This document shows, one piece after another, positions 1 through 64,000 of a stretch of 64,000 nt of DNA. Under the pieces are notes generated by a model. That model was not told where the DNA came from. It did not search any database and saw only the letters and a program-made list of their open reading frames with translations. Source of the DNA: Candidatus Levybacteria bacterium RIFCSPHIGHO2_01_FULL_40_16 (GTDB taxonomy: Bacteria > Patescibacteriota > Microgenomatia > Levybacterales > UBA12049). The position numbers and the translations under genes are program-made. Within the stretch, counting starts at the first letter, position 1. Every line of letters begins with the position of its first letter. Location of the stretch: assembly GCA_001783805.1 (NCBI GenBank), contig MFNS01000001.1, positions 64,649 to 128,648 on the forward strand. The letters run 5' to 3'.

Positions 1-1
1 T

Positions 2-532
2 ACGTACCTCCCCGAGAAAAGAAAATTTATTCAGGAATACGTATTACCGCTAAAGGAAAAGTATAATCTCAGGCTTTACGGTAGGGATTGGACAGCTTTA
101 GATAGATTTTTAAATATTATTCATAGAGCTGGCCAATATTATAATATTCCCTATTTGAGGTCTTTTAAAAAATACAAACCAACGCTTGAAGAAGAAAGAC
201 AAATTCATCGTTCCTCAACTATCGCGCTTAATATACATGAAGATTATCAAAAAAAAGATTTAGGGGATTTAAATGAACGGACTTTCAAAATTCCCATTTC
301 CGGTGGATTTGAGATTGTTGACAATGTTCCATCTTTATCGAAGTATTTTAAAGACGGAGAGGAATTAATTATAGCCAAAGACAAAAAAGATTGGTTTGAA
401 AAAATTGATTATTACATTAGAAATCCCAATAAGCGTTTGCCGATTATTGAAGCCGGTAAAAAAAAGGTATTAAAAGACCATACTTATCACAATAGGGTAC
501 GCCAATTGCTTTCAATATACGAAGATCTTTAA
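2..532 (+). CDS. 5'-truncated glycosyltransferase, CgeB-like / GT1-family C-terminal region (DUF3880-like)
   Basis: The reading frame is open from window position 2 and the listed ORF 155..532 is its 3' part. The C-terminal motifs resemble spore-maturation CgeB-like glycosyltransferases. Confidence 0.45.
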   Translation, partial: TYLPEKRKFIQEYVLPLKEKYNLRLYGRDWTALDRFLNIIHRAGQYYNIPYLRSFKKYKPTLEEERQIHRSSTIALNIHEDYQKKDLGDLNERTFKIPISGGFEIVDNVPSLSKYFKDGEELIIAKDKKDWFEKIDYYIRNPNKRLPIIEAGKKKVLKDHTYHNRVRQLLSIYEDL

Positions 533-543
533 AGGTAAAAGTG

Positions 544-1755
544 CTAGATATATTTCTGAAGAAAAGAGGTAAAAACCTCCTGCATCTTCGATATGTGTTT
601 TTGAGTAAGTCCATGGTGGCAACCAACTAAGATGCTTTGTTCCATAACGGTATTGGTTGCTGGAAATTCGTTCTCGAAAGTCTTATGGGGAATGTTTCTA
701 AATCCCGGTTGTTTTAAAATATTACCGGTAAAGACCGGGCGTGTTTGAATATTATTTTTTTCAAGATAAGTTGCAAGGGTAAGTCTGGAAAAAGGAACCG
801 TTTTTTTGATTGTTAAAGGAAATGCCAGCCATTGTGTTTTTACTTTTGGATCTTGAACGGGCAGAATAAAATAATCTTCATATTTTTTGAAAAACCCATA
901 CAACGTCTGAAAATTTTCCTCTCTCGTTTTCTTAAACGTAGCTAATTTATCAAGCTGGGCGTTGCCAAAAGCAGCTCCCATCTCAAGAGGTAGAAAATTA
1001 TATCCGATTTCATCAAAAATGAATTTAGCATCATATTGTAAGCCTCCAATTTTTGCCTTAAAACGTTTCGTAATGTCTTCTGTGTCGCCGAAAATAGAGG
1101 AGCTGCGTCCCCAGCCGCGTAAAACTTTTGCTCTATCTTCCCATTCCTTCCTGTTAACCAGCAACATTCCTCCTCCACCCCCGGCAGTTATAATATGAGA
1201 TCCATAAAAGCTTGTGGTGGTAATATCGCCAAAAGCTCCACTCGGTTTGTCATTATATGTCGCCGCAAATGTATCGCAGGAATCAATAATGAAATTGAGG
1301 TTGTGCCTAATTGCGATTTCCGCCAAACGTTTTAAATTAGGAACATTTCCGATTAGAAGAGGAATCATAAGCAATTTTGTTTTACCGGTTATCGCTTTTT
1401 CAATAAGATCAATGTTAATATTATATTTTCCTTCCTCGACATCAATAAATACCGGGATCAATTTTTTTTGCACAATCGGCGCAACTGTGGTAGAGAAAGT
1501 AAGAAGAGGGGTAATTACTTCGGATCCTTCCGGAAGATTTAACAGCTCCAAAGCGACTAAATTTGCGGACGAACCCGAATTTACCATAACTCCGTATCTA
1601 TATCCAAATTCCTTTGCGACTCTACTTTCGAATTCCCCTGTTTCTTTACCTATGATAGTCCTGTGTTCGTCTAAAACTTTTATTACCCTTTGTTTTTCCA
1701 AATCATCATGAACAGCAGAGGCATAGCTTATACGTAATGAAGAATTATTAATCAT
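544..1755 (-). CDS. rfbH: DegT/DnrJ/EryC1/StrS-family PLP/PMP enzyme, probable CDP-6-deoxy-D-xylo-4-hexulose 3-dehydrase (E1)
   Basis: 403 aa with a DegT fold (GSSANLVALELL..., ...TTSFYGSHIITAGGGGGML...). The active-site lysine position (SFxxxK) holds His (SFYGSH), as in E1 dehydrases. It is co-operonic with rfbF/rfbG-like genes. Confidence 0.6.
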   Translation of the reverse strand: MINNSSLRISYASAVHDDLEKQRVIKVLDEHRTIIGKETGEFESRVAKEFGYRYGVMVNSGSSANLVALELLNLPEGSEVITPLLTFSTTVAPIVQKKLIPVFIDVEEGKYNINIDLIEKAITGKTKLLMIPLLIGNVPNLKRLAEIAIRHNLNFIIDSCDTFAATYNDKPSGAFGDITTTSFYGSHIITAGGGGGMLLVNRKEWEDRAKVLRGWGRSSSIFGDTEDITKRFKAKIGGLQYDAKFIFDEIGYNFLPLEMGAAFGNAQLDKLATFKKTREENFQTLYGFFKKYEDYFILPVQDPKVKTQWLAFPLTIKKTVPFSRLTLATYLEKNNIQTRPVFTGNILKQPGFRNIPHKTFENEFPATNTVMEQSILVGCHHGLTQKHISKMQEVFTSFLQKYI

Positions 1756-1810
1756 ATAACTTTCCGATCATAAGGATGAATCTTTGCTTTTGCAATAGTC
1801 AATAGGAGTA

Positions 1811-2263
1811 TTATTTCGATATTAAATCCCATGCGTATGGGACAATCGAATTATCCGCCGGACTTATGCGTTTAATTTCTTTTGGGTCATGTGGCACATC
1901 GGAGCAATTTGCAACAATTGCACTTTCTGTTCCTACTCCTTTAAATCCATTCCAAATCATTGGAGGAATAGTAATAAGAGCGTAATTAGTGTCACCTGTA
2001 AATATCTCCGTAAGTTCCCCTTTAGTCTTGGAATTTTTACGATCGTCATATAAGACAAGTTTTATAAGACCTTTAATAACTGCATAATGTAATGTCATTT
2101 TTGTATGAATGTGCCAGGCTTTAACTACTTGAGGATGCACTACGGAAAAATATATCTCACCAAATTTAACAAATTCAGGATCGTCGTTACGCAACATATG
2201 CATGACCATTCCCCGTTCGTCAGGAATTTTTTTAAGCGGCCTAATGATAACCCCATCAATCAT
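1811..2263 (-). CDS. RmlC-like cupin NDP-sugar epimerase/isomerase (AscE/FdtA-like)
   Basis: 150-aa cupin with similarity to the dTDP-4-dehydrorhamnose 3,5-epimerase-like family. It is embedded in the dideoxyhexose operon. Confidence 0.5.
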   Translation of the reverse strand: MIDGVIIRPLKKIPDERGMVMHMLRNDDPEFVKFGEIYFSVVHPQVVKAWHIHTKMTLHYAVIKGLIKLVLYDDRKNSKTKGELTEIFTGDTNYALITIPPMIWNGFKGVGTESAIVANCSDVPHDPKEIKRISPADNSIVPYAWDLISK

Positions 2264-2277
2264 AAAATAATTATAAA

Positions 2278-3195
2278 CTATTTATTGTAAAAAGCATATA
2301 CTTTTTTTAGACCTTCAAATAAATTTGTTTGCGGTTGCCAGCCGAGGATTTTTTTTGCCTTTTCAGAATTACAAACCATATACATAATTTCATTTTTCGG
2401 GTAGGGGGTGTCAAAGAGAATATCTATTTTCCTCTTGCTTATTTTTTCCAGCATTCCTACGATTTCTTTGGGAGAATAAGTATTAGCGGACCCAACATTA
2501 AAAACCTCGTATTTTTTATAATCGTCGGATGTTATAAATGCTAACGCTTTAATATATGCGTTAATGATGTCGCCGACATAGGTAAAATTTAAACGCTGTT
2601 CTCCTTTGGTTAAATTAAAAGATTTACTATGAATAAAAGACTTTATAAGTAGCGGAATAAGTTTTTCGTTATCTTTTTCTCCATAAGGAAAAAAAAGCTT
2701 TAATGTCAATGCCCGAAAATCACTTTTTGCGTAGTATTTTAAAATTTTTTCAAAAGCGATTTTAGTTGCTGCGTAATAGTTGTATGGTTCCAAAAGATCT
2801 GTTTCGACAAGTTTTTTCGTAGAAGGTTTATATTCAAAGCAGGTGCCGGTATTAATAAAAGCTTTTACGCCATTTTTTACCGCCAGATTAAGAAGTAGAG
2901 AGGGGAAAGTAATATTTGTAGCATTCATCGTTTCTATATCTCCTAAGCTCTTCTCGTTTCTAATATAATAGGTAGCTAAATGCATGATAATGTCAAAATG
3001 ATATTTTTCAAATATTTTGGGAAGGTCGCTGTAGGAATCGATAGATAAGAAAGAGACATTCTTCTGTAAATTTTCTAGACGGGAGATGCTAGGGGAAGAT
3101 CGCTTGAGAAGATAAAGTTTATGATCAAATACCTGAAGTTTTTCCACGAGGTTGCTGCCGATAAATCCTGTTGATCCCGTAATGAGAATATTCAT
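2278..3195 (-). CDS. NAD(P)-dependent epimerase/dehydratase-family reductase (CDP-4-keto-dideoxyhexose reductase-like)
   Basis: N-terminal Rossmann motif ITGSTGFIGSNL and an SDR fold of 305 aa. Operon context. Confidence 0.55.
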   Translation of the reverse strand: MNILITGSTGFIGSNLVEKLQVFDHKLYLLKRSSPSISRLENLQKNVSFLSIDSYSDLPKIFEKYHFDIIMHLATYYIRNEKSLGDIETMNATNITFPSLLLNLAVKNGVKAFINTGTCFEYKPSTKKLVETDLLEPYNYYAATKIAFEKILKYYAKSDFRALTLKLFFPYGEKDNEKLIPLLIKSFIHSKSFNLTKGEQRLNFTYVGDIINAYIKALAFITSDDYKKYEVFNVGSANTYSPKEIVGMLEKISKRKIDILFDTPYPKNEIMYMVCNSEKAKKILGWQPQTNLFEGLKKVYAFYNK

Positions 3196-3215
3196 ATCAA
3201 GTAAAATCTAAGTTT

Positions 3216-4190
3216 TTATACTTTTAAGATCTTTTTATAATAATCAAAGATATCCGGTAAGACTTTTTCTATTGTAAACTTAGGTTTCCAGCCTAATTGC
3301 TTTTTTGCTTTTGTATAATCAAGAGATTGATATGGGATTTCATTGACAGCGGTATCGAGTACCTTGCAAAAAACTTTCTTCTTAAGCGTTTTTTCCACAA
3401 TTTTTAAAACTTCAAACACCGACAGGGTTTCACTGGAGCCGAAGTTAAATGCTTCCCCTTTAGTTTTTTTGATATTTTGAGCCAGCTGTAAGTAGCCTTC
3501 GATAACGTCTCTGACGTAAAGATAGTCTCTGACATATTCTCCATTGCTTCTTATTTCAAGCGTTTTATTTTCGATAATCGATTTTATTGCCCCAGGTATA
3601 ATTCTTGAAAAATTTAGATCACCCTCGCCATAGACGTTTCCAAATCTGCTTATCGTGATCGGAAGATTATAAGTTACAAAGTAAGATTGAGAAATTAAAT
3701 CGGTGCAAGACTTTGATACATCATACGGATGGTCACCCCTTAGAGCATCATCCTCCAGATACTTTTTCTTCTTGAGTTTGCCATATGACTTATCAGATGA
3801 CGCAACAACAATAGCTTTTAAATTTTTCACTTTTCGGGCGGCTTCAAGAACGTTTACTGTTCCTATTAGATTACTTTCAAAAGTTTCGAGAGGATTCGCA
3901 TATGCGTAAGGAACAATAGTGATTGCTGCTATGTGAAAAATATAATCCGGCGTGTACTCTTTAAAAATTCTCAATAGCTCTTTTCCGTTCCGAATGTCTG
4001 TTTTTCTAAATATAGCTTTTCCCTCAAGTTTATTTATTGAGAATAGGGAATTTGGATCGTTTTCGATATCTATTACAATCACGCGCGCTTTTTGCCTTAC
4101 TAATTCTGTGACTAAATTACTGCCTATGAAGCCGGTTCCTCCGGTAACAATAATGGCTTTATTTGCAAGGGCTATTTCCATATTTTCCAT
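3216..4190 (-). CDS. rfbG: NDP-sugar 4,6-dehydratase, probable CDP-glucose 4,6-dehydratase
   Basis: Motifs VTGGTGFIGSN, SSDKSYG and YDVSKS (the YxxxK triad region). Size is about 325 aa and it lies immediately downstream of the rfbF-like gene. The start was chosen at the internal ATG (MENMEIAL...); the ORF track begins at an upstream GTG. Confidence 0.55.
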   Translation of the reverse strand: MENMEIALANKAIIVTGGTGFIGSNLVTELVRQKARVIVIDIENDPNSLFSINKLEGKAIFRKTDIRNGKELLRIFKEYTPDYIFHIAAITIVPYAYANPLETFESNLIGTVNVLEAARKVKNLKAIVVASSDKSYGKLKKKKYLEDDALRGDHPYDVSKSCTDLISQSYFVTYNLPITISRFGNVYGEGDLNFSRIIPGAIKSIIENKTLEIRSNGEYVRDYLYVRDVIEGYLQLAQNIKKTKGEAFNFGSSETLSVFEVLKIVEKTLKKKVFCKVLDTAVNEIPYQSLDYTKAKKQLGWKPKFTIEKVLPDIFDYYKKILKV

Positions 4191-4951
4191 GGGGGGTTTT
4201 GATCTTTCCACATGGCATTAAGATCTTCAAGCTCTTTATATGTGTCGACTGCAAACCAAAATCCTTCATGTCTGTAGAGAGAAAGTTGTTTAATTTTTGC
4301 CAATCTCCTGAATGCTTCATGTTCAAACTCGCCCGGCCGAAGATAGCTAAAAAAATTTCGTTTAAATACCATAAAGCCACCGTTGACCCAGTCGGACAAA
4401 ACAGGTTTTTCCGTGAACCCGCTAACTAACGAGTCATTTCTTACATTAACCAATCCGTACTTGGTTCGTGGGTGAACGCCTGAAATTGTGCCGATTGTTT
4501 TCTGTTTTTTGTGGAACGTGAGTAAACTTTTAATATTAAGATTGGTTACGCCGTCACCATATGTAACCATAAAATCCGTGTCTGTTTCAGGAATATATTT
4601 TTGACAGCGTAATATTCTTTCTCCTGGAAGAGTTTCAAGCCCCGTATCGACAAATGTAATTTTAAAATCGTCAAACTTAGTTCTATTTTCCAGATAATAT
4701 TTAGTGCTGTGCGACTTTGTATCAAGGGTAAAATCAGAGGTGAATGCTTTTTGGTTAAGAAAGAAATCTTTTATGTAATCTGCTTTGTAGCCGAGAGCAA
4801 AAATAAATTCATTAATTCCATAATGAGCATAGATTTTCATGATATGCCAAATTATTGGTTGGTTGCCGACATACACCATCGGTTTTGGCTTATATTCGCT
4901 TTCTTCTTTTAACCTCGTTCCGGCTCCACCGCAAAGAATAATAACTTTCAT
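4172..4951 (-). CDS. rfbF: glucose-1-phosphate cytidylyltransferase
   Basis: MKVIILCGGAGTRLKEESEYKPKPMV...GNQPIIWHIMKIY closely matches the RfbF/DdhA N-terminus. 259 aa. Confidence 0.75.
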   Translation of the reverse strand: MKVIILCGGAGTRLKEESEYKPKPMVYVGNQPIIWHIMKIYAHYGINEFIFALGYKADYIKDFFLNQKAFTSDFTLDTKSHSTKYYLENRTKFDDFKITFVDTGLETLPGERILRCQKYIPETDTDFMVTYGDGVTNLNIKSLLTFHKKQKTIGTISGVHPRTKYGLVNVRNDSLVSGFTEKPVLSDWVNGGFMVFKRNFFSYLRPGEFEHEAFRRLAKIKQLSLYRHEGFWFAVDTYKELEDLNAMWKDQNPPWKIWK

Positions 4952-5038
4952 GAGGAAAGTATAGCATTTATTCCCGTAAATCTCTACTGAATTATAAATA
5001 CCTATGATATACTTACGTTAAGTTTAATAAGTATATTT

Positions 5039-7333
5039 GTGAAAAAAACAACGTTTTTAATATTTTTAGGGTTCTTTGCTCTCTCAGTAATATTTTTTTA
5101 CATATCATTCCACCAGTTGAAAGGTAATCAATTTTATTTTATTGGAGACCAGTTTCTCAGGTTTTCCTATAACGAAACATTTATCAACTCATTTTTTATA
5201 CGAAGATGGGGAAATCTTGGTGTTCTGAATTGTTGGCAATTAATGATCCCGTTTTGGGATGTAATTTATTATTTAATTGCCTATAAGCTGGGTGCTTCTT
5301 TATTTTTTGTTGATAGGTTTTATTTTTTTATAGTAACTCCGATTTCTTTGGTAGCATCATTTATCGGATTTAAAAAAATTAGCGAGTTGGTGATCGGTAA
5401 AATTAATTTGGCTTGCGTTTTTGTAATAACACTTTGGTATTATATTAATCCTTATTCAGTCAGTTTATTCCATGGAGGGGGATATGGTTTTAGCGTAGCA
5501 TTTGCTTATTCATTCGCGCCATTAATAATTTATTATTTTCATGAAGCAATTTTTACAGAGTTTAAGATTAACAATGCAGTCATTTGCGCGCTGCTTCTTT
5601 TTTTTGCGTCATTCACGTTTTGGCTTTCTTCCCCGCTTGTGCTCACTTTAATTTTATACACTTTAATATTTACAGCGCTAAATCCAAAATTTATTAAAAG
5701 GGTATTGGCAAACGGCTTACGATTACTATTAATTTTCCTTCCCTTAATAAGCGTTTTTCTTTTTACCGTACTGTATGAATACTTTAACCATGCCGGAGAT
5801 AATAATGCAACTTTCATGCCTACCTTTGGTAACGAAATGGGAGGAATTTGGTATCAATTACTAATGCTATTTTCGTGGGGTATTTATAATGTTTGGACGC
5901 CTAGGGCTATGTATCCATTTTTTAGCTACTATTTTTCTGCGCCCTATATAATTTCCACACTTGCTGTATACGTAATTATACTCATCGGACTGCTAAGGTT
6001 TTGTAGCCCGGCTTATCGATTGATAAAAGTTTTTATATATCAAATGGGAAAATTGCTAACTCTACGAAAAAACAAAATTAAAGTTCAGCGAATATCTTAC
6101 CAAGCAAAAATAATAATAAGCGTGATCGGGTTATTTCTTATTTCCCTCTTTTTAGCTAAGGGACCGCAACCCCCTTTCGGTGAGGTATTCTTATTCCTTT
6201 ATAACAAGGTACCATTTTTTTCGGTTTTCAGAACTCCGGATATAAGATTTGGATTCATTATCGTATTGATGATTTCAATCATGTTAATTTTCGTATCAGC
6301 TTGGTATAAAAAAACAATATTTATTCCATTAATCATAATTATCATGCTAGTTCAGAGCACTAATTTTTTTAACGGCAATGTACTGCGTGGTGAGAATATC
6401 AAGGATTTATTTTATGAAAGAATTCTAGAAATACCAAGGGAGTATACCGATGTTGCAAATTATTTAAATAAACAAAAAGAACCATTTGGGTACATCTTTA
6501 CGTTACCTTCTCAAGCATATGGTCATTTTAGACTTGAAAAGGAAATCCATCATTTTGGTCAAGATATCCTGCAGAAATTAGTCAATGACCCCTCCCTGTA
6601 TCTTGATATGTCTGATGGAACAAGTAATAAAGCTTATACAGCAGTTGCCAACGTAATTAAAAATAAGGATTTTAAATCTATCGCTAAGTTTCCCATAAAA
6701 TATATAATTTTCAGAAAAGATGTGGTATGTGATGGGTGTAGCGATATAGCAATGAAGGATCTAGAAAAATATTTTAAGCTAGTATTCCAAAACGATTTAT
6801 TTTATGTCTACAAAGTTGATAGCTTCAGGCCGATAGTCGATTCTTCAAATATTACCTATCGGATTATAAATCCGACAAAAATTAAAGTTTACTTTCGAAA
6901 TGTCAAAAAGATTCAAGATTTCAGTTTGATGCTTAGTTTTAATAATGACTGGAAATTATATGTCACAAGTTACGCCAATAAATTAATCTGTAATGACGGG
7001 AAATTATACAGCCATCTTGATGTCCAAGAATGTTTTGCGGGATATAAATTTTTTGAGAATGAAGATTTATCTTATTTGTGGAGGAAGCAGATATTTCAAG
7101 ACAGTCATGAGCTTGAAGGTAATTATGCAAACAAATGGTTAATAGATCCGGCAACTATTAAAAAGGGAAATCCTCAAATGTATTCGGTGAATAAAGATGG
7201 TTCAATAAACTTTGAGTTAATTATCTATTATCAACCCCAATCCTGGTTTTATCTAACTTTCCTAATGTCATCCTTCTCTCTTGTTGTAATATGCATATTT
7301 TTATTACTAAAGCATAGAAGAAAATATGAATAA
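5039..7333 (+). CDS. polytopic membrane protein, GT-C-fold-like glycosyltransferase candidate with C-terminal extracytoplasmic domain
   Basis: 764 aa with at least 12 predicted TM segments and an acidic GDQF motif in the first loop. The conserved GPQPPFGE motif is shared with the paralog at 14627. It has a C-terminal soluble domain plus a terminal TM, and a GTG start. Confidence 0.45.
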   Translation: MKKTTFLIFLGFFALSVIFFYISFHQLKGNQFYFIGDQFLRFSYNETFINSFFIRRWGNLGVLNCWQLMIPFWDVIYYLIAYKLGASLFFVDRFYFFIVTPISLVASFIGFKKISELVIGKINLACVFVITLWYYINPYSVSLFHGGGYGFSVAFAYSFAPLIIYYFHEAIFTEFKINNAVICALLLFFASFTFWLSSPLVLTLILYTLIFTALNPKFIKRVLANGLRLLLIFLPLISVFLFTVLYEYFNHAGDNNATFMPTFGNEMGGIWYQLLMLFSWGIYNVWTPRAMYPFFSYYFSAPYIISTLAVYVIILIGLLRFCSPAYRLIKVFIYQMGKLLTLRKNKIKVQRISYQAKIIISVIGLFLISLFLAKGPQPPFGEVFLFLYNKVPFFSVFRTPDIRFGFIIVLMISIMLIFVSAWYKKTIFIPLIIIIMLVQSTNFFNGNVLRGENIKDLFYERILEIPREYTDVANYLNKQKEPFGYIFTLPSQAYGHFRLEKEIHHFGQDILQKLVNDPSLYLDMSDGTSNKAYTAVANVIKNKDFKSIAKFPIKYIIFRKDVVCDGCSDIAMKDLEKYFKLVFQNDLFYVYKVDSFRPIVDSSNITYRIINPTKIKVYFRNVKKIQDFSLMLSFNNDWKLYVTSYANKLICNDGKLYSHLDVQECFAGYKFFENEDLSYLWRKQIFQDSHELEGNYANKWLIDPATIKKGNPQMYSVNKDGSINFELIIYYQPQSWFYLTFLMSSFSLVVICIFLLLKHRRKYE

Positions 7334-7412
7334 CAATCAAGCTTACAATTATTATATATTGCGTTTGCAATATGTGAAATAATTACTGTAAACTCAAACA
7401 AGGTTCTTTTAT

Positions 7413-9008
7413 ATGGTAAAAAATAAAAAACATGGTACCGTGTTACAACGTAATGTTTTTGTTGAGCTCTATAAAATAATTCTTGTTAAGAAGTTTATTA
7501 ATTTCATAACAAGCTTTGATTATATCGGCTTAATTTTTTTTCTCTGGAGTGTGACTATTTATCTTAGCCGTTGGATACCTTGCTACAATCTCTTAATTAA
7601 CATAGATCCTTTTGATGGGGCGTTGCGACTCGTTGCGGGGTTATATTCATCAGCATCTAATTTTAAAATTTATAATGATTTTGGCATTTTATATCCACCG
7701 GGACTTGTATTTCTTTATCAAACTTTTCACTTAAATTACACCTCGGCTTATCATTTCTTTTCATTGTTATTTTTGACGCTTACAATAGCGATTGTCTCGT
7801 TTGTTTATTACAAGACTAAATCGTTTTTCTTTTCAGGTATTTACGTGTTATTTCTTACTTGGCCTTTTTTGGTAACGAATGATCCTTTTACCGATATCGT
7901 CTGGACTATTTTTGCAACCCTGCTTCTTTTCTATCTAAAAGAAGGAGATAGGAAATATGTTTGGTTTATTATTGCAGCTGGTGTTGCCAGCATGTGGTTT
8001 AAATGGGAGAGAGTTGCAACATTGCTTGCTTTAAGCATCTTTGCATGCGTTGGTTTATATTTTATTAAATCCAAGTCGAAGGAATTGTTAAGTGCGGTTA
8101 AAATTTTAGGAGCTACAGCGGGTATCGGGCTTTTGTCTTTTTTAGTATATTTTGTTGCAAATTCAATTAATATCGCAAATGCATTGTATTTTATATTTAT
8201 TGTTCCTTTTAAAGTCGTTGCTTACAGAAAGATCACTCCTCCGCCATTAACACTTATAGAAGATTCAATTTTTTCTATCAACAATTTGTTATATCTTTGT
8301 TTTTTGCTGATCATTGTGTTATTCATTACGGTTGTTGCCCATAAGCTCTACGATAAAAAAATGCCTCTATATATTTTCCTGATTTTATTGCCGTTATCGC
8401 AAATCCCCTACGCTATCGGTAGGTCCGAAGCGGGACACCAAACACCATTATTTTTCACTATCTTAATGGTTTTAATTTTTTATTGTTATTTGGAAAAGAA
8501 AATAAAAGCAATTCTTATTTTTCCGGTTATATTTTATATCGTTGCCTGGGGTCTTCCTACGATTCACGGCTTGGATTATAGTTATTTAAAAGTAACACCT
8601 ACATATTTTGGGGTACTAAATGATTTCATTCAGGATTGTAGAAATAAAATAACAACCCAAGATTACAAAACGATATTTGTTGGTCGTACCGACTATAATC
8701 GCTATAGGTATAATGACGCGAGATTTTATTTAGTTAATATTTATGCCAAGCCGGCCACAAAATATATTAGCGATGAGCCGGGTTTGCAAAATAATTGTTA
8801 TGATGGGGGAAGAATCAGTCAAGATTTAACTAACGCGCAAAAACCTATGCTTGCGTTTATCGATTTTCATCCCGGCGCTCAAGGAACAGATCCAAATCCG
8901 GCTGCTGCGAATATGGTATCCTGCGGAAAAATAGAGAAATGGTTAATTGACCATCCTTACAAAAATTTGGGAGTCTGTAACGGACTTGAGATCCGCTTGT
9001 ATAAATGA
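7413..9008 (+). CDS. polytopic membrane protein, GT-C-like candidate
   Basis: 531 aa, multi-TM, with DPFDG in the first loop and a Cys-containing C-terminal soluble domain. Confidence 0.35.
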   Translation: MVKNKKHGTVLQRNVFVELYKIILVKKFINFITSFDYIGLIFFLWSVTIYLSRWIPCYNLLINIDPFDGALRLVAGLYSSASNFKIYNDFGILYPPGLVFLYQTFHLNYTSAYHFFSLLFLTLTIAIVSFVYYKTKSFFFSGIYVLFLTWPFLVTNDPFTDIVWTIFATLLLFYLKEGDRKYVWFIIAAGVASMWFKWERVATLLALSIFACVGLYFIKSKSKELLSAVKILGATAGIGLLSFLVYFVANSINIANALYFIFIVPFKVVAYRKITPPPLTLIEDSIFSINNLLYLCFLLIIVLFITVVAHKLYDKKMPLYIFLILLPLSQIPYAIGRSEAGHQTPLFFTILMVLIFYCYLEKKIKAILIFPVIFYIVAWGLPTIHGLDYSYLKVTPTYFGVLNDFIQDCRNKITTQDYKTIFVGRTDYNRYRYNDARFYLVNIYAKPATKYISDEPGLQNNCYDGGRISQDLTNAQKPMLAFIDFHPGAQGTDPNPAAANMVSCGKIEKWLIDHPYKNLGVCNGLEIRLYK

Positions 9009-9012
9009 TATT

Positions 9013-9738
9013 TTAGTGTATCCTTTTTAGGTAACCGTTTGGATTGAATGTGAGGAGATATTTTTCCCGACTTATGTCAGAGATAAATTGATTATTTGTT
9101 TTTTTAAACTCAGTAAGTGCTTCCATTGGTCCCGGACCATGCTCTTTAAATACAGGGTGACCATTAACGTTTGTGTCCTCAACAATAATATAGCTTCCTT
9201 TTGTAACGAACCCACTGTAGGCCTTAAGTTCTTTAAGGACATATTCAGCAGTATGATTCGAATCGAGTACCGCTAATACTTTATCGTTTTTGTGAATAGA
9301 TTTTTTTATTTTTTCAAGTACGGTTTCATCTATTGACGAACCGGAAATGTACTTAATTCTTTTATGTTTTGGTAAATTTGGCCATTTGTTAATATCAACA
9401 GTAACTATTTTTCCTTTTCCAAGAAAATCGCAAAGACAGGCCATGTAATAAGTGCTTCCTCCGCTTGCGGTGCCGGTTTCTATAATGACATCGGGTTTAA
9501 CATCGTAAATAATGTCTTGAAATATGTGTAGATCAAGCGGACACTTCTGTACGGGAATGCCGAAAAAGTATGTATCATGCCATGTTTTTCCTTGGGTGTG
9601 GGAATCATAATAAAGGTTGTGAAATCTGTCTATAATTTGTTGTTTTTTTTGAGGTTGTACAGAGAAGTTTAAAAATTCAAGCAGTTTTTTTATTCTATAT
9701 TGGATTCTTTTTGCGTATCGTAAAATTGTATTGGACAT
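9013..9738 (-). CDS. CmcI-family (cephalosporin-hydroxylase-like) SAM-dependent O-methyltransferase
   Basis: VIIETGTASGGSTYYMA...IVTVDIN is typical of the CmcI / rhamnosyl-O-methyltransferase family. 241 aa. Confidence 0.6.
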   Translation of the reverse strand: MSNTILRYAKRIQYRIKKLLEFLNFSVQPQKKQQIIDRFHNLYYDSHTQGKTWHDTYFFGIPVQKCPLDLHIFQDIIYDVKPDVIIETGTASGGSTYYMACLCDFLGKGKIVTVDINKWPNLPKHKRIKYISGSSIDETVLEKIKKSIHKNDKVLAVLDSNHTAEYVLKELKAYSGFVTKGSYIIVEDTNVNGHPVFKEHGPGPMEALTEFKKTNNQFISDISREKYLLTFNPNGYLKRIH

Positions 9739-9823
9739 AAATAAAACTTTCTACGAGAGCTATTAACGCATGATAGAGGTTTTTTGTCAAGAGAGCAAGA
9801 ATGTATGTTTAAAAACCTGTTCG

Positions 9824-9851
9824 TTGCATTTTTATCGAAATATATTACAAT
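9824..9851 (+). promoter_or_regulatory. sigma70-like promoter TTGCAT-N16-TACAAT upstream of GTG 9861
   Basis: Lies in the divergent intergenic region. The -10 is about 9 nt from the start codon. Confidence 0.35.
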
Positions 9852-9860
9852 AGCTGTATT

Positions 9861-10922
9861 GTGAAATCATTCTACAGCGGAAAGAAAATCTTGGTTACCG
9901 GAGGAGCAGGATTCATAGGATCAGCGCTAATAGATGAATTAATTCGCCTTGGAGCAGAAACTACGATTGGAGATAACCTGTCTACGGGGAGTTTAAAAAA
10001 CGTCTTTCGAGTATGGAATAAGCATGGGTTTTTCTGCAAAAAAAACTCAAAAGGATACACGACAAATAATAAACATAAGCTTGTTCTCGTAGATTTTCAA
10101 GATTTTGAGAAAACGCGAGATCTTTTGAAAGGATATGAAATTGTGCTCCATCTGGCTGCCAATATTGGAGGAAGAGGATATATTGATACTCATCCGGGGG
10201 ATTGTTGTGAGGGATTCTCCGTTAATCAAAACGTAATAAAAGCTGCTCACTTGGCAAACGTTGATAGGATTCTTTTCGCATCGTCAGCCTGTGTATATCC
10301 CAACGACCTGCAAAAAAATTACGGTTCGGAATATCTCTTAAAAGAAGAGGACGCGATTAAAAATAACTGGGGCAATGCGGACAAAGAATATGGCTGGGCA
10401 AAACTAATGGGTGAAATTACTCTCCAGGGATACAATAAGCAATATGGGCTAAAAGGAGTTAGCACCCGATATGTTACGGCGTACGGCCCATGGGAAAATG
10501 ACACGCATGCAATTATTGCTTTAATTCGTAGGGCAGTGGAAAAGAACGATCCGTATGTTATCTGGGGAAGCGGAAAACAAGACAGGGATTTCACTTACGT
10601 TGACGACATCGTTTCAGGAACACTTGCGGCGTGCGAGAAAATTACTGATGCATCCAGCATAAATTTGGGAACAAGTGTACGTTATACGATGAGAGAATCC
10701 GTAGATATTATTTTCGATATTCTAAATTGGAAACCCAAAAAAATTGTTTGCGATAAAACTAAACCTGAAGGAGTTAAGACGAGAGCATTAGATATTAAAA
10801 GGGCAAAAAAAGTATTGAACTGGAAACCCAAATACACCTTGCGTATAGGGCTTGCTAAAACAATTGAATGGTTTTTGAAGGAAAAGCCCAGAACAGTAGA
10901 TCCCCTATTGAGACATGGATAA
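9861..10922 (+). CDS. NAD-dependent NDP-sugar epimerase/dehydratase
   Basis: ILVTGGAGFIGSAL Rossmann motif and SDR-extended fold. GTG start. Confidence 0.55.
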   Translation: MKSFYSGKKILVTGGAGFIGSALIDELIRLGAETTIGDNLSTGSLKNVFRVWNKHGFFCKKNSKGYTTNNKHKLVLVDFQDFEKTRDLLKGYEIVLHLAANIGGRGYIDTHPGDCCEGFSVNQNVIKAAHLANVDRILFASSACVYPNDLQKNYGSEYLLKEEDAIKNNWGNADKEYGWAKLMGEITLQGYNKQYGLKGVSTRYVTAYGPWENDTHAIIALIRRAVEKNDPYVIWGSGKQDRDFTYVDDIVSGTLAACEKITDASSINLGTSVRYTMRESVDIIFDILNWKPKKIVCDKTKPEGVKTRALDIKRAKKVLNWKPKYTLRIGLAKTIEWFLKEKPRTVDPLLRHG

Positions 10923-11613
10923 AGTTAGCATCATCTTGCCAATATATAACGAGAAAGCGACAATAGATTCCGTTTTGGCGGAATGGGAAAAGGAATTGAG
11001 AAAAAGCAAGATTGATTATATCTTTGTAGGATGCGAAGACGGATCTACGGATGGAACAAAAGAACTATTAGAAAAGCTTAAAAAAAAATATCGATTAATA
11101 CTTGATCAAAAAACTTTTCGTAGAGGATATGGGGTTGCAGTAATAGATGGAATTAATACGTCAAAAACTAATTACATTCTCTGCATTGATTCCGACGGGC
11201 AATGTGATCCAGAGGATTTTAAAAAATTTTGGCAACAAAGACAACAGGCAGACGTATTAATTGGCTGGCGGGTAAAAAGGAGAGACCCCATTCACAGAAA
11301 AATATACTCACAGTCTTTTAAAACAGTCTTTAAGTTGCTTTTTCCAACAGATGTTCACGATCCAAGCGCTCCATATGTACTTTTCAAGAAAGAGATCATA
11401 ATGCCTTATCTTCCGTACCTGAAATATTTAAAAGAGGGGTTTTGGTGGGGCTTTGTTGGAATGTGCATGAAAAAGAAGCTTTCTTTAAAAGAAATCATTA
11501 TTCATCATAGAGACAGGAAGGCAGGCAATACTCAAGTTTATAGATTAAGCAAGATACTCAATATTGCGCGACGAAATTTAACAGGCCTTTTCCGTCTTCG
11601 ATTTGCTCAATAG
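10915..11613 (+). CDS. GT2-family glycosyltransferase
   Basis: ILPIYNE...DSDGQCDPED (DxD) GT-A signature. 8-nt overlap with the upstream gene. Confidence 0.55.
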   Translation: MDKVSIILPIYNEKATIDSVLAEWEKELRKSKIDYIFVGCEDGSTDGTKELLEKLKKKYRLILDQKTFRRGYGVAVIDGINTSKTNYILCIDSDGQCDPEDFKKFWQQRQQADVLIGWRVKRRDPIHRKIYSQSFKTVFKLLFPTDVHDPSAPYVLFKKEIIMPYLPYLKYLKEGFWWGFVGMCMKKKLSLKEIIIHHRDRKAGNTQVYRLSKILNIARRNLTGLFRLRFAQ

Positions 11614-11651
11614 ATCTCATTATATTATCCACAGTAATTATACAAATAACC

Positions 11652-11681
11652 TTGTTCTAAATACTAAAGATAGGCTATAAT
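11652..11681 (+). promoter_or_regulatory. sigma70-like promoter TTGTTC-N18-TATAAT upstream of the methyltransferase gene
   Basis: Hexamers at 11652–11657 and 11676–11681. ATG at 11689. Confidence 0.4.
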
Positions 11682-11688
11682 GTGAAGC

Positions 11689-12504
11689 ATGGAACAGGGG
11701 GAAAAAATTATTGCCAATCAGGAGGAATTTTTTAATCAGAATGCCCAGTCTCAAAAAATTCCTACAAGAGAATCGTTATTTACAACCTACGCAAATAAAG
11801 AACAAATAAATGGTTTTTTATGGATAGAGAATCAAAGAAAGATACTGGAATATGGCTGCGGAACAGGAACGTCGTTGGACATTTTTTTTAAAAATAGACA
11901 GAGGAATAAATATAAAATTTGTGGAGTAGATATTGCGCAATTAGCAATAGATAAAGCAAAAGAAAATTATCCACAATTTAATTTTTATAAGATTTCTAAT
12001 AATAAAATTCCGCAAATTAAAAACGATAGTCTTGATGCGGTATTTATGTTTCACGTATTACACCATGCGGATAAGTACCAAGAAATATTTAGAGAAATTC
12101 ACAAAAAAACGAAAAAGGGAGGAAGATTTTTAATTAATGATCTAACTTCAAATAACCCTTTTAATAAATTAGCCAGATTAATTTTTATTTTTATGCCAAA
12201 TTTTGTAAAAAGAAAGTTTGGGGATGACTTGGTGGTGGGGGAGAGTATTCCGAAAAAAAATAAAGTTAGTCCCGAGAAGATAAGGGTTCAGCTGGAAGAA
12301 GTTAGATTCGAGATTCAAGAGATGGGATACGGGCACTTATTCTTTTTTGTTTTTGGTTGGCTTGATAGATTTATTCCTTTTTCCAAAGTTACCTTCGTAC
12401 GTTTTTTTTACAAAAAACTTATAAGCTTAGAGAAGGCTCTTCTAAGATATACGTTTTTTCAGAACGGGGCTGAAGTATTTTATATCAAATGTATAAAAAA
12501 ATAA
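11689..12504 (+). CDS. class I SAM-dependent methyltransferase
   Basis: LEYGCGTGTSL motif I. Preceded by a sigma70-like promoter. Confidence 0.55.
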   Translation: MEQGEKIIANQEEFFNQNAQSQKIPTRESLFTTYANKEQINGFLWIENQRKILEYGCGTGTSLDIFFKNRQRNKYKICGVDIAQLAIDKAKENYPQFNFYKISNNKIPQIKNDSLDAVFMFHVLHHADKYQEIFREIHKKTKKGGRFLINDLTSNNPFNKLARLIFIFMPNFVKRKFGDDLVVGESIPKKNKVSPEKIRVQLEEVRFEIQEMGYGHLFFFVFGWLDRFIPFSKVTFVRFFYKKLISLEKALLRYTFFQNGAEVFYIKCIKK

Positions 12505-13568
12505 AAACACAGAAAATTATATTAACCGTAGGAATTCCGACATATAACCGTCAAAAAAAATTAGAAAAATGTTTGGAATCAGTAATTCATCAGCAAGCAG
12601 ATGGGAATGTAGAGATTCTGATTTCCGATAATGCCTCGCAAGATGCGACACAGGAATACGTTAGGGAAGTCATGGCTTTGCATGAATTAAATATTCGCTA
12701 CATTCGAAATAAAGCAAACGAAGGATTTGATAACAACATTATAAGCATTTATAAAAACGCAAAAGGTAGGTATATTTGGTTTTTGAGTGATGATGATGAA
12801 ATACTCCCTGGGGCATTAGGAAGAGTGCTCGATGCGTTGATAAAGCATAAGCCGGCTGTTTTATATCCCAACGAATTAGGAATAACAGGAGAGTCAATGA
12901 CAAAAAATGATCAATTTGTCGATATCGTTTCTTATCTGCCAACAGGTTTGGGAATAAGGGTAAAAACTGATGAGGAGCTTCTGGTTAATAAAGATGTCGC
13001 TAGGTTAGCGGTTGTAAGGCTTGCATCTTTTATTTCCTGTTGTATTGTAGAAAAACAGAATGGTATCGCTTCCGAAATTCTTAAGCTGAATTATAGCGGT
13101 ACGGGTCTTGTGCAAGACGCAATAATGTCTTTAGTACTTTTGCAAAGGCCTACTGTCTACCTTTTAAAAACGCCCTCCGTTAGGATGGGACTAAGAGCTT
13201 CATTTTCAAAATGGTCGATGGAAAGCACTTTGTTTGGTTTCAGAAAATTATATAGTAACAAAGCGCTTAAATACCCAAATGACTTAGCGAATAAAGTAAG
13301 CTTAAACAATTGCAAGTTCGGACTTCTTATCTTGGCTCAGAAGAAAATTTTAAAGATTCCCGTAGATTTCGTCTTAGACAAAAAACAGTTAATAAGACTC
13401 ATTAAATTTTATAAAACAGATAGTTTTTCTTTAGCACTATTCATACTTGTAGCCTTAATAAGTAAAATTATGCCTGGTTTTTTAATCAAAGCATCCTTTC
13501 AATTGGTATATAGGTTCGCTAAGATAGTCTCCATACGTAGGGAAAACTTTTCGGAATCAATAATTTAA
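12489..13568 (+). CDS. GT2-family glycosyltransferase
   Basis: GIPTYNRQKKLEKCLESV...ILISDNASQDAT. Paralog of the gene at 13578. Confidence 0.55.
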   Translation: MYKKIKTQKIILTVGIPTYNRQKKLEKCLESVIHQQADGNVEILISDNASQDATQEYVREVMALHELNIRYIRNKANEGFDNNIISIYKNAKGRYIWFLSDDDEILPGALGRVLDALIKHKPAVLYPNELGITGESMTKNDQFVDIVSYLPTGLGIRVKTDEELLVNKDVARLAVVRLASFISCCIVEKQNGIASEILKLNYSGTGLVQDAIMSLVLLQRPTVYLLKTPSVRMGLRASFSKWSMESTLFGFRKLYSNKALKYPNDLANKVSLNNCKFGLLILAQKKILKIPVDFVLDKKQLIRLIKFYKTDSFSLALFILVALISKIMPGFLIKASFQLVYRFAKIVSIRRENFSESII

Positions 13569-13577
13569 GCACATAAC

Positions 13578-14624
13578 ATGCAAAATAACATTTTACTTAC
13601 GGTTGCTATCCCAACGTATAATCGTTCAGAAACTCTTGAAAAAATTCTTGTGCAATTACGCAAGGAAAGTAATCAGAATTTTCTTATTTTAATTTCGGAC
13701 GACAATTCTTCCGATAAAACTTCAGAAATGGTAAAAAAATATCAGAAGTCCATGCATAATTTGATCTATCATAAAAACAACGAAAACTTGGGCTTCAGCG
13801 AAAATGTATTTAAGCTTTATGAATTAACAAAGACGCAATATATGTGGTTTCTTTGTGATGATGACATACCATTATCAGGCTCAATTGAAAATATCCTAAA
13901 CGCAATCAATAAGTATAAACCGGTTGTAGCACTTTTTAATTGTACGTGGGTAAATTCATACGGACAGAAATTAACGTCAGGTGTAAAAGAAGACATTTTA
14001 TACAAGGATTTAGACTCCTTTACAAGTTATGATGCTTTGATGAGGCTGGGATATTTATCTGTTAATGTTTTTAAAAAGAAGAAATCCATAGTCTCTTTAA
14101 GAAATGTGCCATACAAAGATAACGTTTTCTTTCAAGTAACCCTAGCGCTTTTATTACTAAGTAAAGAATTTAGATTTCTAGAGGTCGCAAAAAGTATTGT
14201 TAAAAGAAATGTGGGCTTTAAATATGGTGATTTTTTTAAATTTAATGTAATAGACATGATAAAAGCAGTTTCCATTATTCCCCATAAATTTGACAATAAT
14301 GAGTTTATTCGCCAGTCTAAGAAGAATGCTTTCTTAGCATTGCAACTTTACCTTTCACAAAAATTAGGATTATTTCAATTTGACCTTAAGCCAACCAGAG
14401 ATACGAAACAAAAAATATTCAAGTACTACGGTTTATTGTATGGTTATTTCTTTCTATCCTTCCCGTTCATTAAGCGCGTTGTCCCTACTTTTATTCTCAA
14501 GCAAATTTATTTAATTAAATTACTTCAAGTACATGGGTTTAAAAAAGGAAAAAAAGTCTACAAAAGAAATATTAATCGTGCATATAAGGATACGAGAAAA
14601 ACAAAATTTACAGCGTATCAGTAA
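13578..14624 (+). CDS. GT2-family glycosyltransferase (tandem paralog)
   Basis: AIPTYNRSETLEKIL...ILISDDNSSDKT. Tandem paralog of the gene at 12489. Confidence 0.55.
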   Translation: MQNNILLTVAIPTYNRSETLEKILVQLRKESNQNFLILISDDNSSDKTSEMVKKYQKSMHNLIYHKNNENLGFSENVFKLYELTKTQYMWFLCDDDIPLSGSIENILNAINKYKPVVALFNCTWVNSYGQKLTSGVKEDILYKDLDSFTSYDALMRLGYLSVNVFKKKKSIVSLRNVPYKDNVFFQVTLALLLLSKEFRFLEVAKSIVKRNVGFKYGDFFKFNVIDMIKAVSIIPHKFDNNEFIRQSKKNAFLALQLYLSQKLGLFQFDLKPTRDTKQKIFKYYGLLYGYFFLSFPFIKRVVPTFILKQIYLIKLLQVHGFKKGKKVYKRNINRAYKDTRKTKFTAYQ

Positions 14625-14626
14625 AT

Positions 14627-16858
14627 ATGAAGAATTTATTTTCCAGATATACCTTAAAGCTTCATTTTTTTCTGTCATTGCTTATAACAGCCTTATTGTC
14701 GGTAATTATTTTTCGAGGAATTGGTAATAATCAATTTCTTTTTATTCACGATGAGTTTCTCATATTTTCTCGTCAGGAGGCAAACTCACTTCTTTTTCTA
14801 AAATCACTAAATAATCTTGGTATTTCCAATGTTACAACTGTGCTTGTTACTTTTTATGATCAGCTATATTATCTAATAACTTACAGTTTAGGATTAAGTT
14901 TGCATTCGGTTCAGCTAATTCTTTATATCTTCAAGATTTTTACATTAGTTTTTGTTCCATTTGTTGGTTTTAAAAGATTATCATCTTTATACTTAAAAGA
15001 AAATCAAAATTTTGTCACACTTGCAATCTCACTTTGGTATACCTTCAATCCTTTCACCCTGCTTAATTGGAATGGGGGATTTTCTTTAACCACCTTTATT
15101 CTTTATGCTTTTGCGCCTTTGTGTCTATTTTTTTATCATAAGGCGATTATAAGGAGAAGTGGTCTTCGCTATAAATTGCTGGCAGCTATTTTTTTGTTTT
15201 TACTTTCTTTCCTGATATATCTTTTTGCGGTTTTTATTATGGCAATAGCTATCTATACGGTTTTCCATATGTTTTCAAAAAGAAATATAAAATTAATAAT
15301 TAAAAATGTTATTCAGACAGGCTTACTGTGCTTGCCGCTTTTTTCTATCCTTATTGTTCTCTCTTTAGATTTTACAAGAAGTTCAATAGTGTCGCCTGCA
15401 TCCCTGGCTGGTGAGACAGCCGGTAATATAGCGGGTGGATTTTTTTATCCAATTCTCCTTTGGTTTTCCTGGGGGATTTATACTGTTTGGGAACCAAGAA
15501 ATATACAAACATTTTACGAATACTTTTCCAGCATACCATATATAATTTCAGTTTTAACTCTTTATGTATTGATACTAAGAGGGATTTATAGAAAAAAAGA
15601 TTTTTATTCTTTGGTATTTTTTTCAATTTTTCTTGTTTTCCTTTTCTTCGTTAAGGGGCCCCAGCCTCCTTTTGGGGAGATATATAACTTTTTCATAAAA
15701 AACGTACCGCTATTTATTCTCTTTCGGTCACCGGATAATAAATTTGGCTTCGGGATAATATTTATACTTGCCTTATTACTTTTGCAGATTTCAACGCAGT
15801 ATAAAGAGAAATTGTTTGTTGGTTTATTGTTATTAATAATGCTTATTCAATCTTTTCCGTTATTTACGGGAGTTGCGGTTTGGGGTGAAAATACAAAGCA
15901 ATCTTGGGACAGAATTATTACTATCCCAAAACAAGATGAAGATTTGACGTCATTTATTAATACGCATAATGTTCCTTTTGGATACGTTATGCCACTTCCT
16001 GCGTCTTCGTACGCCCAGTACTGGTTAGGAAAAAATAAACTATTTATCGGTCAAGACTTATTGCCTAAACTAAGCAATTTGCCATTCATATATTTGGAAA
16101 AAAATGGCATACTGCCATTATCGGTGTATACTTCAATTACGCGCAGATTAGAAAATAATAAAAACGGGCAAAACATTACACCAATTAAATATTTTCTTTT
16201 AAGAAATGATATCAGAAAAACTCCCCCGACTAATAATATGCAAAAAAACATTGTGTCTCGTGAAGCTCTTGTTTTTAAAACTGACTCTTTCGAGCTTTAC
16301 AAAAATGATAATGCTGTTCCCTTATTGTACGCAGATAGCGGCTTAGCTTATGAAATGGTTAATCCCGTAAGATACAACATTCATTTTGCTAACCTGAAAG
16401 AACCGGTCAATCTGTATTTTAATCAAAATTTTGATAAAGATTGGAAAATATTTCTTGCGCCAATTGAAGAAAATGCTTGTAAGCAAGCGGTTTACATAGC
16501 TAAATTTAATGTTAGAGAATGTCAAAGTCATTTTTCAAGATTCTTCTTTCAAGATGTTAAGTATGCTTTCATAAATTCGCTATTCGATTCTTCGCACACA
16601 TTGCTTAATGGTTATGCGAACGTTTGGAAAATATCTCCCAAGGTATTGCTGAATTCAGCTGCCTCGCAAAACATTACTATTAATAAAGATAATTCCATTA
16701 ATTTCACTTTAACAATATTCTATCAGCCTCAAAGCTATTTTAATCTTGGTATAATAGCAACAACCATTACCCTTTCTTTATATATATTCGTAATTCTCAT
16801 ACCGAATAAGAATGAAAAAAGAAATTCTAAAAACCATCAAAAGTTAAAGCACGAATGA
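14627..16858 (+). CDS. polytopic membrane GT-C-like protein (paralog of 5039..7333)
   Basis: 743 aa. HDEF acidic motif in loop 1 and a shared VKGPQPPFGE...FRSPDNKFGFG block with the 5039 gene. The C-terminal domain ends ...IFYQPQSYF + TM, mirroring the 5039 C-terminus (IYYQPQSWF). Confidence 0.45.
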   Translation: MKNLFSRYTLKLHFFLSLLITALLSVIIFRGIGNNQFLFIHDEFLIFSRQEANSLLFLKSLNNLGISNVTTVLVTFYDQLYYLITYSLGLSLHSVQLILYIFKIFTLVFVPFVGFKRLSSLYLKENQNFVTLAISLWYTFNPFTLLNWNGGFSLTTFILYAFAPLCLFFYHKAIIRRSGLRYKLLAAIFLFLLSFLIYLFAVFIMAIAIYTVFHMFSKRNIKLIIKNVIQTGLLCLPLFSILIVLSLDFTRSSIVSPASLAGETAGNIAGGFFYPILLWFSWGIYTVWEPRNIQTFYEYFSSIPYIISVLTLYVLILRGIYRKKDFYSLVFFSIFLVFLFFVKGPQPPFGEIYNFFIKNVPLFILFRSPDNKFGFGIIFILALLLLQISTQYKEKLFVGLLLLIMLIQSFPLFTGVAVWGENTKQSWDRIITIPKQDEDLTSFINTHNVPFGYVMPLPASSYAQYWLGKNKLFIGQDLLPKLSNLPFIYLEKNGILPLSVYTSITRRLENNKNGQNITPIKYFLLRNDIRKTPPTNNMQKNIVSREALVFKTDSFELYKNDNAVPLLYADSGLAYEMVNPVRYNIHFANLKEPVNLYFNQNFDKDWKIFLAPIEENACKQAVYIAKFNVRECQSHFSRFFFQDVKYAFINSLFDSSHTLLNGYANVWKISPKVLLNSAASQNITINKDNSINFTLTIFYQPQSYFNLGIIATTITLSLYIFVILIPNKNEKRNSKNHQKLKHE

Positions 16859-19119
16859 GAAAGTCGAATATTGTCAAAATAATAATTTTTGTCAGCTTAC
16901 TGTTATTGGTAAACTTTTTTTTGCTTAGGCCGGGTTTTTGGTTTTATCAGGATGCGGGATTTTGGCCAAAAACCAATCATGAGGCAATGGCATTATTTTT
17001 GCAGCAGTTTCATATATTCACAAATCTTGGATATTACATGGGTTCTGACCAGGGGCTTCTTAGCTTTACAAGGATTCTTCCTGTTGGATTTACTACTTTT
17101 GTTTTTTATATTCTCAAACAAAATAATTCGCAGATAGTGTTTACTTTTACAGGTTATATCCTTTCATTTGCCTCATTTTATTTGTTTAGCGGAATCTTTT
17201 TTAAAGAAAAAAGATTGAGATATATTATGTCCCTGGTTTATGTCTTTAACCCATTATCTTATACGTTGCAGGGGTACGTTTTTTACAACGCTACAGTGCC
17301 GCTCTTTATTTATTCGTTTTATAAATATTTTTTCAATAAAGAAGGGTTTAGGGCTAAATATCTATTGCTCAATATTTTTGCATCATTTATTTGGGTATCT
17401 TATATAAGATTTGTTCAGGGATATTCCTTCATAATTTTTCCCTATCTTATATACTTAACTCTTCGGAATAGAAGGGAAATTCGCCTTAACAAAATTGTTA
17501 TATTCCTTTTTTCATACTTATTGATATTTGCTCCGGTAATTTTTGCATTCATTAGCCAATTATTGGAAAGATCAGATACGGCATTTAATTATGGAAATCT
17601 ATTTGGCAATTATATTATTAAGAATAAAATGTATGACGCATTTAATATATTTCAATCTGTTGGGGCAAAATTATATGAAGGTAAATGGTGGTCGACATTA
17701 GGCTTAATTGTTTTCGCTTATATGATTTATCTTATTACGACGTTTTCAAAGAAAAAACATTCTGTTCTTTACTTGTTAAATCTATCACTTATTCTTATCG
17801 GAATTACGATGTATGGATTGGGAAATATATTCGGAGACACAATCTATCTGCAGGTTATTCATTTTCTACCGTTTATTATTAACGGACCATATTGGGCAAT
17901 GTACATATTGGGTGTCCCCTACGTTATTTTGATAGGGTTATTAACAAAAGATAGAATTAAACATTTATATATATTTACTTTTTTCCTTATTGTCCTAGCG
18001 ACATTTCCTTTGCTAAATTTGTTTGATTTCCAATTGCAAAAATATAATATTGATTCTGTGCCAACAGCGTATAAAACATACTTTATTACATCTTACACGA
18101 GTATTCCTGAAGCTTCGTATTATTTTTTGAGAGATTGTTGGCGAGCAGAATTTATGAACGAAGCAAATGTTCCTACATTTTGTATCAACTATGGACATCA
18201 TTATCCGCCTATTATATTTGATAATCCTCGCGTTGTGTCGGGGAATACCAATGATATTTCACAATTCTTATATGCGACTACTCATATTAATAATTTGCGA
18301 ATTACACATAATCTTAAAAATATTTTTGTACCAAACGATATGGTTAAGACAAAAGGTCCAGGTCCAATCACAGAAACAAAAGAAATTGAGATGGCGAAAA
18401 ATGCAAATCTAGAATTTGAGGAGAATAAGCTATTATCGGCTGATAATAACCAAAATTTCAGCAATTACGTCTTTGTTGATAAGGATAAATACGATTTCTT
18501 AATTTACTCACCTAAGACAATTATTTTTAGTCAAGATTTTAATATTCTTACTGGCGATACGTTAGATATGAATACTAGACCGGTTATTCTTCCCAAGAAT
18601 TCCCTACAGATTCCTGATGCAATTTCTAATAATGTAAAAATTGAGTATAAAATTTCACCTCTGGAACCATATAAATATTATCTTCATGTTACGAATATTG
18701 ACAACGTTAATTCTTTCTTAATTCAGTTTAATCAAAAATACAGCCCCATTTGGCAAATGAAACTGATTTCTAAGGCTTATTATGATGAAAAATCTTGTAT
18801 TTCCGACTGGAAAACTTTTACGATTACTAATAATAGTTATTGTCAGTACCAAAACAGTTTCCTTGATCTGGGTAATGTAGCTTTATTGAAAAAACGAAAT
18901 GTATCGGAACTGAAACATTTTCAAGGCAATTTTTTTAGTAACACTTGGGTAGTTTCCCCTCAAGACTCTCAAGGGGAAAATGAGCTCTACTTGGTGATTA
19001 TATACGCAAAGCAAATTTATTATATATATACTATACTTATTGCCGGGATTACATTGATGGGGCTATTTATGATATTTATTATTCAGGAGGTTCAAAAAAA
19101 GATAAGGCGACATATCTAA
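16855..19119 (+). CDS. polytopic membrane GT-C-like protein
   Basis: 754 aa, multi-TM, YQDAG in loop 1, C-terminal soluble domain plus a terminal TM. ATGA overlap with the upstream gene. Confidence 0.4.
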   Translation: MRKSNIVKIIIFVSLLLLVNFFLLRPGFWFYQDAGFWPKTNHEAMALFLQQFHIFTNLGYYMGSDQGLLSFTRILPVGFTTFVFYILKQNNSQIVFTFTGYILSFASFYLFSGIFFKEKRLRYIMSLVYVFNPLSYTLQGYVFYNATVPLFIYSFYKYFFNKEGFRAKYLLLNIFASFIWVSYIRFVQGYSFIIFPYLIYLTLRNRREIRLNKIVIFLFSYLLIFAPVIFAFISQLLERSDTAFNYGNLFGNYIIKNKMYDAFNIFQSVGAKLYEGKWWSTLGLIVFAYMIYLITTFSKKKHSVLYLLNLSLILIGITMYGLGNIFGDTIYLQVIHFLPFIINGPYWAMYILGVPYVILIGLLTKDRIKHLYIFTFFLIVLATFPLLNLFDFQLQKYNIDSVPTAYKTYFITSYTSIPEASYYFLRDCWRAEFMNEANVPTFCINYGHHYPPIIFDNPRVVSGNTNDISQFLYATTHINNLRITHNLKNIFVPNDMVKTKGPGPITETKEIEMAKNANLEFEENKLLSADNNQNFSNYVFVDKDKYDFLIYSPKTIIFSQDFNILTGDTLDMNTRPVILPKNSLQIPDAISNNVKIEYKISPLEPYKYYLHVTNIDNVNSFLIQFNQKYSPIWQMKLISKAYYDEKSCISDWKTFTITNNSYCQYQNSFLDLGNVALLKKRNVSELKHFQGNFFSNTWVVSPQDSQGENELYLVIIYAKQIYYIYTILIAGITLMGLFMIFIIQEVQKKIRRHI

Positions 19120-19141
19120 TATTACGATGAGTATCTAAAAT

Positions 19142-20236
19142 ATGAAAATTTCTTTTAATCGGTTCGTAGCATTTGGAATAACCCCTTTCTTATTGATGTT
19201 TCTTTGGCTTATTCTTTCGTTATTTTTTGCATCGAAATACAGCCTATCCGTTATTAGCGTAGCTTATAATAAAACAAGCTTAGTTTCTTTAAAAACAGAC
19301 GAATTGCTCGCAAAACAAAAAGTATCCGCTCGATTTCGGGCAATAGCAAATAATTTAGGCATAGTCTCTGTTCGATTCAAAACTTATGGTAGAATTAATA
19401 ATGACGAAGTTGTCTTTAGGCTAAGAGAAGAAGGTAAAAAGAATTGGTACTACGACCACACATATAGAGTTGATCAATTCCAGGACGATGATTATTTTAC
19501 TTTCGGATTACCCATTATTTCAAATTCAGAAGGCAAAACATACTATTTTGAAATAGAGTCAACCAAGGGAAAAAGGGGTGACGCCGTTTCAATCAGCGCA
19601 ACATCTCCTGTTTTTATTACACAATATCAATTTACTAAACAGAAGCTTCTGGCGAACAAGACAATAATTCCAGATTTCTTAATAAAGAAAATACACTATT
19701 CATTTAGCGATATAAATTTCACTATATCAGCTTTTATATATGCTCTTCCTTTTCTTTTTTATATGCTTTGGTTTTTTTATTTTAAAAAATATTTACCACC
19801 TATTCAAATAAAAAACTTAATAGTTAAATATAAAATGTACGTATCTCCCGATAATTACATTTTGCTTTATGTCTACATTTTTGTCTTTATATTAAGTATA
19901 TTTTTCAAAAACAAAATACTTTTGTCGGAGGAGATAATACTTATTTTCCTTTGGCTCGGATTAATTAGGATATATATACTTCATAGTAGCGTTACCTTCT
20001 TTTTAGCTCTAGCATCCTTATCTATCTCTCCTATTTTTCTCATTCTTAATTCGGAAATCATTGCGGAGAATGCTGCTATGTGGGCATATCTATTTTTGTT
20101 AATCGGGACGATTCAAGCTATTTATGGACTTTATAAAAAGGCACAGCCCTTACGAGCTATACAACTATTATTGCGAGAGCTTTCAGATAACAGATATTTT
20201 AAAAAAATTAAGAAAGTTTGGGATAGACTTCCTTAA
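19142..20236 (+). CDS. membrane protein with extracytoplasmic domain and C-terminal 4-TM bundle (possibly GtrA-like)
   Basis: 364 aa with an N-terminal TM, a soluble domain (LGIVSVRF...YYFEIES) and then about 4 TM helices. Clear paralog of the gene at 21952. Confidence 0.35.
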   Translation: MKISFNRFVAFGITPFLLMFLWLILSLFFASKYSLSVISVAYNKTSLVSLKTDELLAKQKVSARFRAIANNLGIVSVRFKTYGRINNDEVVFRLREEGKKNWYYDHTYRVDQFQDDDYFTFGLPIISNSEGKTYYFEIESTKGKRGDAVSISATSPVFITQYQFTKQKLLANKTIIPDFLIKKIHYSFSDINFTISAFIYALPFLFYMLWFFYFKKYLPPIQIKNLIVKYKMYVSPDNYILLYVYIFVFILSIFFKNKILLSEEIILIFLWLGLIRIYILHSSVTFFLALASLSISPIFLILNSEIIAENAAMWAYLFLLIGTIQAIYGLYKKAQPLRAIQLLLRELSDNRYFKKIKKVWDRLP

Positions 20237-20356
20237 GGAGTAACGGAGTGCCATCTTAAATCCCCAATAATAAAGTTGAAAGTAGCGTACAGCATGACGT
20301 ATCCTTGATTTTGTATTTGTATTAATGGACAATGGAATTAGATTTTTGGACAATAC

Positions 20357-21952
20357 ATGAGGCAAACTAAATTACCTGTAATAATTTTTTCTTTTTTGAT
20401 AGCCCTTTTTTGCACCTGGAGTATCATGTTCATCTACAAAAGCTCATTTTTAATAAATGGCATAAGATATTACAGTCTATTTGATGATGCGATGATTTCC
20501 ATGAAATATTCATGGCAATTTATTCATGGTTACGGACTTGTTTGGAATCATTTAGATAGAGTCGAGGGATATACAAATCTACTTTGGGTTATTATCATGG
20601 CACTGTTCCAGATTATTTTTGAACAACGATTCGCTGTTTTATCTATTCAAATTTTGGGCATTTTTATTATTCTTGGCATAGCTTTCGCTTCGGTTAAAAT
20701 AGCGCATGTGGCAAAAGTTGTTGAAGAAAAAAATAAAAACCTTCATACCTTCTTAATTTTATTGCTGATATTTTCTTATTATCCATTGCTCTATTGGACC
20801 CTGATGGGTATGGAGACGGGTTTACTTACGCTGTCAATTTTATTGGCAGCGCTATATATGTTGAAATTAATGAGGCTACGAAGACTGCAGGATGGGTTAA
20901 TGATGTCATTTTTTCTTTCGCTTTCTTATCTCATAAGACCAGATTCTTTTTATCTTGCGATTGTTATATTGCTTAGTTCCTATATTTATTTTATCGTTAG
21001 TAACAAAAAAGGAGAGAATAAAAAAATATATTTTGGAATTATTGCTCCATATATGCTGGTAATTTTAACGCATATGGCATTAAGAAAATACTATTATGGG
21101 GAAATTGTTCCCAATACCGTAATGCTTAAGGTGTTTGGTATGTCAACTTGGTTTAGAATAGAAAACGGATATGGTTTTATTAAACCTTTTATAAACGAAT
21201 CTTTATTCATAATTGTATTTGCATTCACATCAGTTATTCATCGTTTTAGCAAAATAAAACTGATTTTTTTCCTCTTATTTCTATCGTCATGTTTTTATCA
21301 AATTTTCGTAGGTGGAGATTCGTGGAACTATTGGAGGTTTTTAGTTCCCGCAATGCCGTTTGTCTTTATCCTCGCTTCAGCGGAAATCGTACAGGTGGGA
21401 AGATATATTCTTAACAACAATCTACTTAAAAAAATAAAAACTCAACTGTTAATGCCTATATTCTGTATTTTGGTAACGGTAGGCGTAATTTTTGGACATA
21501 ATAACAGATTTTTAAAACAAATGGTTTTTAAAGAAGGTATTTATTCCGTTGAGTATAACGTTATAAATACTGTTTACGCACTCCGCTTGAAAGAAATTAC
21601 AAAACCAAACGCAACGGTAGGAGTGGTTTGGGCTGGAGCAATACCATATTATTCTGAACGGGATGGCATTGATTTCCTTGGAAAAAGTGACAAGTATATT
21701 GCGCATTTGAAGCCTGATTTGACAATATTTAACTCAGTCTATGGTATGAAAACCCTTCCTGGTCACAATAAATTTGACTTGCGCTACTCGATCATTTTTC
21801 TTCACCCAGATGTTATTGAACGATCAGATTGGGCAAATCAAGCTGTAGGATTGCGACCGGATTTTAAATACAAACCTTATACATATAAAAACATTAGCTT
21901 TTTAATCCACGATAAATCACCGAATATACTTTGGGACAAGCTAAAAAAATAA
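20357..21952 (+). CDS. polytopic membrane GT-C-like glycosyltransferase candidate
   Basis: 531 aa. YYSLFDDAMISMKY acidic motif in the first extracytoplasmic loop, and at least 10 TM helices. Confidence 0.4.
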   Translation: MRQTKLPVIIFSFLIALFCTWSIMFIYKSSFLINGIRYYSLFDDAMISMKYSWQFIHGYGLVWNHLDRVEGYTNLLWVIIMALFQIIFEQRFAVLSIQILGIFIILGIAFASVKIAHVAKVVEEKNKNLHTFLILLLIFSYYPLLYWTLMGMETGLLTLSILLAALYMLKLMRLRRLQDGLMMSFFLSLSYLIRPDSFYLAIVILLSSYIYFIVSNKKGENKKIYFGIIAPYMLVILTHMALRKYYYGEIVPNTVMLKVFGMSTWFRIENGYGFIKPFINESLFIIVFAFTSVIHRFSKIKLIFFLLFLSSCFYQIFVGGDSWNYWRFLVPAMPFVFILASAEIVQVGRYILNNNLLKKIKTQLLMPIFCILVTVGVIFGHNNRFLKQMVFKEGIYSVEYNVINTVYALRLKEITKPNATVGVVWAGAIPYYSERDGIDFLGKSDKYIAHLKPDLTIFNSVYGMKTLPGHNKFDLRYSIIFLHPDVIERSDWANQAVGLRPDFKYKPYTYKNISFLIHDKSPNILWDKLKK

Positions 21953-22983
21953 TGACAAGAGCTTTGCTTGAAAATAAAATAATAAAAAAAACTTCTGATA
22001 TTTTACACAACAGAATCATTGTTTGGATAGTAATTCCATTTCTGTTGCTGGTGTTTTGGATATTTTTATCGTATCGATATATTGCCTCAAAAACAGGAGT
22101 AACCGTACTTACTTATCCGTCAAATGCGAATAATTATACGTCATGGAAAACAACAGAATTATTAAAAGGAGAAAAAATTAAAGGGCAATTTATTGCAAGT
22201 GATAATCATTTAGGAATAGTTGCTGTTCGGTTTAGCACATTTAGCAGGATTAACAAGGATGCAGTGATTTTCCGTATTAAAAACATAAAATCAAAAAATT
22301 GGCTTTATGAACATTCTTATCTCGTTAATCAATTTCAGGATAATCAATACTTCACATTTGGTATGCCGATTTTTGATAACTCTTTCAAAGAGACGTATCA
22401 ATTTGAAATAGAATCAGTACGTGGAAAACCAAAAGATGCAATTGCGTTAAGTCGGAAAGAACCTGTTTTTGTAACAAAATACAAGTTTCCCAAAAAAGAA
22501 ATATTGGATAAGAATATTCTTATGAAATTTATCTTTATGAAAACAACGGAGTCATTATTAGACAATGATTTTATAGCTTCTTCGACAATTTACCTTTTAC
22601 CATTCTTGTTTTACTTTACAGCAATGATTATTTTTCTTGGCGCACATTCTTATTTGAAAAATAATAGCCTTAAAAGGCTATTTATATATCTGCCGCTTTA
22701 TCTGATTTTACTTTGTGCATTAATTGCTGTTGTTCTTGCAAAAACAATTTATCCCCTAATGATCATTATAGTAGTCGTTTTATGGATGTCCGCGATTATA
22801 AGGTATAGATTTAAAGGTCGGGTTACTATTATTTTTGGTAGCGCTTGTTTACTTATCTCTCCGTTTCTTTTACTATTTTCATTTCTTCGTGAAGCGATAA
22901 ATATAACAATTTGGGCGTATGTGTTTTTAGTTATAGCGACTGTTCAGTCTTTGGTAGAGCTAAAATTAGTAAAAAAACGTTAA
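21952..22983 (+). CDS. membrane protein, paralog of 19142..20236
   Basis: LGIVAVRF...YQFEIES domain conserved with the 19142 gene. The ATG at 21952 overlaps the upstream stop (TAATG); the ORF track begins 21 nt earlier at TTG. Confidence 0.35.
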   Translation: MTRALLENKIIKKTSDILHNRIIVWIVIPFLLLVFWIFLSYRYIASKTGVTVLTYPSNANNYTSWKTTELLKGEKIKGQFIASDNHLGIVAVRFSTFSRINKDAVIFRIKNIKSKNWLYEHSYLVNQFQDNQYFTFGMPIFDNSFKETYQFEIESVRGKPKDAIALSRKEPVFVTKYKFPKKEILDKNILMKFIFMKTTESLLDNDFIASSTIYLLPFLFYFTAMIIFLGAHSYLKNNSLKRLFIYLPLYLILLCALIAVVLAKTIYPLMIIIVVVLWMSAIIRYRFKGRVTIIFGSACLLISPFLLLFSFLREAINITIWAYVFLVIATVQSLVELKLVKKR

Positions 22984-24515
22984 TGAAAAGAATTAGTTTA
23001 TTTTTCTTATTCTTAATACTTCTCCTTTCTTTTCTTTTGGGGGCTAGGATGGTTTTGTCTGGGGACTTTTTCTATCTTTACGATCAAGCCAGAGATTATT
23101 TGCTTGTGCAAAATATTGTTGATACGCGCGATCTTGTTTTAATTGGATCTCACAGTGGTTTGAGCGGTTTTTTCCATGGTCCTCTTTGGCTATATATACT
23201 TACGCCCGTCTATATTCTAGGCAGCGGTAATCCTTTTTCTTTTACATATGCATATGTCGGATTACAGCTTACGACAGTTCTGCTTGCATATTTGATTGGC
23301 TCAAAACTGTATGGAAATAAAGGAGGCCTTTTAATATCATTGTTAATTGCATTGTCACCGGCAACTTGGAGCACCGTTCAGAATACAATAGGAGTAAATG
23401 TTGTTTCACTTGTTTTTCTTGGCTTATTTTATTTTCTTATTAAGTTTTTAAGGGGTAACAAAAATTCTTTTATTTTTGCAGCATTTTTTGCAGGCCTTTC
23501 TCTTCAATTCGAAACTGCCCTCCCATTAATTTTAATTCCAGTTATGGTAATTATTTTTCTTTGGAATAAAATTGCAATTAAAAATTTGAGAGTAATCCTC
23601 TTATCTTTTATCTCTTATTTCTTATCTCTTGGCACATTTATCTTATTCGATCTTCGCCATAAATTCTTGATGACAAATGCATTAATAGGCGTTGTTAAGG
23701 GGGGCATAAAAGAAAAAGGATACCTAGAGTTTGAAGACAGGATTATCGCGCACGTTAATAGCTTGCTAGCTGTTTATGAAAGTATTTTATTTAATCAGAA
23801 TATTTGGTTGATAATATTGATGGTTATAATATTTATTATTGCCTTAATTTTAATTCATAGAAATAACGATATTAAGTACAGAAAAGAATTTGGATTTTTA
23901 TTATTATTTCCTGCTTTAACGTACGGGTTTTTCATGTTATATTCCTATCCTGTATGGCCCGAATATGTGTTTGGGTTACTTATTCCGGTTGCTTTTGCTT
24001 TTTATTTGGCACTTATAACCGTTTGGAAAAATTCTTTTGGAAAAATTTTGGTAATTATATTTTTTGTTATTACATCTGTTAATGTTTTAGGATTTTTACA
24101 GAATCAATATCTGATGAAGTATCAGCCGGTCGAATCAGCCGGTTCATATATAAATCAATTGGCGGTTGTCGATTGGATATTTATAGATGCGGAAAAAGGA
24201 AAGTTTGGGTATTTTGTTTATACGCCGGAAACTTTTACTCATGGAATGGATTATCTAATCTCCTGGAAAGCAAAAAGCTATCCAGACAAGATTCCCACTA
24301 AGAACAAAGAGCTAATAACTTACCTAATCTTGTATCCGCACATAGAAAATGATGAAGGAGCTTATGACTTTTGGAAGAAAAATACCTTAAGAACCAATAG
24401 TCAAATACTTTTGACAAAAACCTTTATCGGCGGAATCACTGTTGAAAAGCTACTTATCAACAAAAGTGAACCGGAAGTTGATCCAAATTATTATCAAGGC
24501 TTGTTGTTTAGATAG
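22983..24515 (+). CDS. PMT_2/ArnT-like GT-C glycosyltransferase candidate
   Basis: FFYLYDQARDY loop-1 motif shared with the gene at 28086. Multi-TM. The ATG at 22983 overlaps the upstream stop (TAATG). Confidence 0.4.
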   Translation: MKRISLFFLFLILLLSFLLGARMVLSGDFFYLYDQARDYLLVQNIVDTRDLVLIGSHSGLSGFFHGPLWLYILTPVYILGSGNPFSFTYAYVGLQLTTVLLAYLIGSKLYGNKGGLLISLLIALSPATWSTVQNTIGVNVVSLVFLGLFYFLIKFLRGNKNSFIFAAFFAGLSLQFETALPLILIPVMVIIFLWNKIAIKNLRVILLSFISYFLSLGTFILFDLRHKFLMTNALIGVVKGGIKEKGYLEFEDRIIAHVNSLLAVYESILFNQNIWLIILMVIIFIIALILIHRNNDIKYRKEFGFLLLFPALTYGFFMLYSYPVWPEYVFGLLIPVAFAFYLALITVWKNSFGKILVIIFFVITSVNVLGFLQNQYLMKYQPVESAGSYINQLAVVDWIFIDAEKGKFGYFVYTPETFTHGMDYLISWKAKSYPDKIPTKNKELITYLILYPHIENDEGAYDFWKKNTLRTNSQILLTKTFIGGITVEKLLINKSEPEVDPNYYQGLLFR

Positions 24516-24534
24516 GGTAGTTAATTAAGCGCGG

Positions 24535-26274
24535 TTAATTTTTATTAAAAATATACTTTGTGCAGAAAGAGTTTATGGGCAAATTCTCGATATTGAAATC
24601 GAAAAACTTAAAATTGTCAGGATATTTAGATAAAGAATAAATACTGCATACGCGATCTTTATATATAGAATATATTGTTCCGGCATCGGATAGCTGAGAA
24701 ATTTCTACAGGCTTTTTCATAACCTGATAACTGCTAATTTCATCGCATTTCATGGTATTATTAATAATAATTGTATTGTCGGAACTTATTACATTTTTAT
24801 CAGGACATCCCTTAAGGAATCTTACGCCGTCTAACGCGTAAATATTGCTGTTGAAATTTTCGGTCACTATCTTGGCCGATTTTTGACTATAAGTATCTGC
24901 ATAAAGTACGTAACCCTTATATAGGGGTTCCGGTTCGGGCGAATAGACATACACAGATTTATCTTGTGCATTTACTAGGGCAATATACCCGGATAATATT
25001 CTTGTACTAAAGTTGGAGCCTTCAGAATTGTAGATAGGATATCTAAGGAAATAAATCACCAGAAAATTTGTTAATAAAGCTGTATATATTAAAAGGATAA
25101 ATCCGGCGAGAAATTTTCTGTAAAATGTTTTTTTTGGCAAAGACAGGGCATAAGATATGCCAACTCCGACTACTATTATAAAAAGCGGATAAATGAGCGT
25201 CCATTTATGAACAAATCTTTCTTGATCTGTGCTAATCGCAGCCGGAAAAGGGGCAATCAGTATGAGACCGATTATTAGCAACGCAACTTTTTTGTTTTTT
25301 TGAAAAAGATAGTAAAATCCCAACAATAGAAAAATAAGATCAACATAGTAAAAGTATCCATGATTCCAGAGGGAAACATACATATTGCTGTCTCCGGTTA
25401 TAAATTGGTATTGAGGAGAGAATGCGCCAAGGTATTTGTTTAAAAAATCTTTAGCAAATACAGTATATTTATTTATAATTAAGTTATTGATTGGAGAATT
25501 AATAGATAATTTTCTGTCAAGATTAACCTTTTCTGCAATGGATTGGCTCCATGGTGTATAAATTTCAGACAGTCTTTTTCCGGCGTTTCCCGAATTAAGC
25601 GATTGTAAAAAAAAGATAAACAAGAATAAGCAAGCGATAATTAGCGTTAAATAATACTTGGTATATTTTTTATTATTTAATATATGCCATGAAAAAAAAG
25701 CTGCAATAATTACAAATGGTAGAAAAATAATTTTTGTTCCTATGTAAGAATAGAATGCTAGAAATAAGGGTATAAAACTTAATAATATTCTCCAACTTTT
25801 ACTATAAAGCAAAATAGTCAAAGCCAACATGTAAAAGAAAACTGCAAGAGGAAAATCATAAGCAGTCCGGCCGAAAAAAATTCCCCATGGGCTAATAGCC
25901 GCAACTATCCCGACGATTAAAGCTTCCTTTTTACTAAAAAGTTTGTTTGTAATTAAATACAAGATTCCAACTAACAAAGTGCTAAATAAAGCGTATGGTA
26001 ATTTAGCGGTAAAAAGAGTTACCTTAAATAGACTAAGCAGTGGAGAAGCTATTAAGAAGGATAGTTCTGACATGGGATACGTATTATATATGGGTTGCAG
26101 TGACCATGGCTGCCAAGTGCCCAGAATATCCTTACCGGTCAGAGCGACCGATTTCGCGTTAATTATGAAAGTTAATTCATCGTTACTTAGAGCTAGGGGA
26201 ACTTCGTTTATAAAGATCGTCCTAAGTAAAAAAGCTATTATTAATATGAAAAATATTGCATCGATTTTCTTCAT
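24535..26274 (-). CDS. GT39/PMT-ArnT-family-like membrane glycosyltransferase
   Basis: 579 aa with the loop-1 motif LSNDELTF (DE) as in protein-O-mannosyltransferase/ArnT families. The C-terminal Cys-containing soluble domain is homologous to that of the divergent neighbour. Confidence 0.45.
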   Translation of the reverse strand: MKKIDAIFFILIIAFLLRTIFINEVPLALSNDELTFIINAKSVALTGKDILGTWQPWSLQPIYNTYPMSELSFLIASPLLSLFKVTLFTAKLPYALFSTLLVGILYLITNKLFSKKEALIVGIVAAISPWGIFFGRTAYDFPLAVFFYMLALTILLYSKSWRILLSFIPLFLAFYSYIGTKIIFLPFVIIAAFFSWHILNNKKYTKYYLTLIIACLFLFIFFLQSLNSGNAGKRLSEIYTPWSQSIAEKVNLDRKLSINSPINNLIINKYTVFAKDFLNKYLGAFSPQYQFITGDSNMYVSLWNHGYFYYVDLIFLLLGFYYLFQKNKKVALLIIGLILIAPFPAAISTDQERFVHKWTLIYPLFIIVVGVGISYALSLPKKTFYRKFLAGFILLIYTALLTNFLVIYFLRYPIYNSEGSNFSTRILSGYIALVNAQDKSVYVYSPEPEPLYKGYVLYADTYSQKSAKIVTENFNSNIYALDGVRFLKGCPDKNVISSDNTIIINNTMKCDEISSYQVMKKPVEISQLSDAGTIYSIYKDRVCSIYSLSKYPDNFKFFDFNIENLPINSFCTKYIFNKN

Positions 26275-26275
26275 T

Positions 26276-26304
26276 TTGTTAAATAATAATTCTTACTATA
26301 TAAT
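26276..26304 (+). promoter_or_regulatory. sigma70-like promoter TTGTTA-N17-TATAAT in the 60-bp divergent region between PMT-like paralogs
   Basis: -35 at 26276–26281 and -10 at 26299–26304. It drives the + gene starting at about 26335. Confidence 0.4.
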
Positions 26305-26334
26305 ATAGGTCAACTCTAATTGTACCACCATTAT

Positions 26335-28086
26335 ATGATGAATTTATTAAAAAGTAACCTCTTTTTAAGAAAGAACATCTTTTTTCTTTTGTTAATACTT
26401 ATTGCAATTTTGCCGCGTTTTATTTTCTTAAGCAACGTGCCAAATGCAATAAATCAAGATGAACTGCATTATGCTCTCGATGCAAAATCTTTTTTCTTAA
26501 CCGGCAAGGATGTTCTAGGACAAACTTCTCTGGTTGACGTACTGTTATTCAATTCTCCCAAAAGTGAACCTTTGCAAGCCGAGTTGCAATATTTTTTTGA
26601 GATTCCGGTTTTGGGACTTATGGGTTTTTCCATGACAAATTTGGTATTGCCCAATGTATTGCTAGGGATTTTAACTGTAGTCTTGATTTATCTCATAACC
26701 TTAAAGTTATTTGATAAAAATACTGCTCTTTTGGCTGGGTTAATTGCTGCAATAAATCCATGGTTGATTTTTTTAAGTAGAACCACCTATGAGGCAGGTC
26801 CGGCAACATTATTTTTTCTCTGCGTTTTTTACATGATGTTAATAACAAAAAGTTGGAAAATTTTACTGACAATCCCCTTCGCGCTTCTTGCTTTTTATTC
26901 TCATATTGCAACGAAACTTATTTTTCTGCCTTTTATGTCATTAAGTATTTTGTATGCTTTTTTGTCTGTTAATAAAAGAAAATATTTTAAACAGTATTTA
27001 TTTCTTTTTATGTTCTCGTGCGTTTTGACATTATTCTTCCTATTTCAACTTAAACAGGGAAAGTCTTCCAGGGGGACTGAAATTTTACTACCAAATAGCA
27101 TTGCAATAATACAGCGGGTTAATGAAGTCAGAAAAGCTACCATTCAGAACCCTTTTATCAATTTAGTCGAGAATAAATTCACAGTTTATGGATCTTTTCT
27201 TGTCAGGAATACATTTAATATTTTTTCTCCTACTTATCTTTTTGCTAATGCCGATTATTTTTTTATGCTGGGCGGACATGGCCTTTTCTACTATATAGAT
27301 TCATTTTTTTTAATTATTGGTTTAGGATGGGCGTTTTTGAAAAATAAGAAGTTATTTCTTACTTTTGTTTTAATTATATTTGTTGGAATTGTGCCCCAGA
27401 TAGTGCATAGCTCGAGTGTGAATGGAAATTTTAGTCATCACATAGCCCTGTCAATACCATTTATGATTATTTTTATGTCGCTTGGTATCAATGGTGTTTT
27501 CGGGAAGTTTAAAGATAAAAAACGTAGAGTTTTATTTATCGTTCTAATTGCTTTAATATATATCTTTTCATTCTTAAGGTTTTCTAATTTTTATTTTTTT
27601 AGGTACCCTCTTCAGGCAGGAACGTTTGGGGTGGAAAACCGTATTCTTTCTAAATACATAACCCTTTCTGAAGATGAAAAAAGACCAATAATTATTTATT
27701 CGGTTAACCCTATGCTTGCTTTTAAAGAATTTTTGTTCTATTCAAATCTCTACAACAAGAATACGGTAAAAACAATAAATGAATCGCTGAAAGACAAGAA
27801 GTTTATTTATAATAATATTTCATTTATTTCGTGTAGCAGGAGCATGCTTCCCGATTCGCAACCGGTATTAGTTATTGATGATGCGAATTGCGATAGATCA
27901 AGAAGTGAACATTCTATAAGTATTGCTCAATTGGAGGATAGCGGAAAAAAATATAATATCTATGGTGATAAAGCATGCAGTAGTTTTAATTTGCCTGGTT
28001 ATATTTCGAATTTGAAATTATCAGATTTTGATGTTGAAAATCTTCCGGCAAAAAAGTTTTGCGAAACATTCATAGTTTCTTATTAA
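26335..28086 (+). CDS. GT39/PMT-ArnT-family-like membrane glycosyltransferase (divergent paralog)
   Basis: INQDELHYALDAKS loop-1 DE motif, and the C-terminal domain (CDRSRSEH...FCETF) is conserved with the 24535 gene. The start was set at ATG 26335; the ORF track starts at TTG 26320. Confidence 0.45.
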   Translation: MMNLLKSNLFLRKNIFFLLLILIAILPRFIFLSNVPNAINQDELHYALDAKSFFLTGKDVLGQTSLVDVLLFNSPKSEPLQAELQYFFEIPVLGLMGFSMTNLVLPNVLLGILTVVLIYLITLKLFDKNTALLAGLIAAINPWLIFLSRTTYEAGPATLFFLCVFYMMLITKSWKILLTIPFALLAFYSHIATKLIFLPFMSLSILYAFLSVNKRKYFKQYLFLFMFSCVLTLFFLFQLKQGKSSRGTEILLPNSIAIIQRVNEVRKATIQNPFINLVENKFTVYGSFLVRNTFNIFSPTYLFANADYFFMLGGHGLFYYIDSFFLIIGLGWAFLKNKKLFLTFVLIIFVGIVPQIVHSSSVNGNFSHHIALSIPFMIIFMSLGINGVFGKFKDKKRRVLFIVLIALIYIFSFLRFSNFYFFRYPLQAGTFGVENRILSKYITLSEDEKRPIIIYSVNPMLAFKEFLFYSNLYNKNTVKTINESLKDKKFIYNNISFISCSRSMLPDSQPVLVIDDANCDRSRSEHSISIAQLEDSGKKYNIYGDKACSSFNLPGYISNLKLSDFDVENLPAKKFCETFIVSY

Positions 28087-29765
28087 TGAAAAAGAACTTA
28101 TCAAGCACCTTTAAAAACATCGCAGGTTATAGCGTTCGTAGTGGTCGTATTTCTCTCTGTTTGAATGAGGCACTTGGCAAAAAAAAGGTGCTGGATTTAT
28201 TACTTGTTATTATTACGTCAGCCATAGTTTTATTTTCCTTTGCGTTTGCTTTGAGATTAGTTCCTTCTCAAGTTACTTTTGGATACGATCAGGCAAGGGA
28301 CGCATACGAAGCTAATTCGATCTGGCAAAAACACGATCTCAAAATATTGGGGCCGTCTTCAGATGTCCCGGGGCTGAATCATGGTGTTCTCTGGTACTAT
28401 TTCTTAGCCTTGGCCTATGGTATATCGCAAGGCAATCCCGAAGGAGCAGCGATTTTTACATTGTTTTTGCTTTACCTATTTATTCCGGTAATGGGAATTA
28501 TAGCTTATAAAATTACCGAAAATTACAGAGATTCCTTAATGTCAGTTGCCTTATATTCTTTCGCTCCGCTTTCTGTTGCATTTTCCCATTGGTTATCAAA
28601 TCCAATGTTAGCTTTGTTGATTGCGCCTCCACTGTTGCTTTTAATCTGGATGTATCTTAAAAAACAAAACAAAATCCTTGCGCTTTTTATTGGCTTAAGC
28701 TATGGATTATTAATTCAATCCGACTTTGCTTTTTTAGTATTGCTGTTGACAATTCCCTTTTATATTTATTTCTTTAAATTAAAAGTAAAAATATCGGATG
28801 CATTGATGTTCTCTCTGGGTCTATTAATCGCTCTTTCTACATTTATCCTTTCTTATATTAAATTTCAAACTAATATTATCCAAATAATCTCGTCTTTTCT
28901 TGTTAACAATACAGGAGCAGGATTTTCAACCAGCTCTGCTCTTCTGTCTTTAGTCGATTGGACCGTAAATATATTTTCAATTACTTTTCTGCCTTTTCCA
29001 AAATTACTTGTCTTTGCACTGTTATTATTCTTAATTACCTATAAGCGCAAAGAAATATTTAATATAAGCAATAAACTAATAACTTTTTTATTAATTTGGT
29101 TAAGTGGCTCGCTATTTTTATTTATATTCAATCGCGGGAACATGTCTGCAACTTTTCTTTATAGCCCTTTTTTGTTTTCCGGAGCCTTATTAATAGGATT
29201 AATTTTGAACAACCTGATTAGAAAAGACTACGTACGTTACTCAATTCTCGCGGGCATAGTTTTGTTTCAAGCATTATTAATTAATTCCTGGACAAATAGA
29301 TACTATACTCCTCTTTCCATTCAGCTTGGAATTACTACCAAATTCGAAAAGGAGATAGTGAATTATACTTATAATCAGTCGGAAGGAAAAAATTTTATAA
29401 TTAATACAATAACGAATCCTTTATATATTAATACTACTTGGGCATATTTGTACGAATATTATGGTAAAAATAAATACGGTTATTTGCCATACTGGGGTGG
29501 TAGGAGTCAAGTGGGCTATCTGGGCAACCTATCGGAAAAAGCGCCTTCAAATGTAGCCTTGCGTTATCTTATTATTGAGCCTCAAGACGGAATACAAGAG
29601 ATATGGAAGGCAAGAATAATTTATGATGAAGACCGGATATCGGATATAATTGAGCGGAAAAAATTCGGAAATTACGAAGTTCAAAAAAGAATTATTAACT
29701 TGAATAAGGGTCCAATTCCGCTTCCCGATATTCTTCAAAAACGCGCGGATGTTCTTAAATTTTAA
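28086..29765 (+). CDS. PMT_2/ArnT-like GT-C glycosyltransferase candidate
   Basis: FGYDQARDAYEAN motif and multi-TM topology. The ATG at 28086 overlaps the upstream stop (TAATG). Confidence 0.4.
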   Translation: MKKNLSSTFKNIAGYSVRSGRISLCLNEALGKKKVLDLLLVIITSAIVLFSFAFALRLVPSQVTFGYDQARDAYEANSIWQKHDLKILGPSSDVPGLNHGVLWYYFLALAYGISQGNPEGAAIFTLFLLYLFIPVMGIIAYKITENYRDSLMSVALYSFAPLSVAFSHWLSNPMLALLIAPPLLLLIWMYLKKQNKILALFIGLSYGLLIQSDFAFLVLLLTIPFYIYFFKLKVKISDALMFSLGLLIALSTFILSYIKFQTNIIQIISSFLVNNTGAGFSTSSALLSLVDWTVNIFSITFLPFPKLLVFALLLFLITYKRKEIFNISNKLITFLLIWLSGSLFLFIFNRGNMSATFLYSPFLFSGALLIGLILNNLIRKDYVRYSILAGIVLFQALLINSWTNRYYTPLSIQLGITTKFEKEIVNYTYNQSEGKNFIINTITNPLYINTTWAYLYEYYGKNKYGYLPYWGGRSQVGYLGNLSEKAPSNVALRYLIIEPQDGIQEIWKARIIYDEDRISDIIERKKFGNYEVQKRIINLNKGPIPLPDILQKRADVLKF

Positions 29766-29811
29766 TTTCTTGAAATTTGGCTATGAAACGTAGAAATGAT
29801 AGAATTAGCTT

Positions 29812-30741
29812 ATGATTTCTGTAGTTGTGCCTGTTTACAACGAGCATGAAAGTCTTGAAGCTTTTTTTAAAGTTTTAATTCCCAATTTATCTAAATTAGA
29901 CAACGAACATGAAGCAATCTTTGTTGATGATGGGTCAACGGATAAAACTCTTGAGATTTTAAAGGACTTTGCGGCTAAAAATTCAAATGTCAAAGTTTTT
30001 TCTTTTAGGAAAAATAGAGGAAAAGCAGAAGCGTTAATAGTTGGTTTTCAAAAAGCAAAGGGAGATTTAATTGTTACTTTAGATGCGGATTTGCAGGACA
30101 GGCCGGAAGAGATCGCAAAACTAATAAAAAAACAAAAAGAAGGTTTTGACTTAGTTTGCGGTTGGAGAAAAAATAGAAAAGATGCTTTGAGGGCGAACCT
30201 TTCTTCCAAACTTTTTAATTCTATAGCATCTATTCTTTGGGGATTAAAATTACATGATTATAATTGTGGATTAAAACTCTACACTAAAGATGTTGCAAAA
30301 TCTCTTAATCTTTATGGAGGCATGCATAGGTTTATACCCCTTTTGGTTGCCGACCAAGGTTTTAGCGTCGCGGAAGTGGCAATCGAACATGTTGAAAGAA
30401 AATATGGAAAGTCAAAATATGGATTTTCCAAAATCTGGAAAGATTTGCCCGACATATTTACTATGCTTTTTTTGAGCAAATACAGTAAAAGACCATTTCA
30501 TTTTTTCGGAGCAGCAGGAAGCTTAATGGTTTTAATTGGCGCATTAATATTGGGATATCTTACTTACCTTAAGATCTTGGGCGAAGCCATTGGTCAACGG
30601 CCGCTTTTATTTTTGGGGATGCTATTTATAATTAGCGGATTTCAGCTGTTTTTTACGGGATTTTTAGCGGATCTAATTATTAATATTTCTTCAAAGAAGC
30701 AGAAAGATTTTACTTTTAAATATTCCAGCGAAGAGTTGTAA
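29812..30741 (+). CDS. polyprenyl-phosphate glycosyltransferase, GT2 (GtrB/ArnC/Ppm1/DPM1-like)
   Basis: VVVPVYNE...DDGSTD...DADLQD catalytic domain plus two C-terminal TM helices. This is the GtrB/DPM-synthase architecture. Confidence 0.65.
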   Translation: MISVVVPVYNEHESLEAFFKVLIPNLSKLDNEHEAIFVDDGSTDKTLEILKDFAAKNSNVKVFSFRKNRGKAEALIVGFQKAKGDLIVTLDADLQDRPEEIAKLIKKQKEGFDLVCGWRKNRKDALRANLSSKLFNSIASILWGLKLHDYNCGLKLYTKDVAKSLNLYGGMHRFIPLLVADQGFSVAEVAIEHVERKYGKSKYGFSKIWKDLPDIFTMLFLSKYSKRPFHFFGAAGSLMVLIGALILGYLTYLKILGEAIGQRPLLFLGMLFIISGFQLFFTGFLADLIINISSKKQKDFTFKYSSEEL

Positions 30742-30742
30742 A

Positions 30743-31342
30743 TTATTTTTCTCCCAAAATTAACGTCCAGGGAAAGGGAAAGATTATTTTTTTAACCTTT
30801 ATTCCATTTTGCTTAAGTATCTTTTTTAAACTCCAAGGGCTCCAATGGTTAACATGTCCGGGATCATTGCCGAATCTTGACAGATTTTTTCCTCTTAGAA
30901 AATTACTTAACATAAATAACGGTTCGTTTGGCACACTGATAACTAGGTATTTATTTGATACCCGCAACATTTCTTTTAGTGCTTTTGTGGGACTTTCTAA
31001 GTGCTCAAGAACTTCCGTGCAAATGATTAAATCGAAGGAATTGTCTTTGTAAGGAAGGTCATATACGCTTCCCTGTTTAATTGTTAAATTAGGAAAAAGT
31101 TTTTTACCAAAGTCTATAGATTCTTTTGAATATTCAACTCCTTCAATCTTTTTACCAAGACCATTTTCTCTTAGTTTGTTCATAGTAAAGCCTTCACCGC
31201 AGCCTGCATCAAGTATTGAATCGGCGTTTAATGGTTTTATTAAGGAAATCAGGGTGGAGAAAAAGTTCCCGATTAAAAACTTTTGAATTGGATTTTTGCT
31301 GGTATGTTTGACCAAATTGGTTGGAAGCTGTGTTTTTGTCAT
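30743..31342 (-). CDS. class I SAM-dependent methyltransferase
   Basis: ILDAGCGEGF motif I. 199 aa. Confidence 0.55.
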   Translation of the reverse strand: MTKTQLPTNLVKHTSKNPIQKFLIGNFFSTLISLIKPLNADSILDAGCGEGFTMNKLRENGLGKKIEGVEYSKESIDFGKKLFPNLTIKQGSVYDLPYKDNSFDLIICTEVLEHLESPTKALKEMLRVSNKYLVISVPNEPLFMLSNFLRGKNLSRFGNDPGHVNHWSPWSLKKILKQNGIKVKKIIFPFPWTLILGEK

Positions 31343-31407
31343 TTAACAGTATTTGTGTAATAATTCTAAATTATACGACATGAAGATACAAGATGTAGCG
31401 TTTTATA

Positions 31408-32277
31408 ATGAGCGATAAACAAAAAGCACTTATTTTTATATTATTAACGGTAATCCTGGGAGGAATGACATCGACTGTTACAAAAATCGGTCTTACGAGC
31501 TTTCCGTCATTGAGTTTTGCTTTTATCCGTTTTCTAATTGCCGGTATTATTGTTTTCCCATTTCTTTTGAAAACCGACTTCCTTAAGAATTTAAGGCAAC
31601 TTGTCCCCTTTTCATTATTGGGATCAATTAATATTGCGTTTTTTATCGTAGGAATTAAAACAACAACCGCAACAATTGGCCAATTGCTTTACGCCGGCGT
31701 GCCGCTTTTGACCGCTATTTTCCTTTTTTTATTGTTTAAGGAAAGATTAACCAGAAAAAAAGAATTAGGAATTGCAATTGGTTTTTTCGGGGTAGCACTT
31801 ATTGTTCTGCTTCCAGCGATTGAAAAAGGAACAAGGTTCTCAGGAGACCTTTTGGGAAATATACTTATTGGAATTGGAGTAATTTCTTGGTCTTTATACA
31901 TGGCATATTCCCAAAAAAAACTGCAATCTTTTCCTCCGCTTATTATCAATTCCGCTTTCATCTGGACAACTTGTTTCGCATTATTCCCTCTGTTTTTAAC
32001 AGATTTAATATCCTATCCAAGCTGGTGGCAAAGCTTAACAATTCCAGGCATATTGTCTTTATTCTATATAAGTATTGTCTCAACGGTTATAGTTTTTCTA
32101 TTAAATCAATATGCAATAAGACATGGAGGAGCTATTTTGGCTTCTTTACAATTTTATTTGCTGCCAATAGTAGCTTATCTGTCAGCCTCGTTTCTCCTGG
32201 GAGAGCAGTTGACATTGGGGATTGTTATAGGCGGAACATTGGCTCTTTTGGGAGTTTACATAACTACTAAAAAATAG
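31408..32277 (+). CDS. EamA/DMT-family 10-TM transporter
   Basis: 289 aa with two EamA-like 5-TM repeats. Confidence 0.55.
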   Translation: MSDKQKALIFILLTVILGGMTSTVTKIGLTSFPSLSFAFIRFLIAGIIVFPFLLKTDFLKNLRQLVPFSLLGSINIAFFIVGIKTTTATIGQLLYAGVPLLTAIFLFLLFKERLTRKKELGIAIGFFGVALIVLLPAIEKGTRFSGDLLGNILIGIGVISWSLYMAYSQKKLQSFPPLIINSAFIWTTCFALFPLFLTDLISYPSWWQSLTIPGILSLFYISIVSTVIVFLLNQYAIRHGGAILASLQFYLLPIVAYLSASFLLGEQLTLGIVIGGTLALLGVYITTKK

Positions 32278-32310
32278 CTAAAATCCTCTCCTTTCTGCTA
32301 CAATTAAAAA

Positions 32311-32844
32311 ATGAAGATTGGGATAGACATATCGCAAATTGCCTACGAGGGAACAGGGGTGGCAAACTTTCTTAGTAATTTAGTCTCGAATTTATTAAAA
32401 TTTGATAAAAAAAATGAATATATTCTATTTTACTCTTCTTTAAGAAGAAATTTTCAATTTTCAATTTTCAATTTTCAAGCAAATCGCAATTTTCAAGTCA
32501 AAAAATTCAAATTTCCACCCTTAATTCTGGATTTACTTTGGAATAGGCTGCATGTTTTGCCGATTGAATGGCTGATTGGAGACGTGGATGTTTTTGTTAC
32601 TTCTGATTGGACAGAACCGCCGACTATTAAGGCAAAAAAAGCAACTATTCTGTACGATCTGATTATTTATAAATATCCGAATGAGACAGATAAAAAAATT
32701 GTTGAAGTGCAAAAACGCAAACTAAAATGGGTTAAAAAAGAGTCGGAAATGATATTTTGCATTTCCGAGTCGGCGAAAAAAGATGCGGAGGAAATCTTGG
32801 GGATAGAAAATAAGCGATTAAAGGTTATTTATCCCGGAATTTGA
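32311..32844 (+). pseudogene. GT4 glycosyltransferase, N-terminal domain only (truncated duplicate)
   Basis: 177 aa ending at the YPGI interdomain motif with no C-terminal EX7E domain. The next gene starts 2 nt later with its own N-domain. Contains a TTTTCAA x4 heptamer array. Confidence 0.4.
32451..32496 (+). repeat. heptamer array TTTTCAA x4 (+1) inside GT4 N-domain gene
   Basis: Four perfect copies at 32451–32478 and a fifth at 32490–32496. Read in frame it encodes NFQFSIFNFQ. Confidence 0.8.
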
Positions 32845-32845
32845 T

Positions 32846-33988
32846 ATGACAATAGGAATTAATGGATATGAGGCGGTAATTCCCAGATTTGGTTATGATC
32901 CAAAAACCGGCTTGCCGCGAAGGGTTGGGAGCGGAGAGTATTGTTTTCAGCTTTTATTAAACTTAAATAAAATTGATAAACAGAATAGCTACATAATTTA
33001 CCTTCCGGAAAACCCAACATCGGATTTACCCAAAGAATCCTCAAGCTGGCATTACAAGATTATTAAACCGAGAAAAATGTGGACTTTGTTCGGATTATCT
33101 TTGGAATTTCTATTTAGACGTTCGAAACCCGACGTTTTCCTTTCCCCGACGCACTATTTGCCAATTATCGCGCCAAACCGGTCGGCAATCTCCATTTTGG
33201 ACGTGTCATATCTAAAATTTCCGGAGCTTTTTCAAAAATCTGATCTCAATCAACTGACGAAATGGACTAAATATTCCGCCCAAAAGGCCTCAAAGATTTT
33301 TACTATTAGCCAGGCTAGCAAAGATGATATAATTGAAAAATACGGGATTATGGCAAACAAAGTTGTGGTAACATATCCCGGCGTAAAACTCAAAACTCAA
33401 ATGTCAAAACTCAAAACTGAAGCTCAAAACTCAAATCTGCTTAAGGAAAAGTATGGGATTGAAGGGAAGTATATTTTGTTTGTGGGGACGCTACAGCCCC
33501 GTAAGAATATCGTCCGCTTAATAGAGGCTTTTTCTAAGCTAAACAAGCCAAATCTAGATTTGATTGTTGTGGGCAAGAAAGGCTGGAAATTTGAGGAAAT
33601 CCTTGCAGCGCCTAAAAAGTTCGGAATAGAAAATAAAGTTAAGTTTCTGGGTTCCGTTTCGGATGAAGATCTGCCAGCTTTTTATAAGAATGCAATTTGT
33701 TTTGTTTTGCCAAGTCTGTATGAGGGCTTCGGACTGCCGGTTTTGGAAGCAATGAAGTATGGATGTCCGGTTGTAACCAGCAATATCTCCTCTCTTCCCG
33801 AGGCGGGAGGGGACGCGGCTTTGTACATAGATCCGCTTAATGTTGCAGATATAAAGAAGAATCTGGAATTAATAATTAACAATCAGGAATTACGCAAAGA
33901 TTTGATAAGAAAAGGCTACGAGCAGGTCAAAAAATTTAGCTGGGAAAAAACCGCAAAAGAAACATTAAGGGTGCTGGAGGGCATTTAA
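32846..33988 (+). CDS. GT4-family glycosyltransferase
   Basis: N-domain plus C-domain with EGFGLPVLEAM (EX7E). Confidence 0.65.
   Translation: MTIGINGYEAVIPRFGYDPKTGLPRRVGSGEYCFQLLLNLNKIDKQNSYIIYLPENPTSDLPKESSSWHYKIIKPRKMWTLFGLSLEFLFRRSKPDVFLSPTHYLPIIAPNRSAISILDVSYLKFPELFQKSDLNQLTKWTKYSAQKASKIFTISQASKDDIIEKYGIMANKVVVTYPGVKLKTQMSKLKTEAQNSNLLKEKYGIEGKYILFVGTLQPRKNIVRLIEAFSKLNKPNLDLIVVGKKGWKFEEILAAPKKFGIENKVKFLGSVSDEDLPAFYKNAICFVLPSLYEGFGLPVLEAMKYGCPVVTSNISSLPEAGGDAALYIDPLNVADIKKNLELIINNQELRKDLIRKGYEQVKKFSWEKTAKETLRVLEGI
33389..33436 (+). repeat. degenerate heptamer array CTCAAAA/CTCAAAT x~7 in GT4 interdomain linker
   Basis: Units are ctcaaaa ctcaaat gtcaaaa ctcaaaa ctgaag ctcaaaa ctcaaat. 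Encodes KLKTQMSKLKTEAQNSN. Confidence 0.75.
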
Positions 33989-33989
33989 G

Positions 33990-34544
33990 ATGATTAATAA
34001 AATTTTTAGGAGAATAGGGACGATATTATTAGAGTTTGTTGTTTTTAAATTGCACTACGTTGGATATGTCCCGAGCCATCATTATCGGAGGTTTTTTTAC
34101 CGGCTTTTTGGTATGAAGATAGGCCGCGGATCAACCATGCATATGGGAGCCCGTTTTTATAATCCGTATAACATTACAATAGGAGAGGATTCGATTATTG
34201 GCGAAGGTGCAGTTTTGGACGGAAGAGATAAGCTCGCAATTGGCAATCACGTGAGTATTGCAACAGATGTAATGATCTATAACGCGGAGCATGATATCAA
34301 AGATCCAAATTTTAAGGCAATTTCCGCACCGGTTGTGATACAGGATTACGTATTTATCGGTCCGCGGGCGATTATTCTTCCGGGAGTAACAATCAAAAAA
34401 GGTGCGGTTGTCGGAGCCGGCGCAGTAGTCACAAAAGATGTTGAAGAAAACGTAATTGTCGGAGGCGTACCTGCGAAGCAAATTGGGGAAAGAGGAGTAA
34501 AAGATTTAAATTACCGACTTGGCCGCGCCGCATGGTTTAGATAG
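33990..34544 (+). CDS. hexapeptide-repeat (LbH) sugar O-acetyltransferase
   Basis: IGEGAVLDG...IGNHVSIA...GVTIKKGAVVGAGAVV left-handed beta-helix repeats. WcaF/WbbJ-like. Confidence 0.6.
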   Translation: MINKIFRRIGTILLEFVVFKLHYVGYVPSHHYRRFFYRLFGMKIGRGSTMHMGARFYNPYNITIGEDSIIGEGAVLDGRDKLAIGNHVSIATDVMIYNAEHDIKDPNFKAISAPVVIQDYVFIGPRAIILPGVTIKKGAVVGAGAVVTKDVEENVIVGGVPAKQIGERGVKDLNYRLGRAAWFR

Positions 34545-34550
34545 TAACTA

Positions 34551-34578
34551 ATTGTTAAATTGCTATATTGTTAAATTG
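34551..34578 (+). promoter_or_regulatory. 12-nt direct repeat (ATTGTTAAATTG x2) with embedded extended -10 (TGcTATATT) upstream of the GT2 gene
   Basis: Copies at 34551–34562 and 34567–34578. Possible operator/promoter. Confidence 0.3.
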
Positions 34579-34583
34579 TTACG

Positions 34584-35474
34584 ATGGAACTTTCTATTAT
34601 TGTTCTTTCCTATAATACGAGGAATTTAACGCTTGCATGCCTCGAATCGATTGCCTCTCAATATAAGAAGGAGTTGGAAGAAAAAAAGCTGGAAATAATT
34701 GTTGTAGATAACAATTCAACTGACGACTCGGTAGCAAGTATTAAGTATTGCGTATCCCACCTTCGCCAAGGCTTCGGCGGGCAGGCAAGTATTAGGCTCA
34801 TTGAGAGTAAGGAGAATGTGGGGTTTGGCAGAGGATGCAATGTCGGAGCAAAAGAGTCGTCGGGAAAATATCTTCTATTTCTCAATTCGGACACACAAGT
34901 TTTAGACGAGGGTTTTTTATCAATGGTTGGTTTTATGGATAAGAGTAAAAATGTTGCGATTTTGGGAGGAAAACTTGAAAACAATGACGGATCAACTCAA
35001 CGGTCTTGCGGAAAATTCTATAATCTCTTTAATCTTTTGCTTATACTGTTAGGTTTTGAACGATTAGGTTTTTTGAGATCAAGCCCGAGTAAAATTCAAA
35101 AAGTAGATTGGGTTAGCGGTGCCTGCATGATGGTAAGACATGATGTTTTTGAAAAATTAACCGGATTTGATGAGAAACTTTTTATGTATGTAGAGGATAT
35201 GGAGATATGTTTTAGAGCGAAAAAGCTCGGTTTTCTGACTTATTTCTATCCCGATCTTAAGCTTATGCATAAGTCTTTGGGAAGCAGTAACCGCACATTT
35301 GCTATAATTAATATCTATAAGGGCATTTTGCATTTTTACGCAAAGCATAAATCCTATCCGGAATACCTAACTGCCAAAATATTATTAATTGCAAAAGCTG
35401 AAATATTAATTTTGGTCGGATTCTTAACATTTAATCCGGAGTTGAGAAATAGATATAGAAAAGCAATTTCTTGA
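34584..35474 (+). CDS. GT2-family glycosyltransferase
   Basis: LSIIVLSYNTRNLT...VVDNNSTDDS. Confidence 0.6.
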   Translation: MELSIIVLSYNTRNLTLACLESIASQYKKELEEKKLEIIVVDNNSTDDSVASIKYCVSHLRQGFGGQASIRLIESKENVGFGRGCNVGAKESSGKYLLFLNSDTQVLDEGFLSMVGFMDKSKNVAILGGKLENNDGSTQRSCGKFYNLFNLLLILLGFERLGFLRSSPSKIQKVDWVSGACMMVRHDVFEKLTGFDEKLFMYVEDMEICFRAKKLGFLTYFYPDLKLMHKSLGSSNRTFAIINIYKGILHFYAKHKSYPEYLTAKILLIAKAEILILVGFLTFNPELRNRYRKAIS

Positions 35475-35478
35475 AATT

Positions 35479-38400
35479 ATGAAGATTTTAAAATGGATTG
35501 TTCACAATATATTATTCGTTTTTACTTTGTTTTTGTTGCTATTTATTCCTCTTTATCCAAAAATTCCTCTTTTGGATATACAGCATACGTGGGTATATGT
35601 CCGGGTCGAGGATTTTGTTGTTGTGCTGGCTATTGCCGCCTGGATTATTTTACTTTTGCTCAAGAGAGTTAGCCTAAAGACTCCATTGACGCTGCCGATA
35701 CTTTTATTTTGGGTTGTGGGTGGTTTAGCTACTTTACATGGAGTATTGTTTTTTTTCCCAACCTTGTCCAATGTTTTTTCAAATGTTGCCTTATTAAGTT
35801 TTCTAAGGGGAATAGAATACATGTTTCTGTTTTTTGTCGCTTATGCGGGTATTAAATCTGAAAAAAATATCTATCCAGTTGCGATTATTTTACCTATCAC
35901 ATTACTCTTGATTGTGGGGTATGGATTTGGTCAAAAATATCTAGGGTTTCCGGCCTTTTTGACGATGAATGAGGAAGCTGCTAAAGGGATTCCAATTCAG
36001 CTTTCCTCATTATCACGCATTCCCTCTACCTTTGCCGGACATTACGATTTGGCCGGATATTTAGTCTTGACAATCCCTATTGTTGCAAGTATGTTTTTTG
36101 GATTTAAAAATTGGCTTATAAAGATTTTTCTGTTTATCACCGGATTTTTGGGTGTGATTATTCTTTTTTTGACGGTATCCCGCATTTCATTTTTTGCCCT
36201 TTTATTATCACTACTTATGCTATTGATTTTTCAAAGAAAAAAATGGGTCATGGTAGCGCTTTTTATAATCATGATCGCTTTTTTTGGCTTTTTCCCAACA
36301 CTGCTGCAGCGTTTTAGCAGTATGGTTTCGGAAGTTGACGTATTGGTTAATGCTCAAACGGGTTCGTCAATCGGTCAAGCCAGAATTGTTCCGGCGGACT
36401 ATTTTAAGGATAAAGTTGTTCTCACGCAGGCATTTCCAAACGAGGATTTAAATCCTAATCTAGCCAGTTCCTCTGCTTTGATATATCCGTTTGAGAAAAT
36501 ACCCCCTCAAGCGGTTTTAGTATTTGAACCAAATGTTTCAAATGGGGAGAATTTACCGCAGGGAACAAGTTATATAAACCTTCCGCTGTCTCCGGTGACG
36601 GGCAAGGCACGTGAGTATTTTTTTGAAAAATCAACTAACCGGGCAGGAATAATTTCAACGGAAATACGCGTCTACCCCGGAGATTATGTTATAAAAAGGG
36701 CAAAAGCGTATGACATTTCTTTTACCACGAGATTTCAGGGTGAATGGCCCAATACTCTTACGGCTTTTAAAAGAAATATTTTCTTAGGCAGCGGTTACGG
36801 GTCGGTTAGTCTGGCAGTAGACAATAATTATTTGCGCATTTTGGGAGAAACTGGACTCCTTGGATTTATTTCTTTCTTCTCAATCTTTATAATTGCAGGA
36901 ATTTATATTGGAAAATTTTTACCAAAACTAAGATCACCTTTAGCCAAGAGTTTTATTCTAGGTTTTATAGCCGGCTCACTTGGGTTGGCAGTAAATGCGG
37001 TACTAATTGACGTTTTTGTTGCTTCGAAGATTGCTTTTATCTATTGGCTTTTGCTGGGAATAGCCTTGGGAATTTTAACCTCACATAAGGAAGAAATTAT
37101 CGATCTTTATGGGGAGATAAAAAAAATAGTCACCTCTTCCTACGCGATTATTATTTATCTTTTTATTACGATTTTTATAATGTTCTCTTCGATTTTAAAC
37201 TTCTATTTTGTAGGCGATGATTTTACTTGGTTTCGATGGGCTGCTAATTGCAGCAACTGTCTTTCTTTCTCGACAATAATTAACTACTTCACGAACGCAA
37301 GTGGGTTTTTCTATCGGCCGGGAACAAAAATCTTTTTTGATTTAATGTATTCAACATTTTGGTTTAATCAAGCCGTGTATCATCTGGCCTCAATTCTTCT
37401 TCATTTTACCGTCGCAACGTTGATATTTTTGCTCGCAAAAAAAATCTTGAAAAATCTTGCTATGTCTGCGGCTGTTGCATTTTTATTCCTAATTTTAAGC
37501 GGATATTTAGAGATTGTTTTATGGATTGCTGCAGTTGGTCATCTTTTCAATGCGGTCTTTGTTCTCTTAAGCTTGTTGATGTTTGTTCTTTGGAAGGAAA
37601 AGAAAAAAATGATCTACCTTATCGCTTCTTCCATTTTTACCTTTTTAAGTCTAATGTTTTACGAAATAGGGGTTGTTGCTCCATTCCTGATAATCCTTTA
37701 CAATTCGATTTTCGGGAGTCAGACGGGTAAAGATGCTATTTCCAAAAAAGCAGCGTATTTTATTGCATTTTTACCTCTTTTGCCTTATTCTTTATTACGT
37801 TTTTTTGCGCAAAGCCATTGGTTTAGCGGTGATTACAGCTACAATTTGATTAAGTTACCTTTCAACGTTGTAGGCAATCTTCTTGGATATTTTTCTCTTA
37901 CACTTTTTGGGCCCGCTTCTTTAAGCTTCTATGAGAATCTTAGAGTCTTATCAAGGAATAATGTGCTAATTACGCTACTGGGGTTATTAATTTTACTATT
38001 CTTGTTAGCTAAAACTTATCGGTCTGCGATTGTAAAGTTGGATACTCAAGAAAAGAAAATTTTGGCTTTCGGCTCATTGTTCTTTGCAATTTCCTTACTG
38101 CCGTTTTTGGGATTGGGGAATATAACTTCAAGATATAGCTACTTGTCTTCCTTTGGGCTCGTAATTCTTTTTGTATTTTTTCTTAAAAAAACTTATTATT
38201 ATTTGCTGAATAATAATAAATATATCGCTTCAACAATCATTATTTTGATAGTTATCATCTTTTCTTCTTTCCAGCTTTTTCAATTCCAAAGAATCCAGAC
38301 TGATTGGAAGGAAGCAGGGGAAAAAACAAAAAGCTTTCTCACGTCACTGGATTGGATATATGCGCATTATCCTGAGCAATACACCAAACAACTTTATTTC

Positions 38401-38643
38401 GTAAATGTGCCAATCCGTAACGGAGAAGCATGGGTGTTTCCTGTCGGACTAAATGATGCGGCCTGGCTTGTTTTTAGAGGAAAAGATGTTAAGATTTCTC
38501 AAGCTCAATCATCAGAACAGGCATTTGCTAATCTTGGGAGCGGTTATGGTAAAGTATTTGAATTTGATAGTAACGCAAAACTTATAGAGATGGTCAGAAA
38601 CCGTCAGGGAAAGATTGTTCCGGTCAGCCAGCAATATAAGTAA
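35479..38643 (+). CDS. 1054-aa fusion: O-antigen-ligase/PglL-like (Wzy_C) module + second GT-C-like polytopic module
   Basis: The N-half carries the Wzy_C signature (...FLGSGYGSVSLAVDNNYLRILGETGLLGF...). The C-half (about aa 540–1054) is another multi-TM region with a VGDDF acidic loop-1 motif and a C-terminal soluble domain. Confidence 0.45.
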   Translation: MKILKWIVHNILFVFTLFLLLFIPLYPKIPLLDIQHTWVYVRVEDFVVVLAIAAWIILLLLKRVSLKTPLTLPILLFWVVGGLATLHGVLFFFPTLSNVFSNVALLSFLRGIEYMFLFFVAYAGIKSEKNIYPVAIILPITLLLIVGYGFGQKYLGFPAFLTMNEEAAKGIPIQLSSLSRIPSTFAGHYDLAGYLVLTIPIVASMFFGFKNWLIKIFLFITGFLGVIILFLTVSRISFFALLLSLLMLLIFQRKKWVMVALFIIMIAFFGFFPTLLQRFSSMVSEVDVLVNAQTGSSIGQARIVPADYFKDKVVLTQAFPNEDLNPNLASSSALIYPFEKIPPQAVLVFEPNVSNGENLPQGTSYINLPLSPVTGKAREYFFEKSTNRAGIISTEIRVYPGDYVIKRAKAYDISFTTRFQGEWPNTLTAFKRNIFLGSGYGSVSLAVDNNYLRILGETGLLGFISFFSIFIIAGIYIGKFLPKLRSPLAKSFILGFIAGSLGLAVNAVLIDVFVASKIAFIYWLLLGIALGILTSHKEEIIDLYGEIKKIVTSSYAIIIYLFITIFIMFSSILNFYFVGDDFTWFRWAANCSNCLSFSTIINYFTNASGFFYRPGTKIFFDLMYSTFWFNQAVYHLASILLHFTVATLIFLLAKKILKNLAMSAAVAFLFLILSGYLEIVLWIAAVGHLFNAVFVLLSLLMFVLWKEKKKMIYLIASSIFTFLSLMFYEIGVVAPFLIILYNSIFGSQTGKDAISKKAAYFIAFLPLLPYSLLRFFAQSHWFSGDYSYNLIKLPFNVVGNLLGYFSLTLFGPASLSFYENLRVLSRNNVLITLLGLLILLFLLAKTYRSAIVKLDTQEKKILAFGSLFFAISLLPFLGLGNITSRYSYLSSFGLVILFVFFLKKTYYYLLNNNKYIASTIIILIVIIFSSFQLFQFQRIQTDWKEAGEKTKSFLTSLDWIYAHYPEQYTKQLYFVNVPIRNGEAWVFPVGLNDAAWLVFRGKDVKISQAQSSEQAFANLGSGYGKVFEFDSNAKLIEMVRNRQGKIVPVSQQYK

Positions 38644-38645
38644 AT

Positions 38646-40118
38646 ATGAAAAAAAATGAAATTTTATTTTTGCTATTTATTCTTGTAGGAGCATTTGCGG
38701 TTAGACTCTATCATTTTAGTTGGCCGATTGCCGATTGGCATTCCTGGCGTCAGACAGATACATCGGCAGTTTCCCGCAATTTCGTTCAAAATGGATTTGA
38801 TGTTTTACATCCTAAATTTGAAGATTTATCATCTTCAGTTTCTTTAATTGATAATCCACAGGGATATCGTTTCGTTGAATTTCCTTTTTATAACATTTTG
38901 CAGGCCGGACTGTTTGAAACATTCCAAAAGTTTACAATAGAAGAATGGGGCAGGTTGGTCACAATTTCTTTTTCACTTATTTCCATAATTTTTCTTTACC
39001 TTTTGGTAAAAAAATACACTTCAGTTAGGGCTGGTCTATTTGCGGCGTTTTTCTACGCGTTTATTCCGTACAACATTTATTACGGCAGAGCTATTCTTCC
39101 AGATTCGCTTATGCTTGCGTCATTTTTGGCGGCCATATATTTCTTCAGCCAATATCTGGATAACGAATATAAGAAAAACTTATATTACTTCTTAGGTATT
39201 ATTTCTTTGGCCATAGCATTTCTTATTAAACCCTATGTTGCTTTTTATATTCTACCTTTCGCGTACCTAATATATTCAAAATACGGCATTAAAGGATTTA
39301 TGAGATTAGATATGTGGTTATTCTTTTTGTTATCAATACTTCCATTTGGTTTGTGGCGAATGTGGATGAGTCAATATCCGGCAGGAATACCGAGAAATAA
39401 CTGGTTATGGAACGGAACGGGAATAAGATTTAGGCCAGCATTTTTCCAATGGATTTTTGCCGAAAGAATCGCAAAATTAATTCTCGGTTATTGGGGGTTG
39501 ATATTTGTCATATTGGGATTAGTAATAAAACCTCTCAAAAAAGAGGGCTGGCTTTTTTTGACATTTATAATATCAAGCCTAATGTACCTTTTTACTTTTG
39601 CAACCGGTAATGTGCAGCATGATTATTATCAGATGCTCATAATTCCAACACTTGCGATTTTTTTCGCTAAAGGATTTGATGGAATTTTGCGTCTTGGTAA
39701 AGAAGGAGTGCTTAATTACAAAATAGGTTTGATATCAAGTATAACTGCAATTATCTTTATGCTTGCTTTTGGATGGTTTGCAATTCGTGATTATTACAGT
39801 ATTCAGCACCCTAATATTATCGCAGCAGGTCGGGCAGTTGACCAATTGGTTCCCGAAGACGCAAAAGTTATTGCTCCTTATGGTGGAGATACAACTTTTT
39901 TATATTTTACCAATCGGCAAGGATGGCCGGTTTTTGACAGGTCTTTTAAGAAATTTAAGGAAGCGGGGGCATCGCATATTGCCTTTGCCGATCCAACCTC
40001 TGAAGACCTTAATTTGGAAGAGCTATTTAAACCCGTAGTCATAACTTCTACATACGCGATATTTGACATGACAAAACCTACTCCCGAAGGCTTGATGGCT
40101 CAACAGAAAAAAGATTAA
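38646..40118 (+). CDS. GT-C-like membrane glycosyltransferase (PMT_2/ArnT-like)
   Basis: 490 aa. WHSWRQTDTSAVSRNF loop-1 region. Multi-TM. Confidence 0.4.
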   Translation: MKKNEILFLLFILVGAFAVRLYHFSWPIADWHSWRQTDTSAVSRNFVQNGFDVLHPKFEDLSSSVSLIDNPQGYRFVEFPFYNILQAGLFETFQKFTIEEWGRLVTISFSLISIIFLYLLVKKYTSVRAGLFAAFFYAFIPYNIYYGRAILPDSLMLASFLAAIYFFSQYLDNEYKKNLYYFLGIISLAIAFLIKPYVAFYILPFAYLIYSKYGIKGFMRLDMWLFFLLSILPFGLWRMWMSQYPAGIPRNNWLWNGTGIRFRPAFFQWIFAERIAKLILGYWGLIFVILGLVIKPLKKEGWLFLTFIISSLMYLFTFATGNVQHDYYQMLIIPTLAIFFAKGFDGILRLGKEGVLNYKIGLISSITAIIFMLAFGWFAIRDYYSIQHPNIIAAGRAVDQLVPEDAKVIAPYGGDTTFLYFTNRQGWPVFDRSFKKFKEAGASHIAFADPTSEDLNLEELFKPVVITSTYAIFDMTKPTPEGLMAQQKKD

Positions 40119-40119
40119 G

Positions 40120-41328
40120 ATGAACATTCTTTTGGTTTCATCATATCTGCCTTATCCTCTTTTTTCCGGAGGACACATCCGCTTGTATAATTTGATAAAA
40201 GAATTAAGTCATAAACATAAAATAACTTTGGTTTGTGAAAAAAGAGATTATCAAGGTGATGCCGAAATCTCGGAGCTTAAGAAATTCTGCAAAAAAGTTA
40301 TTTCAGTTCCCCGTAAAAAGCAATGGTCTTTGAAAAATATTACAAAAACCGGATTGTCAGCTTTACCCTTTTTAATAATAGGTCACACTAGTAGCGAAAT
40401 GCGGAAAGAAATTCAAAGAGAACTCAATGAAAATCAATTTGATTTAATTCACGCGGAGACTTCTTATGTAATGCAGAATATTCCTGAAACCAAAATTCCT
40501 ATTATTTTGGCAGAGCACAATGTGGAATATTTGGTCTACAAGCGTTTTGCAGATAAAGCACCATTGTTGCTGAGGCCGCTTTTGTATATGGATGTTTTAA
40601 AGCTTAAGCGTTGGGAAGAAGCAGTATGGAAAAAGGCCACGAAATTGATAGCGGTTTCAAAAATTGAAAAAGAAATTATGAACAAAGTTAGAAAAGATGT
40701 TGTTGTTGTTTCAAATGGAGTGGACATTGAAAAATTTACAATTAACGATTTACAATTAACAAGAGATGGAAGAGAAAAAAGAATTTTGTTTATTGGGGAA
40801 TTTAAATGGGTGCAAAATAGAGACGCAATCGAATGGATAATTAAAGAAATTTGGCCAAAGCTTATGGCCGAATTTATCCCGCCTATAACAGGCGGTGGGA
40901 TTAAATTATGGGTAGTTGGGAGGAATATTCCTGATTCAATTAGAGAATTGACAAGCGATAAAAATATTATATTTGATGACAAAGCACCAAAAGAAACGGA
41001 AGAGATATTCAGAAAATCAAATCTTCTCCTGGCTCCAATTCAGGTTGGCGGAGGAACGAGTTTCAAAATTTTGGAAGCAATGGCGAGCGGCGTTCCAGTT
41101 GTCACAACAGATCTAGGTAATGCAATAGGAGCAAAAGAAGATTTAGAAATAGTTATTGCAAATGAGGCGCACGATTTTATTGTAAAGATTAAAGAACTAT
41201 TCGAGAATAAGAAATTTTATGAAACAATTTCTCAAAATGCCAGAAAGTTAATTGAAGAAAAATTTAACTGGCAAAAAATTGCAGGAGATCTAGATTCCGT
41301 TTATGAGCTAGTCGTGCCTTATGCTTGA
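40120..41328 (+). CDS. GT4-family glycosyltransferase
   Basis: C-domain GGTSFKILEAMASGVPVV (EX7E). Confidence 0.65.
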   Translation: MNILLVSSYLPYPLFSGGHIRLYNLIKELSHKHKITLVCEKRDYQGDAEISELKKFCKKVISVPRKKQWSLKNITKTGLSALPFLIIGHTSSEMRKEIQRELNENQFDLIHAETSYVMQNIPETKIPIILAEHNVEYLVYKRFADKAPLLLRPLLYMDVLKLKRWEEAVWKKATKLIAVSKIEKEIMNKVRKDVVVVSNGVDIEKFTINDLQLTRDGREKRILFIGEFKWVQNRDAIEWIIKEIWPKLMAEFIPPITGGGIKLWVVGRNIPDSIRELTSDKNIIFDDKAPKETEEIFRKSNLLLAPIQVGGGTSFKILEAMASGVPVVTTDLGNAIGAKEDLEIVIANEAHDFIVKIKELFENKKFYETISQNARKLIEEKFNWQKIAGDLDSVYELVVPYA

Positions 41329-42199
41329 CCTTTCTATTATTATTGTCAGTTACAACGCAAAGGAGTTCTTGAGGAAATGCATTGCGTCAATCGTGAAGAA
41401 CATAAAGAACGTTTCATACGAAGTGATTGTTGTTGATAATAATTCAACAGACAGTTCTTCCGAAATGGTCAAAAAAGAGTTTCCCCAAATAAAGTTAATT
41501 GCGAATAAGAAAAATTTTGGGTTTTCAAAGGCGAATAATCAGGGAATTAAAATCTCAGAGGAAAGCAAATATATTTTATTTTTAAATCCGGATACGATTG
41601 TTAACGAACAGTCAGTTGAGGGAATGGTTAAATTTATGGATAGTCATTCAGATGCGGGGGCATCCACTTGCAAACTCGTAATGCCGAATGGAAGAATCGA
41701 TGATGCATCCCATCGCGGTTTTCCAACTCCTTGGAATTCTTTCTGCCATTTCTCAGGAATGTCCCGAATATTTCCAAAATCACAGATTTTCGCAGGATAT
41801 AACTTGGGATGGATGAACTTTGAGAAAACCCACGAAATAGATGTGCTGGCTGGAGCATTCATGTTGGTTAGAAGAGTTGCGGGTAAGGAAGCGAAATGGT
41901 GGGATGAAGATTATTTTTTCTACGGGGAAGATATAGATTTTTGTTATCAGCTAAAAGCAAAAGGCTGGAAAATTTATTATGTCCCGACCTTTTCTATAAT
42001 TCATTACAAAGGCGTGAGCGGCGGGATAAAATCTGTTTCTAAAGAAATCACCACAGCGAGTAAGGAAACAAAAGAAATGGTAACCAAATGGCGTTTTAAG
42101 GCAATGAGAATTTTTTACAATAAACATTACAGGCAAAAATATCCTTGGATTATTAATTTATTAGTAAATGTTGGAATTTCAATCAGAGAAAAAATATGA
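41321..42199 (+). CDS. GT2-family glycosyltransferase
   Basis: LSIIIVSYNAKEFL...VVDNNSTDSS. Confidence 0.6.
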   Translation: MLDLSIIIVSYNAKEFLRKCIASIVKNIKNVSYEVIVVDNNSTDSSSEMVKKEFPQIKLIANKKNFGFSKANNQGIKISEESKYILFLNPDTIVNEQSVEGMVKFMDSHSDAGASTCKLVMPNGRIDDASHRGFPTPWNSFCHFSGMSRIFPKSQIFAGYNLGWMNFEKTHEIDVLAGAFMLVRRVAGKEAKWWDEDYFFYGEDIDFCYQLKAKGWKIYYVPTFSIIHYKGVSGGIKSVSKEITTASKETKEMVTKWRFKAMRIFYNKHYRQKYPWIINLLVNVGISIREKI

Positions 42200-43338
42200 A
42201 AATAGGAATTGATACGAGGCTTTGGGGTGAAACTGGAGTTGGGAGATATATTCGCAATTTAGTGTCTGAACTTTCTAAAATAGACTTTAAGAATAGTTAT
42301 GTCTTGTTCGCCTTAAACAAAAACGAAAAAAACATTAAATCCGCAATTCGTAATTCTCAATTCGTAATTCGATTAACTGATATTAAGTGGCATACGCTTG
42401 AAGAACAATTAAAATTTCCTGCAATTTTGAATAAAGAAAATCTCGATCTAATACATTTTCCTTATTTTTCCGTTCCCGCTCTTTATAACAAACCATTTGT
42501 TTTTACGATTCACGATCTTATTATCGATCATTTTCCAACCGGACAGGCATCTGCTTTGCCATTTCCCATCTATAACCTTAAAAGGTTAGCATATAATCTT
42601 GTACTTAGTTACGCAGCAAAAAAAGCAAAAAAAATCATTACTGTTTCAAATGCGACGAAAGATGAAATTATAGATCATTTAAAAGTTAATCCCGAAAAAG
42701 TTGCAGTGACCTATGAGGGGGTGGATGATAGAATATCAAATATCAAATATCAAAAATCAAAAATTGATAGTGAATACTTTCTTTGTGTTGGGAATGCGTA
42801 TCCGCATAAAAATCTTGAGAGATTATTGGAAGCGTTTAAAATATTGGATAACGACACGAAACTTGTTTTGGTTGGAAAGGAAGATTATTTTTACAAAAGA
42901 TTAAGGAGTAAGGTGGCGGGAATGAGACTTTCCGACAAAACAATTCTCTTACAAAATGTAGCTGATGAAGAATTGTCAAGTTTGTACCAAAATGCAAAAG
43001 CTTTAATCTTGCCGTCTTTAATGGAAGGGTTTGGTCTGCCGGCTTTGGAGGCGATGGCGAATAAATGTTTGGTTTTGGCATCAGATATACCTTCATTGAG
43101 AGAAATATGTGGTAATGCCGCTTTGTATTTTAACCCATTAAGCATTGATGAATTGACAAAAAAGCTCAATATGGTTACCTCCCATACTACAGGGTATGGA
43201 AGGTTAGAAGAAATAAGAAAAAGAGGAATTGAGAGAGTCAAGCTTTTTTCCTGGCGCAAAATGGCAAGGAAGACATTGAAAATATATGAAAGTAGTTCTT
43301 CGGCAAGTCGAAGATACCCAGAGGGGCACTCAGAATAA
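42196..43338 (+). CDS. GT4-family glycosyltransferase
   Basis: EGFGLPALEAMANKCLVL. Contains two heptamer arrays (AATTCGT x4 and AATATCA x4–5). Confidence 0.65.
   Translation: MKIGIDTRLWGETGVGRYIRNLVSELSKIDFKNSYVLFALNKNEKNIKSAIRNSQFVIRLTDIKWHTLEEQLKFPAILNKENLDLIHFPYFSVPALYNKPFVFTIHDLIIDHFPTGQASALPFPIYNLKRLAYNLVLSYAAKKAKKIITVSNATKDEIIDHLKVNPEKVAVTYEGVDDRISNIKYQKSKIDSEYFLCVGNAYPHKNLERLLEAFKILDNDTKLVLVGKEDYFYKRLRSKVAGMRLSDKTILLQNVADEELSSLYQNAKALILPSLMEGFGLPALEAMANKCLVLASDIPSLREICGNAALYFNPLSIDELTKKLNMVTSHTTGYGRLEEIRKRGIERVKLFSWRKMARKTLKIYESSSSASRRYPEGHSE
42345..42372 (+). repeat. heptamer array AATTCGT-like x4 in GT4 N-domain
   Basis: Units are aattcgt aattctc aattcgt aattcga. Confidence 0.8.
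42732..42766 (+). repeat. heptamer array AATATCA x3 + AAAATCA + AAAATTG in GT4 interdomain linker
   Basis: Encodes ISNIKYQKSKI. Confidence 0.75.
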
Positions 43339-43365
43339 ACTTACTTATTATTGCAAGTTCATCCT

Positions 43366-44535
43366 ATGAAAGTGGCATTAGTGTACGACCGATTGAATAA
43401 ATGGGGAGGGGCAGAAAGAGTAATGCTTGCTTTGCATAAGCTATTTCCTCTAGCTCCGCTTTACAGCTCAGTTTACGATAAAAAGAAAGCTCCTTGGGCC
43501 CTTCGTTTTAACTCAGGGCAAGCAAAAATTAAAACTTCTTTCCTTCAAAACTTTCCATTCGCCATGCGCCATGAGCTATATGCTGGCCTGATGCCTTTGG
43601 CGTTTGAGAGCTTTAATTTTGACGAGTTTGATTTAGTAATTTCCATAACTTCGGAAGCGGCAAAAGGAATTATTACTAAGCCCCAAACAAAACATATTTG
43701 TTATTGTTTAACGCCGACCCGTTATCTTTGGAGTGGATACAAAGACTATTTTAATAATCCGGTTCTTCGTTTTCTTTCATTTCCGGTTGTTTGGTATTTG
43801 AAGTTTTGGGATAAAATTGCAGCGCAAAGGCCGGACGCGTACATTGCGATTTCAAAAGAGGTTCAGATGAGGATTAAGAAGTATTATGGCAGAGAATCAA
43901 CCGTGGTGTACCCGCCAATCGAAATCTCAAATCTCAAATCTCAAATCTCAAATAAATCTCAAAATGCCAAATACAAAATACAAAATATCCCTTATTTCTT
44001 AATTGTTTCCCGTCTAGTTCCGTATAAGAAAATAGATCTTGCAATAAGAACTTTTAATAAATTAAAACTTCCCTTAAAAATAATTGGAACAGGCTCACAG
44101 ATGCAGGAATTAAAATCAATGGCGGAGCCGACAATTGAGCTTCTGGGTAACTTGACGGATAAAGAGCTGGTAAGGTATTATAGTGAGTGTTGCGCTTTGG
44201 TTTTTCCCGGTCCTGAAGATTTCGGTTTAACAATCTTAGAGGCGCAGGTTTTTGGCAAGCCGGTTATCGCTTTTAGAGGTGGAGGGGCTCTGGAAACAAT
44301 CATTGAAAAAAAGACAGGCGTTTTTTTTGAAGAACAAACAATCGAGAGCCTAACCAAAACAATAAAGCAATTTAACAAAATGAAATTTGATCCAAGAGAT
44401 TGCATCGAGCAAGCAAACAAATTTAATTTTAAAGTGTTTGAGGAGCGATTTATGCAAGAGATCCTTCGGCTGATGCCTCGTGCCGCCGGCATAGCCTTTG
44501 GCGACGCACGGCAGGATGACATTAATAAATTATGA
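43366..44535 (+). CDS. GT4-family glycosyltransferase
   Basis: MKVALVYDRL... and the C-domain EDFGLTILEAQVFGKPVI. A long AAATCTC/AAATACA heptamer array lies in the interdomain linker. The start was set at ATG 43366; the track starts at TTG 43351. Confidence 0.6.
   Translation: MKVALVYDRLNKWGGAERVMLALHKLFPLAPLYSSVYDKKKAPWALRFNSGQAKIKTSFLQNFPFAMRHELYAGLMPLAFESFNFDEFDLVISITSEAAKGIITKPQTKHICYCLTPTRYLWSGYKDYFNNPVLRFLSFPVVWYLKFWDKIAAQRPDAYIAISKEVQMRIKKYYGRESTVVYPPIEISNLKSQISNKSQNAKYKIQNIPYFLIVSRLVPYKKIDLAIRTFNKLKLPLKIIGTGSQMQELKSMAEPTIELLGNLTDKELVRYYSECCALVFPGPEDFGLTILEAQVFGKPVIAFRGGGALETIIEKKTGVFFEEQTIESLTKTIKQFNKMKFDPRDCIEQANKFNFKVFEERFMQEILRLMPRAAGIAFGDARQDDINKL
43922..43989 (+). repeat. heptamer array AAATCTC x4 followed by AAATACA x2–3 in GT4 interdomain linker
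   Basis: 68 nt of AAAT-N-N-C-type units. Encodes EISNLKSQISNKSQNAKYKIQNI. Confidence 0.8.
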
Positions 44536-45614
44536 AGATTGTTGTTTTTGCAGGCGGAGTCGGAACAAGGCTTTGGCCGCTTTCCCGGAAAAATAGTCCC
44601 AAACAATTTGAAAAAATATTAGGTGACAAATCTACTTTGCAACTCGCAGTTGATAGGCTCAATCCGGATTTCGCCTTCGAAGATATTTATGTTGCAACAG
44701 GAGAAAAATATGAAAAAATTGTCCGAGTTCAGCTTCCCAAAATTCCAGCTAAAAACTTTATTTTTGAACCTGCGGTAAGGGATGTCGGTCCTGCGGTTGG
44801 TATGGCAATGTCAATCATAGGAAAAGAGTACCCGAATTCTCCGGTTGCAATTTTGTGGAGTGATCATTTTGTCAAAAAAGAAAGAAGATTCCGTGAGGTT
44901 TTGCATTTTGCAGAAGGGCTTGTTAAAAAAAATAATAACGCACTTATACTTATTGGGCAAAGGGCGAGATTTGCGAATCAGAATTTGGGATGGATAGAAT
45001 TTGGCCGTGAAATAGAGGAGATTAGGGGAACAAAGGTTTTCGAATTTAAGAAGCTAATTTATAGACCAACACTTGAGCAAGCAGAACAATTCCTGGAAAC
45101 CGGTAATTTTGCCTGGAATCCGGGTTACTTTGTTACAACTCCCGGATTCATCTTATCCCAATTTAAGACATTTGCTCCTCAATTATATGCTGGACTGAAG
45201 CAAATACGAGATGCCGTGGGTACTGCCAGACTTGACAGAACTGTTAACGCCGTATATCCGACGCTTGAGAAAATAAGCTTTGACAATGCGATTTTGGAAA
45301 AGATACATCCAAAACATGTTGCTGTTATTGCAGCAGATTTAGGCTGGAGCGATGTGGGCGCATGGGAAGCATTAAAAGAAGCATTGGAAAAAACGTCGGA
45401 TGAAAATGTTACCAAGGGAAAAGTTATAATAAATGATTCTTCCGATAATCTCGTTTTTAACTATACGGATCAACTAGTGGTGGGAATTGATCTTGAAAAG
45501 ATGCTGGTTATAAGTACGGATGATGTGCTTTTGGTTTGCAGTAAAAATTCCGTTCCTAAAATAAAAAAACTGGTTGAAAAACTGGAAAATACTCCGCATG
45601 AACATCTTACGTAA
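44532..45614 (+). CDS. manC: mannose-1-phosphate guanylyltransferase (no PMI domain)
   Basis: MKIVVFAGGVGTRLWPLSRKNSPKQF matches the ManC/CpsB N-terminus. 360 aa. Confidence 0.65.
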   Translation: MKIVVFAGGVGTRLWPLSRKNSPKQFEKILGDKSTLQLAVDRLNPDFAFEDIYVATGEKYEKIVRVQLPKIPAKNFIFEPAVRDVGPAVGMAMSIIGKEYPNSPVAILWSDHFVKKERRFREVLHFAEGLVKKNNNALILIGQRARFANQNLGWIEFGREIEEIRGTKVFEFKKLIYRPTLEQAEQFLETGNFAWNPGYFVTTPGFILSQFKTFAPQLYAGLKQIRDAVGTARLDRTVNAVYPTLEKISFDNAILEKIHPKHVAVIAADLGWSDVGAWEALKEALEKTSDENVTKGKVIINDSSDNLVFNYTDQLVVGIDLEKMLVISTDDVLLVCSKNSVPKIKKLVEKLENTPHEHLT

Positions 45615-45617
45615 ACT

Positions 45618-46292
45618 ATGTCTAATATGCCAGTAACGGAGATTGAAAAAAGCAATTATTATCTATTCGCAAAAAGAACAATGGATGTTATTTCTTCTAT
45701 ATTTTTGCTGATATTTTTTTCTCCAGCAATACTAATTATAGCCATAGCGATAAAGCTTGATTCAAAAGGGCCGGTTCTGGCAGATACACCAAAAAGAGTT
45801 GGAAAAGATGGAAAACTGTTCAAAATGTATAAATTCAGATCCATGGTGGAAAATGCCCATGAAATATTAAGGGAAAATCCTAAGTACTCAAATCTATATA
45901 ATGCTTACAAAAGAGGAAGTTATAAATTGAAAGATGATCCGCGCATTACCAGGGTTGGTCACTTCATACGCAAACATTCTTTGGATGAAATACCGCAAGC
46001 CCTGAATATCTTAAAAGGTGAAATGAGCCTGGTAGGTCCCCGGGCTTATTATCCTGATGAATTGCGCGATCAGCAAAAAAAATACCCCCACACGATTGAT
46101 TCTGTCAAGATTGTGCTTTCAGTCAAGCCCGGAGTCACCGGATTCTGGCAGGTTTCAGGTCGAAGCGAGATAAATTTCGATAAGCGTATTGAAATGGACG
46201 CATCTTATGTCAAAAAAAGATCTCTTCTTTATGACCTTTGGATTATTGCAAAGACCCCTTTGGCTATGGTTACAGGGCGCGGCGCCCTCTAG
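45618..46292 (+). CDS. small initiating phosphoglycosyl transferase (bacterial sugar transferase, PglC/WbaP C-domain type)
   Basis: One N-terminal TM plus ...PRITRVGHFIRKHSLDEIPQALNILKGEMSLVGPRA...GVTGFWQVSGR. Canonical bacterial sugar-transferase (PF02397-type) motifs. Confidence 0.75.
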   Translation: MSNMPVTEIEKSNYYLFAKRTMDVISSIFLLIFFSPAILIIAIAIKLDSKGPVLADTPKRVGKDGKLFKMYKFRSMVENAHEILRENPKYSNLYNAYKRGSYKLKDDPRITRVGHFIRKHSLDEIPQALNILKGEMSLVGPRAYYPDELRDQQKKYPHTIDSVKIVLSVKPGVTGFWQVSGRSEINFDKRIEMDASYVKKRSLLYDLWIIAKTPLAMVTGRGAL

Positions 46293-46303
46293 TCTATCTG
46301 CAG

Positions 46304-46344
46304 TTGACCCCGCTAAGCGGGGTTGACAGGATTGAGCTTTTTTG
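46304..46344 (+). terminator. GC-rich stem-loop (gaccccgc-taa-gcggggtt) followed by a T-run; possible terminator/attenuator between the phosphoglycosyl transferase and DUF4012 genes
   Basis: An 8-bp stem (one mismatch) with a 3-nt loop at 46306–46324. The T6 run starts about 12 nt downstream, so this is non-canonical. It overlaps a TTGACA hexamer. Confidence 0.3.
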
Positions 46345-46357
46345 CCATCATTAAGGG

Positions 46358-48331
46358 ATGGAAGGTTTTAATAAGATTGATTTGGAAACTGTCCCCTCCC
46401 AACCTGCAGAACCTAGGATTATTGATAATAGACCTAAGCCTAAAGCAAAAATAAACTTTTTAAAAAAATCATTAATTGCTCTCGGAGTTATATTGGCCGT
46501 ATTATTTATTTCCGGACTGATTCTGATAGCGCCTTTGCAGAAGGTTTATTCGGATGCCAAATCTACATTTAAACAGGTGAAAATTGCAGTGGACGCGTTA
46601 AAAAAGCAAAATATTACCTTAACATCCGAAGAGCTTAATAAAACCAAGGAAAGCCTAACTCAAACCCAAAAAAGCTTGGATGAAATTAGTTATTTTAAAT
46701 TTATCCCGTTGGCAAGCGCATATTATAATGACGCCCAGCATTTAATTAAAGCAGGATTTTACGGACTCTCTGCGGCAAGGGTTCTTGTCGATTCAATAAC
46801 TCCCTACGCAGATATTCTTGGGCTTAAAGGCCAGGGAAGTTTCGTTGGGGGTACAGCTTCCCAAAGGATACAGACCGCAGTTACAACCATGGGTAAAATT
46901 GCGCCCCACATTGACGATATTGCCGTACAGATGGAGGGAGCGAAAAAGGAAATAGATGCGGTTGACCCGAATCATTACCCAGCTTTCTTTGGAGGTGAAA
47001 AGATTAGAAATGGATTGTTTCAATCAAAACAATTAATAGATCAGGGCGTTGGCTTTGTATCCGATGCGAGACCGCTTATCAAAATTCTTCCGAGCCTCTT
47101 GGGTGACCCTAAAGAAAAAAAGTATCTGATACTTTTTCAAAACGATAAGGAGCTTCGCCCGACCGGCGGATTTATCACAGGCTATGCTATTTTCAGAATA
47201 GTCAGCGGTGTTATTCACGTAGATAGTGCCAATGACATATACTCTCTTGATGCAGGAATATATGGAAAACAAACTGCTCCCGCTCCAATCCTCAAGTACC
47301 TTGCCAATGTTCCTGTTTTGAATTTGAGAGACTCTAATCTTTCTCCGGACTTTATAACGTCCATGGAGACATTTAATAGTCTCTACAAAAAAGCAGCGGG
47401 CTATGTGCCGGTAGATGGAATTATTGCTTTGGATACTAATGTTTTGGTTTCAACGATTAAGATCTTGGATGATGAAGTATATGCGGACGGAATTAGATTT
47501 ACGAGCAAAACTGATCCTCGGTGTGATTGTCCGCAAGTTATTTATGAACTGGAAAGTCTTATTTCAACACCTAAAAGTGTTGACTTAAAAGTTACCACCC
47601 TTAGAGCCGTACAGTCCCAAAGAAAAGATATTATCGGAACGCTTTTATATGCAATTATGGATAAAGCTTTGAAATCATCGCCCAAATTATATTGGGGACC
47701 TTTATTCCAAGACATGCTGGTTCAAACGCAGCAAAAACACGTTCTATTTGATATTTATAATCAGGATGCTCAAAGCGGGATAGAAGCATTAAATGCCGCA
47801 GGCAGAATCAGGACTTTTGAAGGAGATTATCTGCATATTAATCAAGCAAATTTCGGAGGAGCCAAGTCTAACATGTTTGTTCAGGAAACTGTAACTCAAA
47901 ATTATGAGATGGCAGAGGATAAAACTATAACCAAAAAGCTCACGATAAATTACAAAAATCCCCACAAGCCGTCAGATTGCAATTTGGAGCGGGGAAATCT
48001 TTGTATTAACGCGGTTTTGCGGGACTGGATTAGGATATATGTCCCGTTAGGAAGTAAATTAGTAGACAGCAAGGGATCCGAGGTAAAAATGATTTCTTAT
48101 GATGAATTGGGCAAAACGGTTTTTGAAGGTTTCCTTACCGTAAGACCTCTTGGATCCGCAGTTTTTTCAATTTCCTACACGCTGCCATTTAAAGTAAAAG
48201 ATGGGTCTTTACCCCTCCTTATCCAAAAGCAGCCCGGAACAGGCGGAAATGAATATACACTTAAAGTTAATGACAATAAAATTGATAAGTTTGAGCTCTT
48301 GACGGATAGAGAAACAAAAATAAAACTTTAA
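46358..48331 (+). CDS. DUF4012-domain membrane-anchored protein
   Basis: N-terminal TM. LILFQNDKELRPTGGFITGYA matches the DUF4012 NxxExRxxGG core. 657 aa. Confidence 0.55.
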   Translation: MEGFNKIDLETVPSQPAEPRIIDNRPKPKAKINFLKKSLIALGVILAVLFISGLILIAPLQKVYSDAKSTFKQVKIAVDALKKQNITLTSEELNKTKESLTQTQKSLDEISYFKFIPLASAYYNDAQHLIKAGFYGLSAARVLVDSITPYADILGLKGQGSFVGGTASQRIQTAVTTMGKIAPHIDDIAVQMEGAKKEIDAVDPNHYPAFFGGEKIRNGLFQSKQLIDQGVGFVSDARPLIKILPSLLGDPKEKKYLILFQNDKELRPTGGFITGYAIFRIVSGVIHVDSANDIYSLDAGIYGKQTAPAPILKYLANVPVLNLRDSNLSPDFITSMETFNSLYKKAAGYVPVDGIIALDTNVLVSTIKILDDEVYADGIRFTSKTDPRCDCPQVIYELESLISTPKSVDLKVTTLRAVQSQRKDIIGTLLYAIMDKALKSSPKLYWGPLFQDMLVQTQQKHVLFDIYNQDAQSGIEALNAAGRIRTFEGDYLHINQANFGGAKSNMFVQETVTQNYEMAEDKTITKKLTINYKNPHKPSDCNLERGNLCINAVLRDWIRIYVPLGSKLVDSKGSEVKMISYDELGKTVFEGFLTVRPLGSAVFSISYTLPFKVKDGSLPLLIQKQPGTGGNEYTLKVNDNKIDKFELLTDRETKIKL

Positions 48332-48882
48332 TGAGGACATATAGAATAGAGGGAATTGTTCTTAGGCGCAGAAATTTGGGTGAAGCGGATAGGATTTTAA
48401 CAATCCTAAGTAAAGAATCAGGCAAAATAGTGGTTAAAGCTCCGGGGGTAAGGCGAATTCATAGCCGCAGATCTTCCCATATTGAGTTATTAAACTTTTC
48501 GGAGTTTACTCTTTATTCAGGCTCCAAAACCTTCATGCCGATAGTCACGGAAGCCCAAATCATTGATGATTTTTCCCGTATCAAAAAAGACCTCCACAAG
48601 ATTGGAGTGGCCTATTATATTTGCGAGCTGATAAATGGTTTATGCGCGGATAATCAAGAAAATCGAGGAGTATTTTTTCATTTGAAAGCTAGTCTCTCCG
48701 AGCTTTCCGGAACTTTGGACACAGCTGTTCTTATAAAAAAGTTTGAGAAAGATCTTTTGACGGAATTGGGATTTTGGTCGGAAGCAAAACTCCTGCAAAC
48801 TCAGGATTCGCAAATAGTGATGGAGAGATTGTTAGAGAGAAAACTTAAAACCCTACGTGTCCTACCGCTTTTTACTCCGTAA
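48331..48882 (+). CDS. recO: DNA repair protein RecO (short form)
   Basis: N-terminal OB-fold: YRIEGIVLRRRNLGEADRILTILSKESGKIVVKAPGVRR. 183 aa. Confidence 0.6.
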   Translation: MRTYRIEGIVLRRRNLGEADRILTILSKESGKIVVKAPGVRRIHSRRSSHIELLNFSEFTLYSGSKTFMPIVTEAQIIDDFSRIKKDLHKIGVAYYICELINGLCADNQENRGVFFHLKASLSELSGTLDTAVLIKKFEKDLLTELGFWSEAKLLQTQDSQIVMERLLERKLKTLRVLPLFTP

Positions 48883-48895
48883 CTGCGTTTTGGTG

Positions 48896-48904
48896 TATGC
48901 TATA
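48896..48904 (+). promoter_or_regulatory. extended -10 (TGcTATAAT) upstream of glyQS, leaderless-like
   Basis: TGCTATAAT ends 9 nt before ATG 48914. Confidence 0.35.
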
Positions 48905-48913
48905 ATTTAGAAA

Positions 48914-50215
48914 ATGGACTCATCCAACTTAATGGATAAAATTACCGCGCTTTGCAAAAGACGGGGAATAATATTCCCGGGAAGTGAATTGTACGGCGGA
49001 TTAAACGGAACATGGGATTTGGGGCCAATAGGAACACTAATAGCAAATAACATTAAAAATGAATGGCTAGGAAACATGCTTTCTCGAGGAAATATAGTTC
49101 CTCTGGATTCCTCAATATTGCATGCAGCTCGTGTCTGGGAAGCATCAGGCCATGTGACATCATTTACTGATCCATTGGTTGAATGTAAAATCTGCCATGA
49201 AAGATTTAGGGCGGATCATGAAGGTCAAATTAAAGAACACGAGAAGACTCACGACAAGCATTCCTGGACAGAAGTAAAATCATTTAATCTGATGTTTAAA
49301 ACATTTGTCGGGCCAATTGATGATGAGAAAAACAAGACTTATCTCCGACCCGAAACTGCGCAGGGAATTTTTATTAATTTTAAAAATGTTATTGATTCAA
49401 CAAGAATAAATATTCCTTTTGGAATTGCACAAATCGGTAAAGGATTTAGAAACGAAATTACAACCGGCAATTTCTTATTTCGTGTTCGCGAATTTGAACT
49501 GATGGAGCTGGAGTTTTTTGTAAAGCCGACTGAAAGCGCAAGGTGGTATGAATATTGGAAAAAGGAACGCCTGAATTGGTATTTGTCACTTGGTATTAGA
49601 AAAGAAAACGTAAAGTTAGCTGACCTACCAAAGAAAGACATTGCTCATTACTCTAAAGGAACTTCGGAAATCTGGTATAAATGGCCATTTATGGGATTTG
49701 GAGAATTAGAGGGTATTGCAAATCGAGGTGATTATGATTTATCACAACATTCGAAATATTCCGGGAAAGACCTTTCGTATTTTGATGAAAAAACAAAAGA
49801 AAAATATTTGCCATACGTGATTGAACCATCTGTTGGTATAGGACGAGCAATGCTTGCGTTTCTACTTGACGCTTTCCATGAAGAAAAAAAAAGAATTGTT
49901 TTGAAGCTTCATCCGAAACTTGCCCCTTATAAAGTTGCGGTATTTCCGCTATTAGCCAATAAACCTGAACTTGTTAAAAAAGCGGAAGGAATTTGCAAGG
50001 GCTTAATGAAAAGTTTTGTCACGGTTTATGATGGACGCGGAAATATCGGCAAACGTTATTTTGCCCAGGATGAAATCGGAACGCCGTTTTGCATTACCGT
50101 TGATTTTGAAACCTTGGAAAACGATACGGTGACAATCCGGATTCGGGACACCATGAAACAGGAAAGAGTAAGAGTGCCTGACCTCGTAAGCCTCATCAGT
50201 CGTAAAATTATCTAA
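48914..50215 (+). CDS. glyQS: glycine--tRNA ligase (alpha2 type)
   Basis: RRGIIFPGSELYGGLNGTWDLGPIGTLI... class II motifs. 433 aa. Confidence 0.75.
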   Translation: MDSSNLMDKITALCKRRGIIFPGSELYGGLNGTWDLGPIGTLIANNIKNEWLGNMLSRGNIVPLDSSILHAARVWEASGHVTSFTDPLVECKICHERFRADHEGQIKEHEKTHDKHSWTEVKSFNLMFKTFVGPIDDEKNKTYLRPETAQGIFINFKNVIDSTRINIPFGIAQIGKGFRNEITTGNFLFRVREFELMELEFFVKPTESARWYEYWKKERLNWYLSLGIRKENVKLADLPKKDIAHYSKGTSEIWYKWPFMGFGELEGIANRGDYDLSQHSKYSGKDLSYFDEKTKEKYLPYVIEPSVGIGRAMLAFLLDAFHEEKKRIVLKLHPKLAPYKVAVFPLLANKPELVKKAEGICKGLMKSFVTVYDGRGNIGKRYFAQDEIGTPFCITVDFETLENDTVTIRIRDTMKQERVRVPDLVSLISRKII

Positions 50216-50223
50216 TCTGCCAT

Positions 50224-50251
50224 CTTGACAAAATCCTGACAATTTGTAGAA
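50224..50251 (+). promoter_or_regulatory. sigma70-like promoter TTGACA-N16-TAGAAT upstream of purF
   Basis: Hexamers at 50224–50229 and 50246–50251. A second TAGAAT lies at 50266–50271. Confidence 0.4.
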
Positions 50252-50281
50252 TAAGATTGGCATTACATAGAATTTGTTTGG

Positions 50282-51769
50282 ATGGCTAATTTGGAATTAT
50301 CCCCTCATTGTCCAGAGATTAAGGGAGTTCAGGACGAATGTGCCGTTGTTGGCGTTTTTTCAACAATATCTAAGCCTGTTGCAGAAATTGCATTGGAAGG
50401 TTTGATAGAACTTAATCACCGTGGTCAGGAAAGCTCCGGAATTGCGATTGTAGGCGAGAATGGGATTCAAGTAGTTAAAGATTCGGGACTCGCCGAAATT
50501 GTATTTAAAATAAAGCACAATTTGCCTGATACTCCTGGCGCTTCTGTTGCGGTTGGGCATGATAGGTATTCCACCTCGGGATCCCTAAGCGATATGCAGC
50601 CGTTTAGCGACGGCAATATTGCGTTTGCTCATAACGGAAATTTGACCAATATTAAACAGCTTAAGGCTCGGTTTAATTTACCTGATGAAATTGATGGGGC
50701 AAAAAGCGATACCAGAATGGCCTTAGCAGTAATAAATAGCCTGCGGGGAACCGAAAAAGAAAGAATATTGCAGACATTACCCCTATTTGAGGGGTCATAT
50801 TGCTTTGTATTCGGAACCAAAGATTCCTTATATGCGAGTAGAGACCCAAGGGGATTTAAACCCCTTGTGATTGGGAAGATTAAGGATGATGGATATGTTG
50901 TTGCATCAGAAACGGCGGCATTGCGTTCAATGGGAGCAAGTTTTCTTCGTGAAGTTGAAGCGGGAGAAACGATTCAGATAGATAAATATGGTCTAAAAAC
51001 CATAGCTTTTGCCGGTAAAAACGAAAAACTTTCCAGATGCATCTTTGAACTTGTTTATTTTTCAAGGCCGGATAGTGTTGTGTTTGGTATTCCCGTAATG
51101 GAATTTAGAAAAAGACAAGGTGAGATACTCGCAAGACATCTTCCTGATGTTGATGTTGTGTCATCAGTGCCAAGATCAGGAATTGGAGCTGCACTTGGAG
51201 TTGTAACTGCAGAAATAGCAAGAATATCCAGAATAACTCCAATTCCTGTTGAGGCTTTTTACCCAAATCCATATCGGAATGTTGCGGAAAACGGTCCTAG
51301 AACTTTTATATTGCCAAATGGCAGAGATAAGGCAGCCACACAAAAATATTCAGTTATAGAAACAAGCGTCAAAGGCAAAAGAATTCTTTTAGTTGATGAC
51401 TCAATAGTTAGGGGATCGATGAGGAGGATAGTTCAGATATTAAGATCTCATGGTGCTATTGAAGTACATGCCTTAATAGCTTCCCCTTCACTTAGGAACT
51501 CATGTTATTATGGGGCAGATTTTGGCGATGGGGAACTTCTTGCGCATGAGATTCCGGATCTTGAAGAAAGAAGAAGGTATCTTGGTCTTGACAGCCTTTA
51601 TCACTTGAGTTATGCTGAGTTATTAGAAGCTGTTTTGGGAAATCCGGTTGAGAATGTTGCGGAATCATTTGAAAAAAATGGTTTTTGCGGCGCTTGCTTT
51701 ACAGGTAAGTATCCAACATCTACCGGCGGAGAAATAAATAAAAAGGAAGTTCAAATCTGTGAAAAATAA
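50282..51769 (+). CDS. purF: amidophosphoribosyltransferase
   Basis: Propeptide then CAVVGVF (Ntn Cys), then ...RGQESSGIA..., the PRTase motif LVDDSIVRGSM, and C-terminal Cys ligands (FCGACFTGKYP). Confidence 0.7.
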   Translation: MANLELSPHCPEIKGVQDECAVVGVFSTISKPVAEIALEGLIELNHRGQESSGIAIVGENGIQVVKDSGLAEIVFKIKHNLPDTPGASVAVGHDRYSTSGSLSDMQPFSDGNIAFAHNGNLTNIKQLKARFNLPDEIDGAKSDTRMALAVINSLRGTEKERILQTLPLFEGSYCFVFGTKDSLYASRDPRGFKPLVIGKIKDDGYVVASETAALRSMGASFLREVEAGETIQIDKYGLKTIAFAGKNEKLSRCIFELVYFSRPDSVVFGIPVMEFRKRQGEILARHLPDVDVVSSVPRSGIGAALGVVTAEIARISRITPIPVEAFYPNPYRNVAENGPRTFILPNGRDKAATQKYSVIETSVKGKRILLVDDSIVRGSMRRIVQILRSHGAIEVHALIASPSLRNSCYYGADFGDGELLAHEIPDLEERRRYLGLDSLYHLSYAELLEAVLGNPVENVAESFEKNGFCGACFTGKYPTSTGGEINKKEVQICEK

Positions 51770-52211
51770 GAAAATAATTACATTTTTAGTGGTTGGGGTA
51801 ATTGTTTTGCTTGTTGGCGGATTCTTGGTTTTATCCGATAAGAAAGCTCCCGCTCCGATTATTCAAATTCCCCCCGAAGAAATAATTTCGATGATGAAGC
51901 CTGAAGAAATAGGATTGACACTAACGGCATCCAGTGACAATAAAAAAGTAATTCTTGAAGTTGAAAACACAAACGGCATAACGGGTCTTGATTATGAATT
52001 GTCTTATACGTCCAAAGGTAATATTCCCCGCGGAGTTATCGGACATATTGACATCAAACAAGCCGGGAGAAAGATTCTGCAGGAAATTACTCTGGGGACA
52101 TGCTCAGATGTTTGTCATTATGATGAAGGCGTTTCCAATATAAAATTAATCTTAAAAGTTGCAAAAACGGATGGAACAGTCGGCCAAGTCGAAAAATCCC
52201 TCGAACTTTAG
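51759..52211 (+). CDS. hypothetical membrane-anchored small protein
   Basis: 150 aa with a GTG start overlapping the purF end, an N-terminal TM helix and then a soluble domain. No recognisable family. Confidence 0.3.
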   Translation: MKNKKIITFLVVGVIVLLVGGFLVLSDKKAPAPIIQIPPEEIISMMKPEEIGLTLTASSDNKKVILEVENTNGITGLDYELSYTSKGNIPRGVIGHIDIKQAGRKILQEITLGTCSDVCHYDEGVSNIKLILKVAKTDGTVGQVEKSLEL

Positions 52212-52214
52212 TAT

Positions 52215-52256
52215 TAACTTCTAACTTCTAACTGCTAATGACTAACTTTTAACAAC
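52215..52256. repeat. intergenic heptamer array TAACTTC-like x6 (stops in all three frames)
   Basis: The six units are taacttc taacttc taactgc taatgac taacttt taacaac. The array begins 4 nt after the stop of the upstream gene. Confidence 0.7.
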
Positions 52257-52307
52257 TACATCTTGCGTAATTCTACTTTGTAGAACACTATTGTGGTCAT
52301 TTCCCTA

Positions 52308-52336
52308 TTGACATAGTCAATAAATCGTACCAAAAT
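52308..52336 (+). promoter_or_regulatory. candidate sigma70-like Pmra promoter (TTGACA-N17-CAAAAT)
   Basis: TTGACA at 52308–52313 with a weak -10 at 52331–52336. The predicted TSS falls in the first GTGGG box. Confidence 0.3.
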
Positions 52337-52340
52337 GGAA

Positions 52341-52370
52341 TAAAGTGGGTCAAAGTGGGAAAAGGTGGGA
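52341..52370 (+). promoter_or_regulatory. MraZ operator: three GTGGG direct repeats at exact 10-bp spacing
   Basis: AAAGTGGGTC AAAGTGGGAA AAGGTGGGAC (GTGGG at 52345, 52355 and 52365). This matches the known MraZ binding-site architecture upstream of mraZ. Confidence 0.65.
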
Positions 52371-52488
52371 CGGACTGAGCATTGCGAAGGAGTCCGCTTG
52401 CGAGCAGCAGCGAGACAAGGGCGGCATGCTCAACAGAAAGGCAGGCCCGCCTAAAATATAAAAAATTTTAGCGGCGGGTAAATTAAAA
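52371..52488 (+). promoter_or_regulatory. GC-rich structured 5' leader of mraZ (candidate cis-regulatory RNA)
   Basis: About 100 nt of locally high GC in a 35%-GC genome. Stems: ggact..agtcc and tgagcat..atgctca. A 12-bp hairpin, cccgcctaaaat[ataaaaa]attttagcggcggg, ends 18 nt before the mraZ ATG. Confidence 0.35.
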
Positions 52489-52929
52489 ATGTTATTAGGG
52501 CAATATGAAGGCAAAGTCGGAGAGAAGAGCAGAATAGCTCTTCCTAAAAAATTAAGAGAAATTATCGGAGAAAAGTTAATAATAACTTTAGGATATGAAA
52601 ACTCGCTTATTCTCGTATCGGAAGCAGGTTGGAAGGCACTTCTTGAGGGAACAGAAGGTAGACCGTTTATTGAAAAACCAGCCCGGGAGATCCAGCGTTA
52701 CCTTCTTGGAGGAGCAACCAACATTTCGCTTGATTCTAAAGGAAGGTTTATTATACCTGACTACTTGCGACGCTTTGCAAAGATTAAAGGAAAAGTTGTA
52801 TTCCTAGGATTGTCGCGGTATGTTGAGCTGTGGGATATGGAACTTTGGGAAGAGTACCGCCAGAACCTTGAAAAAAACATTGATAAGATTTCGGAAAAAC
52901 TTATTAATAAGGAAGACACGAAAAAATGA
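52489..52929 (+). CDS. mraZ: transcriptional regulator MraZ
   Basis: Two SpoVT/AbrB-like halves (...KSRIALPKKLRE... and ...DSKGRFIIPDYLR...). 146 aa. Confidence 0.8.
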   Translation: MLLGQYEGKVGEKSRIALPKKLREIIGEKLIITLGYENSLILVSEAGWKALLEGTEGRPFIEKPAREIQRYLLGGATNISLDSKGRFIIPDYLRRFAKIKGKVVFLGLSRYVELWDMELWEEYRQNLEKNIDKISEKLINKEDTKK

Positions 52930-53798
52930 GTGACTTTCATGAGGGTGTACTTTTAAAAGAAACAATAGCCGGATTAAAAGTTGAGAAAAACAAAAAGTAC
53001 ATTGACGCAACATTGGGAGGGGGAGGACACACGGGTGAGATTTTGAAGCATGGGGGGATCGTTTTGGGCTTGGATGTTGATGAGGATGCGCTTGCGTACG
53101 TTGATAAAAATTTCAAATTTCAAATTTCAAATTTCAAATTGACGCTGGCGAGAGGAAATTTTAGAGATATAGATAGAATTGCACTTTTAAATAATTTTGC
53201 TCCGCCGGCTGGCGGAGTGGCCGGAATAATTTTTGACCTTGGTGTTTCCGGCTATCAGATAGATAATCCCGCGCGCGGATTCAGTTTCCAGTATGAGGGC
53301 CCGCTGGATATGAGAATGGACCAGGATTTGGGAGTAAGGGCCCTAGATTTAATCAAGATTCTGACGAAAGGAGAGCTCTATGAAATATTTACTAGATTTG
53401 GTGAAGAGAACCATGCTTGGGAGATTGCTAACGCTATTGTTAGGGCCCGTAGCGTAAAAGCAATTGCAACAACCAGGGATCTGGCGAAAATAATTTTTCC
53501 AATAGCCGGGCAAAGTAAAAGAGTCTTTCAAGCACTTAGAATCGCAGTGAACGACGAGCTAGATGCAATTACGCAAGCCCTACCGAAAGCTTTAAAGCTT
53601 TTAGAGAAAAATGGAAGATTATGCGTAATTTCGTTTCATTCTCTGGAAGACAGAATCATCAAAAGAAAATTTTTGGAATTTGAAGAGAAAAATTTGGGAA
53701 AAATTATTACGGAAAAACCAATTGTTACGACAAACGAAGAAATCGAAAAGAATAAAAGAGCAAGAAGTGCAAAATTAAGAATATTTGAAAAAACTTAA
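52926..53798 (+). CDS. rsmH: 16S rRNA (cytosine1402-N4)-methyltransferase RsmH
   Basis: HEGVLLKETI...DATLGGGGHT...DLGVSGYQID...FHSLEDR. Contains an AAATTTC x4 heptamer array in a variable region. Confidence 0.8.
   Translation: MSDFHEGVLLKETIAGLKVEKNKKYIDATLGGGGHTGEILKHGGIVLGLDVDEDALAYVDKNFKFQISNFKLTLARGNFRDIDRIALLNNFAPPAGGVAGIIFDLGVSGYQIDNPARGFSFQYEGPLDMRMDQDLGVRALDLIKILTKGELYEIFTRFGEENHAWEIANAIVRARSVKAIATTRDLAKIIFPIAGQSKRVFQALRIAVNDELDAITQALPKALKLLEKNGRLCVISFHSLEDRIIKRKFLEFEEKNLGKIITEKPIVTTNEEIEKNKRARSAKLRIFEKT
53108..53140 (+). repeat. heptamer array AAATTTC x4.7 inside rsmH
   Basis: 33 nt, in frame (NFKFQISNFKL). Replaces a non-conserved surface segment. Confidence 0.8.
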
Positions 53799-53818
53799 CC
53801 CCGTGTGACGGGGCAAAT

Positions 53819-54103
53819 ATGAAAAAACCTTATCTTATAATTACAATTTTATTGGGATTAGTCATAGTTCTATCTATAACTAGAGCATTCCTGCATAATA
53901 TGCTGTCTACGTCCGGAATTTTCGTAAGCCGTGCCGAACAGGAAATAAATTTCTATAAAACGCAGAATGCTATTCTAGCAGAAGAGCTCTTGACAGAGTC
54001 CTCCTTGACGAATACCATTGAGAAAGCAAGGGAGTCAGGATTTACCGACGAAAACACCCTAATGGTTATTAAAACATCAAGACCTTTGGCAGTCAGACCA
54101 TGA
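53819..54103 (+). CDS. ftsL: cell division protein FtsL-like
   Basis: 94 aa, single TM plus a coiled-coil. Sits between rsmH and ftsI. Confidence 0.5.
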   Translation: MKKPYLIITILLGLVIVLSITRAFLHNMLSTSGIFVSRAEQEINFYKTQNAILAEELLTESSLTNTIEKARESGFTDENTLMVIKTSRPLAVRP

Positions 54104-55779
54104 AGTGGCGCTATTCTTTTGTCTTTTCAATCCTCGTCCTATTATTTGTTCTAATTATTGGACGTTTGTTTTATTGGCAGGTGGTAAAAGCAGAAATGCT
54201 TTCCGAACTGGCCATATCACAATATAGCGGTTCGATAAAAATCATGCCCAAAAGGGGTACAATCAAAACATCCGATGGTTTTCCAATAGCAACCAATAAA
54301 GTTTCCTATTCTCTGTTTGTTAATCCGACAGAAATTAAAGACAAAAACCAAACAATTCTGACGCTTTCCTCTCTTCTGGATGTCACTAAAGCTTCTATCA
54401 GCGCTTCATTATTGCCGGATAGATTTTGGGTTCCCATAAGATCAGGAATTGAGGCAAAAGAAAAAGAAAGAATAGAAGAAATGCAGATTCCGGGAGTCGG
54501 ATTTGAAGAGCGTTATACGCGTTTTTATCCGGAAGCATCTGTTGCGGCGCAGCTTCTGGGATTTGTCGGTAAAAATGATGCGGGAGAGAATAAGGGCTAT
54601 GTGGGACTTGAAGGATTTTATGACAGGTTTTTAATGGGCAAAGAAGGATATGTGGTTCAGTTTAGCGATGCCTTGGGACGGCCGATTATACCCAGAAAAA
54701 CCTCAATGCTTGGCGGTTCGGACGGAGGCAATCTTAGGCTGAGTTTGGATAGGTCAATACAATTTCTGGCGGAACAAAAACTTAAAGCAGGCATAGAAAG
54801 ATACGGCGCGGCCGGCGGAATGATCGGAATAATGGATCCACAAACCGGAGATATTCTGGCAATGGCTTCCAGTCCATCCTTTTCACAAGCTCAATATTGG
54901 AAATATGACGAAAGTTTGTACAAAAACCCTTTTATTACCAATACATATGAACCTGGCTCTACTCTCAAACCAATTATAATGGCCTCGGCCTTAGATGCGG
55001 GAATCATTACGCCTCAAACAATCTGCAATATTTGCGCCGGTCCGGTGTCGGTGAGCGGATACGAATTGCATACTTGGAATGATAAGTATTACAAAGATAG
55101 CAATATGATCGAAGTTATTCAGCATTCGGATAATATCGGCATGGTTTTCGTTGCGTTGAAGCTGGGATCGGACAAGATGATATCGTATCTCACGAAATTT
55201 GGCATGGGCAAATCAACCGGCATTGACTTGCAAGGTGAAACTGTACCGTCTCTGAAGCCAAGAAGTGCCTGGTATGACGTTGATTTGGCGACTACCGGAT
55301 TTGGCCAGGGAATTTCCGTAACTCCGATTGAACTTTTGACTGCTTTTTCCGCTTTGGCAAATGAGGGAAAAATTATGAAGCCCCATGTGGTAACCGCATT
55401 TGAAAATTCAAACGGAGAAGTGTTCAAAGTGCCTGCCAAGGTTGCCAGCACGCCTATCTCTGCAAAAACCGCCAAGATTATGGCGGAAATTCTGGTAAAT
55501 GCCGTTGAAAAAGGAGAGGCGCAATGGACCAAACTTAAAGGCTACCGGATTGCAGGGAAAACCGGCACCGCATCGATTCCAGTAAAAGGACATTATGATC
55601 CCAGTAGTACAATTGCCTCATTTATTGGTTTTGCTCCTGTTGATAAGCCCAAATTTGTCATGCTGGTGATTTTGGAAAAACCAACCAGTTCTATTTATGC
55701 CGCAGAAACAGCGGCTCCGGTATTTTTTGATGTAGCGGGCAATTTATTAAATTACTACGGAATTCCCCCCTCAGAGTGA
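54100..55779 (+). CDS. ftsI: penicillin-binding protein (FtsI/PBP2-type transpeptidase)
   Basis: N-terminal TM, SxxK (GSTLKP), SDN (HSDNIG) and KTGT (AGKTGTA) motifs. Confidence 0.8.
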   Translation: MKWRYSFVFSILVLLFVLIIGRLFYWQVVKAEMLSELAISQYSGSIKIMPKRGTIKTSDGFPIATNKVSYSLFVNPTEIKDKNQTILTLSSLLDVTKASISASLLPDRFWVPIRSGIEAKEKERIEEMQIPGVGFEERYTRFYPEASVAAQLLGFVGKNDAGENKGYVGLEGFYDRFLMGKEGYVVQFSDALGRPIIPRKTSMLGGSDGGNLRLSLDRSIQFLAEQKLKAGIERYGAAGGMIGIMDPQTGDILAMASSPSFSQAQYWKYDESLYKNPFITNTYEPGSTLKPIIMASALDAGIITPQTICNICAGPVSVSGYELHTWNDKYYKDSNMIEVIQHSDNIGMVFVALKLGSDKMISYLTKFGMGKSTGIDLQGETVPSLKPRSAWYDVDLATTGFGQGISVTPIELLTAFSALANEGKIMKPHVVTAFENSNGEVFKVPAKVASTPISAKTAKIMAEILVNAVEKGEAQWTKLKGYRIAGKTGTASIPVKGHYDPSSTIASFIGFAPVDKPKFVMLVILEKPTSSIYAAETAAPVFFDVAGNLLNYYGIPPSE

Positions 55780-55793
55780 TATAATATAAAACT

Positions 55794-57029
55794 ATGTGGC
55801 AGAGAACAAAGAATCTTTATCATCTCGGTATTGCGATCATTTCCAATGCCTGGTTTAAATTTCCTTCAAGAAAGTTGACCATAATTGGCGTAACCGGAAC
55901 GGATGGAAAAACGACGACAACCAGCCTTATCTATCACGTTTTACATACTGCCGGTTTGAATACTTCAATGGTGAGCTCAATCGGGGCAGTAATCAACGGA
56001 AAAAACTTTGATGTAGGCTTTCACGTCACCACCCCCTCCTCTTTTGCCCTGCAGAGATTCTTACAAAAAGCTTCCAAGGAGAGCCCTTCCTCTGGCGCCA
56101 CCCCTCGAAATTTCTTAGTTCTGGAAACTACATCCCACGCTTTGGATCAGTACCGGGTTTTTGGGATTAAATTCGCTGTCGGAGTATTAACGAATGTTAC
56201 CCATGAACACTTGGACTATCACAAAACCTATGAAAATTACGTTAAAACAAAGGCAAAGTTGCTCAAGATGTCCAGAATTGCAGTTGTGAATAAAGATGAC
56301 CAGTCATATCGCTTGATAAATTCGAAATTCGAAATTCGAAATTCGAAATTAGTAACCTATGGGTTGGGAAAAGATTCGGATATAAATCCGAAAACATTTC
56401 CTTTTAAAACAAATTTAATCGGTGATTACAACAAATATAATATTTTGGCCGCAATAAGTGCTTGCAGAGCGCTTGGAGTAAAGGATGAGGCAATAAGGAA
56501 GGGAATTGAAAGTTTTGTGGCGCCACTTGGCAGGGGAGACATTGTTTATCCAACGGCTGCCTTAGGGCAAGCTGATTTTACGGTGATGATTGATTTTGCT
56601 CACACTCCGAATGCAATTGATCAAGTTTTAAAATCGGTTAGGCCGATTGTTGAAGGCAAAATTATTCATGTTTTCGGTTCTGCCGGAGCAAGAGATGTGA
56701 CAAAAAGACCGTTAATGGGAGAAATGTCCTCCAAATACGCGGACATAATTATTCTGACAGCCGAAGATCCAAGAAAAGAAAATGTTGAAAAGATTATGAA
56801 CGGGATAGCCGGAGGAATTCAGAATTCGGAATTAAGGATTAAGAATGGAACATTGTTTAAAATTCCAGACCGGAAAGAGGCAATTAAAACCGGAATTAAA
56901 CTGGCTAAGAAAGGTGATTTTGTCATTATTACCGGAAAATCGCACGAAAGATCTATGAATTACGGACACGGAGAGGTCGCATGGGACGAATATGGAGTTG
57001 TTAGAAGAGTATTAAGGATTAATGATTAA
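55794..57029 (+). CDS. murE: UDP-MurNAc-L-Ala-D-Glu:diamino-acid ligase MurE (lacks canonical N-terminal domain)
   Basis: IIGVTGTDGKTTTTS P-loop, VVNKDD, EDPR and ITGKSHE. Only 411 aa. Contains an AAATTCG x4 array. Confidence 0.7.
   Translation: MWQRTKNLYHLGIAIISNAWFKFPSRKLTIIGVTGTDGKTTTTSLIYHVLHTAGLNTSMVSSIGAVINGKNFDVGFHVTTPSSFALQRFLQKASKESPSSGATPRNFLVLETTSHALDQYRVFGIKFAVGVLTNVTHEHLDYHKTYENYVKTKAKLLKMSRIAVVNKDDQSYRLINSKFEIRNSKLVTYGLGKDSDINPKTFPFKTNLIGDYNKYNILAAISACRALGVKDEAIRKGIESFVAPLGRGDIVYPTAALGQADFTVMIDFAHTPNAIDQVLKSVRPIVEGKIIHVFGSAGARDVTKRPLMGEMSSKYADIIILTAEDPRKENVEKIMNGIAGGIQNSELRIKNGTLFKIPDRKEAIKTGIKLAKKGDFVIITGKSHERSMNYGHGEVAWDEYGVVRRVLRIND
56318..56350 (+). repeat. heptamer array AAATTCG x4.7 inside murE
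   Basis: 33 nt, in frame (NSKFEIRNSKL). Lies between the NxDD motif and the ...TYG strand. Confidence 0.8.
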
Positions 57030-57038
57030 GGATTAATG
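57011..57038 (+). repeat. perfect 2 x 14-nt (4 x ATTAA[G/T]G heptamer) tandem repeat spanning the murE stop and murC RBS/start
   Basis: attaaggattaatg attaaggattaatg. Copy 1 encodes the murE C-terminus (LRIND) and copy 2 supplies the murE TAA stop and the murC ATG. Confidence 0.8.
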
Positions 57039-58415
57039 ATGAAAAAAATAAAGTCAATACATTTTGTGGGGATAAAAGGGGTCGGGATGACACCTTTGGC
57101 AATTATTGCCAAGGAAGCGGGAGTAGTTGTTTCCGGCTCGGACATTGCTGATGAATTTATTACCGATAAGGTGCTTAAAAAAGCGGGAATAATACCAATG
57201 GTTGGGTTTGCTGATAAAAATGTCGGAGACGTTGATTTAATTATTGCAACCGGAGCCCATGGCGGATTTAACAATCCCGAAGTTCTGGCAGCAAAAAAGA
57301 AAAAAATAAAAGTGATTACTCAAGGAGAAGCAGTCGGGGTTTTCATGGACGGAACAATTTTTAACAGAAAATTTTCAGGAATTTCCGTCACCGGAACGCA
57401 TGGAAAAACTACGACAACTGCAATGATTGCCACCTTACTTAAAGCAAATAATTTTGACCCGTCCTTTTTAATTGGGACTGCGACCGCGATTTCTTTAGGA
57501 GTGCCGGGACATTACGGATTAGGGGACTATTTCGTAGCTGAAGCGGATGAATATATGACGGAACCAACTTTCGACGCAACTATCAAACACATGTGGCAGC
57601 ATCCGAAAATTGCGGTAATTACCAATATCGAGTTTGACCATCCTGATGCTTATAGCTCGCTAAGGGACACGCGGGAAAAATTTCTGGCTTTTGCCAAGCA
57701 ATTGCCAAAAGACGGAGTTTTAATTGTCTGCGGAGACGATCCGCAAATAAAACAACTGCTTGGTGAATTTAGGGGTAAGAAAATAACGTACGGTTCCGCA
57801 AGGCAGAACGATTATATTGTTGATAATGTCTTGAAAGATGTTGAACTTTCCGTTTTCGGAGACCATAACCGTTTGAATGCAACTGCGGCTTTTGCAGTTG
57901 GAATAGAGATTGGCTTATCCAAAGAACAGATTAAAAAAGGTTTAGAGCGATATAAGGGTTCGAAAAGAAGATCCGAATTTGTCGGCACACTTTCATCCGG
58001 GGCACGGGTATTTGATGATTATGCGCACCATCCGACCGAAGTTCAAAAGACGCTCAGAGCTTTCAGAGAAAAATTTCCAAACTCGAAAATAGTCTGCATT
58101 TTTCAACCGCATACTTATTCCAGAACAAAATCTTTGTTCGAACAGTTTGCTAATTCATTTAAAGACGTTGATACGGTTATTCTGACCAACATCTATTCAT
58201 CTTTACGCGAAAAACCCGATCTAACAGTTTCAATGGAAGATTTGGCAAATAAAATCGGTAAGAAAGCCTTATTCTTGCCGGAAGCAAGCGATGTGGTAAA
58301 ATACATTAATGATCAAGGCTACGGAAATGATATTGTTCTGATTACGATGGGCGCGGGAGATGTCTATAAGATAAATTCAGAACTCAAAATGCAAAAGTCA
58401 AAATTAATAGAATAA
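57036..58415 (+). CDS. murC: UDP-N-acetylmuramate--L-alanine ligase
   Basis: IHFVGIKGVGMTPLAIIAKEAGVVVSGSD is the MurC N-terminal signature. GTHGKTTTT P-loop. Confidence 0.75.
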   Translation: MMKKIKSIHFVGIKGVGMTPLAIIAKEAGVVVSGSDIADEFITDKVLKKAGIIPMVGFADKNVGDVDLIIATGAHGGFNNPEVLAAKKKKIKVITQGEAVGVFMDGTIFNRKFSGISVTGTHGKTTTTAMIATLLKANNFDPSFLIGTATAISLGVPGHYGLGDYFVAEADEYMTEPTFDATIKHMWQHPKIAVITNIEFDHPDAYSSLRDTREKFLAFAKQLPKDGVLIVCGDDPQIKQLLGEFRGKKITYGSARQNDYIVDNVLKDVELSVFGDHNRLNATAAFAVGIEIGLSKEQIKKGLERYKGSKRRSEFVGTLSSGARVFDDYAHHPTEVQKTLRAFREKFPNSKIVCIFQPHTYSRTKSLFEQFANSFKDVDTVILTNIYSSLREKPDLTVSMEDLANKIGKKALFLPEASDVVKYINDQGYGNDIVLITMGAGDVYKINSELKMQKSKLIE

Positions 58416-58419
58416 TAAT

Positions 58420-59757
58420 ATGGAGAAAATAATTATTAACGGCGGGAAAAAGCTAACAGGAACAATCGGGGTAACGGGTGCAAAAAACGTTGCCCTGAAA
58501 GCCATAGTTGCCGCCTGCCTGACAGATCAGGAGGTTATTATCAGAAATGTTCCCCTCATCTCGGATTTCATGGTAATGGTGGCAATAGTGCGGGAATTAG
58601 GCGGGGAGGTAAAAATTACAGACCACGTAGTCCGCATGCGCATGAGAGAGTTTAAAAAAGAAAAAATATCCTTGGAAGAAGCAGCCAAAATCCGGGCGTC
58701 TTGCTTGTTTTTGGCTCCGCTTTTAGCCCGGATGGGCAAAGCAATTATTCCAAATCCCGGCGGGTGCAGGATTGGCGCGCGTCCAATAGACAGAACTATA
58801 AAGGGCTTAAGAAAAATGGGGTACTTAGTAGCGTACAACAGTAAAGACGGATTTTTTTATCTTAAAAAAAAGAACGACTTTAAGAGCAGAGAAATTGTTT
58901 ACAGATTTGAAAAATGTACACATACGGGTACAGAAACGCTGATGATGCTCGCTTCGCTTCTGAAGGGAATCAGAATCACACTTGAGAATTGTGCGACCGA
59001 GCCGGAGATTGACGAGCTGATAAATCTTTTAAATCAAATGGGAGGGAAGATTCTAAGAACAGGAGAACGCACAATAGTTATTCAAGGAGTTGAGAAGCTG
59101 GGGGAGGCCGAATTTACGATCGGACCGGATAGAAACGAAATTGTTACTTTTGCAATCGCGGCAATTGTTACCAAAGGCGACGTCCTGATTAAAGATGCAC
59201 AAAACGTTGATTTATTTCCATTCATCCAGAGATTGGAATTATCCGGAGGAGGAGTAGAAAATAAAAAAGCAGGAATAAGGTTTTTTTACAAAGGTGAATT
59301 AACCAGCGTTGATGTTGAGACTTCATCTTATCCCGGATTTATGACGGATTGGCAAGGTCCATGGGCAATACTAATGACCCAGGCAAAAGGTAAAGCCGTA
59401 ATTCACGAAACAGTCTACGAAAATAGATTTGGATACGTTGAGGAGCTGAAAAAAATGGGAGCTGACATCACCTTATTCAATCCCGATATTCAAAATCCGG
59501 AGATAGTTTACAATTTTAACTTATCAGATAACGACCCTTCATATTATCATGCGATCAGGATAACAGGCAAAACTGCGCTGCATAACGGCGTGGTCAATGT
59601 TTCCGATTTAAGAGCAGGAGCAACCTTGGTGTTGGCAGCCTTATCCGCAAGAGGCAAGAGTATCATTTTCGGAGTAGAACATCTGGATAGAGGATACGAA
59701 AAGTTGGAAGAACGCTTGAGAATGTTGGGTGCAGATATAAAAAGAGTTAAGGAATAA
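58420..59757 (+). CDS. murA: UDP-N-acetylglucosamine 1-carboxyvinyltransferase
   Basis: ...GGKKLTGTIGVTGAKNVALKAI... and the active-site loop PGGCRIGARPID. Confidence 0.8.
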   Translation: MEKIIINGGKKLTGTIGVTGAKNVALKAIVAACLTDQEVIIRNVPLISDFMVMVAIVRELGGEVKITDHVVRMRMREFKKEKISLEEAAKIRASCLFLAPLLARMGKAIIPNPGGCRIGARPIDRTIKGLRKMGYLVAYNSKDGFFYLKKKNDFKSREIVYRFEKCTHTGTETLMMLASLLKGIRITLENCATEPEIDELINLLNQMGGKILRTGERTIVIQGVEKLGEAEFTIGPDRNEIVTFAIAAIVTKGDVLIKDAQNVDLFPFIQRLELSGGGVENKKAGIRFFYKGELTSVDVETSSYPGFMTDWQGPWAILMTQAKGKAVIHETVYENRFGYVEELKKMGADITLFNPDIQNPEIVYNFNLSDNDPSYYHAIRITGKTALHNGVVNVSDLRAGATLVLAALSARGKSIIFGVEHLDRGYEKLEERLRMLGADIKRVKE

Positions 59758-59758
59758 T

Positions 59759-60496
59759 ATGAGAAAAATTGCGGTAATAATTTTGGCAGCGGGTAAAGGT
59801 AAAAGAATGAAATTCTTAAATCATAACAAAGTTGTCTTAAGACTTGCCAATAAGCAAATGATTGTGCGCACGGTTGATCTTTTGGATAAGTTGAAAATTA
59901 AACAAAAAATTGTCGTGGTCGGTTTTGCGAAGGAGTCCGTGATTGGTGCTCTAGGTGACAGAGTTACCTACGCAGTTCAACAAAAAAGATTGGGAACCGC
60001 GCATGCGGTGATGTGCGCTCTTAAAAAAATAGGAAAAGATATAGCCGACGTTTTGGTTCTGCAGGGAGATGATTCGGCGTTCTATAAAGAACAAACAATC
60101 AAAAAAATTATCGATCTTCATTGGAATTCACAAGCAGATTTTACATTTTTAACAATAGACGTAGATAGTCCAGATGGCCTTGGAAGAATAGTTAGGGATC
60201 GAAGTGGCAAGCTAATCTCGGTAGTTGAGGAAAAAGATGCATCCATTGCGGAAAAAAAGCTCAAGGAAATTAATCCCGCATGTTATTTAATTTCCGTTGA
60301 ATTTCTTAAAAAATATCTAAAAAAAATAAAAAAAAGCCCGATAACTGGAGAGTATTATTTAACCGGTCTCATTAATTTGGCTATCAAAAATAATGAAAAG
60401 ATTGAGGCAGTGAAAGCTGGAAAAATATTGTGGCGCGGAATAAATACTCCGGAAGAATTGAAAGAAGCGGAAAAGTTATTTTTAAATCTAAAATAA
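59759..60496 (+). CDS. glmU: GlcNAc-1-P uridyltransferase, GlmU N-terminal domain only (no LbH acetyltransferase domain)
   Basis: IAVIILAAGKGKRMK, RLGTAHAV, VEEKDA and GEYYLTG match the GlmU uridyltransferase domain. Ends at 245 aa. Confidence 0.7.
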   Translation: MRKIAVIILAAGKGKRMKFLNHNKVVLRLANKQMIVRTVDLLDKLKIKQKIVVVGFAKESVIGALGDRVTYAVQQKRLGTAHAVMCALKKIGKDIADVLVLQGDDSAFYKEQTIKKIIDLHWNSQADFTFLTIDVDSPDGLGRIVRDRSGKLISVVEEKDASIAEKKLKEINPACYLISVEFLKKYLKKIKKSPITGEYYLTGLINLAIKNNEKIEAVKAGKILWRGINTPEELKEAEKLFLNLK

Positions 60497-60509
60497 ATTT
60501 TAAATAAAT

Positions 60510-60947
60510 ATGAAAGTAATAATTGAGCAAGTTAAAACTTTTTCTCTCGGCTTAACTCAAGAGCTTAACAGCTTGTTGATCCAATTAAATCCCGATTCAA
60601 GAACACTTCTTGATGAGGATGTGAAAGAAACAATTGAAGAGTCATCAAATCATCTCCTTGTGGCAAAAGAACCGGTTAATCATAAAATAGTTGGCATGCT
60701 GACCCTTATCATCAACCGTATACCGTCGTGGAAAAAAGGTTGGATTGAGGATGTAGTTGTTGATAAAAAGTATAGGAATCAAGGAATTGCAACAGAGCTA
60801 ATCACTTATGCAATAGAAAATGCAAAAAACAATGGCGCTGTCTCGCTTAATTTGACTTCCCGTCCCGAAAGAGAAGATGCGAACAAACTTTATGGAAAAT
60901 TAGGTTTTAAGAAACGCGATACCAATGTATATAGGATGGAATTATGA
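60510..60947 (+). CDS. GNAT-family N-acetyltransferase (candidate glucosamine-phosphate N-acetyltransferase)
   Basis: 145-aa GNAT fold (...RNQGIATELITYAIENAKNNG...). Confidence 0.55.
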   Translation: MKVIIEQVKTFSLGLTQELNSLLIQLNPDSRTLLDEDVKETIEESSNHLLVAKEPVNHKIVGMLTLIINRIPSWKKGWIEDVVVDKKYRNQGIATELITYAIENAKNNGAVSLNLTSRPEREDANKLYGKLGFKKRDTNVYRMEL

Positions 60948-61609
60948 TGCAACAAAATAAACCTGTTGTGCTTTTCGATATCGACTATACGCTTTTCAAC
61001 AGAGATATATTTCTAGAATCCTTATTTGATTCGATTGGGAGTCTTTTTAAAATAGACAAGAAAGCAATGGCACAAATTGGCCAAACAGCTTATAAAGAAA
61101 CTGTTAATGAATTTAATCGCTTTAAGCCAAAAGAGTTTTCTTTAAAAGTTGCCAAAGCCTTAGGAAGAATACGGGGTTTACGAAAGATTGAAGATATAGC
61201 AATGGCAAAATATAATCGTCCGGAAAGCTTATATGAGGAGACTTTAGAGACTATTAGTGAGGTGTCCAGGATCGCAGTTATTGGCATTTTTTCAAAAGGA
61301 CATAAACAATTTCAGGTAAATAAGGTAAGAAAATTTAAGCATTTATTACACGTTGACCACGTGTATATGGGCGTTGACAAGTATAAAACGCTGCCAAAAA
61401 TTATTGATAAATATAAACAAACAAAACTGTATTTAATTGATGATTTGCTAGATATTCTTTATTTGGCAAAAAAATTAAAAAACGACATCGTAACGATTTG
61501 GGTAAAAAGAGGAATTTACGCTGCTTCGCAAGAACTTATTCCTGGATTTAAGCCCGATGCAATAATCACAAATATCTCCGATATAGTATCGATAATTAAA
61601 AATAATTAA
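60944..61609 (+). CDS. HAD-superfamily hydrolase / phosphomutase-like
   Basis: N-terminal DxDxT motif (FDIDYTLF) and the C-terminal DD motif LIDDLLD. Confidence 0.5.
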   Translation: MMQQNKPVVLFDIDYTLFNRDIFLESLFDSIGSLFKIDKKAMAQIGQTAYKETVNEFNRFKPKEFSLKVAKALGRIRGLRKIEDIAMAKYNRPESLYEETLETISEVSRIAVIGIFSKGHKQFQVNKVRKFKHLLHVDHVYMGVDKYKTLPKIIDKYKQTKLYLIDDLLDILYLAKKLKNDIVTIWVKRGIYAASQELIPGFKPDAIITNISDIVSIIKNN

Positions 61610-61611
61610 AT

Positions 61612-61701
61612 ATGTGTGGAATATTCGGAACGGACGATCGCGTAGCGAAGAGAGTTCACCTGCAAGTGAAACGGACAGGCGTGGGTGATTGTAAATAAAT
61701 T
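61612..61701 (+). promoter_or_regulatory. GC-rich element beginning with a synonymous duplicate of the glmS start (29-codon uORF MCGIFG...)
   Basis: atgtgtggaatattcgga... encodes MCGIFG, as does the glmS start atgtgtggcatatttggt. The rest is about 65 nt of GC-rich sequence ending TAA 4 nt before glmS. The uORF is in the same frame as glmS. Confidence 0.35.
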
Positions 61702-63465
61702 ATGTGTGGCATATTTGGTTACGTAGGACATGAGTCAAAGGCGGCGGAGATTGTCCTGGAAGGACTAAAACTTCTGGAGTACAGAGGTTATGATTCTTGG
61801 GGAATCGCTGTCAAGCAGGGAAAGAAATTGGTTTTTGAAAAACATGTTGGGAAAATAGGAGATGCGAAAATAAATTTACCCCAAAGTTCTTTAGGTATCG
61901 GGCACACCAGGTGGGCAACTCATGGCGGTGTGACGGAAAAAAATTCCCATCCTCATTTGGATTGCACAAAAACAATCGCAGTTGTTCACAACGGAATTGT
62001 AGAGAACTTTCAGGAGTTAAAAACAGAGCTAATTAAAAAAGGACATAAGTTTATTTCGGAAACCGACACAGAGGCAATCCCGCATTTGGTTGAAGAAAAT
62101 CTCAAACGTGAGGGATTTTCTTCATCAGTCAGGGATGCATTTAATTTATTGAAAGGACTTAATGCGGTTGTAATTGCCAACGCCGTATCCAAAGAAATTG
62201 TGGCTGCCAAAACCGGCTCACCTCTGGTGGTGGGCATTGGAAATAAAGAATTATTTGTCGCCTCCGACTTCTGCGCGATTGTAAAGCATACCAACAAAGT
62301 TATTTTTCTGGAAGACAAACAAATGGTCATTCTGGGAGAAAAATTAAAGCTTATCAGTCTGCCCGGAGGGGTAGAAATACAGCCGAACATTCAAACTTTG
62401 GATTGGAAATTTGCAGAAACGGAAAAAGGAAAGTACAAACATTTCTTGCTGAAAGAAATTCATGAACAGCCAAAAGTCATCGAAAACATCGCGCTTAATT
62501 ACACTACGGAAATTAACCATTTAGCGAAGTTAATTGACCAGGCCTTTGGAACTTTTATGTTGGGATGTGGTACCGCTTCATATTCGGCATTGGCGGGAAC
62601 TTATCTTTTCTCAAGAATTGCCAAAAAACACGTTAATTTTTCCATTGGTTCGGAATTTAATTATTTGGAGGATTATTTAACTGAAAGAAGTCTGGTAATT
62701 GCAATTTCTCAATCCGGTGAGACGATTGATGTGGTTGACCCGGTTGTTCAGGCCAAAAAGAAAGGCTCCAAAATCGTGGCAATTGTCAATATGCTGGGAT
62801 CAACACTTTATCGGCAAGCCGACTTTAAAATTTTGCTTGGAGCCGGTCAAGAAAAAGCCGTGATCGCCACGAAATCCTTTATCGCCATGATCTCTGTTTT
62901 AATTCTTGCGGCTTATTCTTTGGCGAAAAGACAAATAGCTGGCAAGAGTCTCCTTTTGAAAGCGGCAAAAAATGTGCAGGAAATTCTGCAGGAAGAATTC
63001 GAAAAAAGTTTGCAAAAAGTAGCGGGTGAATTAAGAAATAAAGAACACATTTATATTATCGGACGCGGATTATCTTATGCTTCGGCAATGGAGGCAACTT
63101 TGAAAATCAAAGAAACCGCCTGTCTGCACGCGGAGGGCTTTGCGGGAGGAGAATTAAAGCACGGCGTGATTGCGCTCATAGAAAAAGGAACGCCCTGCAT
63201 TGTTTTTGCCCCAAACGATGAAACCTATGACGATATCGTCTCCAATGCTCAGGAAATCAAAGCGCGGGGCGGATTTATCATTGGCATCGGACCCAAAAAC
63301 AACAACGTTTTTGACCGGTTTTTACCAACATCCGATGTGGGAGACGCGACAATTATTCCGCAAGTGGTAATTTCCCAGCTGCTGGCTTATTATTTGGCGC
63401 TAAAACGCGGCATTAAAGATCCGGACAAGCCCCGCAACCTCGCCAAATCAGTAACTGTAAAATAG
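61702..63465 (+). CDS. glmS: glutamine--fructose-6-phosphate aminotransferase
   Basis: MCGIFGYVG Ntn start, two SIS domains, and ends ...KSVTVK. 587 aa. Confidence 0.85.
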   Translation: MCGIFGYVGHESKAAEIVLEGLKLLEYRGYDSWGIAVKQGKKLVFEKHVGKIGDAKINLPQSSLGIGHTRWATHGGVTEKNSHPHLDCTKTIAVVHNGIVENFQELKTELIKKGHKFISETDTEAIPHLVEENLKREGFSSSVRDAFNLLKGLNAVVIANAVSKEIVAAKTGSPLVVGIGNKELFVASDFCAIVKHTNKVIFLEDKQMVILGEKLKLISLPGGVEIQPNIQTLDWKFAETEKGKYKHFLLKEIHEQPKVIENIALNYTTEINHLAKLIDQAFGTFMLGCGTASYSALAGTYLFSRIAKKHVNFSIGSEFNYLEDYLTERSLVIAISQSGETIDVVDPVVQAKKKGSKIVAIVNMLGSTLYRQADFKILLGAGQEKAVIATKSFIAMISVLILAAYSLAKRQIAGKSLLLKAAKNVQEILQEEFEKSLQKVAGELRNKEHIYIIGRGLSYASAMEATLKIKETACLHAEGFAGGELKHGVIALIEKGTPCIVFAPNDETYDDIVSNAQEIKARGGFIIGIGPKNNNVFDRFLPTSDVGDATIIPQVVISQLLAYYLALKRGIKDPDKPRNLAKSVTVK

Positions 63466-63467
63466 AT

Positions 63468-63680
63468 ATGGAAATTGATAGAAGGAATAGCGCTATTGTT
63501 AGGAAAACTGTTACGGAAAGAGGTAGGACTGTAAAGAAGACGCTCATAGATGCCGGCGTTTATCCTGATCCGAAAAGTCCTTCTCCAAGCGATGAAAAAA
63601 TACAGGAAATATTGAACGTTCTGCGAAGCAATGAAAGAAAAACTCCGCATGGAAAACGAGGGCAGCATTATAGCAGGTAA
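63468..63680 (+). CDS. hypothetical small basic protein
   Basis: 70-aa ORF starting 2 nt after the glmS stop. No family recognised. Confidence 0.2.
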   Translation: MEIDRRNSAIVRKTVTERGRTVKKTLIDAGVYPDPKSPSPSDEKIQEILNVLRSNERKTPHGKRGQHYSR

Positions 63681-63694
63681 AATAATGAACCTCT

Positions 63695-63723
63695 TTGCGT
63701 TTTGAGTAAAAAAAATTTATAAT
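63695..63723 (+). promoter_or_regulatory. sigma70-like promoter TTGCGT-N17-TATAAT, leaderless configuration
   Basis: The -10 ends 6 nt before ATG 63730. Confidence 0.45.
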
Positions 63724-63729
63724 TCGCTC

Positions 63730-64000
63730 ATGGACACACAAGAGCTTTTTAATGAAGAAGGTTTGGCACAACAAAGAGTAATGTCCTTCGTAGAAGGAAT
63801 GCATGACGTCAAATTTGCCGGTCCAAGAGGTAAGTTTGCTGATTTGGACACCTGGCTCTTGATCACTTACAATCGAATAACGAAAGAAGACGAAATAAAC
63901 TTTGTATCCTGGGCAGAGAATCAGGATGCCTCAAAAGATCCGGAAAATCCAAATGATCCGCTAAGGAAATATCCTTTTAATTTCATATCCTCCATTCGTT
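63730..64000 (+). CDS. 3'-truncated hypothetical protein
   Basis: The ATG at 63730 opens a frame that runs to the window end (MDTQELFNEEGLAQQRVMSF...). Not in the ORF track because there is no stop in the window. Confidence 0.35.
   Translation, partial: MDTQELFNEEGLAQQRVMSFVEGMHDVKFAGPRGKFADLDTWLLITYNRITKEDEINFVSWAENQDASKDPENPNDPLRKYPFNFISSIR

Follow-up and report, generated by a model that had tools for sequence, protein, structure and literature searches.

Within the 64,000-nt stretch of DNA analysed here (the window), which derives from an uncultured groundwater member of Candidatus Levybacteria, positions 544–4951 carry a minus-strand operon of five tightly packed, co-directional ORFs. 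It opens with a cytidylyltransferase gene (4172–4951; 259 aa), followed by genes for a predicted 4,6-dehydratase of the extended SDR type (3216–4190; 324 aa, or 331 aa from an alternative GTG start at 4211), a second extended SDR (2278–3195; 305 aa), a cupin (1811–2263; 150 aa) and, as the final gene, a DegT-family protein (544–1755; 403 aa), all on the minus strand. The first two ORFs overlap by 19 nt, and the remaining junctions are, in order, gaps of 20, 14, and 55 nt. ORF positions and families agree with the five-gene set of the original prediction. An 87-bp divergent intergenic region (4952–5038), which is a probable promoter region, separates the operon from a membrane-protein gene (5039–7333, plus strand; 764 aa). 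It contains one sigma-70-like site (4986–4958, minus strand; TAGAGA-17-TATACT with TG), weak promoter evidence because promoter-like sites show no excess over shuffled sequence in this region (20 against 19.3).

The surroundings are rich in glycan-related genes. The three methyltransferase genes that had been claimed for the window are present (9013–9738, 11689–12504, and 30743–31342), with many glycosyltransferase genes around them. There is also a ManC-like gene at 44532–45614 with a GT11 family transferase nearby, and a GDP-fucose-synthase-like (Fcl/ColC-like) SDR gene (291 bits) lies ~4 kb beyond the left end of the window.

The head of the operon resembles the front end of a CDP-sugar pathway. 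The 259-aa protein matched NCBIfam TIGR02623 (glucose-1-phosphate cytidylyltransferase) with 261.7 bits, under the cutoff of 300 (next family, 82), aligned over its full length with PDB 1TZF (180 bits; runner-up, 65 bits), and shares 70–71% identity with the leading gene of the corresponding cassettes in L014 and L018 (see below). We predict it to be an RfbF/DdhA-like glucose-1-phosphate cytidylyltransferase, making CDP-D-glucose. For the 324-aa SDR, the best NCBIfam match was TIGR02622 (CDP-glucose 4,6-dehydratase; 223.6 bits, under the cutoff of 278), and it shares 34% full-length identity with the characterised Campylobacter jejuni protein HS41.20; against the PDB, CDP-tyvelose 2-epimerase, CDP-glucose dehydratase, dTDP-glucose dehydratase, and GalE scored near-equally. 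Its motifs—SSDKSY (residue 131) and YDVSK (residue 156)—match the fingerprint of CDP-type 4,6-dehydratases, [ST]DK...Yx3K (PMC8987622 Table 1). The protein has the Asp-Lys of the CDP type, and not the Asp-Glu of the dTDP type or the Ser-Glu of the GDP type. We predict it to be a short and divergent form of CDP-D-glucose 4,6-dehydratase, and the VIVIDIEND segment closing its beta-2 suggests that it binds NAD+. These assignments support the claim of a CDP-glucose-based deoxysugar operon, and we infer CDP as its nucleotide specificity.

The DegT-family protein (240 bits in Pfam) contains the segment SFYGSH at residues 182–187, in which His187 (codon CAT, 1195–1197, minus strand), preceded by Ser186, replaces the Schiff-base lysine as the catalytic residue. 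His187 aligns with His220 of E1, where the crystal sequence of the H220K mutant (3BB8) has Lys. Among 120 close homologues it is invariant, with Ser before it in 118 and a Lys nearby in none; the catalytic lysine that would have marked an ordinary aminotransferase is therefore missing from the query and all of these relatives, supporting its assignment as a sugar 3-dehydratase. The histidine had, however, been taken as the hallmark of E1 (DdhC/AscC), which proved too narrow: it marks all sugar 3-dehydratases, SpnQ and ColD as well as E1 (PMC8987622). Ser-His predominates in cluster-free and ColD-like representatives of the family (Ser187-His188 in ColD itself) and Ala-His in the Fe-S types.

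Alignment with E1, proposed as a check on the [2Fe-2S] ligands, did not recover them: C251, C253, and C261 are replaced by S, I, and I, and only the equivalent of C193 is kept. C160 and C379 are the sole cysteines of the protein. Its loop RGWGRSSSIFGDTEDITKRF (residues 213–232; 1060–1119, minus strand), homologous to the E1 loop that bears three of the four [2Fe-2S] cysteines, keeps the length of that loop and its WGR...RF anchors and is free of Cys, as it is in 120 of 120 close homologues. The ligand set is independently defined by its conservation in Fe-S-type representatives, with C251, C253, and C261 in 61 of them and C193 too in 58, position 257 being variable. Lacking three of these ligands, the DegT protein is not an E1/DdhC/AscC enzyme in the mechanistic sense.

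An alignment of 137 near-full-length sequences comprised the query, E1, and 135 of the 150 best representatives of the family. Of these sequences, 62 were of the Fe-S type, grouping with E1, 68 were cluster-free, and seven ColD-like; the query fell within the cluster-free block, where it is counted. No cysteine is conserved throughout the cluster-free clade, position 193 being Ala in 14 of 87 representatives. By PDB score (E1 structure 3BCX, 232 bits; ColD, 170 bits) and by its AlphaFold model (pLDDT 89; TM 0.88 to E1 and 0.83 to ColD), the protein is nearer E1 than ColD in sequence and fold. The clade that contains it, which is large, cluster-free, and uncharacterised, likewise lies nearer E1 in both respects but has the Ser-His pair of ColD. 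It matched NCBIfam RfbH with 345 bits, under the cutoff of 423. Fusions to SDR and RmlC-like domains are found in some cluster-free relatives, but never a fusion to an E3-type reductase.

The lack of an E3 partner in the window, noted in the original prediction, holds and extends to the flanking 10 kb at both ends: among the genes called in this interval, none has a Fer2, FAD_binding_6, or NAD_binding_1 domain, and no ORF of at least 150 aa contains the plant-type ferredoxin motif CX4CX2C...C. No E3 gene was found near those close homologues of the DegT protein that were examined. Given that the protein has no iron-sulfur site, this is expected rather than puzzling; such an enzyme should need no E3 reductase.

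Three other genomes (L014, L017, and L018) carry the same five-gene cassette. Its 3-dehydratase is cluster-free in L014 and of the Fe-S type in L018 and L017 (Thermoanaerobacterium thermosaccharolyticum). Between the window and the related genome L018, identity is 71% for the cytidylyltransferase, 53% for the dehydratase, 48% for the reductase, 69% for the cupin, and 66% for a flanking glycosyltransferase, but only 36% for the 3-dehydratase, whose gene lies mid-cassette in L018. The cassette is thus conserved while one 3-dehydratase type is displaced by the other; both types therefore fill the same pathway slot, arguing that they perform the same step.

The remaining two proteins would act on the 4-keto sugar. 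The 305-aa SDR, with YAATK at residue 141 and basic residues after beta-2 (LLKRSS at residue 29), shares 28% full-length identity (91 bits) with C. jejuni HS41.18, a characterised NADPH-dependent CDP-4-keto-6-deoxyhexose C4-reductase (PMC12369002), and has orthologues at 43–51% identity in all copies of the cassette. A profile search of NCBIfam returned no curated family above its cutoff for this protein, and from these resemblances we predict that it reduces the CDP-4-keto sugar at C-4 as an NADPH-dependent ketoreductase. The 150-aa cupin matched Pfam PF00908 (dTDP_sugar_isom; 38 bits, cutoff 27) and PDB 3EJK, labelled 'dTDP sugar isomerase' (136 bits), whereas true RmlC enzymes scored only ~24 bits. 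W50-H51-x-H53 is invariant in its 120 homologues (65–100% identity), and, where found, the small cupin always lies inside the same cassette. Its predicted role as a C-5 (or C-3/C-5) epimerase is the least certain of our assignments; Ala118 occupies the aligned position of the RmlC catalytic Tyr, and, with no Tyr at this catalytic-acid position, the epimerase activity stays putative.

The probable product of the operon is a CDP-linked 3,6-dideoxy sugar; the five genes would form a self-contained route from glucose-1-phosphate to a CDP-3,6-dideoxyhexose supplying the large surface-glycan island around it. We favour, with moderate confidence, a pathway in which CDP-4-keto-6-deoxyglucose is deoxygenated at C-3 in a glutamate-driven, ColD-like reaction and is then epimerised and reduced. 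CDP-D-glucose from the cytidylyltransferase would be dehydrated by the SDK-type SDR to CDP-4-keto-6-deoxy-D-glucose, from which the DegT-family enzyme would remove the C-3 hydroxyl, His187 serving as acid/base on the PMP-sugar ketimine. Because this enzyme has no [2Fe-2S] site, the 3,4-ene intermediate could not be reduced by E3-type electron transfer; instead, it may follow the route taken in ColD and the C. jejuni HS:5 enzyme, with enamine hydrolysis yielding CDP-4-keto-3,6-dideoxyglucose and ammonia and L-glutamate regenerating PMP from PLP. Glutamate dependence is proposed by analogy with these two enzymes. The small cupin would then epimerise C-5 and the NADPH-type SDR reduce C-4, giving what we infer to be an ascarylose-type 3,6-dideoxyhexose of the L series; without epimerisation by the cupin, a D-series sugar (e.g., paratose or abequose) would result. 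The HS:5 pathway offers a precedent, comprising a 4,6-dehydratase, a PLP/L-glutamate 3-dehydratase, a C5-epimerase, and an NADPH C4-reductase (PMC10680097). Against the favoured reading, all three CDP-pathway matches fall under the NCBIfam curated cutoffs, and, with the DegT protein closer to E1 than to ColD, ColD-like chemistry would need to be convergent or ancestral.

That proximity to E1, together with the retained loop length and anchors, fits an E1-like C-3 dehydration in which the PMP-bound 3,4-ene is reduced by an external reductant encoded elsewhere, or directly by a partner SDR with NAD(P)H—a mechanism unlike both E1/E3 and ColD. SpnQ uses general cellular reductases rather than a dedicated E3 (PMC8987622), the Fe-S-type cassettes of L017 and L018 likewise have no E3 nearby, and SDR fusions occur among cluster-free relatives. 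The enzyme itself, however, has no redox centre, nor does its clade conserve a cysteine (witness the alanines at position 193). We know of no way for single electrons to reach PMP-glucoseen when the enzyme lacks such a centre. Among Pfam families, the fused SDRs best match GDP-mannose 4,6-dehydratase and NAD-dependent epimerase/dehydratase, and so resemble the preceding dehydratase or following reductase of the pathway; we consider either route of reduction unlikely.

More improbable is a true ColD whose substrate would be GDP-4-keto-6-deoxymannose, with the CDP genes adjacent by chance and the Fcl/ColC-like SDR and the ManC-like gene of the island completing a route to GDP-colitose. The absent Fe-S motif, the ColD-like Ser-His pair, and the GT11 family transferase would suit it, but the DegT gene ends a tight co-directional operon headed by a cytidylyltransferase, the cassette recurs in three further genomes with the 3-dehydratase in mid-cassette in L018, no GDP-mannose 4,6-dehydratase was seen within the ~84 kb examined, and the query scored 170 bits against ColD where a genuine ColD-like representative scored 288. 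Least probable, if by little, is that the protein is mainly a C-4 aminotransferase (or forms another PMP-dependent product), in which case the operon would yield a 4-amino-4,6-dideoxy sugar in addition to the CDP-6-deoxyhexose that cupin and reductase produce: SpnQ does transaminate with PLP and glutamate when its reductase is absent (PMC8987622) and the other four genes match the characterised C. jejuni HS:41 CDP-6-deoxyhexose pathway (PMC12369002), but the catalytic Lys is missing in 120 of 120 close homologues, ColD and E1 have no such activity and even E1 H220K is non-catalytic (PMC8987622), and the Fe-S-type 3-dehydratases in the same slot of orthologous cassettes point to deoxygenation as the selected function.

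Among known systems, the best solved-structure match of the DegT protein is E1 (CDP-6-deoxy-L-threo-D-glycero-4-hexulose 3-dehydrase; DdhC/RfbH/AscC of Yersinia and Salmonella; 3BCX), with ~37% identity and a shared catalytic His at the lysine position and SGSSAN and D-x-C-D cofactor motifs; E1 genes, too, come after a cytidylyltransferase and a CDP-type 4,6-dehydratase. The DegT protein differs in lacking three of the four [2Fe-2S] cysteines and a nearby E3, in having Ser-His where E1 has Ala-His-His, and in falling outside the Fe-S block that holds E1. With ColD (GDP-4-keto-6-deoxy-D-mannose 3-dehydratase of E. coli O55; PDB 2GMS) and the HS:5 C3-dehydratase it shares the absence of a cluster and the Ser-His pair; both enzymes work with PLP and L-glutamate and require no reductase (PMC8987622; PMC10680097), and in HS:5 a C5-epimerase and an NADPH C4-reductase come next, the same pathway logic as in our operon (PMC10680097). 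Their substrates, however, are GDP-manno-configured, whereas the DegT protein sits in a CDP-glucose context, and they are only ~30% identical to it, with a loop of another (xHGW) type and a place in a separate clade. SpnQ (TDP-4-keto-2,6-dideoxyglucose 3-dehydrase, spinosyn) is likewise of the His type in a cluster without a dedicated E3 gene (PMC8987622), but retains the [2Fe-2S] motif that the DegT protein lacks and needs general ferredoxin/flavodoxin reductases. C. jejuni HS:41 (HS41.21, HS41.20, HS41.19, and HS41.18) matches the rest of the operon: besides a cytidylyltransferase and a CDP-glucose 4,6-dehydratase, it has an NADPH C4-reductase and a cupin that epimerises a CDP-4-keto sugar (PMC12369002). 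That pathway has no 3-dehydratase and terminates in a pyranose-furanose mutase (PMC12369002), and its epimerase is a standard RmlC-like protein with only 25% identity (29 bits) to the small cupin of the window.

The five genes at 544–4951 on the minus strand form an operon in every structural respect. Those for the cytidylyltransferase (4172–4951; 259 aa), the 4,6-dehydratase (3216–4190; 324 aa, its ATG start being favoured by gene callers over a GTG at 4211), a second SDR (2278–3195; 305 aa), a cupin (1811–2263; 150 aa), and a DegT protein (544–1755; 403 aa) are joined by a 19-nt overlap followed by gaps of 20, 14, and 55 nt. The operon is flanked upstream by an 87-bp divergent intergenic region and downstream by a convergent gene whose end lies 11 nt away. 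When positions 1–5300 were scanned with promoter and terminator consensus patterns, sites were no commoner than in shuffled sequence. The DegT protein is 100% identical to one in Candidatus Levybacteria bacterium RIFCSPLOWO2_01_FULL_39 (GCA_001782525.1), a groundwater member of the Candidate Phyla Radiation (CPR) that has not been cultured; it also occurs on several metagenome contigs.

The original prediction had cast this DegT protein as an E1 dehydrase (the [2Fe-2S] 3-dehydrase also known as DdhC, RfbH, or AscC) with a histidine replacing the Schiff-base lysine, and its factual statements, including the SFYGSH motif, all proved correct on re-examination. The protein matched Pfam PF01041 with 240 bits, and its best solved relatives were Yersinia E1 (3BCX; 232 bits) and then ColD, the cluster-free GDP-sugar 3-dehydratase (170 bits). 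Its AlphaFold model (mean pLDDT 89) has the DegT-type (fold type I) aminotransferase fold of E1, with TM scores of 0.88 to 3BCX and 0.83 to ColD. His187 aligned with E1 His220, and because the lysine of the H220K mutant sequence 3BB8 falls in the same column, the claim of a histidine in the lysine's place holds. In the HMMER alignment to ColD the register near SFY was off by one; when the E1 and ColD motifs, together with the motif of perosamine synthase, were compared without gaps, His187 fell on ColD His188.

A histidine at this position is common to E1, SpnQ, and ColD, and a four-cysteine [2Fe-2S] site sets E1 and SpnQ apart (PMC8987622). Counted along 3BCX, the E1 cysteines are C193, C251, C253, and C261. 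Agnihotri et al. (2004) reportedly described the cluster motif as C-X57-C-X-C-X7-C, and this spacing agrees with both the residue count in 3BCX and the conservation in 61 Fe-S-type representatives (those with an E1-like cysteine loop). At the equivalent positions the DegT protein reads C, S, I, and I; its counterpart of the E1 cluster loop is RGWGRSSSIFGDTEDITKRF, and Cys160 and Cys379 are its only cysteines. The [2Fe-2S] motif of E1 is thus lacking, and of the earlier reading the histidine and the 3-dehydratase assignment stood, whereas the identity with E1 did not. The match to NCBIfam NF011936 (RfbH) reached 345.3 bits, under the equivalog cutoff of 423. The protein instead combines a Ser186-His187 pair with the absence of an Fe-S motif as in ColD, whose catalytic pair is Ser187-His188 according to the titles of entries 3GR9 and 3B8X. 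Orthology to ColD and a GDP-mannose context (GMD, ColC) were not supported: the partners in the operon are of the CDP type, no GMD gene was seen in ~84 kb, and its 170 bits to ColD compare with 232 to E1 and with 288 for a ColD-like representative. Judged by these signatures, it appears to be a 3-dehydratase, but the orthologue of neither E1 nor ColD.

The lack of these cysteines is a trait of the family and not a defect of this one protein. The 120 best homologues (64–100% identity, mostly from Patescibacteria or metagenome contigs) all keep His187, have no nearby lysine, and possess a loop without cysteine; the residue preceding the histidine is Ser in 118 and Ala in 2. When 1.84 billion cluster representatives were searched exhaustively, 704 relatives emerged at E <= 1e-30, and all 150 sequences with a residue in the His220 column (148 of the best 150 representatives, the query, and E1) had histidine there. 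Among 137 near-full-length aligned sequences (135 of the best 150 representatives, the query, and E1), 62 had the cysteine loop and sat with E1 when ordered by neighbour joining, another 68 had no cysteines there, and 7 had a ColD-like loop, one of these scoring 288 bits to ColD. The cysteines conserved in the Fe-S group are exactly the four E1 ligand positions, position 257 being variable. The query lies inside the cluster-free block, its nearest Fe-S-type representative being 40–42% identical. Which residue precedes the histidine depends on the class: it is mostly Ala among Fe-S sequences and mostly Ser among those of the cluster-free and ColD-like types. We also considered a cluster with non-cysteine ligands and rejected it, as no cysteine is conserved across the cluster-free clade; since even the C193 equivalent is often Ala there, an unconventional cluster is not credible.

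Cluster-free relatives also occur as fusions with SDR or RmlC-like domains, or with the two together. Several family representatives (P0179, P0205, P0212, P0223, P0226, P0258, and P0128) reach 650–890 aa through intein-like insertions. In six Fe-S-type proteins an insert of ~380 aa sits exactly within the cluster-binding loop, following RDWGR.C and ending in HN before C.C. In the cluster-free P0128, the insert (residues ~163–428; weak Pfam matches to Intein_splicing, 33.1 bits, cutoff 35.8, and Hint_2, 31.5 bits, cutoff 28.4) lies, by alignment coordinates, near the conserved DSC(D) cysteine.

That the window encodes no E3 (DdhD/AscD, the dedicated reductase of E1) was borne out and extends further: in the window plus 10 kb on either side we found no gene with Fer2, FAD_binding_6, or NAD_binding_1 and no ORF with a CX4CX2C...C motif. 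A contig scan with the DegT protein yielded three distant loci (35–38% identity), two of which (L005 and L006) encode Fe-S-type enzymes, yet have no adjacent ferredoxin-motif ORF; the absence of a nearby E3 can therefore not by itself separate the two types. Nor was an E3-type reductase seen near the cassette copies or cluster-free homologue loci examined. The puzzle of an E1 lacking its E3, as originally framed, dissolves because the DegT enzyme has no cluster and so offers nothing for an E3 to reduce.

The front end of the operon reads as CDP-glucose based. The cytidylyltransferase aligned end to end with the Salmonella glucose-1-phosphate cytidylyltransferase 1TZF (180 bits; next PDB match, 65) and matched TIGR02623 with 261.7 bits, under the cutoff of 300, with the next NCBIfam family at one third of that score (82 bits). 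For the 4,6-dehydratase, the best family was TIGR02622 (CDP-glucose 4,6-dehydratase; 223.6 bits, under the cutoff of 278), compared with 182 bits for the dTDP-glucose dehydratase family. Because a PDB sequence search of this 324-aa SDR did not separate CDP, dTDP, and epimerase types, we turned to the catalytic fingerprint. This is [ST]DK...Yx3K, with an Asp/Lys acid-base pair, in CDP-glucose 4,6-dehydratases, as opposed to [ST]DE in the dTDP and UDP enzymes and [ST]SE in the GDP enzyme (PMC8987622, a 2022 review on nucleotide-sugar dehydratases, Table 1). The protein carries the CDP-type fingerprint: SSDKSY (residue 131) and YDVSK (residue 156) aligned with TSDKCY and YSNSK of Yersinia 1RKX. 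Compared end to end, it shares 34% identity with the experimentally characterised Campylobacter jejuni CDP-glucose 4,6-dehydratase HS41.20. All three CDP-pathway matches fall under the NCBI curated cutoffs, and we regard the three proteins as divergent members rather than textbook orthologues.

The same cassette recurs in other genomes. One locus (L014; GCA_964625535.1) has the five families in the same order, with a cluster-free enzyme 66% identical to that of the window. In two others—L018 (GCA_002329205.1) and L017 of Thermoanaerobacterium thermosaccharolyticum (GCA_002238085.1; 5302–9864)—the five families again stand together and the DegT member is of the Fe-S type, with SFYPAHH or SFYPAHQ and RDWGRDCWC..GKDNTCG.RF motifs. 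There was no E3 within 7 kb of the L017 cassette, whose host would be a tractable organism for finding the sugar product. L018 is syntenic with the window also outside the cassette. Identities to the window are 71% for the cytidylyltransferase, 53% for the dehydratase, 48% for the second SDR, 69% for the cupin, and 66% for a flanking glycosyltransferase, but only 36% for the 3-dehydratase. Because the 3-dehydratases alone drop to this level, one type has displaced the other in an orthologous pathway, and nothing else in the data speaks as strongly for the view that the cluster-free enzyme would bring about the net reaction of its counterpart, deoxygenation of CDP-4-keto-6-deoxyglucose at C-3.

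Close cluster-free homologues (65–67% identical) adjoin split transketolase genes (L008, 9205–10937; L015, 8202–9916; L016, 2241–3928 and 10216–12039), and L016 also has a YerE-like ThDP enzyme. Such ThDP enzymes would have a 3,6-dideoxy-4-keto sugar as their acceptor, in the manner of yersiniose biosynthesis. CPR bacteria may, as these neighbours hint, make branched-chain 3,6-dideoxy sugars akin to yersiniose.

In the window, the operon belongs to a glycan-biosynthesis island that runs from the window start to ~46 kb and at least 10 kb past the left window end, and comprises glycosyltransferases, methyltransferases, a flippase, PMT-family proteins, and many large membrane proteins without a Pfam match. 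Housekeeping genes follow (recO, a tRNA synthetase gene, mraZ, a PBP gene, mur genes, and glmS). G+C content is 31–33% in the island core (14000–30000) and 38–43% in the housekeeping part (44000–64000), the usual pattern of variable surface-polysaccharide loci. About ten large island genes (364–1054 aa; 5039–7333, 7413–9008, 14627–16858, 16855–19119, 19142–20236, 20357–21952, 21931–24515, 24535–26274, 28059–29765, and 35479–38643) have no Pfam match or only faint ones to Wzy_C and PMT_2; they could encode glycosyltransferases or polymerases of an uncharacterised kind, and the translations of 5039–7333 and 7413–9008 resemble polytopic membrane proteins. Another sugar route, this one based on GDP, also seems to be present in the island. 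The SDR encoded at 9861–10922 (plus strand; SSACVYP motif; 144 bits) resembles GDP-mannose 3,5-epimerase/Fcl, a ManC-like guanylyltransferase is encoded at 44532–45614 (plus strand), and the locus just left of the window (L001) carries an Fcl/ColC-like SDR (L001 15556–16488; 291 bits) and a GT11 family transferase (L001 13148–13963). A GDP-mannose 4,6-dehydratase gene was not seen in ~84 kb.

How might the DegT enzyme work? The E1/E3 route consists of two one-electron transfers through iron-sulfur clusters onto the PMP-glucoseen, and is unavailable to an enzyme without a redox centre. In ColD and the C. jejuni HS:5 C3-dehydratase HS5.12, hydrolysis of the enamine yields the 3-deoxy-4-keto sugar and ammonia, and L-glutamate converts PLP back to PMP, releasing alpha-ketoglutarate, with no need for a reductase (PMC8987622, PMC10680097); a PLP-glutamate adduct was trapped in ColD structure 2R0T. 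By analogy, the window's enzyme probably follows this PLP/L-glutamate route, with enamine hydrolysis and glutamate-driven regeneration of PMP. That the PMP intermediate is instead reduced by an external reductant or directly by an SDR we consider unlikely, as the enzyme offers neither a redox centre nor a conserved cysteine. A little less likely still is the wider proposal of a third class of C-3 deoxygenase, in which the E1-related clade would follow neither the E1/E3 nor the ColD route (a partner SDR, for instance, might reduce the PMP-glucoseen directly with NAD(P)H), would have displaced Fe-S E1 more than once in CDP-dideoxysugar cassettes of CPR bacteria, and would provide their surface glycans with a hitherto undescribed 3,6-dideoxy-L-hexose, possibly O-methylated. 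A true GDP-specific ColD could serve the island's Fcl/ColC-like and ManC-like genes, but the structure of operon and cassette makes this improbable, as does the lack of a GMD gene in ~84 kb. Least probable is an aminotransferase-like activity, as in SpnQ without its reductase, given that the lysine is invariably absent and Fe-S dehydratases fill the same slot.

Following the favoured ColD-like deoxygenation, the 305-aa SDR is predicted to catalyse an NADPH-dependent C-4 reduction. It has YxxxK plus basic residues after beta-2 (LLKRSS), where the 4,6-dehydratase is acidic. Basic residues at this site are typical of NADPH-dependent SDR reductases. A homologue search returned generic names only; over its full length, the protein is 28% identical to HS41.18 of C. 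jejuni, which has been characterised as a C4-reductase of CDP-4-keto-6-deoxyhexose that uses NADPH. The cupin belongs to a very conserved 150-aa family, that of PDB 3EJK, and is remote to RmlC: it lies above the Pfam PF00908 cutoff and scores 19 bits against TIGR01221 (cutoff 156). W-H-x-H is conserved in the family; His51 aligned with the RmlC histidine, although HMMER and BLAST differ on which His, and Ala118 occupies the RmlC Tyr position. A role in C-5 epimerisation is proposed from its constant membership in the cassette and from C. jejuni precedent, where the order is dehydratase, 3-dehydratase, C5-epimerase, and C4-reductase (PMC10680097). With epimerisation, a 3,6-dideoxyhexose of the L series would result, either ascarylose or its C-4 epimer; without it, the product would be paratose or abequose. 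We hold this stereochemistry with low confidence. A CmcI-family gene (9013–9738, minus strand) is rhamnosyl O-methyltransferase-like (NF045824, 148 bits, cutoff 400) and a candidate for O-methylating a 6-deoxy or dideoxy sugar of the glycan; its product and two further methyltransferases may modify either the operon's sugar or the glycan.

E1, a PMP/[2Fe-2S] radical enzyme that requires a reductase of its own, E3, is the textbook example of how CDP-sugars are deoxygenated at C-3. Our analysis shows that a large, unstudied, E1-related cluster-free clade sits in CDP-dideoxyhexose cassettes, interchangeable with Fe-S E1, and suggests that a relative of E1 able to do without a reductase serves many uncultured bacteria in making CDP-3,6-dideoxyhexoses. 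If true, metagenome genes annotated as 'RfbH/E1' could be relabelled correctly, the cysteines of the loop and Ser-His versus Ala-His telling the types apart; chemoenzymatic synthesis would gain an oxygen-insensitive single-enzyme route to CDP-4-keto-3,6-dideoxyglucose; and there would be concrete evidence of small-genome CPR bacteria investing in rare surface sugars. Among characterised 3-dehydratases, E1 acts on CDP-sugars with an Fe-S cluster and E3, and SpnQ on TDP-sugars with an Fe-S cluster and general reductases (PMC8987622), while the cluster-free type comprises ColD and C. jejuni HS5.12, both with GDP substrates (PMC8987622, PMC10680097); a characterised cluster-free CDP-sugar 3-dehydratase was not found in the literature searched. 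The result serves annotation and enzymology, and as a neat case of in-cassette displacement. It does not establish a new principle, since cluster-free C-3 deoxygenation was already known for GDP-sugars from ColD and the C. jejuni enzyme.

Follow-up and report, generated by a model that had tools for sequence, protein, structure and literature searches.

We conclude with moderate confidence that the region analysed here encodes the stepwise assembly, on a polyprenyl carrier, of a major envelope glycopolymer in Levybacteria and Microgenomates. Its product is most likely a lipid-linked heteropolysaccharide of Wzy type, in the wall or at the cell surface, that GT-C enzymes decorate outside the cytoplasm; to our knowledge, no Microgenomates bacterium has a known polysaccharide product. 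The window, a 64,000-nucleotide stretch of the genome of a Candidatus Levybacteria (CPR/Patescibacteria), an ultra-small groundwater bacterium, holds one glycan supercluster that fills positions 1–48331 and adjoins the dcw (cell-division/peptidoglycan) genes. An earlier note had read this locus as a protein-O-mannosylation-like toolkit for surface-protein glycosylation. Spelled out as PMT-type O-mannosylation, ManC would supply GDP-mannose, the GT2 enzyme 29812 would form polyprenyl-phosphate-mannose, an EamA transporter would flip it and GT-C enzymes would put single mannoses on Ser/Thr, as Ppm1 and Pmt do in Actinobacteria. The gene inventory of the note is correct, every cited ORF being in place and of the superfamily named, and its reading as a whole is partly supported.

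A lineage-wide core operon beside a strain-specific region

We compared the locus with 80 related loci, one per species, from Levy-, Gottesman-, Roizman- and Woesebacteria, counting the presence of a gene only among loci long enough to hold it, so that denominators vary per gene. The sugar-polymer region is real, and the comparison divides it into a lineage-wide core operon and a strain-specific decoration region. The core operon (32311–48331, plus strand) comprises 13 colinear, co-directional and tightly packed genes (intergenic gaps −8 to +65 nt), each kept in 84–100% of long-enough loci, in the order split GT4 (two genes), acetyltransferase, GT2, Wzy_C-like/GT-C fusion, GT-C, GT4, GT2, GT4, GT4, ManC, priming phosphoglycosyltransferase and DUF4012. 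The variable, low-GC region (5039–31342) carries extra GT-C paralogs, a GtrB/ArnC-type synthase, methyltransferases and the EamA gene; GC in its upstream part (5039–24515) is 0.31–0.33, below that of the conserved backbone operon. In other species the variable region holds GT-C families (PMT_2, GT-C_AftD, YfhO, DUF6541), sugar-nucleotide enzymes and methyltransferases.

The first core gene encodes a stand-alone GT4 N-terminal domain of 177 aa (32311–32844; Glyco_transf_4, E = 5.4e-6), the partner of the next GT4 (32846–33988; Glycos_transf_1, E = 3.1e-41; 68/68 loci). Its counterpart is a separate ORF of 173–208 aa in 61 of 64 loci, sometimes parted from the 32846 counterpart by inserted genes. 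There follow a hexapeptide-repeat acyl/acetyltransferase (33990–34544; Hexapep, E = 4e-13; 74/74 loci) and a GT2 enzyme with one C-terminal TM helix (34584–35474; Glycos_transf_2, E = 8.1e-25; 70/76 loci), which among proteins of solved structure lies closest to TarS-type GT2 enzymes; it is a generic GT2 and not Dol-P-Man-synthase-like. Downstream of the fusion and the GT-C gene lie a GT4 (40120–41328; 69/69 loci), a GT2 (41321–42199; 58/63) and two further GT4 genes (42196–43338, 58/60; 43351–44535, 55/58). The identification of the next gene as ManC (mannose-1-phosphate guanylyltransferase; 44532–45614; 51/56 loci) stands: the protein has NTP_transferase and ManC beta-helix domains, matches TIGR01479 across the guanylyltransferase part (E = 1.8e-69) and is without an isomerase domain. 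It is followed by a priming polyprenyl-phosphate hexose-1-phosphate transferase of WbaP/PglC type (45618–46292; 224 aa, one TM helix; Bac_transf, E = 3.3e-61; TIGR03025, E = 1.4e-75; 48/54 loci) and, last, by a DUF4012 protein of 657 aa with one N-terminal TM helix and a large outer part (46358–48331; E = 4.4e-19; 42/50 loci), a family enriched in CPR bacteria and Gram-positives (PMC6744442).

This gene content bears directly on the mannosylation reading. An operon with a priming phosphoglycosyltransferase and seven cytoplasmic GT4/GT2 genes marks the synthesis of an oligo- or polysaccharide on a lipid carrier. It does not match PMT-type transfer of single mannoses, which leaves the priming enzyme, the seven transferases, the acetyltransferase and the Wzy_C-like module unaccounted for. 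The position of ManC between four GT4/GT2 genes and the priming enzyme points to the use of GDP-mannose in the cytoplasm. The priming enzyme, the seven transferase genes, the acetyltransferase and the DUF4012 gene had been overlooked in the earlier note, and they change the picture.

The core GT-C fusion and its neighbour

The largest core gene (35479–38643) encodes a fusion of 1054 aa with ~19 TM helices, assigned from its Wzy_C score, predicted fold and orthologues, of which we found more than 120 full-length clusters; 182 species genomes have the gene. The N-terminal module (residues 1 to ~545) is Wzy_C-like (WaaL/Wzy-type), with a beta-rich outer loop of ~150 aa and residues R235, R418 and D448. 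The GT-C module that follows it (residues ~546–1054), also overlooked before, has an invariant D580–D581 loop motif and ends in a small alpha/beta domain. A Wzy_C-type protein can be a polymerase, a ligase or a protein O-oligosaccharyltransferase, roles that sequence does not tell apart. A search at the sequence level matched the fusion to none of the solved structures; Foldseek matches of its AF2 model (pLDDT 69) include STT3, Pmt4, ArnT, DPY19, PglB, AftB and WaaL. The earlier classification as a PglL/WaaL-type Wzy_C protein is supported by the fold match to solved WaaL (7tpg; TM 0.52 on the target) and by relatives, six of nine scanned scoring 32–47 bits. Against it, the fusion itself scores 26.7 bits, under the 31.7 cutoff, the PglL-specific PglL_A motif (PF15864) was not detected in the module even at E up to 10, and D448 stands where the ligases have their catalytic His, as does an Asp in 259 of 260 family sequences. 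That His is essential in WaaL and PglL (PMC3643930).

Gene fusions link the Wzy_C-like module to GT-C enzymes repeatedly: among the top 150 representatives it is joined to a type A GT-C in 38 and to a GT-C of the 38646 type in 2. In P0369 the GT-C that is fused to the module is 40% identical to 38646 (E = 2e-122). The 38646 gene itself (38646–40118; 71/71 loci) encodes a core GT-C glycosyltransferase of 490 aa that exceeds the Pfam cutoffs for both PMT_2 (52.8 bits) and PMT (36.4 bits). Its predicted structure (AF2, pLDDT 79) points elsewhere: Foldseek ranks ArnT (E = 3e-7), STT3, ALG12 (TM 0.62), PglB, ALG9 and AftA before any PMT, the first of which appears at rank 29 with E ~1e-2. The DE loop motif that had been ascribed to this enzyme and to two accessory paralogs is present after TM1 in the paralogs 24535 (D32–E33) and 26320 (D47–E48) but absent from 38646, whose outer loop 1 reads D30...D38.

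Strain-variable GT-C enzymes and the lipid-sugar synthase

The two paralogs are 35% identical over 565 aa. Paralog A (24535–26274, minus strand; 579 aa, ~10 TM helices) scores 21.4 bits against PMT_2, below the 26.1 cutoff, and paralog B (26320–28086, plus strand; 588 aa, ~10 TM helices; the ATG at 26335 is codon 6 of this ORF) scores 27.9 bits, just above it. The D-E pair of paralog B is conserved at ≥90% in its own family, which has just 103 database relatives. The paralogs' family profile weakly matches AglB and ArnT but no PMT. The label 'PMT-like' holds for Pfam PMT_2 membership of 38646 and 26320 but not for fold and profile: the GT-C enzymes of the locus are not specifically PMT-like and lie nearest to ArnT, ALG12, STT3 and AftD.

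Directly 5′ of the GtrB-like gene, 28059–29765 (plus strand) encodes a putative GT-C partner, a membrane protein with 9 TM helices that belongs to none of the known families (no Pfam or NCBIfam match) and whose N-terminal part is similar to 22911. The GtrB-like gene (29812–30741, plus strand; Glycos_transf_2, E = 1.5e-34) encodes a polyprenyl-phosphate glycosyltransferase of GtrB/ArnC/CsbB type, a GT2 domain with two C-terminal TM helices (238–256, 265–283). The proposed polyprenyl-phosphate-sugar synthase architecture was right, and the protein is not a processive, cellulose- or chitin-synthase-like GT2; it is colinear over residues 2–292 with solved ArnC (9hwj; E = 2.7e-43) and GtrB (5ekp; E = 1e-32). 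Its match to Dol-P-Man synthase (5mlz; E = 5.6e-20) is far weaker. An accessory SAM-dependent methyltransferase (30743–31342, minus strand; Methyltransf_11, E = 1.8e-20; 15/54 loci) separates it from the 10-TM EamA/DMT transporter (31408–32277, plus strand; EamA, E = 1.1e-35), named correctly before and only speculatively a lipid-sugar flippase. Locus L072 carries one half-size EamA protein.

The genes once grouped as one coherent toolkit are not co-conserved. ManC, the fusion and 38646 belong to the conserved operon, but EamA occurs in just 6 of 60 related loci and a GtrB-like synthase in 29 of 51, and the 24535/26320 paralogs have homologues in 0 of 80 within ±10 kb of the operon. About half of the related loci have no nearby GtrB-like gene that could make the donor for the two core GT-C modules.

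Further upstream (5039–24515, plus strand) lie the multi-TM genes 5039, 7413, 14627, 16855, 20357 and 22911, the paralogs 19142/21931, three GT2 genes, methyltransferases and an epimerase. By profile, 5039 and 14627 are AftD-like GT-C proteins (cell-wall arabinosyltransferase AftD, 6w98; E = 7e-6) without a match to any PMT, and 20357 weakly matches AftB (E = 0.012). Besides 28059, up to nine multi-TM genes of this stretch have no family match; all of these had been passed over. The supercluster holds at least six supported GT-C or GT-C-like units (38646, the fusion C-domain, 24535, 26320, 5039 and 14627), with several more suspected. Nucleotide-sugar modification genes (544–4951, minus strand) encode a DegT aminotransferase, a cupin isomerase/epimerase, two SDR dehydratase/reductases and a sugar-1-P nucleotidyltransferase.

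Readings of the product and comparison with known systems

In the assembly line that we propose, 45618 would prime polyprenyl phosphate, and the seven transferase genes (32311 and 32846 as a split GT4, 34584, 40120, 41321, 42196 and 43351) and acetyltransferase 33990 would build a mannose-containing repeat unit with GDP-mannose supplied through ManC. A protein encoded outside the region would flip the lipid-linked unit. Outside the membrane, the Wzy_C-like module may polymerise it or transfer it en bloc, the fused GT-C module and 38646 may use polyprenyl-phosphate-sugar donors to attach further sugars, or may join the chain to its acceptor, and DUF4012 may assist. The low-GC upstream region would provide strain-specific decoration, with 29812 paired with GT-C-like 28059, 26320, 24535, 5039, 14627 and others, joined by the methyltransferases and amino-deoxy-sugar genes. 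Our analysis shows the family and fold assignments, the conservation of the operon, the fusion links and the division into core and variable parts, whereas we infer in which order the steps run, whether a polymer or a single unit is transferred, which sugars are used and what the final acceptor is. The polymer reading is supported by the joint occurrence of priming enzyme, transferases, acetyltransferase and ManC in one operon, the 13-gene conservation, the fold and Rosetta-stone links of the fusion, the GT-C-rich variable region with its AftD match, the GtrB-like/multi-TM pairing, the priming/DUF4012 parallel, the dcw neighbourhood and the base composition. Against it stand the sub-cutoff score and ambiguity of the Wzy_C-like module, the missing sequence match of the fusion to solved structures, the lack of a known polysaccharide from Microgenomates, the loci without a GtrB-like gene, and the near-absence of export and ligation genes. 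The window encodes neither a flippase of the Wzx/MOP type nor an ABC exporter, a Wzz-type regulator of chain length or an LCP ligase; within ±10 kb in the 80 related loci Polysacc_synt matched just 1 of 74 membrane proteins, and LCP, Wzz and ABC were absent from the 25 commonest families of flanking soluble proteins.

This absence of chain-length regulators and LCP ligases would fit a short glycan moved en bloc to a protein of the cell surface, such as a pilin, a lipoprotein or an S-layer protein, a tentative alternative that we consider rather unlikely. The operon would then make a lipid-linked oligosaccharide, the Wzy_C-like module would be an O-oligosaccharyltransferase like WsaB/WsfB or PglL/PilO, and the GT-C enzymes would trim or extend the glycan outside. 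Wzy_C proteins are the predicted O-oligosaccharyltransferases of Geobacillus and Paenibacillus S-layer glycosylation, whose clusters also hold a WbaP-type priming enzyme, glycosyltransferases and methyltransferases (PMC2943079), and streptococcal GtrB and GT-C systems are reported to glycosylate Ser/Thr-rich protein regions (PMC12041528). The fusion GT-C half and 38646 resemble the protein-acting STT3, PglB, PMT and DPY19, but also ArnT and ALG enzymes, whose targets are not proteins. Besides the missing PglL_A motif and catalytic His, the fusion is without the TPR module that WsfB and PglL have. PglL and S-layer systems usually adjoin their target gene; the window encodes no candidate acceptor (pilin, S-layer protein or Ser/Thr-rich ORF), and none recurs among the flanks of the 80 loci. 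The lack of a Ser/Thr-rich ORF in the window also tells against PMT-type O-mannosylation.

A membrane-anchored lipoglycan (LM/LAM-like or a lipoteichoic-acid substitute) is improbable. Here the Wzy_C-like module would ligate the glycan onto a membrane glycolipid, as WaaL joins O-antigen to lipid A-core, and the GT-C enzymes would elongate and branch it from polyprenyl-phosphate sugars, like PimE, Mpt, Emb and Aft enzymes of Actinobacteria. The WaaL-like fold, the AftD and AftB matches, the conserved ManC and a scheme that needs no LCP ligase are consistent with this, and the unusually many GT-C genes recall how mycobacteria make LM/LAM and arabinogalactan. Against it, Asp takes the place of the ligase His, the AftD and AftB matches are weak and indicate a common fold, not a common substrate, and no lipid-anchor gene (PimA/PimB-like or diacylglycerol glycosyltransferase) could be singled out. 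PMT-type O-mannosylation is very improbable on the grounds given above; in its favour are the Pfam PMT and PMT_2 scores of 38646, the D-E pair of the two paralogs, the architecture of the GT2 enzyme 29812 and the presence of ManC. Of the earlier reading, an extracytoplasmic, polyprenol-dependent glycosylation machinery is supported.

The verdict 'not classical O-antigen' was right because the organism is a CPR bacterium whose envelope is of Gram-positive type (PMC6744442). The proposed lipid-linked glycopolymer compares best with the secondary cell-wall polysaccharides or capsules of Gram-positives that are decorated outside the cytoplasm. In other loci a multi-TM protein of 520–710 aa is nearly always encoded directly 5′ of the GtrB-like gene, as 28059 is here, a pairing that resembles the multi-component systems decorating LTA, WTA, rhamnan and the B. 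anthracis SCWP, for which decoration ahead of the Wzy polymerisation step has been proposed (PMC8035078). A Bifidobacterium longum capsule/EPS cluster likewise pairs a priming transferase with DUF4012 (PMC5412050), and a conserved backbone operon that adjoins a hypervariable region of lower GC recalls loci for wall polysaccharides, for example enterococcal EPA (PMC7188991).

The conserved core operon and its variable flank

Pfam and NCBIfam scans of the ORFs identified positions 1-48331 of the window as a single very large glycan-synthesis cluster; RecO and a class II tRNA synthetase come next on its 3′ side, and after them dcw/peptidoglycan genes (MraZ, MraW, an FtsI-type PBP, two Mur ligases, MurA and GlmS). 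Levybacteria are a lineage of the Microgenomates, part of the Candidate Phyla Radiation (CPR; Patescibacteria), and the protein of 38646-40118 is identical to one of 'Candidatus Levybacteria bacterium RIFCSPLOWO2_01_FULL_39...', from groundwater metagenomes. CPR cells are ultra-small and have a Gram-positive-type envelope (PMC6744442). Every ORF cited in an earlier note, which had read 24535-45614 as a protein O-mannosylation-like toolkit for glycosylating surface proteins, was present where that note had placed it. Beyond these we found a small priming transferase of the WbaP/PglC type (45618; Bac_transf, E = 3.3e-61), four full GT4 glycosyltransferases and a stand-alone GT4 N-domain gene (32311), two more GT2 enzymes, a hexapeptide acetyltransferase and a DUF4012 protein. 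A priming phosphoglycosyltransferase and cytoplasmic glycosyltransferases occur together in this one locus, the combination by which Wzx/Wzy pathways are recognized.

The 1054-aa protein encoded at 35479-38643, a fusion of a Wzy_C-like module with a GT-C module, was found in 182 species-representative genomes. We took 80 of these loci with flanks of up to 10 kb and separated core from accessory genes by tblastn of each window protein against them. Orthologues of the fusion form more than 120 full-length clusters at about 57% identity. The core operon (32311-48331) comprises 13 colinear genes, each present in 84-100% of the loci long enough to hold them, in the order GT4 N-domain, GT4, acetyltransferase, GT2, fusion, GT-C (38646), GT4, GT2, GT4, GT4, ManC, priming transferase and DUF4012, with intergenic gaps of −8 to +65 nt in the window. 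The first two genes, 32311 and 32846, are not a broken pseudogene, being separate ORFs in 61 of 64 loci. Their junction (32311-33988) is an insertion hot spot, with extra genes in eight related loci (L012, L016, L018, L027, L043, L056, L066 and L068) that include opposite-strand genes for proteins of about 510-540 aa with 8-10 TM segments. A promoter and terminator scan of 29000-48900 returned counts equal to chance. RecO (48331-48882) has only 183 aa, consisting of the N-terminal domain and part of the C-terminal domain; it overlaps the DUF4012 stop codon by 1 nt and so may share a transcript with the glycan operon. Of the 150 soluble flank proteins scanned, 3 also contain RecO_N. Many related records (L006, L013, L014 and L016 among them) bear the title 'uncultured Gammaproteobacteria bacterium' (TPA), and one that of 'Candidatus Pacearchaeota archaeon'; since all carry a Levybacteria-type operon at 50-59% identity, these titles are probably placeholders or the result of mis-binning.

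The upstream flank differs from species to species yet keeps the same kind of content, namely large multi-TM proteins and sugar enzymes. The large multi-TM proteins, where classifiable, match PMT_2, GT-C_AftD, YfhO or DUF6541, and the 150 soluble flank proteins include 26 epimerase/dehydratases and 11 DegT aminotransferases, as well as methyltransferases. The genes of the window's own flank accompany the operon to very different degrees: the GtrB-like GT2 (29812) in 29 of 51 loci, the methyltransferase (30743) in 15 of 54 and the EamA transporter (31408) in 6 of 60. Neither the PMT_2 paralogs 24535 and 26320 nor the membrane protein 28059 was detected by tblastn in any of the 80 related loci with flanks of up to 10 kb. 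GC content rises in steps, from 0.31-0.33 in the variable region (14001-30000) through 0.36-0.38 in the core (32001-46000) to 0.38-0.43 in the housekeeping genes (46001-64000), a gradient consistent with exchange or fast turnover of decoration genes.

The Wzy_C-like/GT-C fusion

The product of 35479 has about 19 TM segments and had been described as a PglL/WaaL-type Wzy_C protein. With 26.7 bits it falls below the Pfam Wzy_C (PF04932) cutoff of 31.7, whereas six family relatives (P0285, P0337, P0390, P0311, P0369 and P0306) score 32-47 bits, which makes assignment to the superfamily appear sound. The PglL-specific motif and the catalytic His were not found. PglL_A (PF15864), which tells PglL from WaaL, gave no match with the whole fusion at E ≤ 0.01 or with residues 1-450 at E ≤ 10. 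A predicted structure (pLDDT 69, pTM 0.72) compared by Foldseek aligned with WaaL 7tpg at a TM-score of 0.52 on the target (E = 0.5), and its top matches were the GT-C enzymes STT3, Pmt4, ArnT, DPY19, PglB and AftB. Residues 1 to about 545 form the Wzy_C/WaaL-like module, with an insert rich in beta structure at about 283-411; the GT-C module spans residues from about 546 to 1054, with an invariant D580-D581 after its first TM segment and a small C-terminal alpha/beta domain. Hydropathy suggests that both presumed active sites face outwards. An assembly or frameshift artefact is ruled out by the single ORF in 80 species loci and by the more than 120 protein clusters. The GT-C half is unlikely to be an OST, given its small C-terminal domain and the lack of any 'WWDYG'-type motif on visual inspection of the translation.

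In E. coli WaaL, R215, R288 and H338 are essential, and they are conserved in PglL (PMC3643930). R235 (in 'TVSR') and R418 are invariant in the fusion family. D448 fills the H(X10)G position, in 'VDNNYLRILGETG' (V-D448-N-N-Y-L-R-I-L-G-E-T-G459); of 260 family sequences, 259 have Asp at this ligase-His position and none has His, and in seven relatives the Asp maps to about position 130 of the 149 of the Wzy_C model. Alignment of the Wzy_C-like profile with E. coli WaaL by hhalign gave nothing meaningful, so that the equivalence of His and Asp rests on motif spacing and Pfam match coordinates. The change may reveal a variant of the WaaL/Wzy reaction mechanism, and together with the fusion it offers specific targets for mutagenesis and for reconstitution in a heterologous host.

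At E ≤ 1e-3, an exhaustive search with residues 1-545 returned 990 clusters. Of the 150 best representatives, 87 have the Wzy_C-like module alone, 38 have it joined to a GT-C of the window type, 23 to a membrane region and a metallophosphoesterase-like domain and 2 to a GT-C of the 38646 type. One of the last, P0369, aligns with 38646 over the full length at 40% identity (E = 2e-122). Such alternative fusions serve as Rosetta-stone evidence for joint action of the Wzy_C-like enzyme and the operon's two GT-C enzymes. The metallophosphoesterase label is based on a Pfam Metallophos match in P0310. Fusions of this calcineurin-like type (P0310, P0323, P0325, P0327, P0337 and P0346) have 969-1266 aa, come from other lineages and keep the Asp motif; their domain architecture suggests that the Wzy_C-like family may sometimes be coupled to a phosphoester-cleaving step.

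GT-C enzymes, sugar donors and flanking membrane proteins

The earlier note had described several GT-C enzymes here as PMT-like. At least six GT-C modules are supported in the window by the folds and profiles of 38646, the fusion and the paralog families, none of them specifically PMT-like. The core GT-C enzyme 38646 (38646-40118, 490 aa) exceeds the cutoffs of both PMT and PMT_2, but its PMT (PF02366) score of 36.4 bits (cutoff 22.7) covers only profile positions 85-195 of 245. An AlphaFold2 model of 38646 (pLDDT 79), compared with the PDB by Foldseek, has a GT-C fold with 25 GT-C matches at E ≤ 1e-3; ArnT came first (3e-7), followed by STT3, ALG12 (best TM-score, 0.62), PglB, ALG9, AftA and DPY19. 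PMTs appeared only from rank 29 (Pmt4, E = 9.5e-3), which speaks against calling 38646 PMT-like. No match to PDB sequences was obtained with 38646, the fusion, their family profiles or DUF4012, by single-sequence or profile search. The DE loop motif after TM1 that had been ascribed to these enzymes is present in the accessory paralogs 24535 (D32-E33) and 26320 (D47-E48, at least 90% conserved) and missing from 38646, in which the first outer loop reads A-D30-W-H...D38-T instead. The counterpart in the fusion is D580-D581, and these acidic residues of the first outer loop, like D30 and D38 of 38646, are invariant. The two accessory paralogs are 35% identical and match PMT_2 (cutoff 26.1) but not PMT, 26320 just passing with 27.9 bits and 24535 just failing with 21.4. 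Their family profile matched archaeal AglB weakly (8e-4, over 41 residues) and ArnT at 0.07, and did not match PMT. The annotation 'glycosyltransferase family 39 / PMT' in CPR genomes should not, then, be taken as a sign of protein O-mannosylation.

The multi-TM proteins of 28059 and of up to nine upstream genes, including 5039, 7413, 14627, 16855, 19142, 20357, 21931 and 22911, have no Pfam match. They and the accessory GT-C genes include the paralog pairs 5039/14627, 19142/21931, 24535/26320 and 22911/28059. The 5039/14627 family profile matched mycobacterial AftD colinearly (E = 7e-6), and 20357 matched the AftB model weakly but colinearly (E = 0.012). With the profiles of 38646 and the fusion, hhalign gave 7413, 16855, 19142, 20357, 21931, 22911 and 28059 probabilities of at most 21%, and hence no classification. 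The paralogs at 19142-20236 and 21931-22983 are 39% identical and without a family match; each has one N-terminal TM segment, an outer domain of about 170 aa and five C-terminal TM segments, and homologs adjoin AftD-like genes in about nine related loci. As called from the first TTG, 21931-22983 overlaps 22911-24515 by 73 nt and 26320-28086 overlaps 28059-29765 by 28 nt; translation probably begins at ATG or TTG codons farther downstream. On the reverse strand, 1811-2263 encodes a 150-aa cupin that matches dTDP-sugar isomerase/FdtA families; a weak Polysacc_synt_C match (E = 3.9e-5) is probably spurious, as the protein lacks TM segments.

ManC at 44532 is confirmed as a short form (TIGR01479, E = 1.8e-69 over model positions 3-348; NTP_transferase, E = 1.4e-25; ManC_GMP_beta-helix, 30.2 bits) without the isomerase domain. 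The GT2 enzyme 29812, proposed as a polyprenyl-phosphate-hexose synthase, is indeed a polyprenyl-phosphate glycosyltransferase and not a processive enzyme of the cellulose- or chitin-synthase kind. Its residues 2-292 are colinear with ArnC 9hwj (E = 2.7e-43) and GtrB 5ekp (E = 1e-32), the match to Dol-P-Man synthase reaching only E = 5.6e-20; it scores 174.9 bits with the NCBIfam ArnC model, under the equivalog cutoff of 529, and hydropathy places two C-terminal TM helices at 238-256 and 265-283. Another GT2 with one C-terminal TM segment, 34584, was considered as a Dol-P-Man-synthase-like feeder of the core GT-Cs and set aside, its nearest solved relatives being TarS-type GT2 enzymes. The proposed transporter at 31408 likewise proved to be a 10-TM protein with a clear EamA domain (E = 1.1e-35). 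It is a speculative candidate for an ArnE/F-like flippase of the lipid-bound sugar and the sole transporter near 29812, and it accompanies the operon far less often than the GtrB-like GT2 does; its nearest NCBIfam relatives are metabolite exporters (YedA).

GtrA-family proteins were not matched among the scanned ORFs of the locus and its flanks (in the window, those of about 120 aa or more) or among 26 small membrane proteins of related loci. Small 3-4-TM proteins beside GT-C genes in the related loci, considered as GtrA flippases, had no Pfam support. In the related loci the gene directly 5′ of the GtrB-like gene almost always encodes a multi-TM protein of 520-710 aa. A family of 105-130-aa, 3-4-TM proteins with a 'PY[LFI]N' motif (L005:3397-3771, L006:3082-3459, L008:3690-4031 and 14 further loci) is encoded between membrane proteins of about 1000-1130 and 520-710 aa, just 5′ of the GtrB-like gene. 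This family matches nothing in Pfam, is distinct from GtrA and does not occur in the window.

A proposed pathway and its relation to known systems

We favour a wall or surface polysaccharide as the product because the priming transferase, glycosyltransferases, acetyltransferase, ManC, Wzy_C-type enzyme, GT-Cs and GtrB-type pairing are combined here, and hold with middling confidence that the operon specifies a polyprenol-linked heteropolysaccharide pathway of the Wzy type. Such a pathway would comprise the priming transferase, seven cytoplasmic glycosyltransferases, the acetyltransferase, ManC and a Wzy_C-type enzyme at the outer face, with the GT-C enzymes, the GtrB-type synthase and its GT-C partners, and the variable flank. 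The fusion would couple polymerization or en bloc transfer to GT-C glycosylation, and the low-GC flank would be the source of strain-specific decoration, including amino-deoxy and O-methylated sugars made via 544-4951, 9013, 11689 and 30743. A Wzx (MOP) flippase, ABC exporter, Wzz or LCP ligase was not found in the window; the 74 flanking membrane proteins of the 80 loci yielded one Polysacc_synt match, and the 25 most frequent families in the 150 soluble flank proteins did not include LytR_cpsA_psr, Wzz or ABC. With these missing nearby, the locus does not account for flipping, chain-length control or final attachment.

Their absence would fit en bloc O-glycosylation of an S-layer protein or pilin, with the Wzy_C-like module acting like WsaB/WsfB or PglL (PMC2943079). 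We consider this unlikely, since the PglL_A motif, the His and a TPR module are missing, as is any adjacent or Ser/Thr-rich target: no pilin or S-layer gene was found in the window or recurs in the 80 loci, and no ORF in any of the six frames of the window is Ser/Thr-rich (at least 40% S+T in 40 aa). A membrane-anchored lipoglycan resembling LM/LAM would account both for the abundance of GT-C genes and for the missing LCP, and seems to us quite improbable. PMT-type direct O-mannosylation, the main function proposed in the earlier note, is the least supported and very improbable, because its presumed components are not conserved together, PMT is not the nearest relative of the GT-C enzymes, the synthase belongs to the ArnC/GtrB type and most of the operon would have no role.

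The components of the favoured polysaccharide pathway all come from known superfamilies and clusters for glycans are common, which makes this a known kind. Four features nevertheless appear to be new: the 13-gene operon across Microgenomates, the missing accessory genes, the obligatory Wzy_C-type/GT-C fusion with alternative partners and the family-wide Asp at the ligase-His position. The literature searched contained nothing specific on them or on a described CPR glycan pathway. Tentatively, and as a proposition more doubtful than the pathway itself, we suggest that Microgenomates (Levy-, Gottesman-, Roizman- and Woesebacteria) share an undescribed envelope-glycan machine, in which an Asp-type Wzy_C-related transferase with a beta-rich loop insert would be coupled to GT-Cs, by fusion to the window-type GT-C (type A), to a 38646-type GT-C or, in other lineages, to a metallophosphoesterase-like module. 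It would make the main surface glycopolymer without Wzx, Wzz or LCP, in ultra-small and probably host-attached bacteria, the surface being diversified by the hypervariable GT-C/GtrB region. CPR bacteria make up a large part of bacterial diversity and are presumed to live attached to hosts; to our knowledge, next to nothing about their cell surface has been established experimentally. An operon that keeps its gene order in at least four candidate phyla-level lineages and lies beside peptidoglycan and division genes is a strong candidate for making the main surface glycan, on which host attachment, phage recognition and envelope integrity could depend.

With Ppm1/Pmt and the eukaryotic PMTs (GT39) the region shares the GT-C fold, Pfam PMT/PMT_2 matches, the DE pair of 24535/26320, and GDP-mannose supply alongside a polyprenyl-phosphate-sugar synthase. 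It differs in that solved PMTs are not the nearest structures, 38646 lacks the DE pair, MIR domains are absent, the synthase is not of the Ppm1/DPM1 type, and the genes are embedded in an operon with a priming enzyme, glycosyltransferases and a Wzy_C protein. Features are likewise shared with the three-component glycosylation systems GtrA/GtrB/GtrC, ArnC/ArnE-F/ArnT and CsbB/GtcA/YfhO: 29812 is ArnC/GtrB-like over its full length with two C-terminal TM helices and lies directly 3′ of multi-TM, GT-C-like genes, and 38646 is nearest to ArnT by Foldseek E-value. However, no GtrA-family protein was detected, a 10-TM EamA protein present in 10% of loci stands in place of a half-size ArnE/F pair, and lipid A cannot be the acceptor here. 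The mycobacterial cell-wall arabinofuranosyltransferases AftD, AftB and Emb resemble the flank in their many clustered paralogs and DD or D-x loop motif after TM1, and 5039/14627 are colinear with AftD over the membrane and first soluble regions; at 743-764 aa these are shorter than AftD (about 1400), of very low identity to it, and decaprenyl-phospho-arabinose genes were not seen.

The fusion family is like WaaL and PglL/PilO/WsaB in its multi-TM architecture with a large outer loop, in relatives that pass the Wzy_C cutoff, in the fold match to 7tpg, and in the 'T-x-S-R' motif (R235 for E. coli WaaL R215) and second loop arginine (R418). In contrast to them, the fusion itself is below the Pfam cutoff, has Asp for His (E. 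coli H338, Neisseria H349) throughout the family, lacks PglL_A, and carries a beta-rich loop insert of about 150 aa and an attached GT-C; Levybacteria have no lipid A-core, and no adjacent protein target was found.

Among described systems, the nearest analogues of the favoured pathway are Gram-positive. It is proposed for the B. anthracis SCWP that GtsABC decorates lipid-linked units extracellularly and that Wzy polymerization follows (PMC8035078). The GtrB-like gene and its multi-TM neighbour in the related loci show the GT-A/GT-C pairing known from transmembrane glycosylation systems with several components (PMC8035078). For their wall polysaccharides, Lactococcus and Enterococcus have a conserved locus for the backbone together with a variable one for decoration (PMC8035078, PMC7188991). 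DUF4012, a family enriched in CPR and Gram-positives (PMC6744442), adjoins the priming transferase in a Bifidobacterium longum capsule/EPS cluster (PMC5412050). The window locus shares with the SCWP, Lactococcus rhamnan/pellicle and enterococcal EPA systems polyprenyl-phosphate priming, several cytoplasmic glycosyltransferases, a Wzy-type enzyme, a membrane GT-A of the GtrB/CsbB type with a GT-C acting outside, and a backbone locus beside variable decoration. Unlike them, it has no Wzx, GtrA/GtcA flippase, Wzz or LCP ligase in or near it; its Wzy_C-like enzyme is covalently fused to a GT-C, with a second GT-C next to it, and bears Asp for the ligase-type His, and DUF4012 is a fixed member of the operon, in a CPR host with a genome of about 0.8 Mb.

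What the first reader, a model, noticed from the sequence alone, without database searches (positions are those of the whole stretch)
32451..57038. Genome-specific family of about 28–33 nt heptanucleotide tandem arrays (4–5 x AAAT-N-N-C-like 7-mers) in frame inside unrelated genes and in intergenic DNA
There are at least nine arrays, each with about four copies of a 7-mer drawn from a related set (AAATTCG, AAATTTC, AAATCTC, AATTTTC, AATATCA, CTCAAAA, TAACTTC, ATTAAGG). Seven sit inside CDSs (five in GT4 genes, one each in rsmH and murE) and two are non-coding. The coding ones occupy variable, non-conserved segments and keep the frame (33 nt is 11 codons). Their presence in essential genes (murE, rsmH) argues against simple on/off phase variation. 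A seven-nucleotide periodicity recurring at a fixed copy number across unrelated loci is not a generic low-complexity effect. It points to a specific slippage or templated-insertion process, or to a dispersed micro-element.
Basis: seen in the sequence. Interest (0 to 1): 0.72.

Follow-up and report, generated by a model that had tools for sequence, protein, structure and literature searches.

The report
Seven-base microsatellites inside Levybacteria genes
The window, from a groundwater Candidatus Levybacteria genome, carries about fourteen short 7-base tandem repeats, mostly inside genes; they behave like ordinary slippage-prone microsatellites, are still gaining and losing whole units, and in some assemblies break the cell-wall gene murE.

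Summary
Period 7 is the only enriched tandem period: 8 strict arrays against 0 in shuffles and 0 for periods 6 and 8-15. TRF lists 14 arrays between 23598 and 58405.

The family is not genome-specific. Unseeded loci from related CPR bacteria hold 44 period-7 arrays against at most 4 for any other period. Matching arrays occur in many phyla.

The best reading is heptanucleotide microsatellites changing by strand slippage, a class already reported as over-represented in prokaryotes. The closest coding example is E. coli NeuO.

The "AAAT..C" look follows from an AT-rich sense strand that must avoid stop codons in all three phases. The "about 4 copies" is mostly detection threshold plus a steep length distribution. 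In-frame change needs 3 units (7 aa).

Arrays sit at the same permissive sites in orthologues and paralogues, with different units.

Otherwise identical assemblies carry -7, -14 and -21 nt alleles. The -7 allele splits murE.

There are no conserved flanks, so a dispersed micro-element is not supported.

Verdict: a new member of a known kind, of moderate interest.

The parts
23598..23630 (+). CTCTTAT x4.7 (84% matches) inside ORF 22911-24515 (534 aa, no Pfam hit). It encodes a hydrophobic LLSLISY-type peptide.
32449..32478 (+). AATTTTC x4.3, perfect. It lies in the 177-aa ORF that has only the GT4 N-domain (32311-32844), at aa 47-56 (peptide NFQFSIF), in the variable loop after the conserved 'Y.L.F' stretch near the N-terminus.
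33385..33439 (+). AAAACTC x7.4 (77% matches; also scored as a 20-mer). It lies in the GT4 gene 32846-33988 at the linker between the two GT-B domains, aa 180-198.
40733..40762 (+). AATTAAC-like x4.3, really a 14-mer (ATTTACAATTAACG) x1.9. It lies in the GT4 gene 40120-41328 at the same interdomain linker.
42338..42371 (+). AATTCGC/AATTCGT x4.9 (14-mer x1.9). It lies in the GT4 gene 42196-43338 at aa 48-59, the same N-domain loop as the array at 32449.
42732..42761 (+). AATATCA x4.3 (95% matches). It lies in the GT4 gene 42196-43338 at the interdomain linker, aa 179-189 (ISNIKYQKSKI).
43922..43953 (+). AAATCTC x4.6, perfect. It lies in the GT4 gene 43351/43366-44535 at the interdomain linker.
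43960..43987 (+). CAAAATA x4.0 (85% matches), 6 nt downstream of the previous array in the same GT4 linker.
52215..52258 (+). TAACTTC x5.6 (75% matches). It is intergenic, about 50-95 nt upstream of the promoter-like site of mraZ. The unit contains TAA. This is the only array with 5-6 copies.
53108..53140 (+). AAATTTC x4.7, perfect. It lies in rsmH (52926-53798) at aa 61-72 (NFKFQISNFKL). Orthologues carry arrays with other units at the same site.
56318..56350 (+). AAATTCG x4.7, perfect. It lies in murE (55794-57029) at aa 175-186 (INSKFEIRNSKL). It is polymorphic: -1 unit splits murE into 183 aa + 221 aa, and -3 units gives an in-frame 404-aa protein.
56815..56846 (+). GAATTCA/GAATTAA x4.6 (80% matches). 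It lies in murE at aa 341-351 (GIQNSELRIKN). In orthologues this site varies in length from 13 to 36 aa.
57011..57040 (+). ATTAAGG x4.3 (14-mer ATTAAGGATTAATG x2.1). It encodes the MurE C-terminus and its TAA stop, an AAGGA Shine-Dalgarno-like motif, and the ATG of the next Mur ligase gene. It is polymorphic: a -14 nt allele removes the murE stop and gives a 447-aa read-through product.
58373..58405 (+). AAATTCA-like x4.7 (69% matches, decayed). It encodes the C-terminus (NSELKMQKSKL) of the Mur ligase gene 57036-58415, annotated as MurC.

Best explanation
These are heptanucleotide simple-sequence repeats (short VNTRs). They gain and lose whole 7-nt units by strand misalignment, most likely replication slippage. 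The arrays seen inside genes are the survivors of three filters.

1. Stop-codon filter. Seven is coprime to three, so every cyclic trinucleotide of the unit gets read as a codon. Only units with no TAA, TAG or TGA on the sense strand can persist. In an AT-rich genome this leaves an A-run, then a T-run, then a buffering C or CG.

2. Frame filter. Only net changes of 3 units (21 nt, 7 aa) keep the reading frame.

3. Protein filter. The encoded K/N/S/Q + F/I/L peptide must be tolerated. Arrays therefore pile up at the same permissive sites: the GT-B interdomain linker, an N-domain loop of GT4 enzymes, the helix-loop-strand after the NxDD motif of MurE, a variable segment of RsmH, and C-termini.

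The arrays are still active and are repeatedly homogenised. They also throw off frameshift alleles.

Shown here: the period specificity, the unit-step alleles, the stop-free sense units, the site convergence, the 7-aa length steps and the concerted change between orthologues.

Inferred: that the process is replication slippage, why 7 nt is favoured, and that the arrays have no selected function.
For: Period specificity:
- Period 7 alone is enriched in the window.
- It is also enriched in 834 kb of unseeded related CPR loci: 44 arrays against at most 4 for any period from 4-15.
- It is enriched in 850 kb from 120 other genomes: 253 against at most 14, though each locus holds at least one seeded array.

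Unit-step alleles in DNA otherwise identical to the window:
- -7 nt in murE.
- -14 nt at the murE/murC junction.
- The predicted -21 nt product is present in the protein collection.

Stop-codon filter:
- All nine clean coding units are stop-free on the sense strand, and 7 of 9 carry stops on the antisense strand.
- The non-coding array and the gene-boundary array have units that contain TAA.
- In related loci plus the window, 43 of 52 coding units are stop-free in sense against 18 of 52 in antisense, and 39 of 52 are A-rich on the sense strand.

Frame filter:
- MurE site-1 lengths cluster at 15, 21-22, 28-29 and 35 aa.

Turnover:
- The window and L140 murE genes are 76% identical in DNA, and 56% at third codon positions. 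Yet each array is internally perfect and they differ by the same G/A change in every unit.

Site convergence:
- Arrays with different units occupy the same site in MurE and RsmH orthologues.
- They occupy the same alignment columns in four GT4 paralogues that are 20-30% identical.

Literature:
- NeuO is a coding AAGACTC VNTR that is ON only when the copy number is divisible by 3 (PMC13001214).
Against: - No process was observed directly. Unequal recombination or repair synthesis would give the same alleles.
- Only two of fourteen arrays showed variants. None was seen for the GT4 or rsmH arrays among roughly 17-27 contigs each.
- Birth of a 4-copy array inside an essential gene requires frameshifted intermediates or a 21-nt jump. 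This is not explained.
- The 7-aa quantisation is clear at MurE site 1 but not at MurE site 2 or the RsmH site.
- A frameshifted murE as the assembled allele in three assemblies is hard to reconcile with a purely deleterious by-product.
- The preference for 7 over 5, 6 or 8 nt remains unexplained.
Confidence: 0.8

Rival explanations
1. The arrays are selected contingency loci. On this view they are phase-variation switches that turn surface-glycan GT4 genes, and even murE, reversibly ON and OFF, as the AAGACTC repeat does in E. coli neuO.
For: - Seven arrays lie in GT4 genes of a polysaccharide cluster. This is the classic gene class for SSR phase variation.
- A murE OFF allele (-1 unit) is the assembled allele in ERZ27254767, ERZ27254793 and ERZ27254754.
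- A -14 nt allele changes the MurE C-terminus and the overlap with murC.
- NeuO is a precedent (PMC13001214).
Against: - The tracts are short (4-7 units), whereas neuO carries 3-53 repeats and H. influenzae loci carry 13-38 (PMC13001214, PMC2651432).
- No ON/OFF variants were seen for any GT4 array.
- Arrays sit mid-protein in housekeeping genes (rsmH, murE, murC), at the same sites in many orthologues.
- Arrays also occur as in-frame peptide segments that are modelled with high confidence.
- Reversibility was not observed.
Confidence: 0.1
2. Selection acts on the peptide. A heptad-like motif such as NSKFKIQNSKL would be functionally useful, and the DNA periodicity would be a by-product.
For: - The peptide is shared by MurE orthologues at 64-77% identity.
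- A similar peptide ends MurC.
- AlphaFold models the MurE segments with pLDDT about 88-93, as the end of a helix, a loop and the start of a strand.
Against: - Five arrays are perfect at the DNA level, with no synonymous differences between units.
- Different peptides occupy the same site in different lineages.
- Some orthologues, and the -3-unit allele, lack the segment altogether.
- The same periodicity occurs in non-coding DNA.
Confidence: 0.05
3. A dispersed micro-element or a templated insertion process places ready-made arrays of about 30 nt at target sites. A mobile element footprint or a reverse-transcriptase-like repeat addition would be examples.
For: - Array lengths in the window are similar (28-33 nt for most).
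- Arrays recur at the same protein sites.
Against: - Units differ from array to array, and I saw no shared flanks, terminal repeats or target duplications around the arrays.
- Alleles differ by single and double units, not by whole arrays only.
- Non-coding arrays in other genomes range from 28 to over 100 nt.
- The arrays show no significant RNA structure and there is no Rfam hit in the window.
Confidence: 0.03
4. The arrays are a chance, compositional or assembly artefact.
For: The genome is AT-rich (31-43% GC), and the data are metagenome assemblies.
Against: - Dinucleotide shuffles give 0 arrays.
- Other periods give 0.
- Identical arrays appear in many independent assemblies from JGI, ENA and NCBI.
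- Orthologues carry arrays at the same sites.
Confidence: 0.01

Closest known systems
Long-unit simple sequence repeats of prokaryotes, in which heptanucleotide units are over-represented (2007 survey, as summarised in PMC4679880 and PMC4692102)
   Same: Tandem 7-nt units are enriched over other unit lengths. Slippage is the proposed cause. The phenomenon is scattered across phyla, as my pattern scan also found.
   Different: The survey noted that coding SSRs are mostly multiples of 3. Here most arrays are inside genes, including housekeeping genes, are short (4-7 units), and persist at orthologous sites across a CPR clade.
E. coli K1 neuO 5' coding VNTR (AAGACTC)n (PMC13001214)
   Same: It is a heptanucleotide repeat inside a CDS of a surface-glycan-modifying enzyme. 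It is translated in all three phases into a 7-aa repeat. It is in frame only in steps of 3 units and changes by strand slippage. The unit AAGACTC resembles AAAACTC at 33385.
   Different: neuO has one long tract (3-53 units) at the 5' end of one phage-borne gene, with demonstrated ON/OFF switching. Here there are many short tracts mid-protein in chromosomal genes, and switching is not demonstrated.
Haemophilus influenzae heptanucleotide SSRs: (TGAAAGA)n upstream of hmw1A/hmw2A, (AATTTTG)14 inside hmw1A, and AACAACC tracts upstream of, or in some strains within, TonB-dependent receptor genes (PMC2651432)
   Same: AT-rich 7-nt units occur, sometimes within ORFs, and cause frameshifts when the copy number changes.
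   Different: These are few loci with long tracts in contingency genes of a pathogen.
Cyanobacterial tandem heptanucleotide repeats (the family I know as STRR), GGGGA(T/C)T in Nostoc, and Xanthomonas GGGAATC repeats (PMC4692102)
   Same: Genome-wide excess of tandem heptamers, with length variation between relatives.
   Different: These are mainly intergenic, often G-rich, each with a few dominant units, and arrays of up to dozens of copies.
TAACTGA direct repeats of marine Beggiatoaceae, cyanobacteria and some Bacteroidetes (PMC4679880)
   Same: Heptamer direct repeats occur in sets of 2-6 copies. The paper also reasons that stop codons restrict orientation in coding DNA.
   Different: There is one favoured unit, mostly in 5' untranslated regions. 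It contains stops in the forward orientation, and a regulatory role has been proposed.

Membership tests
Heptanucleotide simple sequence repeat (slippage-type microsatellite/VNTR) | Head-to-tail copies of one short unit, more frequent than composition predicts | tested here: met
   There are 8 arrays against 0 in 30 shuffles, and period 7 is the only enriched period.
Heptanucleotide simple sequence repeat (slippage-type microsatellite/VNTR) | Copy number differs by whole units between otherwise near-identical genomes | tested here: met
   Alleles of -7, -14 and -21 nt occur at arrays 56318 and 57011. The DNA-level cases have 0 mismatches elsewhere. No variants were seen at the other twelve arrays.
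Heptanucleotide simple sequence repeat (slippage-type microsatellite/VNTR) | No element-like structure (no conserved flanks, termini or target duplication) | tested here: met
   By inspection, the flanks of all arrays differ. No formal flank alignment was run.
Heptanucleotide simple sequence repeat (slippage-type microsatellite/VNTR) | Generated by replication slippage | not testable with these tools
   This is inferred from the unit-step alleles. It needs mutation-accumulation or reporter assays.
Phase-variable contingency locus (NeuO-like) | SSR inside a CDS such that unit changes switch the reading frame | tested here: met
   The -1-unit allele truncates MurE at 183 aa.
Phase-variable contingency locus (NeuO-like) | High-frequency, reversible ON/OFF switching within a population | not testable with these tools
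   The OFF allele is found in three assemblies. Frequencies and reversion need read-level data.
Phase-variable contingency locus (NeuO-like) | Long tract giving a high switching rate (typically well over 6 units) | tested here: not met
   The arrays have 4.0-7.4 units.
Phase-variable contingency locus (NeuO-like) | Restricted to dispensable surface or host-interaction genes | tested here: not met
   Arrays also occur in rsmH, murE and murC.
Cyanobacterial tandem heptanucleotide repeats (STRR) / Xanthomonas GGGAATC repeats | A few characteristic, often G-rich units, mostly intergenic, in those lineages | tested here: not met
   The units here are A/T-rich and diverse, 12 of 14 arrays lie wholly within ORFs, and the organism is Candidatus Levybacteria.
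TAACTGA repeat system of Beggiatoaceae | A single favoured unit, TAACTGA, upstream of start codons | tested here: not met
   No array in the window has a TAACTGA unit, and there are at least 12 different units.
MITE-like or other dispersed micro-element | Shared sequence with defined ends, inverted repeats or target-site duplication | tested here: not met
   Units and flanks differ by inspection, and the arrays show no significant fold.

The most novel reading that the evidence does not exclude
In Levybacteria and their relatives, a heptamer-specific slippage process may be active enough to act as a standing engine. It would keep re-seeding and homogenising 7-aa modules at permissive protein sites. 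It would also generate null alleles of essential genes such as murE that reach consensus frequency in natural populations. That would imply either tolerance through multiple genome copies per cell, or genuine phase-variable cell-wall synthesis in a CPR bacterium. This clade, together with its sample series from one site, could then serve as a natural system for the unanswered question of why bacterial slippage favours 7 nt.
Probability: 0.12. Interest if true: 0.7.

Novelty: new member of a known kind. Interest (0 to 1): 0.4.

Why it matters
- It documents heptanucleotide microsatellites in a candidate-phyla-radiation lineage. I found no report of this in the searched literature.

- It shows how such repeats shape proteins. 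They act as quantised 7-aa indels at a handful of permissive sites, they are kept internally perfect by turnover, and they are filtered by stop-codon avoidance.

- For annotation, these tracts explain split or extended genes in metagenome-assembled CPR genomes: murE as 183 aa + 221 aa, and MurE as a 447-aa read-through. Such cases should not be read as pseudogenes of a lineage.

- If the murE OFF allele is truly abundant in cells, that would bear on ploidy or cell-wall biology in CPR bacteria.

Tried and rejected
- RNA structure of seven arrays: z-scores ran from -1.8 to +0.8, which is nothing convincing.
- Rfam at gathering threshold: 0 hits. tRNA scan: 0 genes.
- Conserved flanks or termini around arrays: none seen by inspection.
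- Exact look-ups of predicted alleles: murE +1 and +3, and rsmH -1, +1, -3 and +3, are not in the collection.
- The 90% clusters of rsmH, five GT4s, murC, murA and two other proteins showed no unit-step variants. P0133, P0136 and P0144 are truncated or odd contig-end products that I could not tie to 7-nt steps.
- DNA for the -3-unit allele (P0123) is not on record.
- The 2007 SSR survey itself is not held and is cited only through two papers that summarise it.
- A strict rule of 'copy number = 1 mod 3' was considered and dropped. About 4 copies is also the mode in non-coding arrays, and 5-copy arrays occur in long open frames in other phyla.
- The 7-aa quantisation was not clear at MurE site 2 or at the RsmH site.
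It therefore shows breadth, not relative abundance by phylum.
Full report
**Observation.** Tandem Repeats Finder lists period-7 arrays at 23598, 32449, 33385, 40733, 42338, 42732, 43922, 43960, 52215, 53108, 56318, 56815, 57011 and 58373. Exact runs of at least three copies exist for period 7 only: five of them, against none for periods 4-6 and 8-15. With a mismatch-tolerant criterion the window has 8 period-7 arrays. Thirty dinucleotide-preserving shuffles gave 0, and periods 6 and 8-15 gave 0. The same test on 50 kb of the E. coli dcw region finds none. The array at 34550 has period 8 and is not part of the family.

**Source and gene context.** The MurE protein of the window is identical to a protein named in NCBI as coming from Candidatus Levybacteria bacterium RIFCSPLOWO2_01_FULL_39, a CPR/Microgenomates lineage. 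The same DNA occurs at 100% identity in many independent assemblies. Pfam assigns the host genes as follows:
- five GT4-type glycosyltransferase ORFs in a polysaccharide cluster;
- the dcw genes mraZ, rsmH, a PBP, murE, a second Mur ligase annotated as MurC, and murA.

Twelve arrays lie wholly within ORFs. One spans the murE stop and the next start codon. One is intergenic, upstream of mraZ.

**Not genome-specific.** MurE orthologues at 64-77% identity carry the translated repeat at the same position. An example is LNSKFKIQNSKI, which is (AAATTCA)n read through all three phases. They also carry a second, length-variable repeat site.

I fetched 80 loci around MurE relatives from metagenomes. 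These were not selected for repeats. They contain 44 period-7 arrays against at most 4 for any period from 4 to 15. Density among low-GC loci depends on relatedness:
- 8.0, 9.4 and 5.4 per 100 kb for MurE identity of at least 54%, 48-53% and 44-47%;
- 0.9 per 100 kb at 43% identity or below.

The window itself has 12.5 per 100 kb. The intensity therefore looks like a clade property.

The hits spread over cyanobacteria, Acidobacteriota, Bacteroidota, Verrucomicrobiota, Chloroflexota, Patescibacteria and others. Those 850 kb hold 253 period-7 arrays against at most 14 for other periods.

This matches what two papers report from a 2007 survey. [quoted passage not shown]

**Why the units look related.** Seven is coprime to three, so an array is read in all three phases and every cyclic trinucleotide of the unit becomes a codon.
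- All nine clean coding units (AATTTTC, AAAACTC, AATATCA, AAATCTC, CAAAATA, AAATTTC, AAATTCG, AAATTCA, CTCTTAT) are free of stops on the sense strand. Seven of the nine would carry stops on the other strand.
- The intergenic unit TAACTTC and the gene-boundary unit ATTAAGG both contain TAA.
- Across the related loci plus the window, 43 of 52 coding units are stop-free in sense against 18 of 52 in antisense. Thirty-nine of 52 are A-rich on the sense strand.
- In an AT-rich sequence, the step from a T-run back to an A-run needs a C or CG to avoid TAA or TGA. That is the 'AAAT..C' shape.
- Several observed units rank 11th to 33rd by composition among the stop-free necklaces.
- T-rich stop-free units are equally likely by composition but would encode hydrophobic peptides. 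The only one present lies in a T-rich ORF without a Pfam hit. This last step is inference.

**Why about four copies.** About 4 copies is the mode in non-coding arrays too: 6 of 12 in CPR loci and 68 of 144 in other phyla. Most of the apparent constancy is therefore the detection threshold plus a steep length distribution.

Inside genes there is also a frame constraint. In CPR loci, coding arrays show 25 with 4.x copies, 1 with 5.x, none with 6.x and 2 with 7.x. In the window, the only 5.6-copy array is the intergenic one and the only longer coding array has 7.4 copies. At the protein level, the MurE segment D169-G190 has lengths clustering at 15, 21-22, 28-29 and 35 residues among 90 orthologues, which are steps of 7 aa or 3 units. 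This quantisation is not clear at MurE site 2 or at the RsmH site.

**The arrays are active.**
- One 526-kb contig (ERZ27254767) is identical to the window over 20.9 kb except for the loss of one AAATTCG unit. This splits murE into ORFs of 183 aa and 221 aa.
- Exact look-up of predicted products found both fragments. It also found the predicted in-frame -3-unit protein of 404 aa, from SRR3990172.
- The -1 allele is present in three assemblies (ERZ27254767, ERZ27254793, ERZ27254754) with no other difference from the window. Two Logan contigs from other runs end inside the array at window position 56344.
- A 276-kb contig (ERZ27254752) has lost one 14-nt double unit of the array at 57011. This removes the murE stop and yields a 447-aa read-through product, again with no other change in 5.3 kb.
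- No unit-step variants were seen for the other arrays.

**Turnover.** The window and L140 murE genes are 76% identical in DNA, and only 56% at third codon positions. Yet both arrays are internally perfect and differ by the same G/A change in every unit. That requires homogenisation by repeated contraction and expansion, or recent independent births from related seeds.

**Site convergence.** The MurE site after the NxDD motif carries arrays with many different units in different lineages: AAATTCG, AAATTCA, AAAACTC-like, AAAGTCA, AATTCGT and CAAATGT. The RsmH site does the same with AAATTTC, AAATTCG and AAAGCYA.

In four GT4 paralogues that are 20-30% identical, the arrays align in the same columns, between the V.Y.G motif and the start of the C-terminal domain. 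This is the GT-B interdomain linker. Two more arrays share one N-domain loop.

An AlphaFold model of MurE (mean pLDDT 88) places site 1 at the end of helix 171-178, a loop, and the start of strand 185-189. It places site 2 around a short helix at 345-350.

I read this as a filter. Arrays arise widely but persist only where a 7-14 aa polar or amphipathic segment is tolerated. A sequence-context hotspot is not excluded.

**Rivals.**
- An adaptive phase-variation role is possible for the GT4 genes and is hinted at by the murE OFF allele. However, the tracts are short, no GT4 variants were found, and housekeeping genes are involved.
- Peptide-level selection is contradicted by the DNA-level perfection of the arrays, by different peptides occupying one site, and by alleles and orthologues that lack the segment.
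- A dispersed element or templated insertion is contradicted by unit diversity, the lack of shared flanks, single-unit alleles, and the absence of structure or Rfam hits.
- Chance and assembly artefact are excluded.

**Comparison with known systems.** In mechanism, the closest coding precedent is E. coli K1 neuO, whose 5' (AAGACTC)n tract is in frame only when the copy number is divisible by 3 (PMC13001214). H. influenzae has heptanucleotide tracts upstream of and inside hmw1A and in a TonB-dependent receptor gene (PMC2651432). Cyanobacterial and Xanthomonas heptamer repeats, and the TAACTGA repeats of Beggiatoaceae, are mostly intergenic with a few dominant units (PMC4692102, PMC4679880). I found no paper linking CPR bacteria with such repeats.

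**Verdict.** This is a real, well-supported instance of a known class of repeat in a lineage where it had not been described. It has instructive features: the stop-codon filter, the 7-aa steps, turnover at orthologous sites, and live alleles that break or extend murE. The preference for 7 nt and the status of the murE OFF allele remain open.

Noticed in passing
window 52308-52370: Upstream of mraZ there is a promoter-like TTGACA-17-CAAAAT site. It is followed directly by four boxes at 10-nt spacing (AAAATGGA, AAAGTGGG, AAAGTGGG, AAGGTGGG). From my own knowledge of MraZ binding to direct repeats, this looks like an MraZ operator.
   Followed up: partly
window 32311-32844: This 177-aa ORF holds only a GT4 N-terminal domain. 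It ends (…VIYPGI, then stop) exactly at the alignment position where its full-length paralogues carry their linker arrays. The next GT4 gene starts 2 nt later. It may be the remnant of a truncated GT4 gene.
   Followed up: partly
window 34550-34581: There is a period-8 array, AATTGTTA x4 (83% matches), in the 39-nt gap between the hexapeptide-transferase gene and a GT2 gene. It is the only clear array in this region whose period is not 7.
   Followed up: no
window 55794-57029 (MurE) and alignment A2: MurE here, and all 89 aligned relatives, have no Pfam hit to the N-terminal Mur ligase domain (PF01225), whereas the neighbouring MurC has one.
   Followed up: no
window 56080-56110 (MurE aa 96-105); relatives P0073, P0090, P0102, P0105, P0116 and others: A third MurE site is disordered in the model (pLDDT below 50 at residues 99-103). 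In relatives it holds in-frame insertions that lengthen the segment by about 10-60 aa, with recurring peptides such as '…RVRHDN…' and '…HSGEE.RR.QNL…ARMTMRK'. This suggests a different, more GC-rich repeated element inserted in frame.
   Followed up: no
L221 and L224 (window 53291-56344 and 55070-56344): Two Logan contigs from different sequencing runs both terminate at window position 56344, inside the murE array. This is what an assembly-graph branch caused by copy-number heterogeneity would produce.
   Followed up: partly
proteins P0125 and P0127 (JGI 4,038-bp contig): Another assembly has murE split near residue 205 by a deletion that is not a multiple of the heptamer unit. It could be an assembly error or a separate lesion.
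   Followed up: no
window 14627-29765: There is a run of large ORFs (531-754 aa), T-rich on the sense strand, with no Pfam hit or only weak PMT_2 matches. I would guess they are membrane glycosyltransferases. Only one period-7 array (23598) lies in this 15-kb stretch.
   Followed up: no
window 35479-38643: This 1054-aa ORF has only a sub-threshold Wzy_C (O-antigen ligase) match. It sits in the middle of the glycosyltransferase cluster.
   Followed up: no
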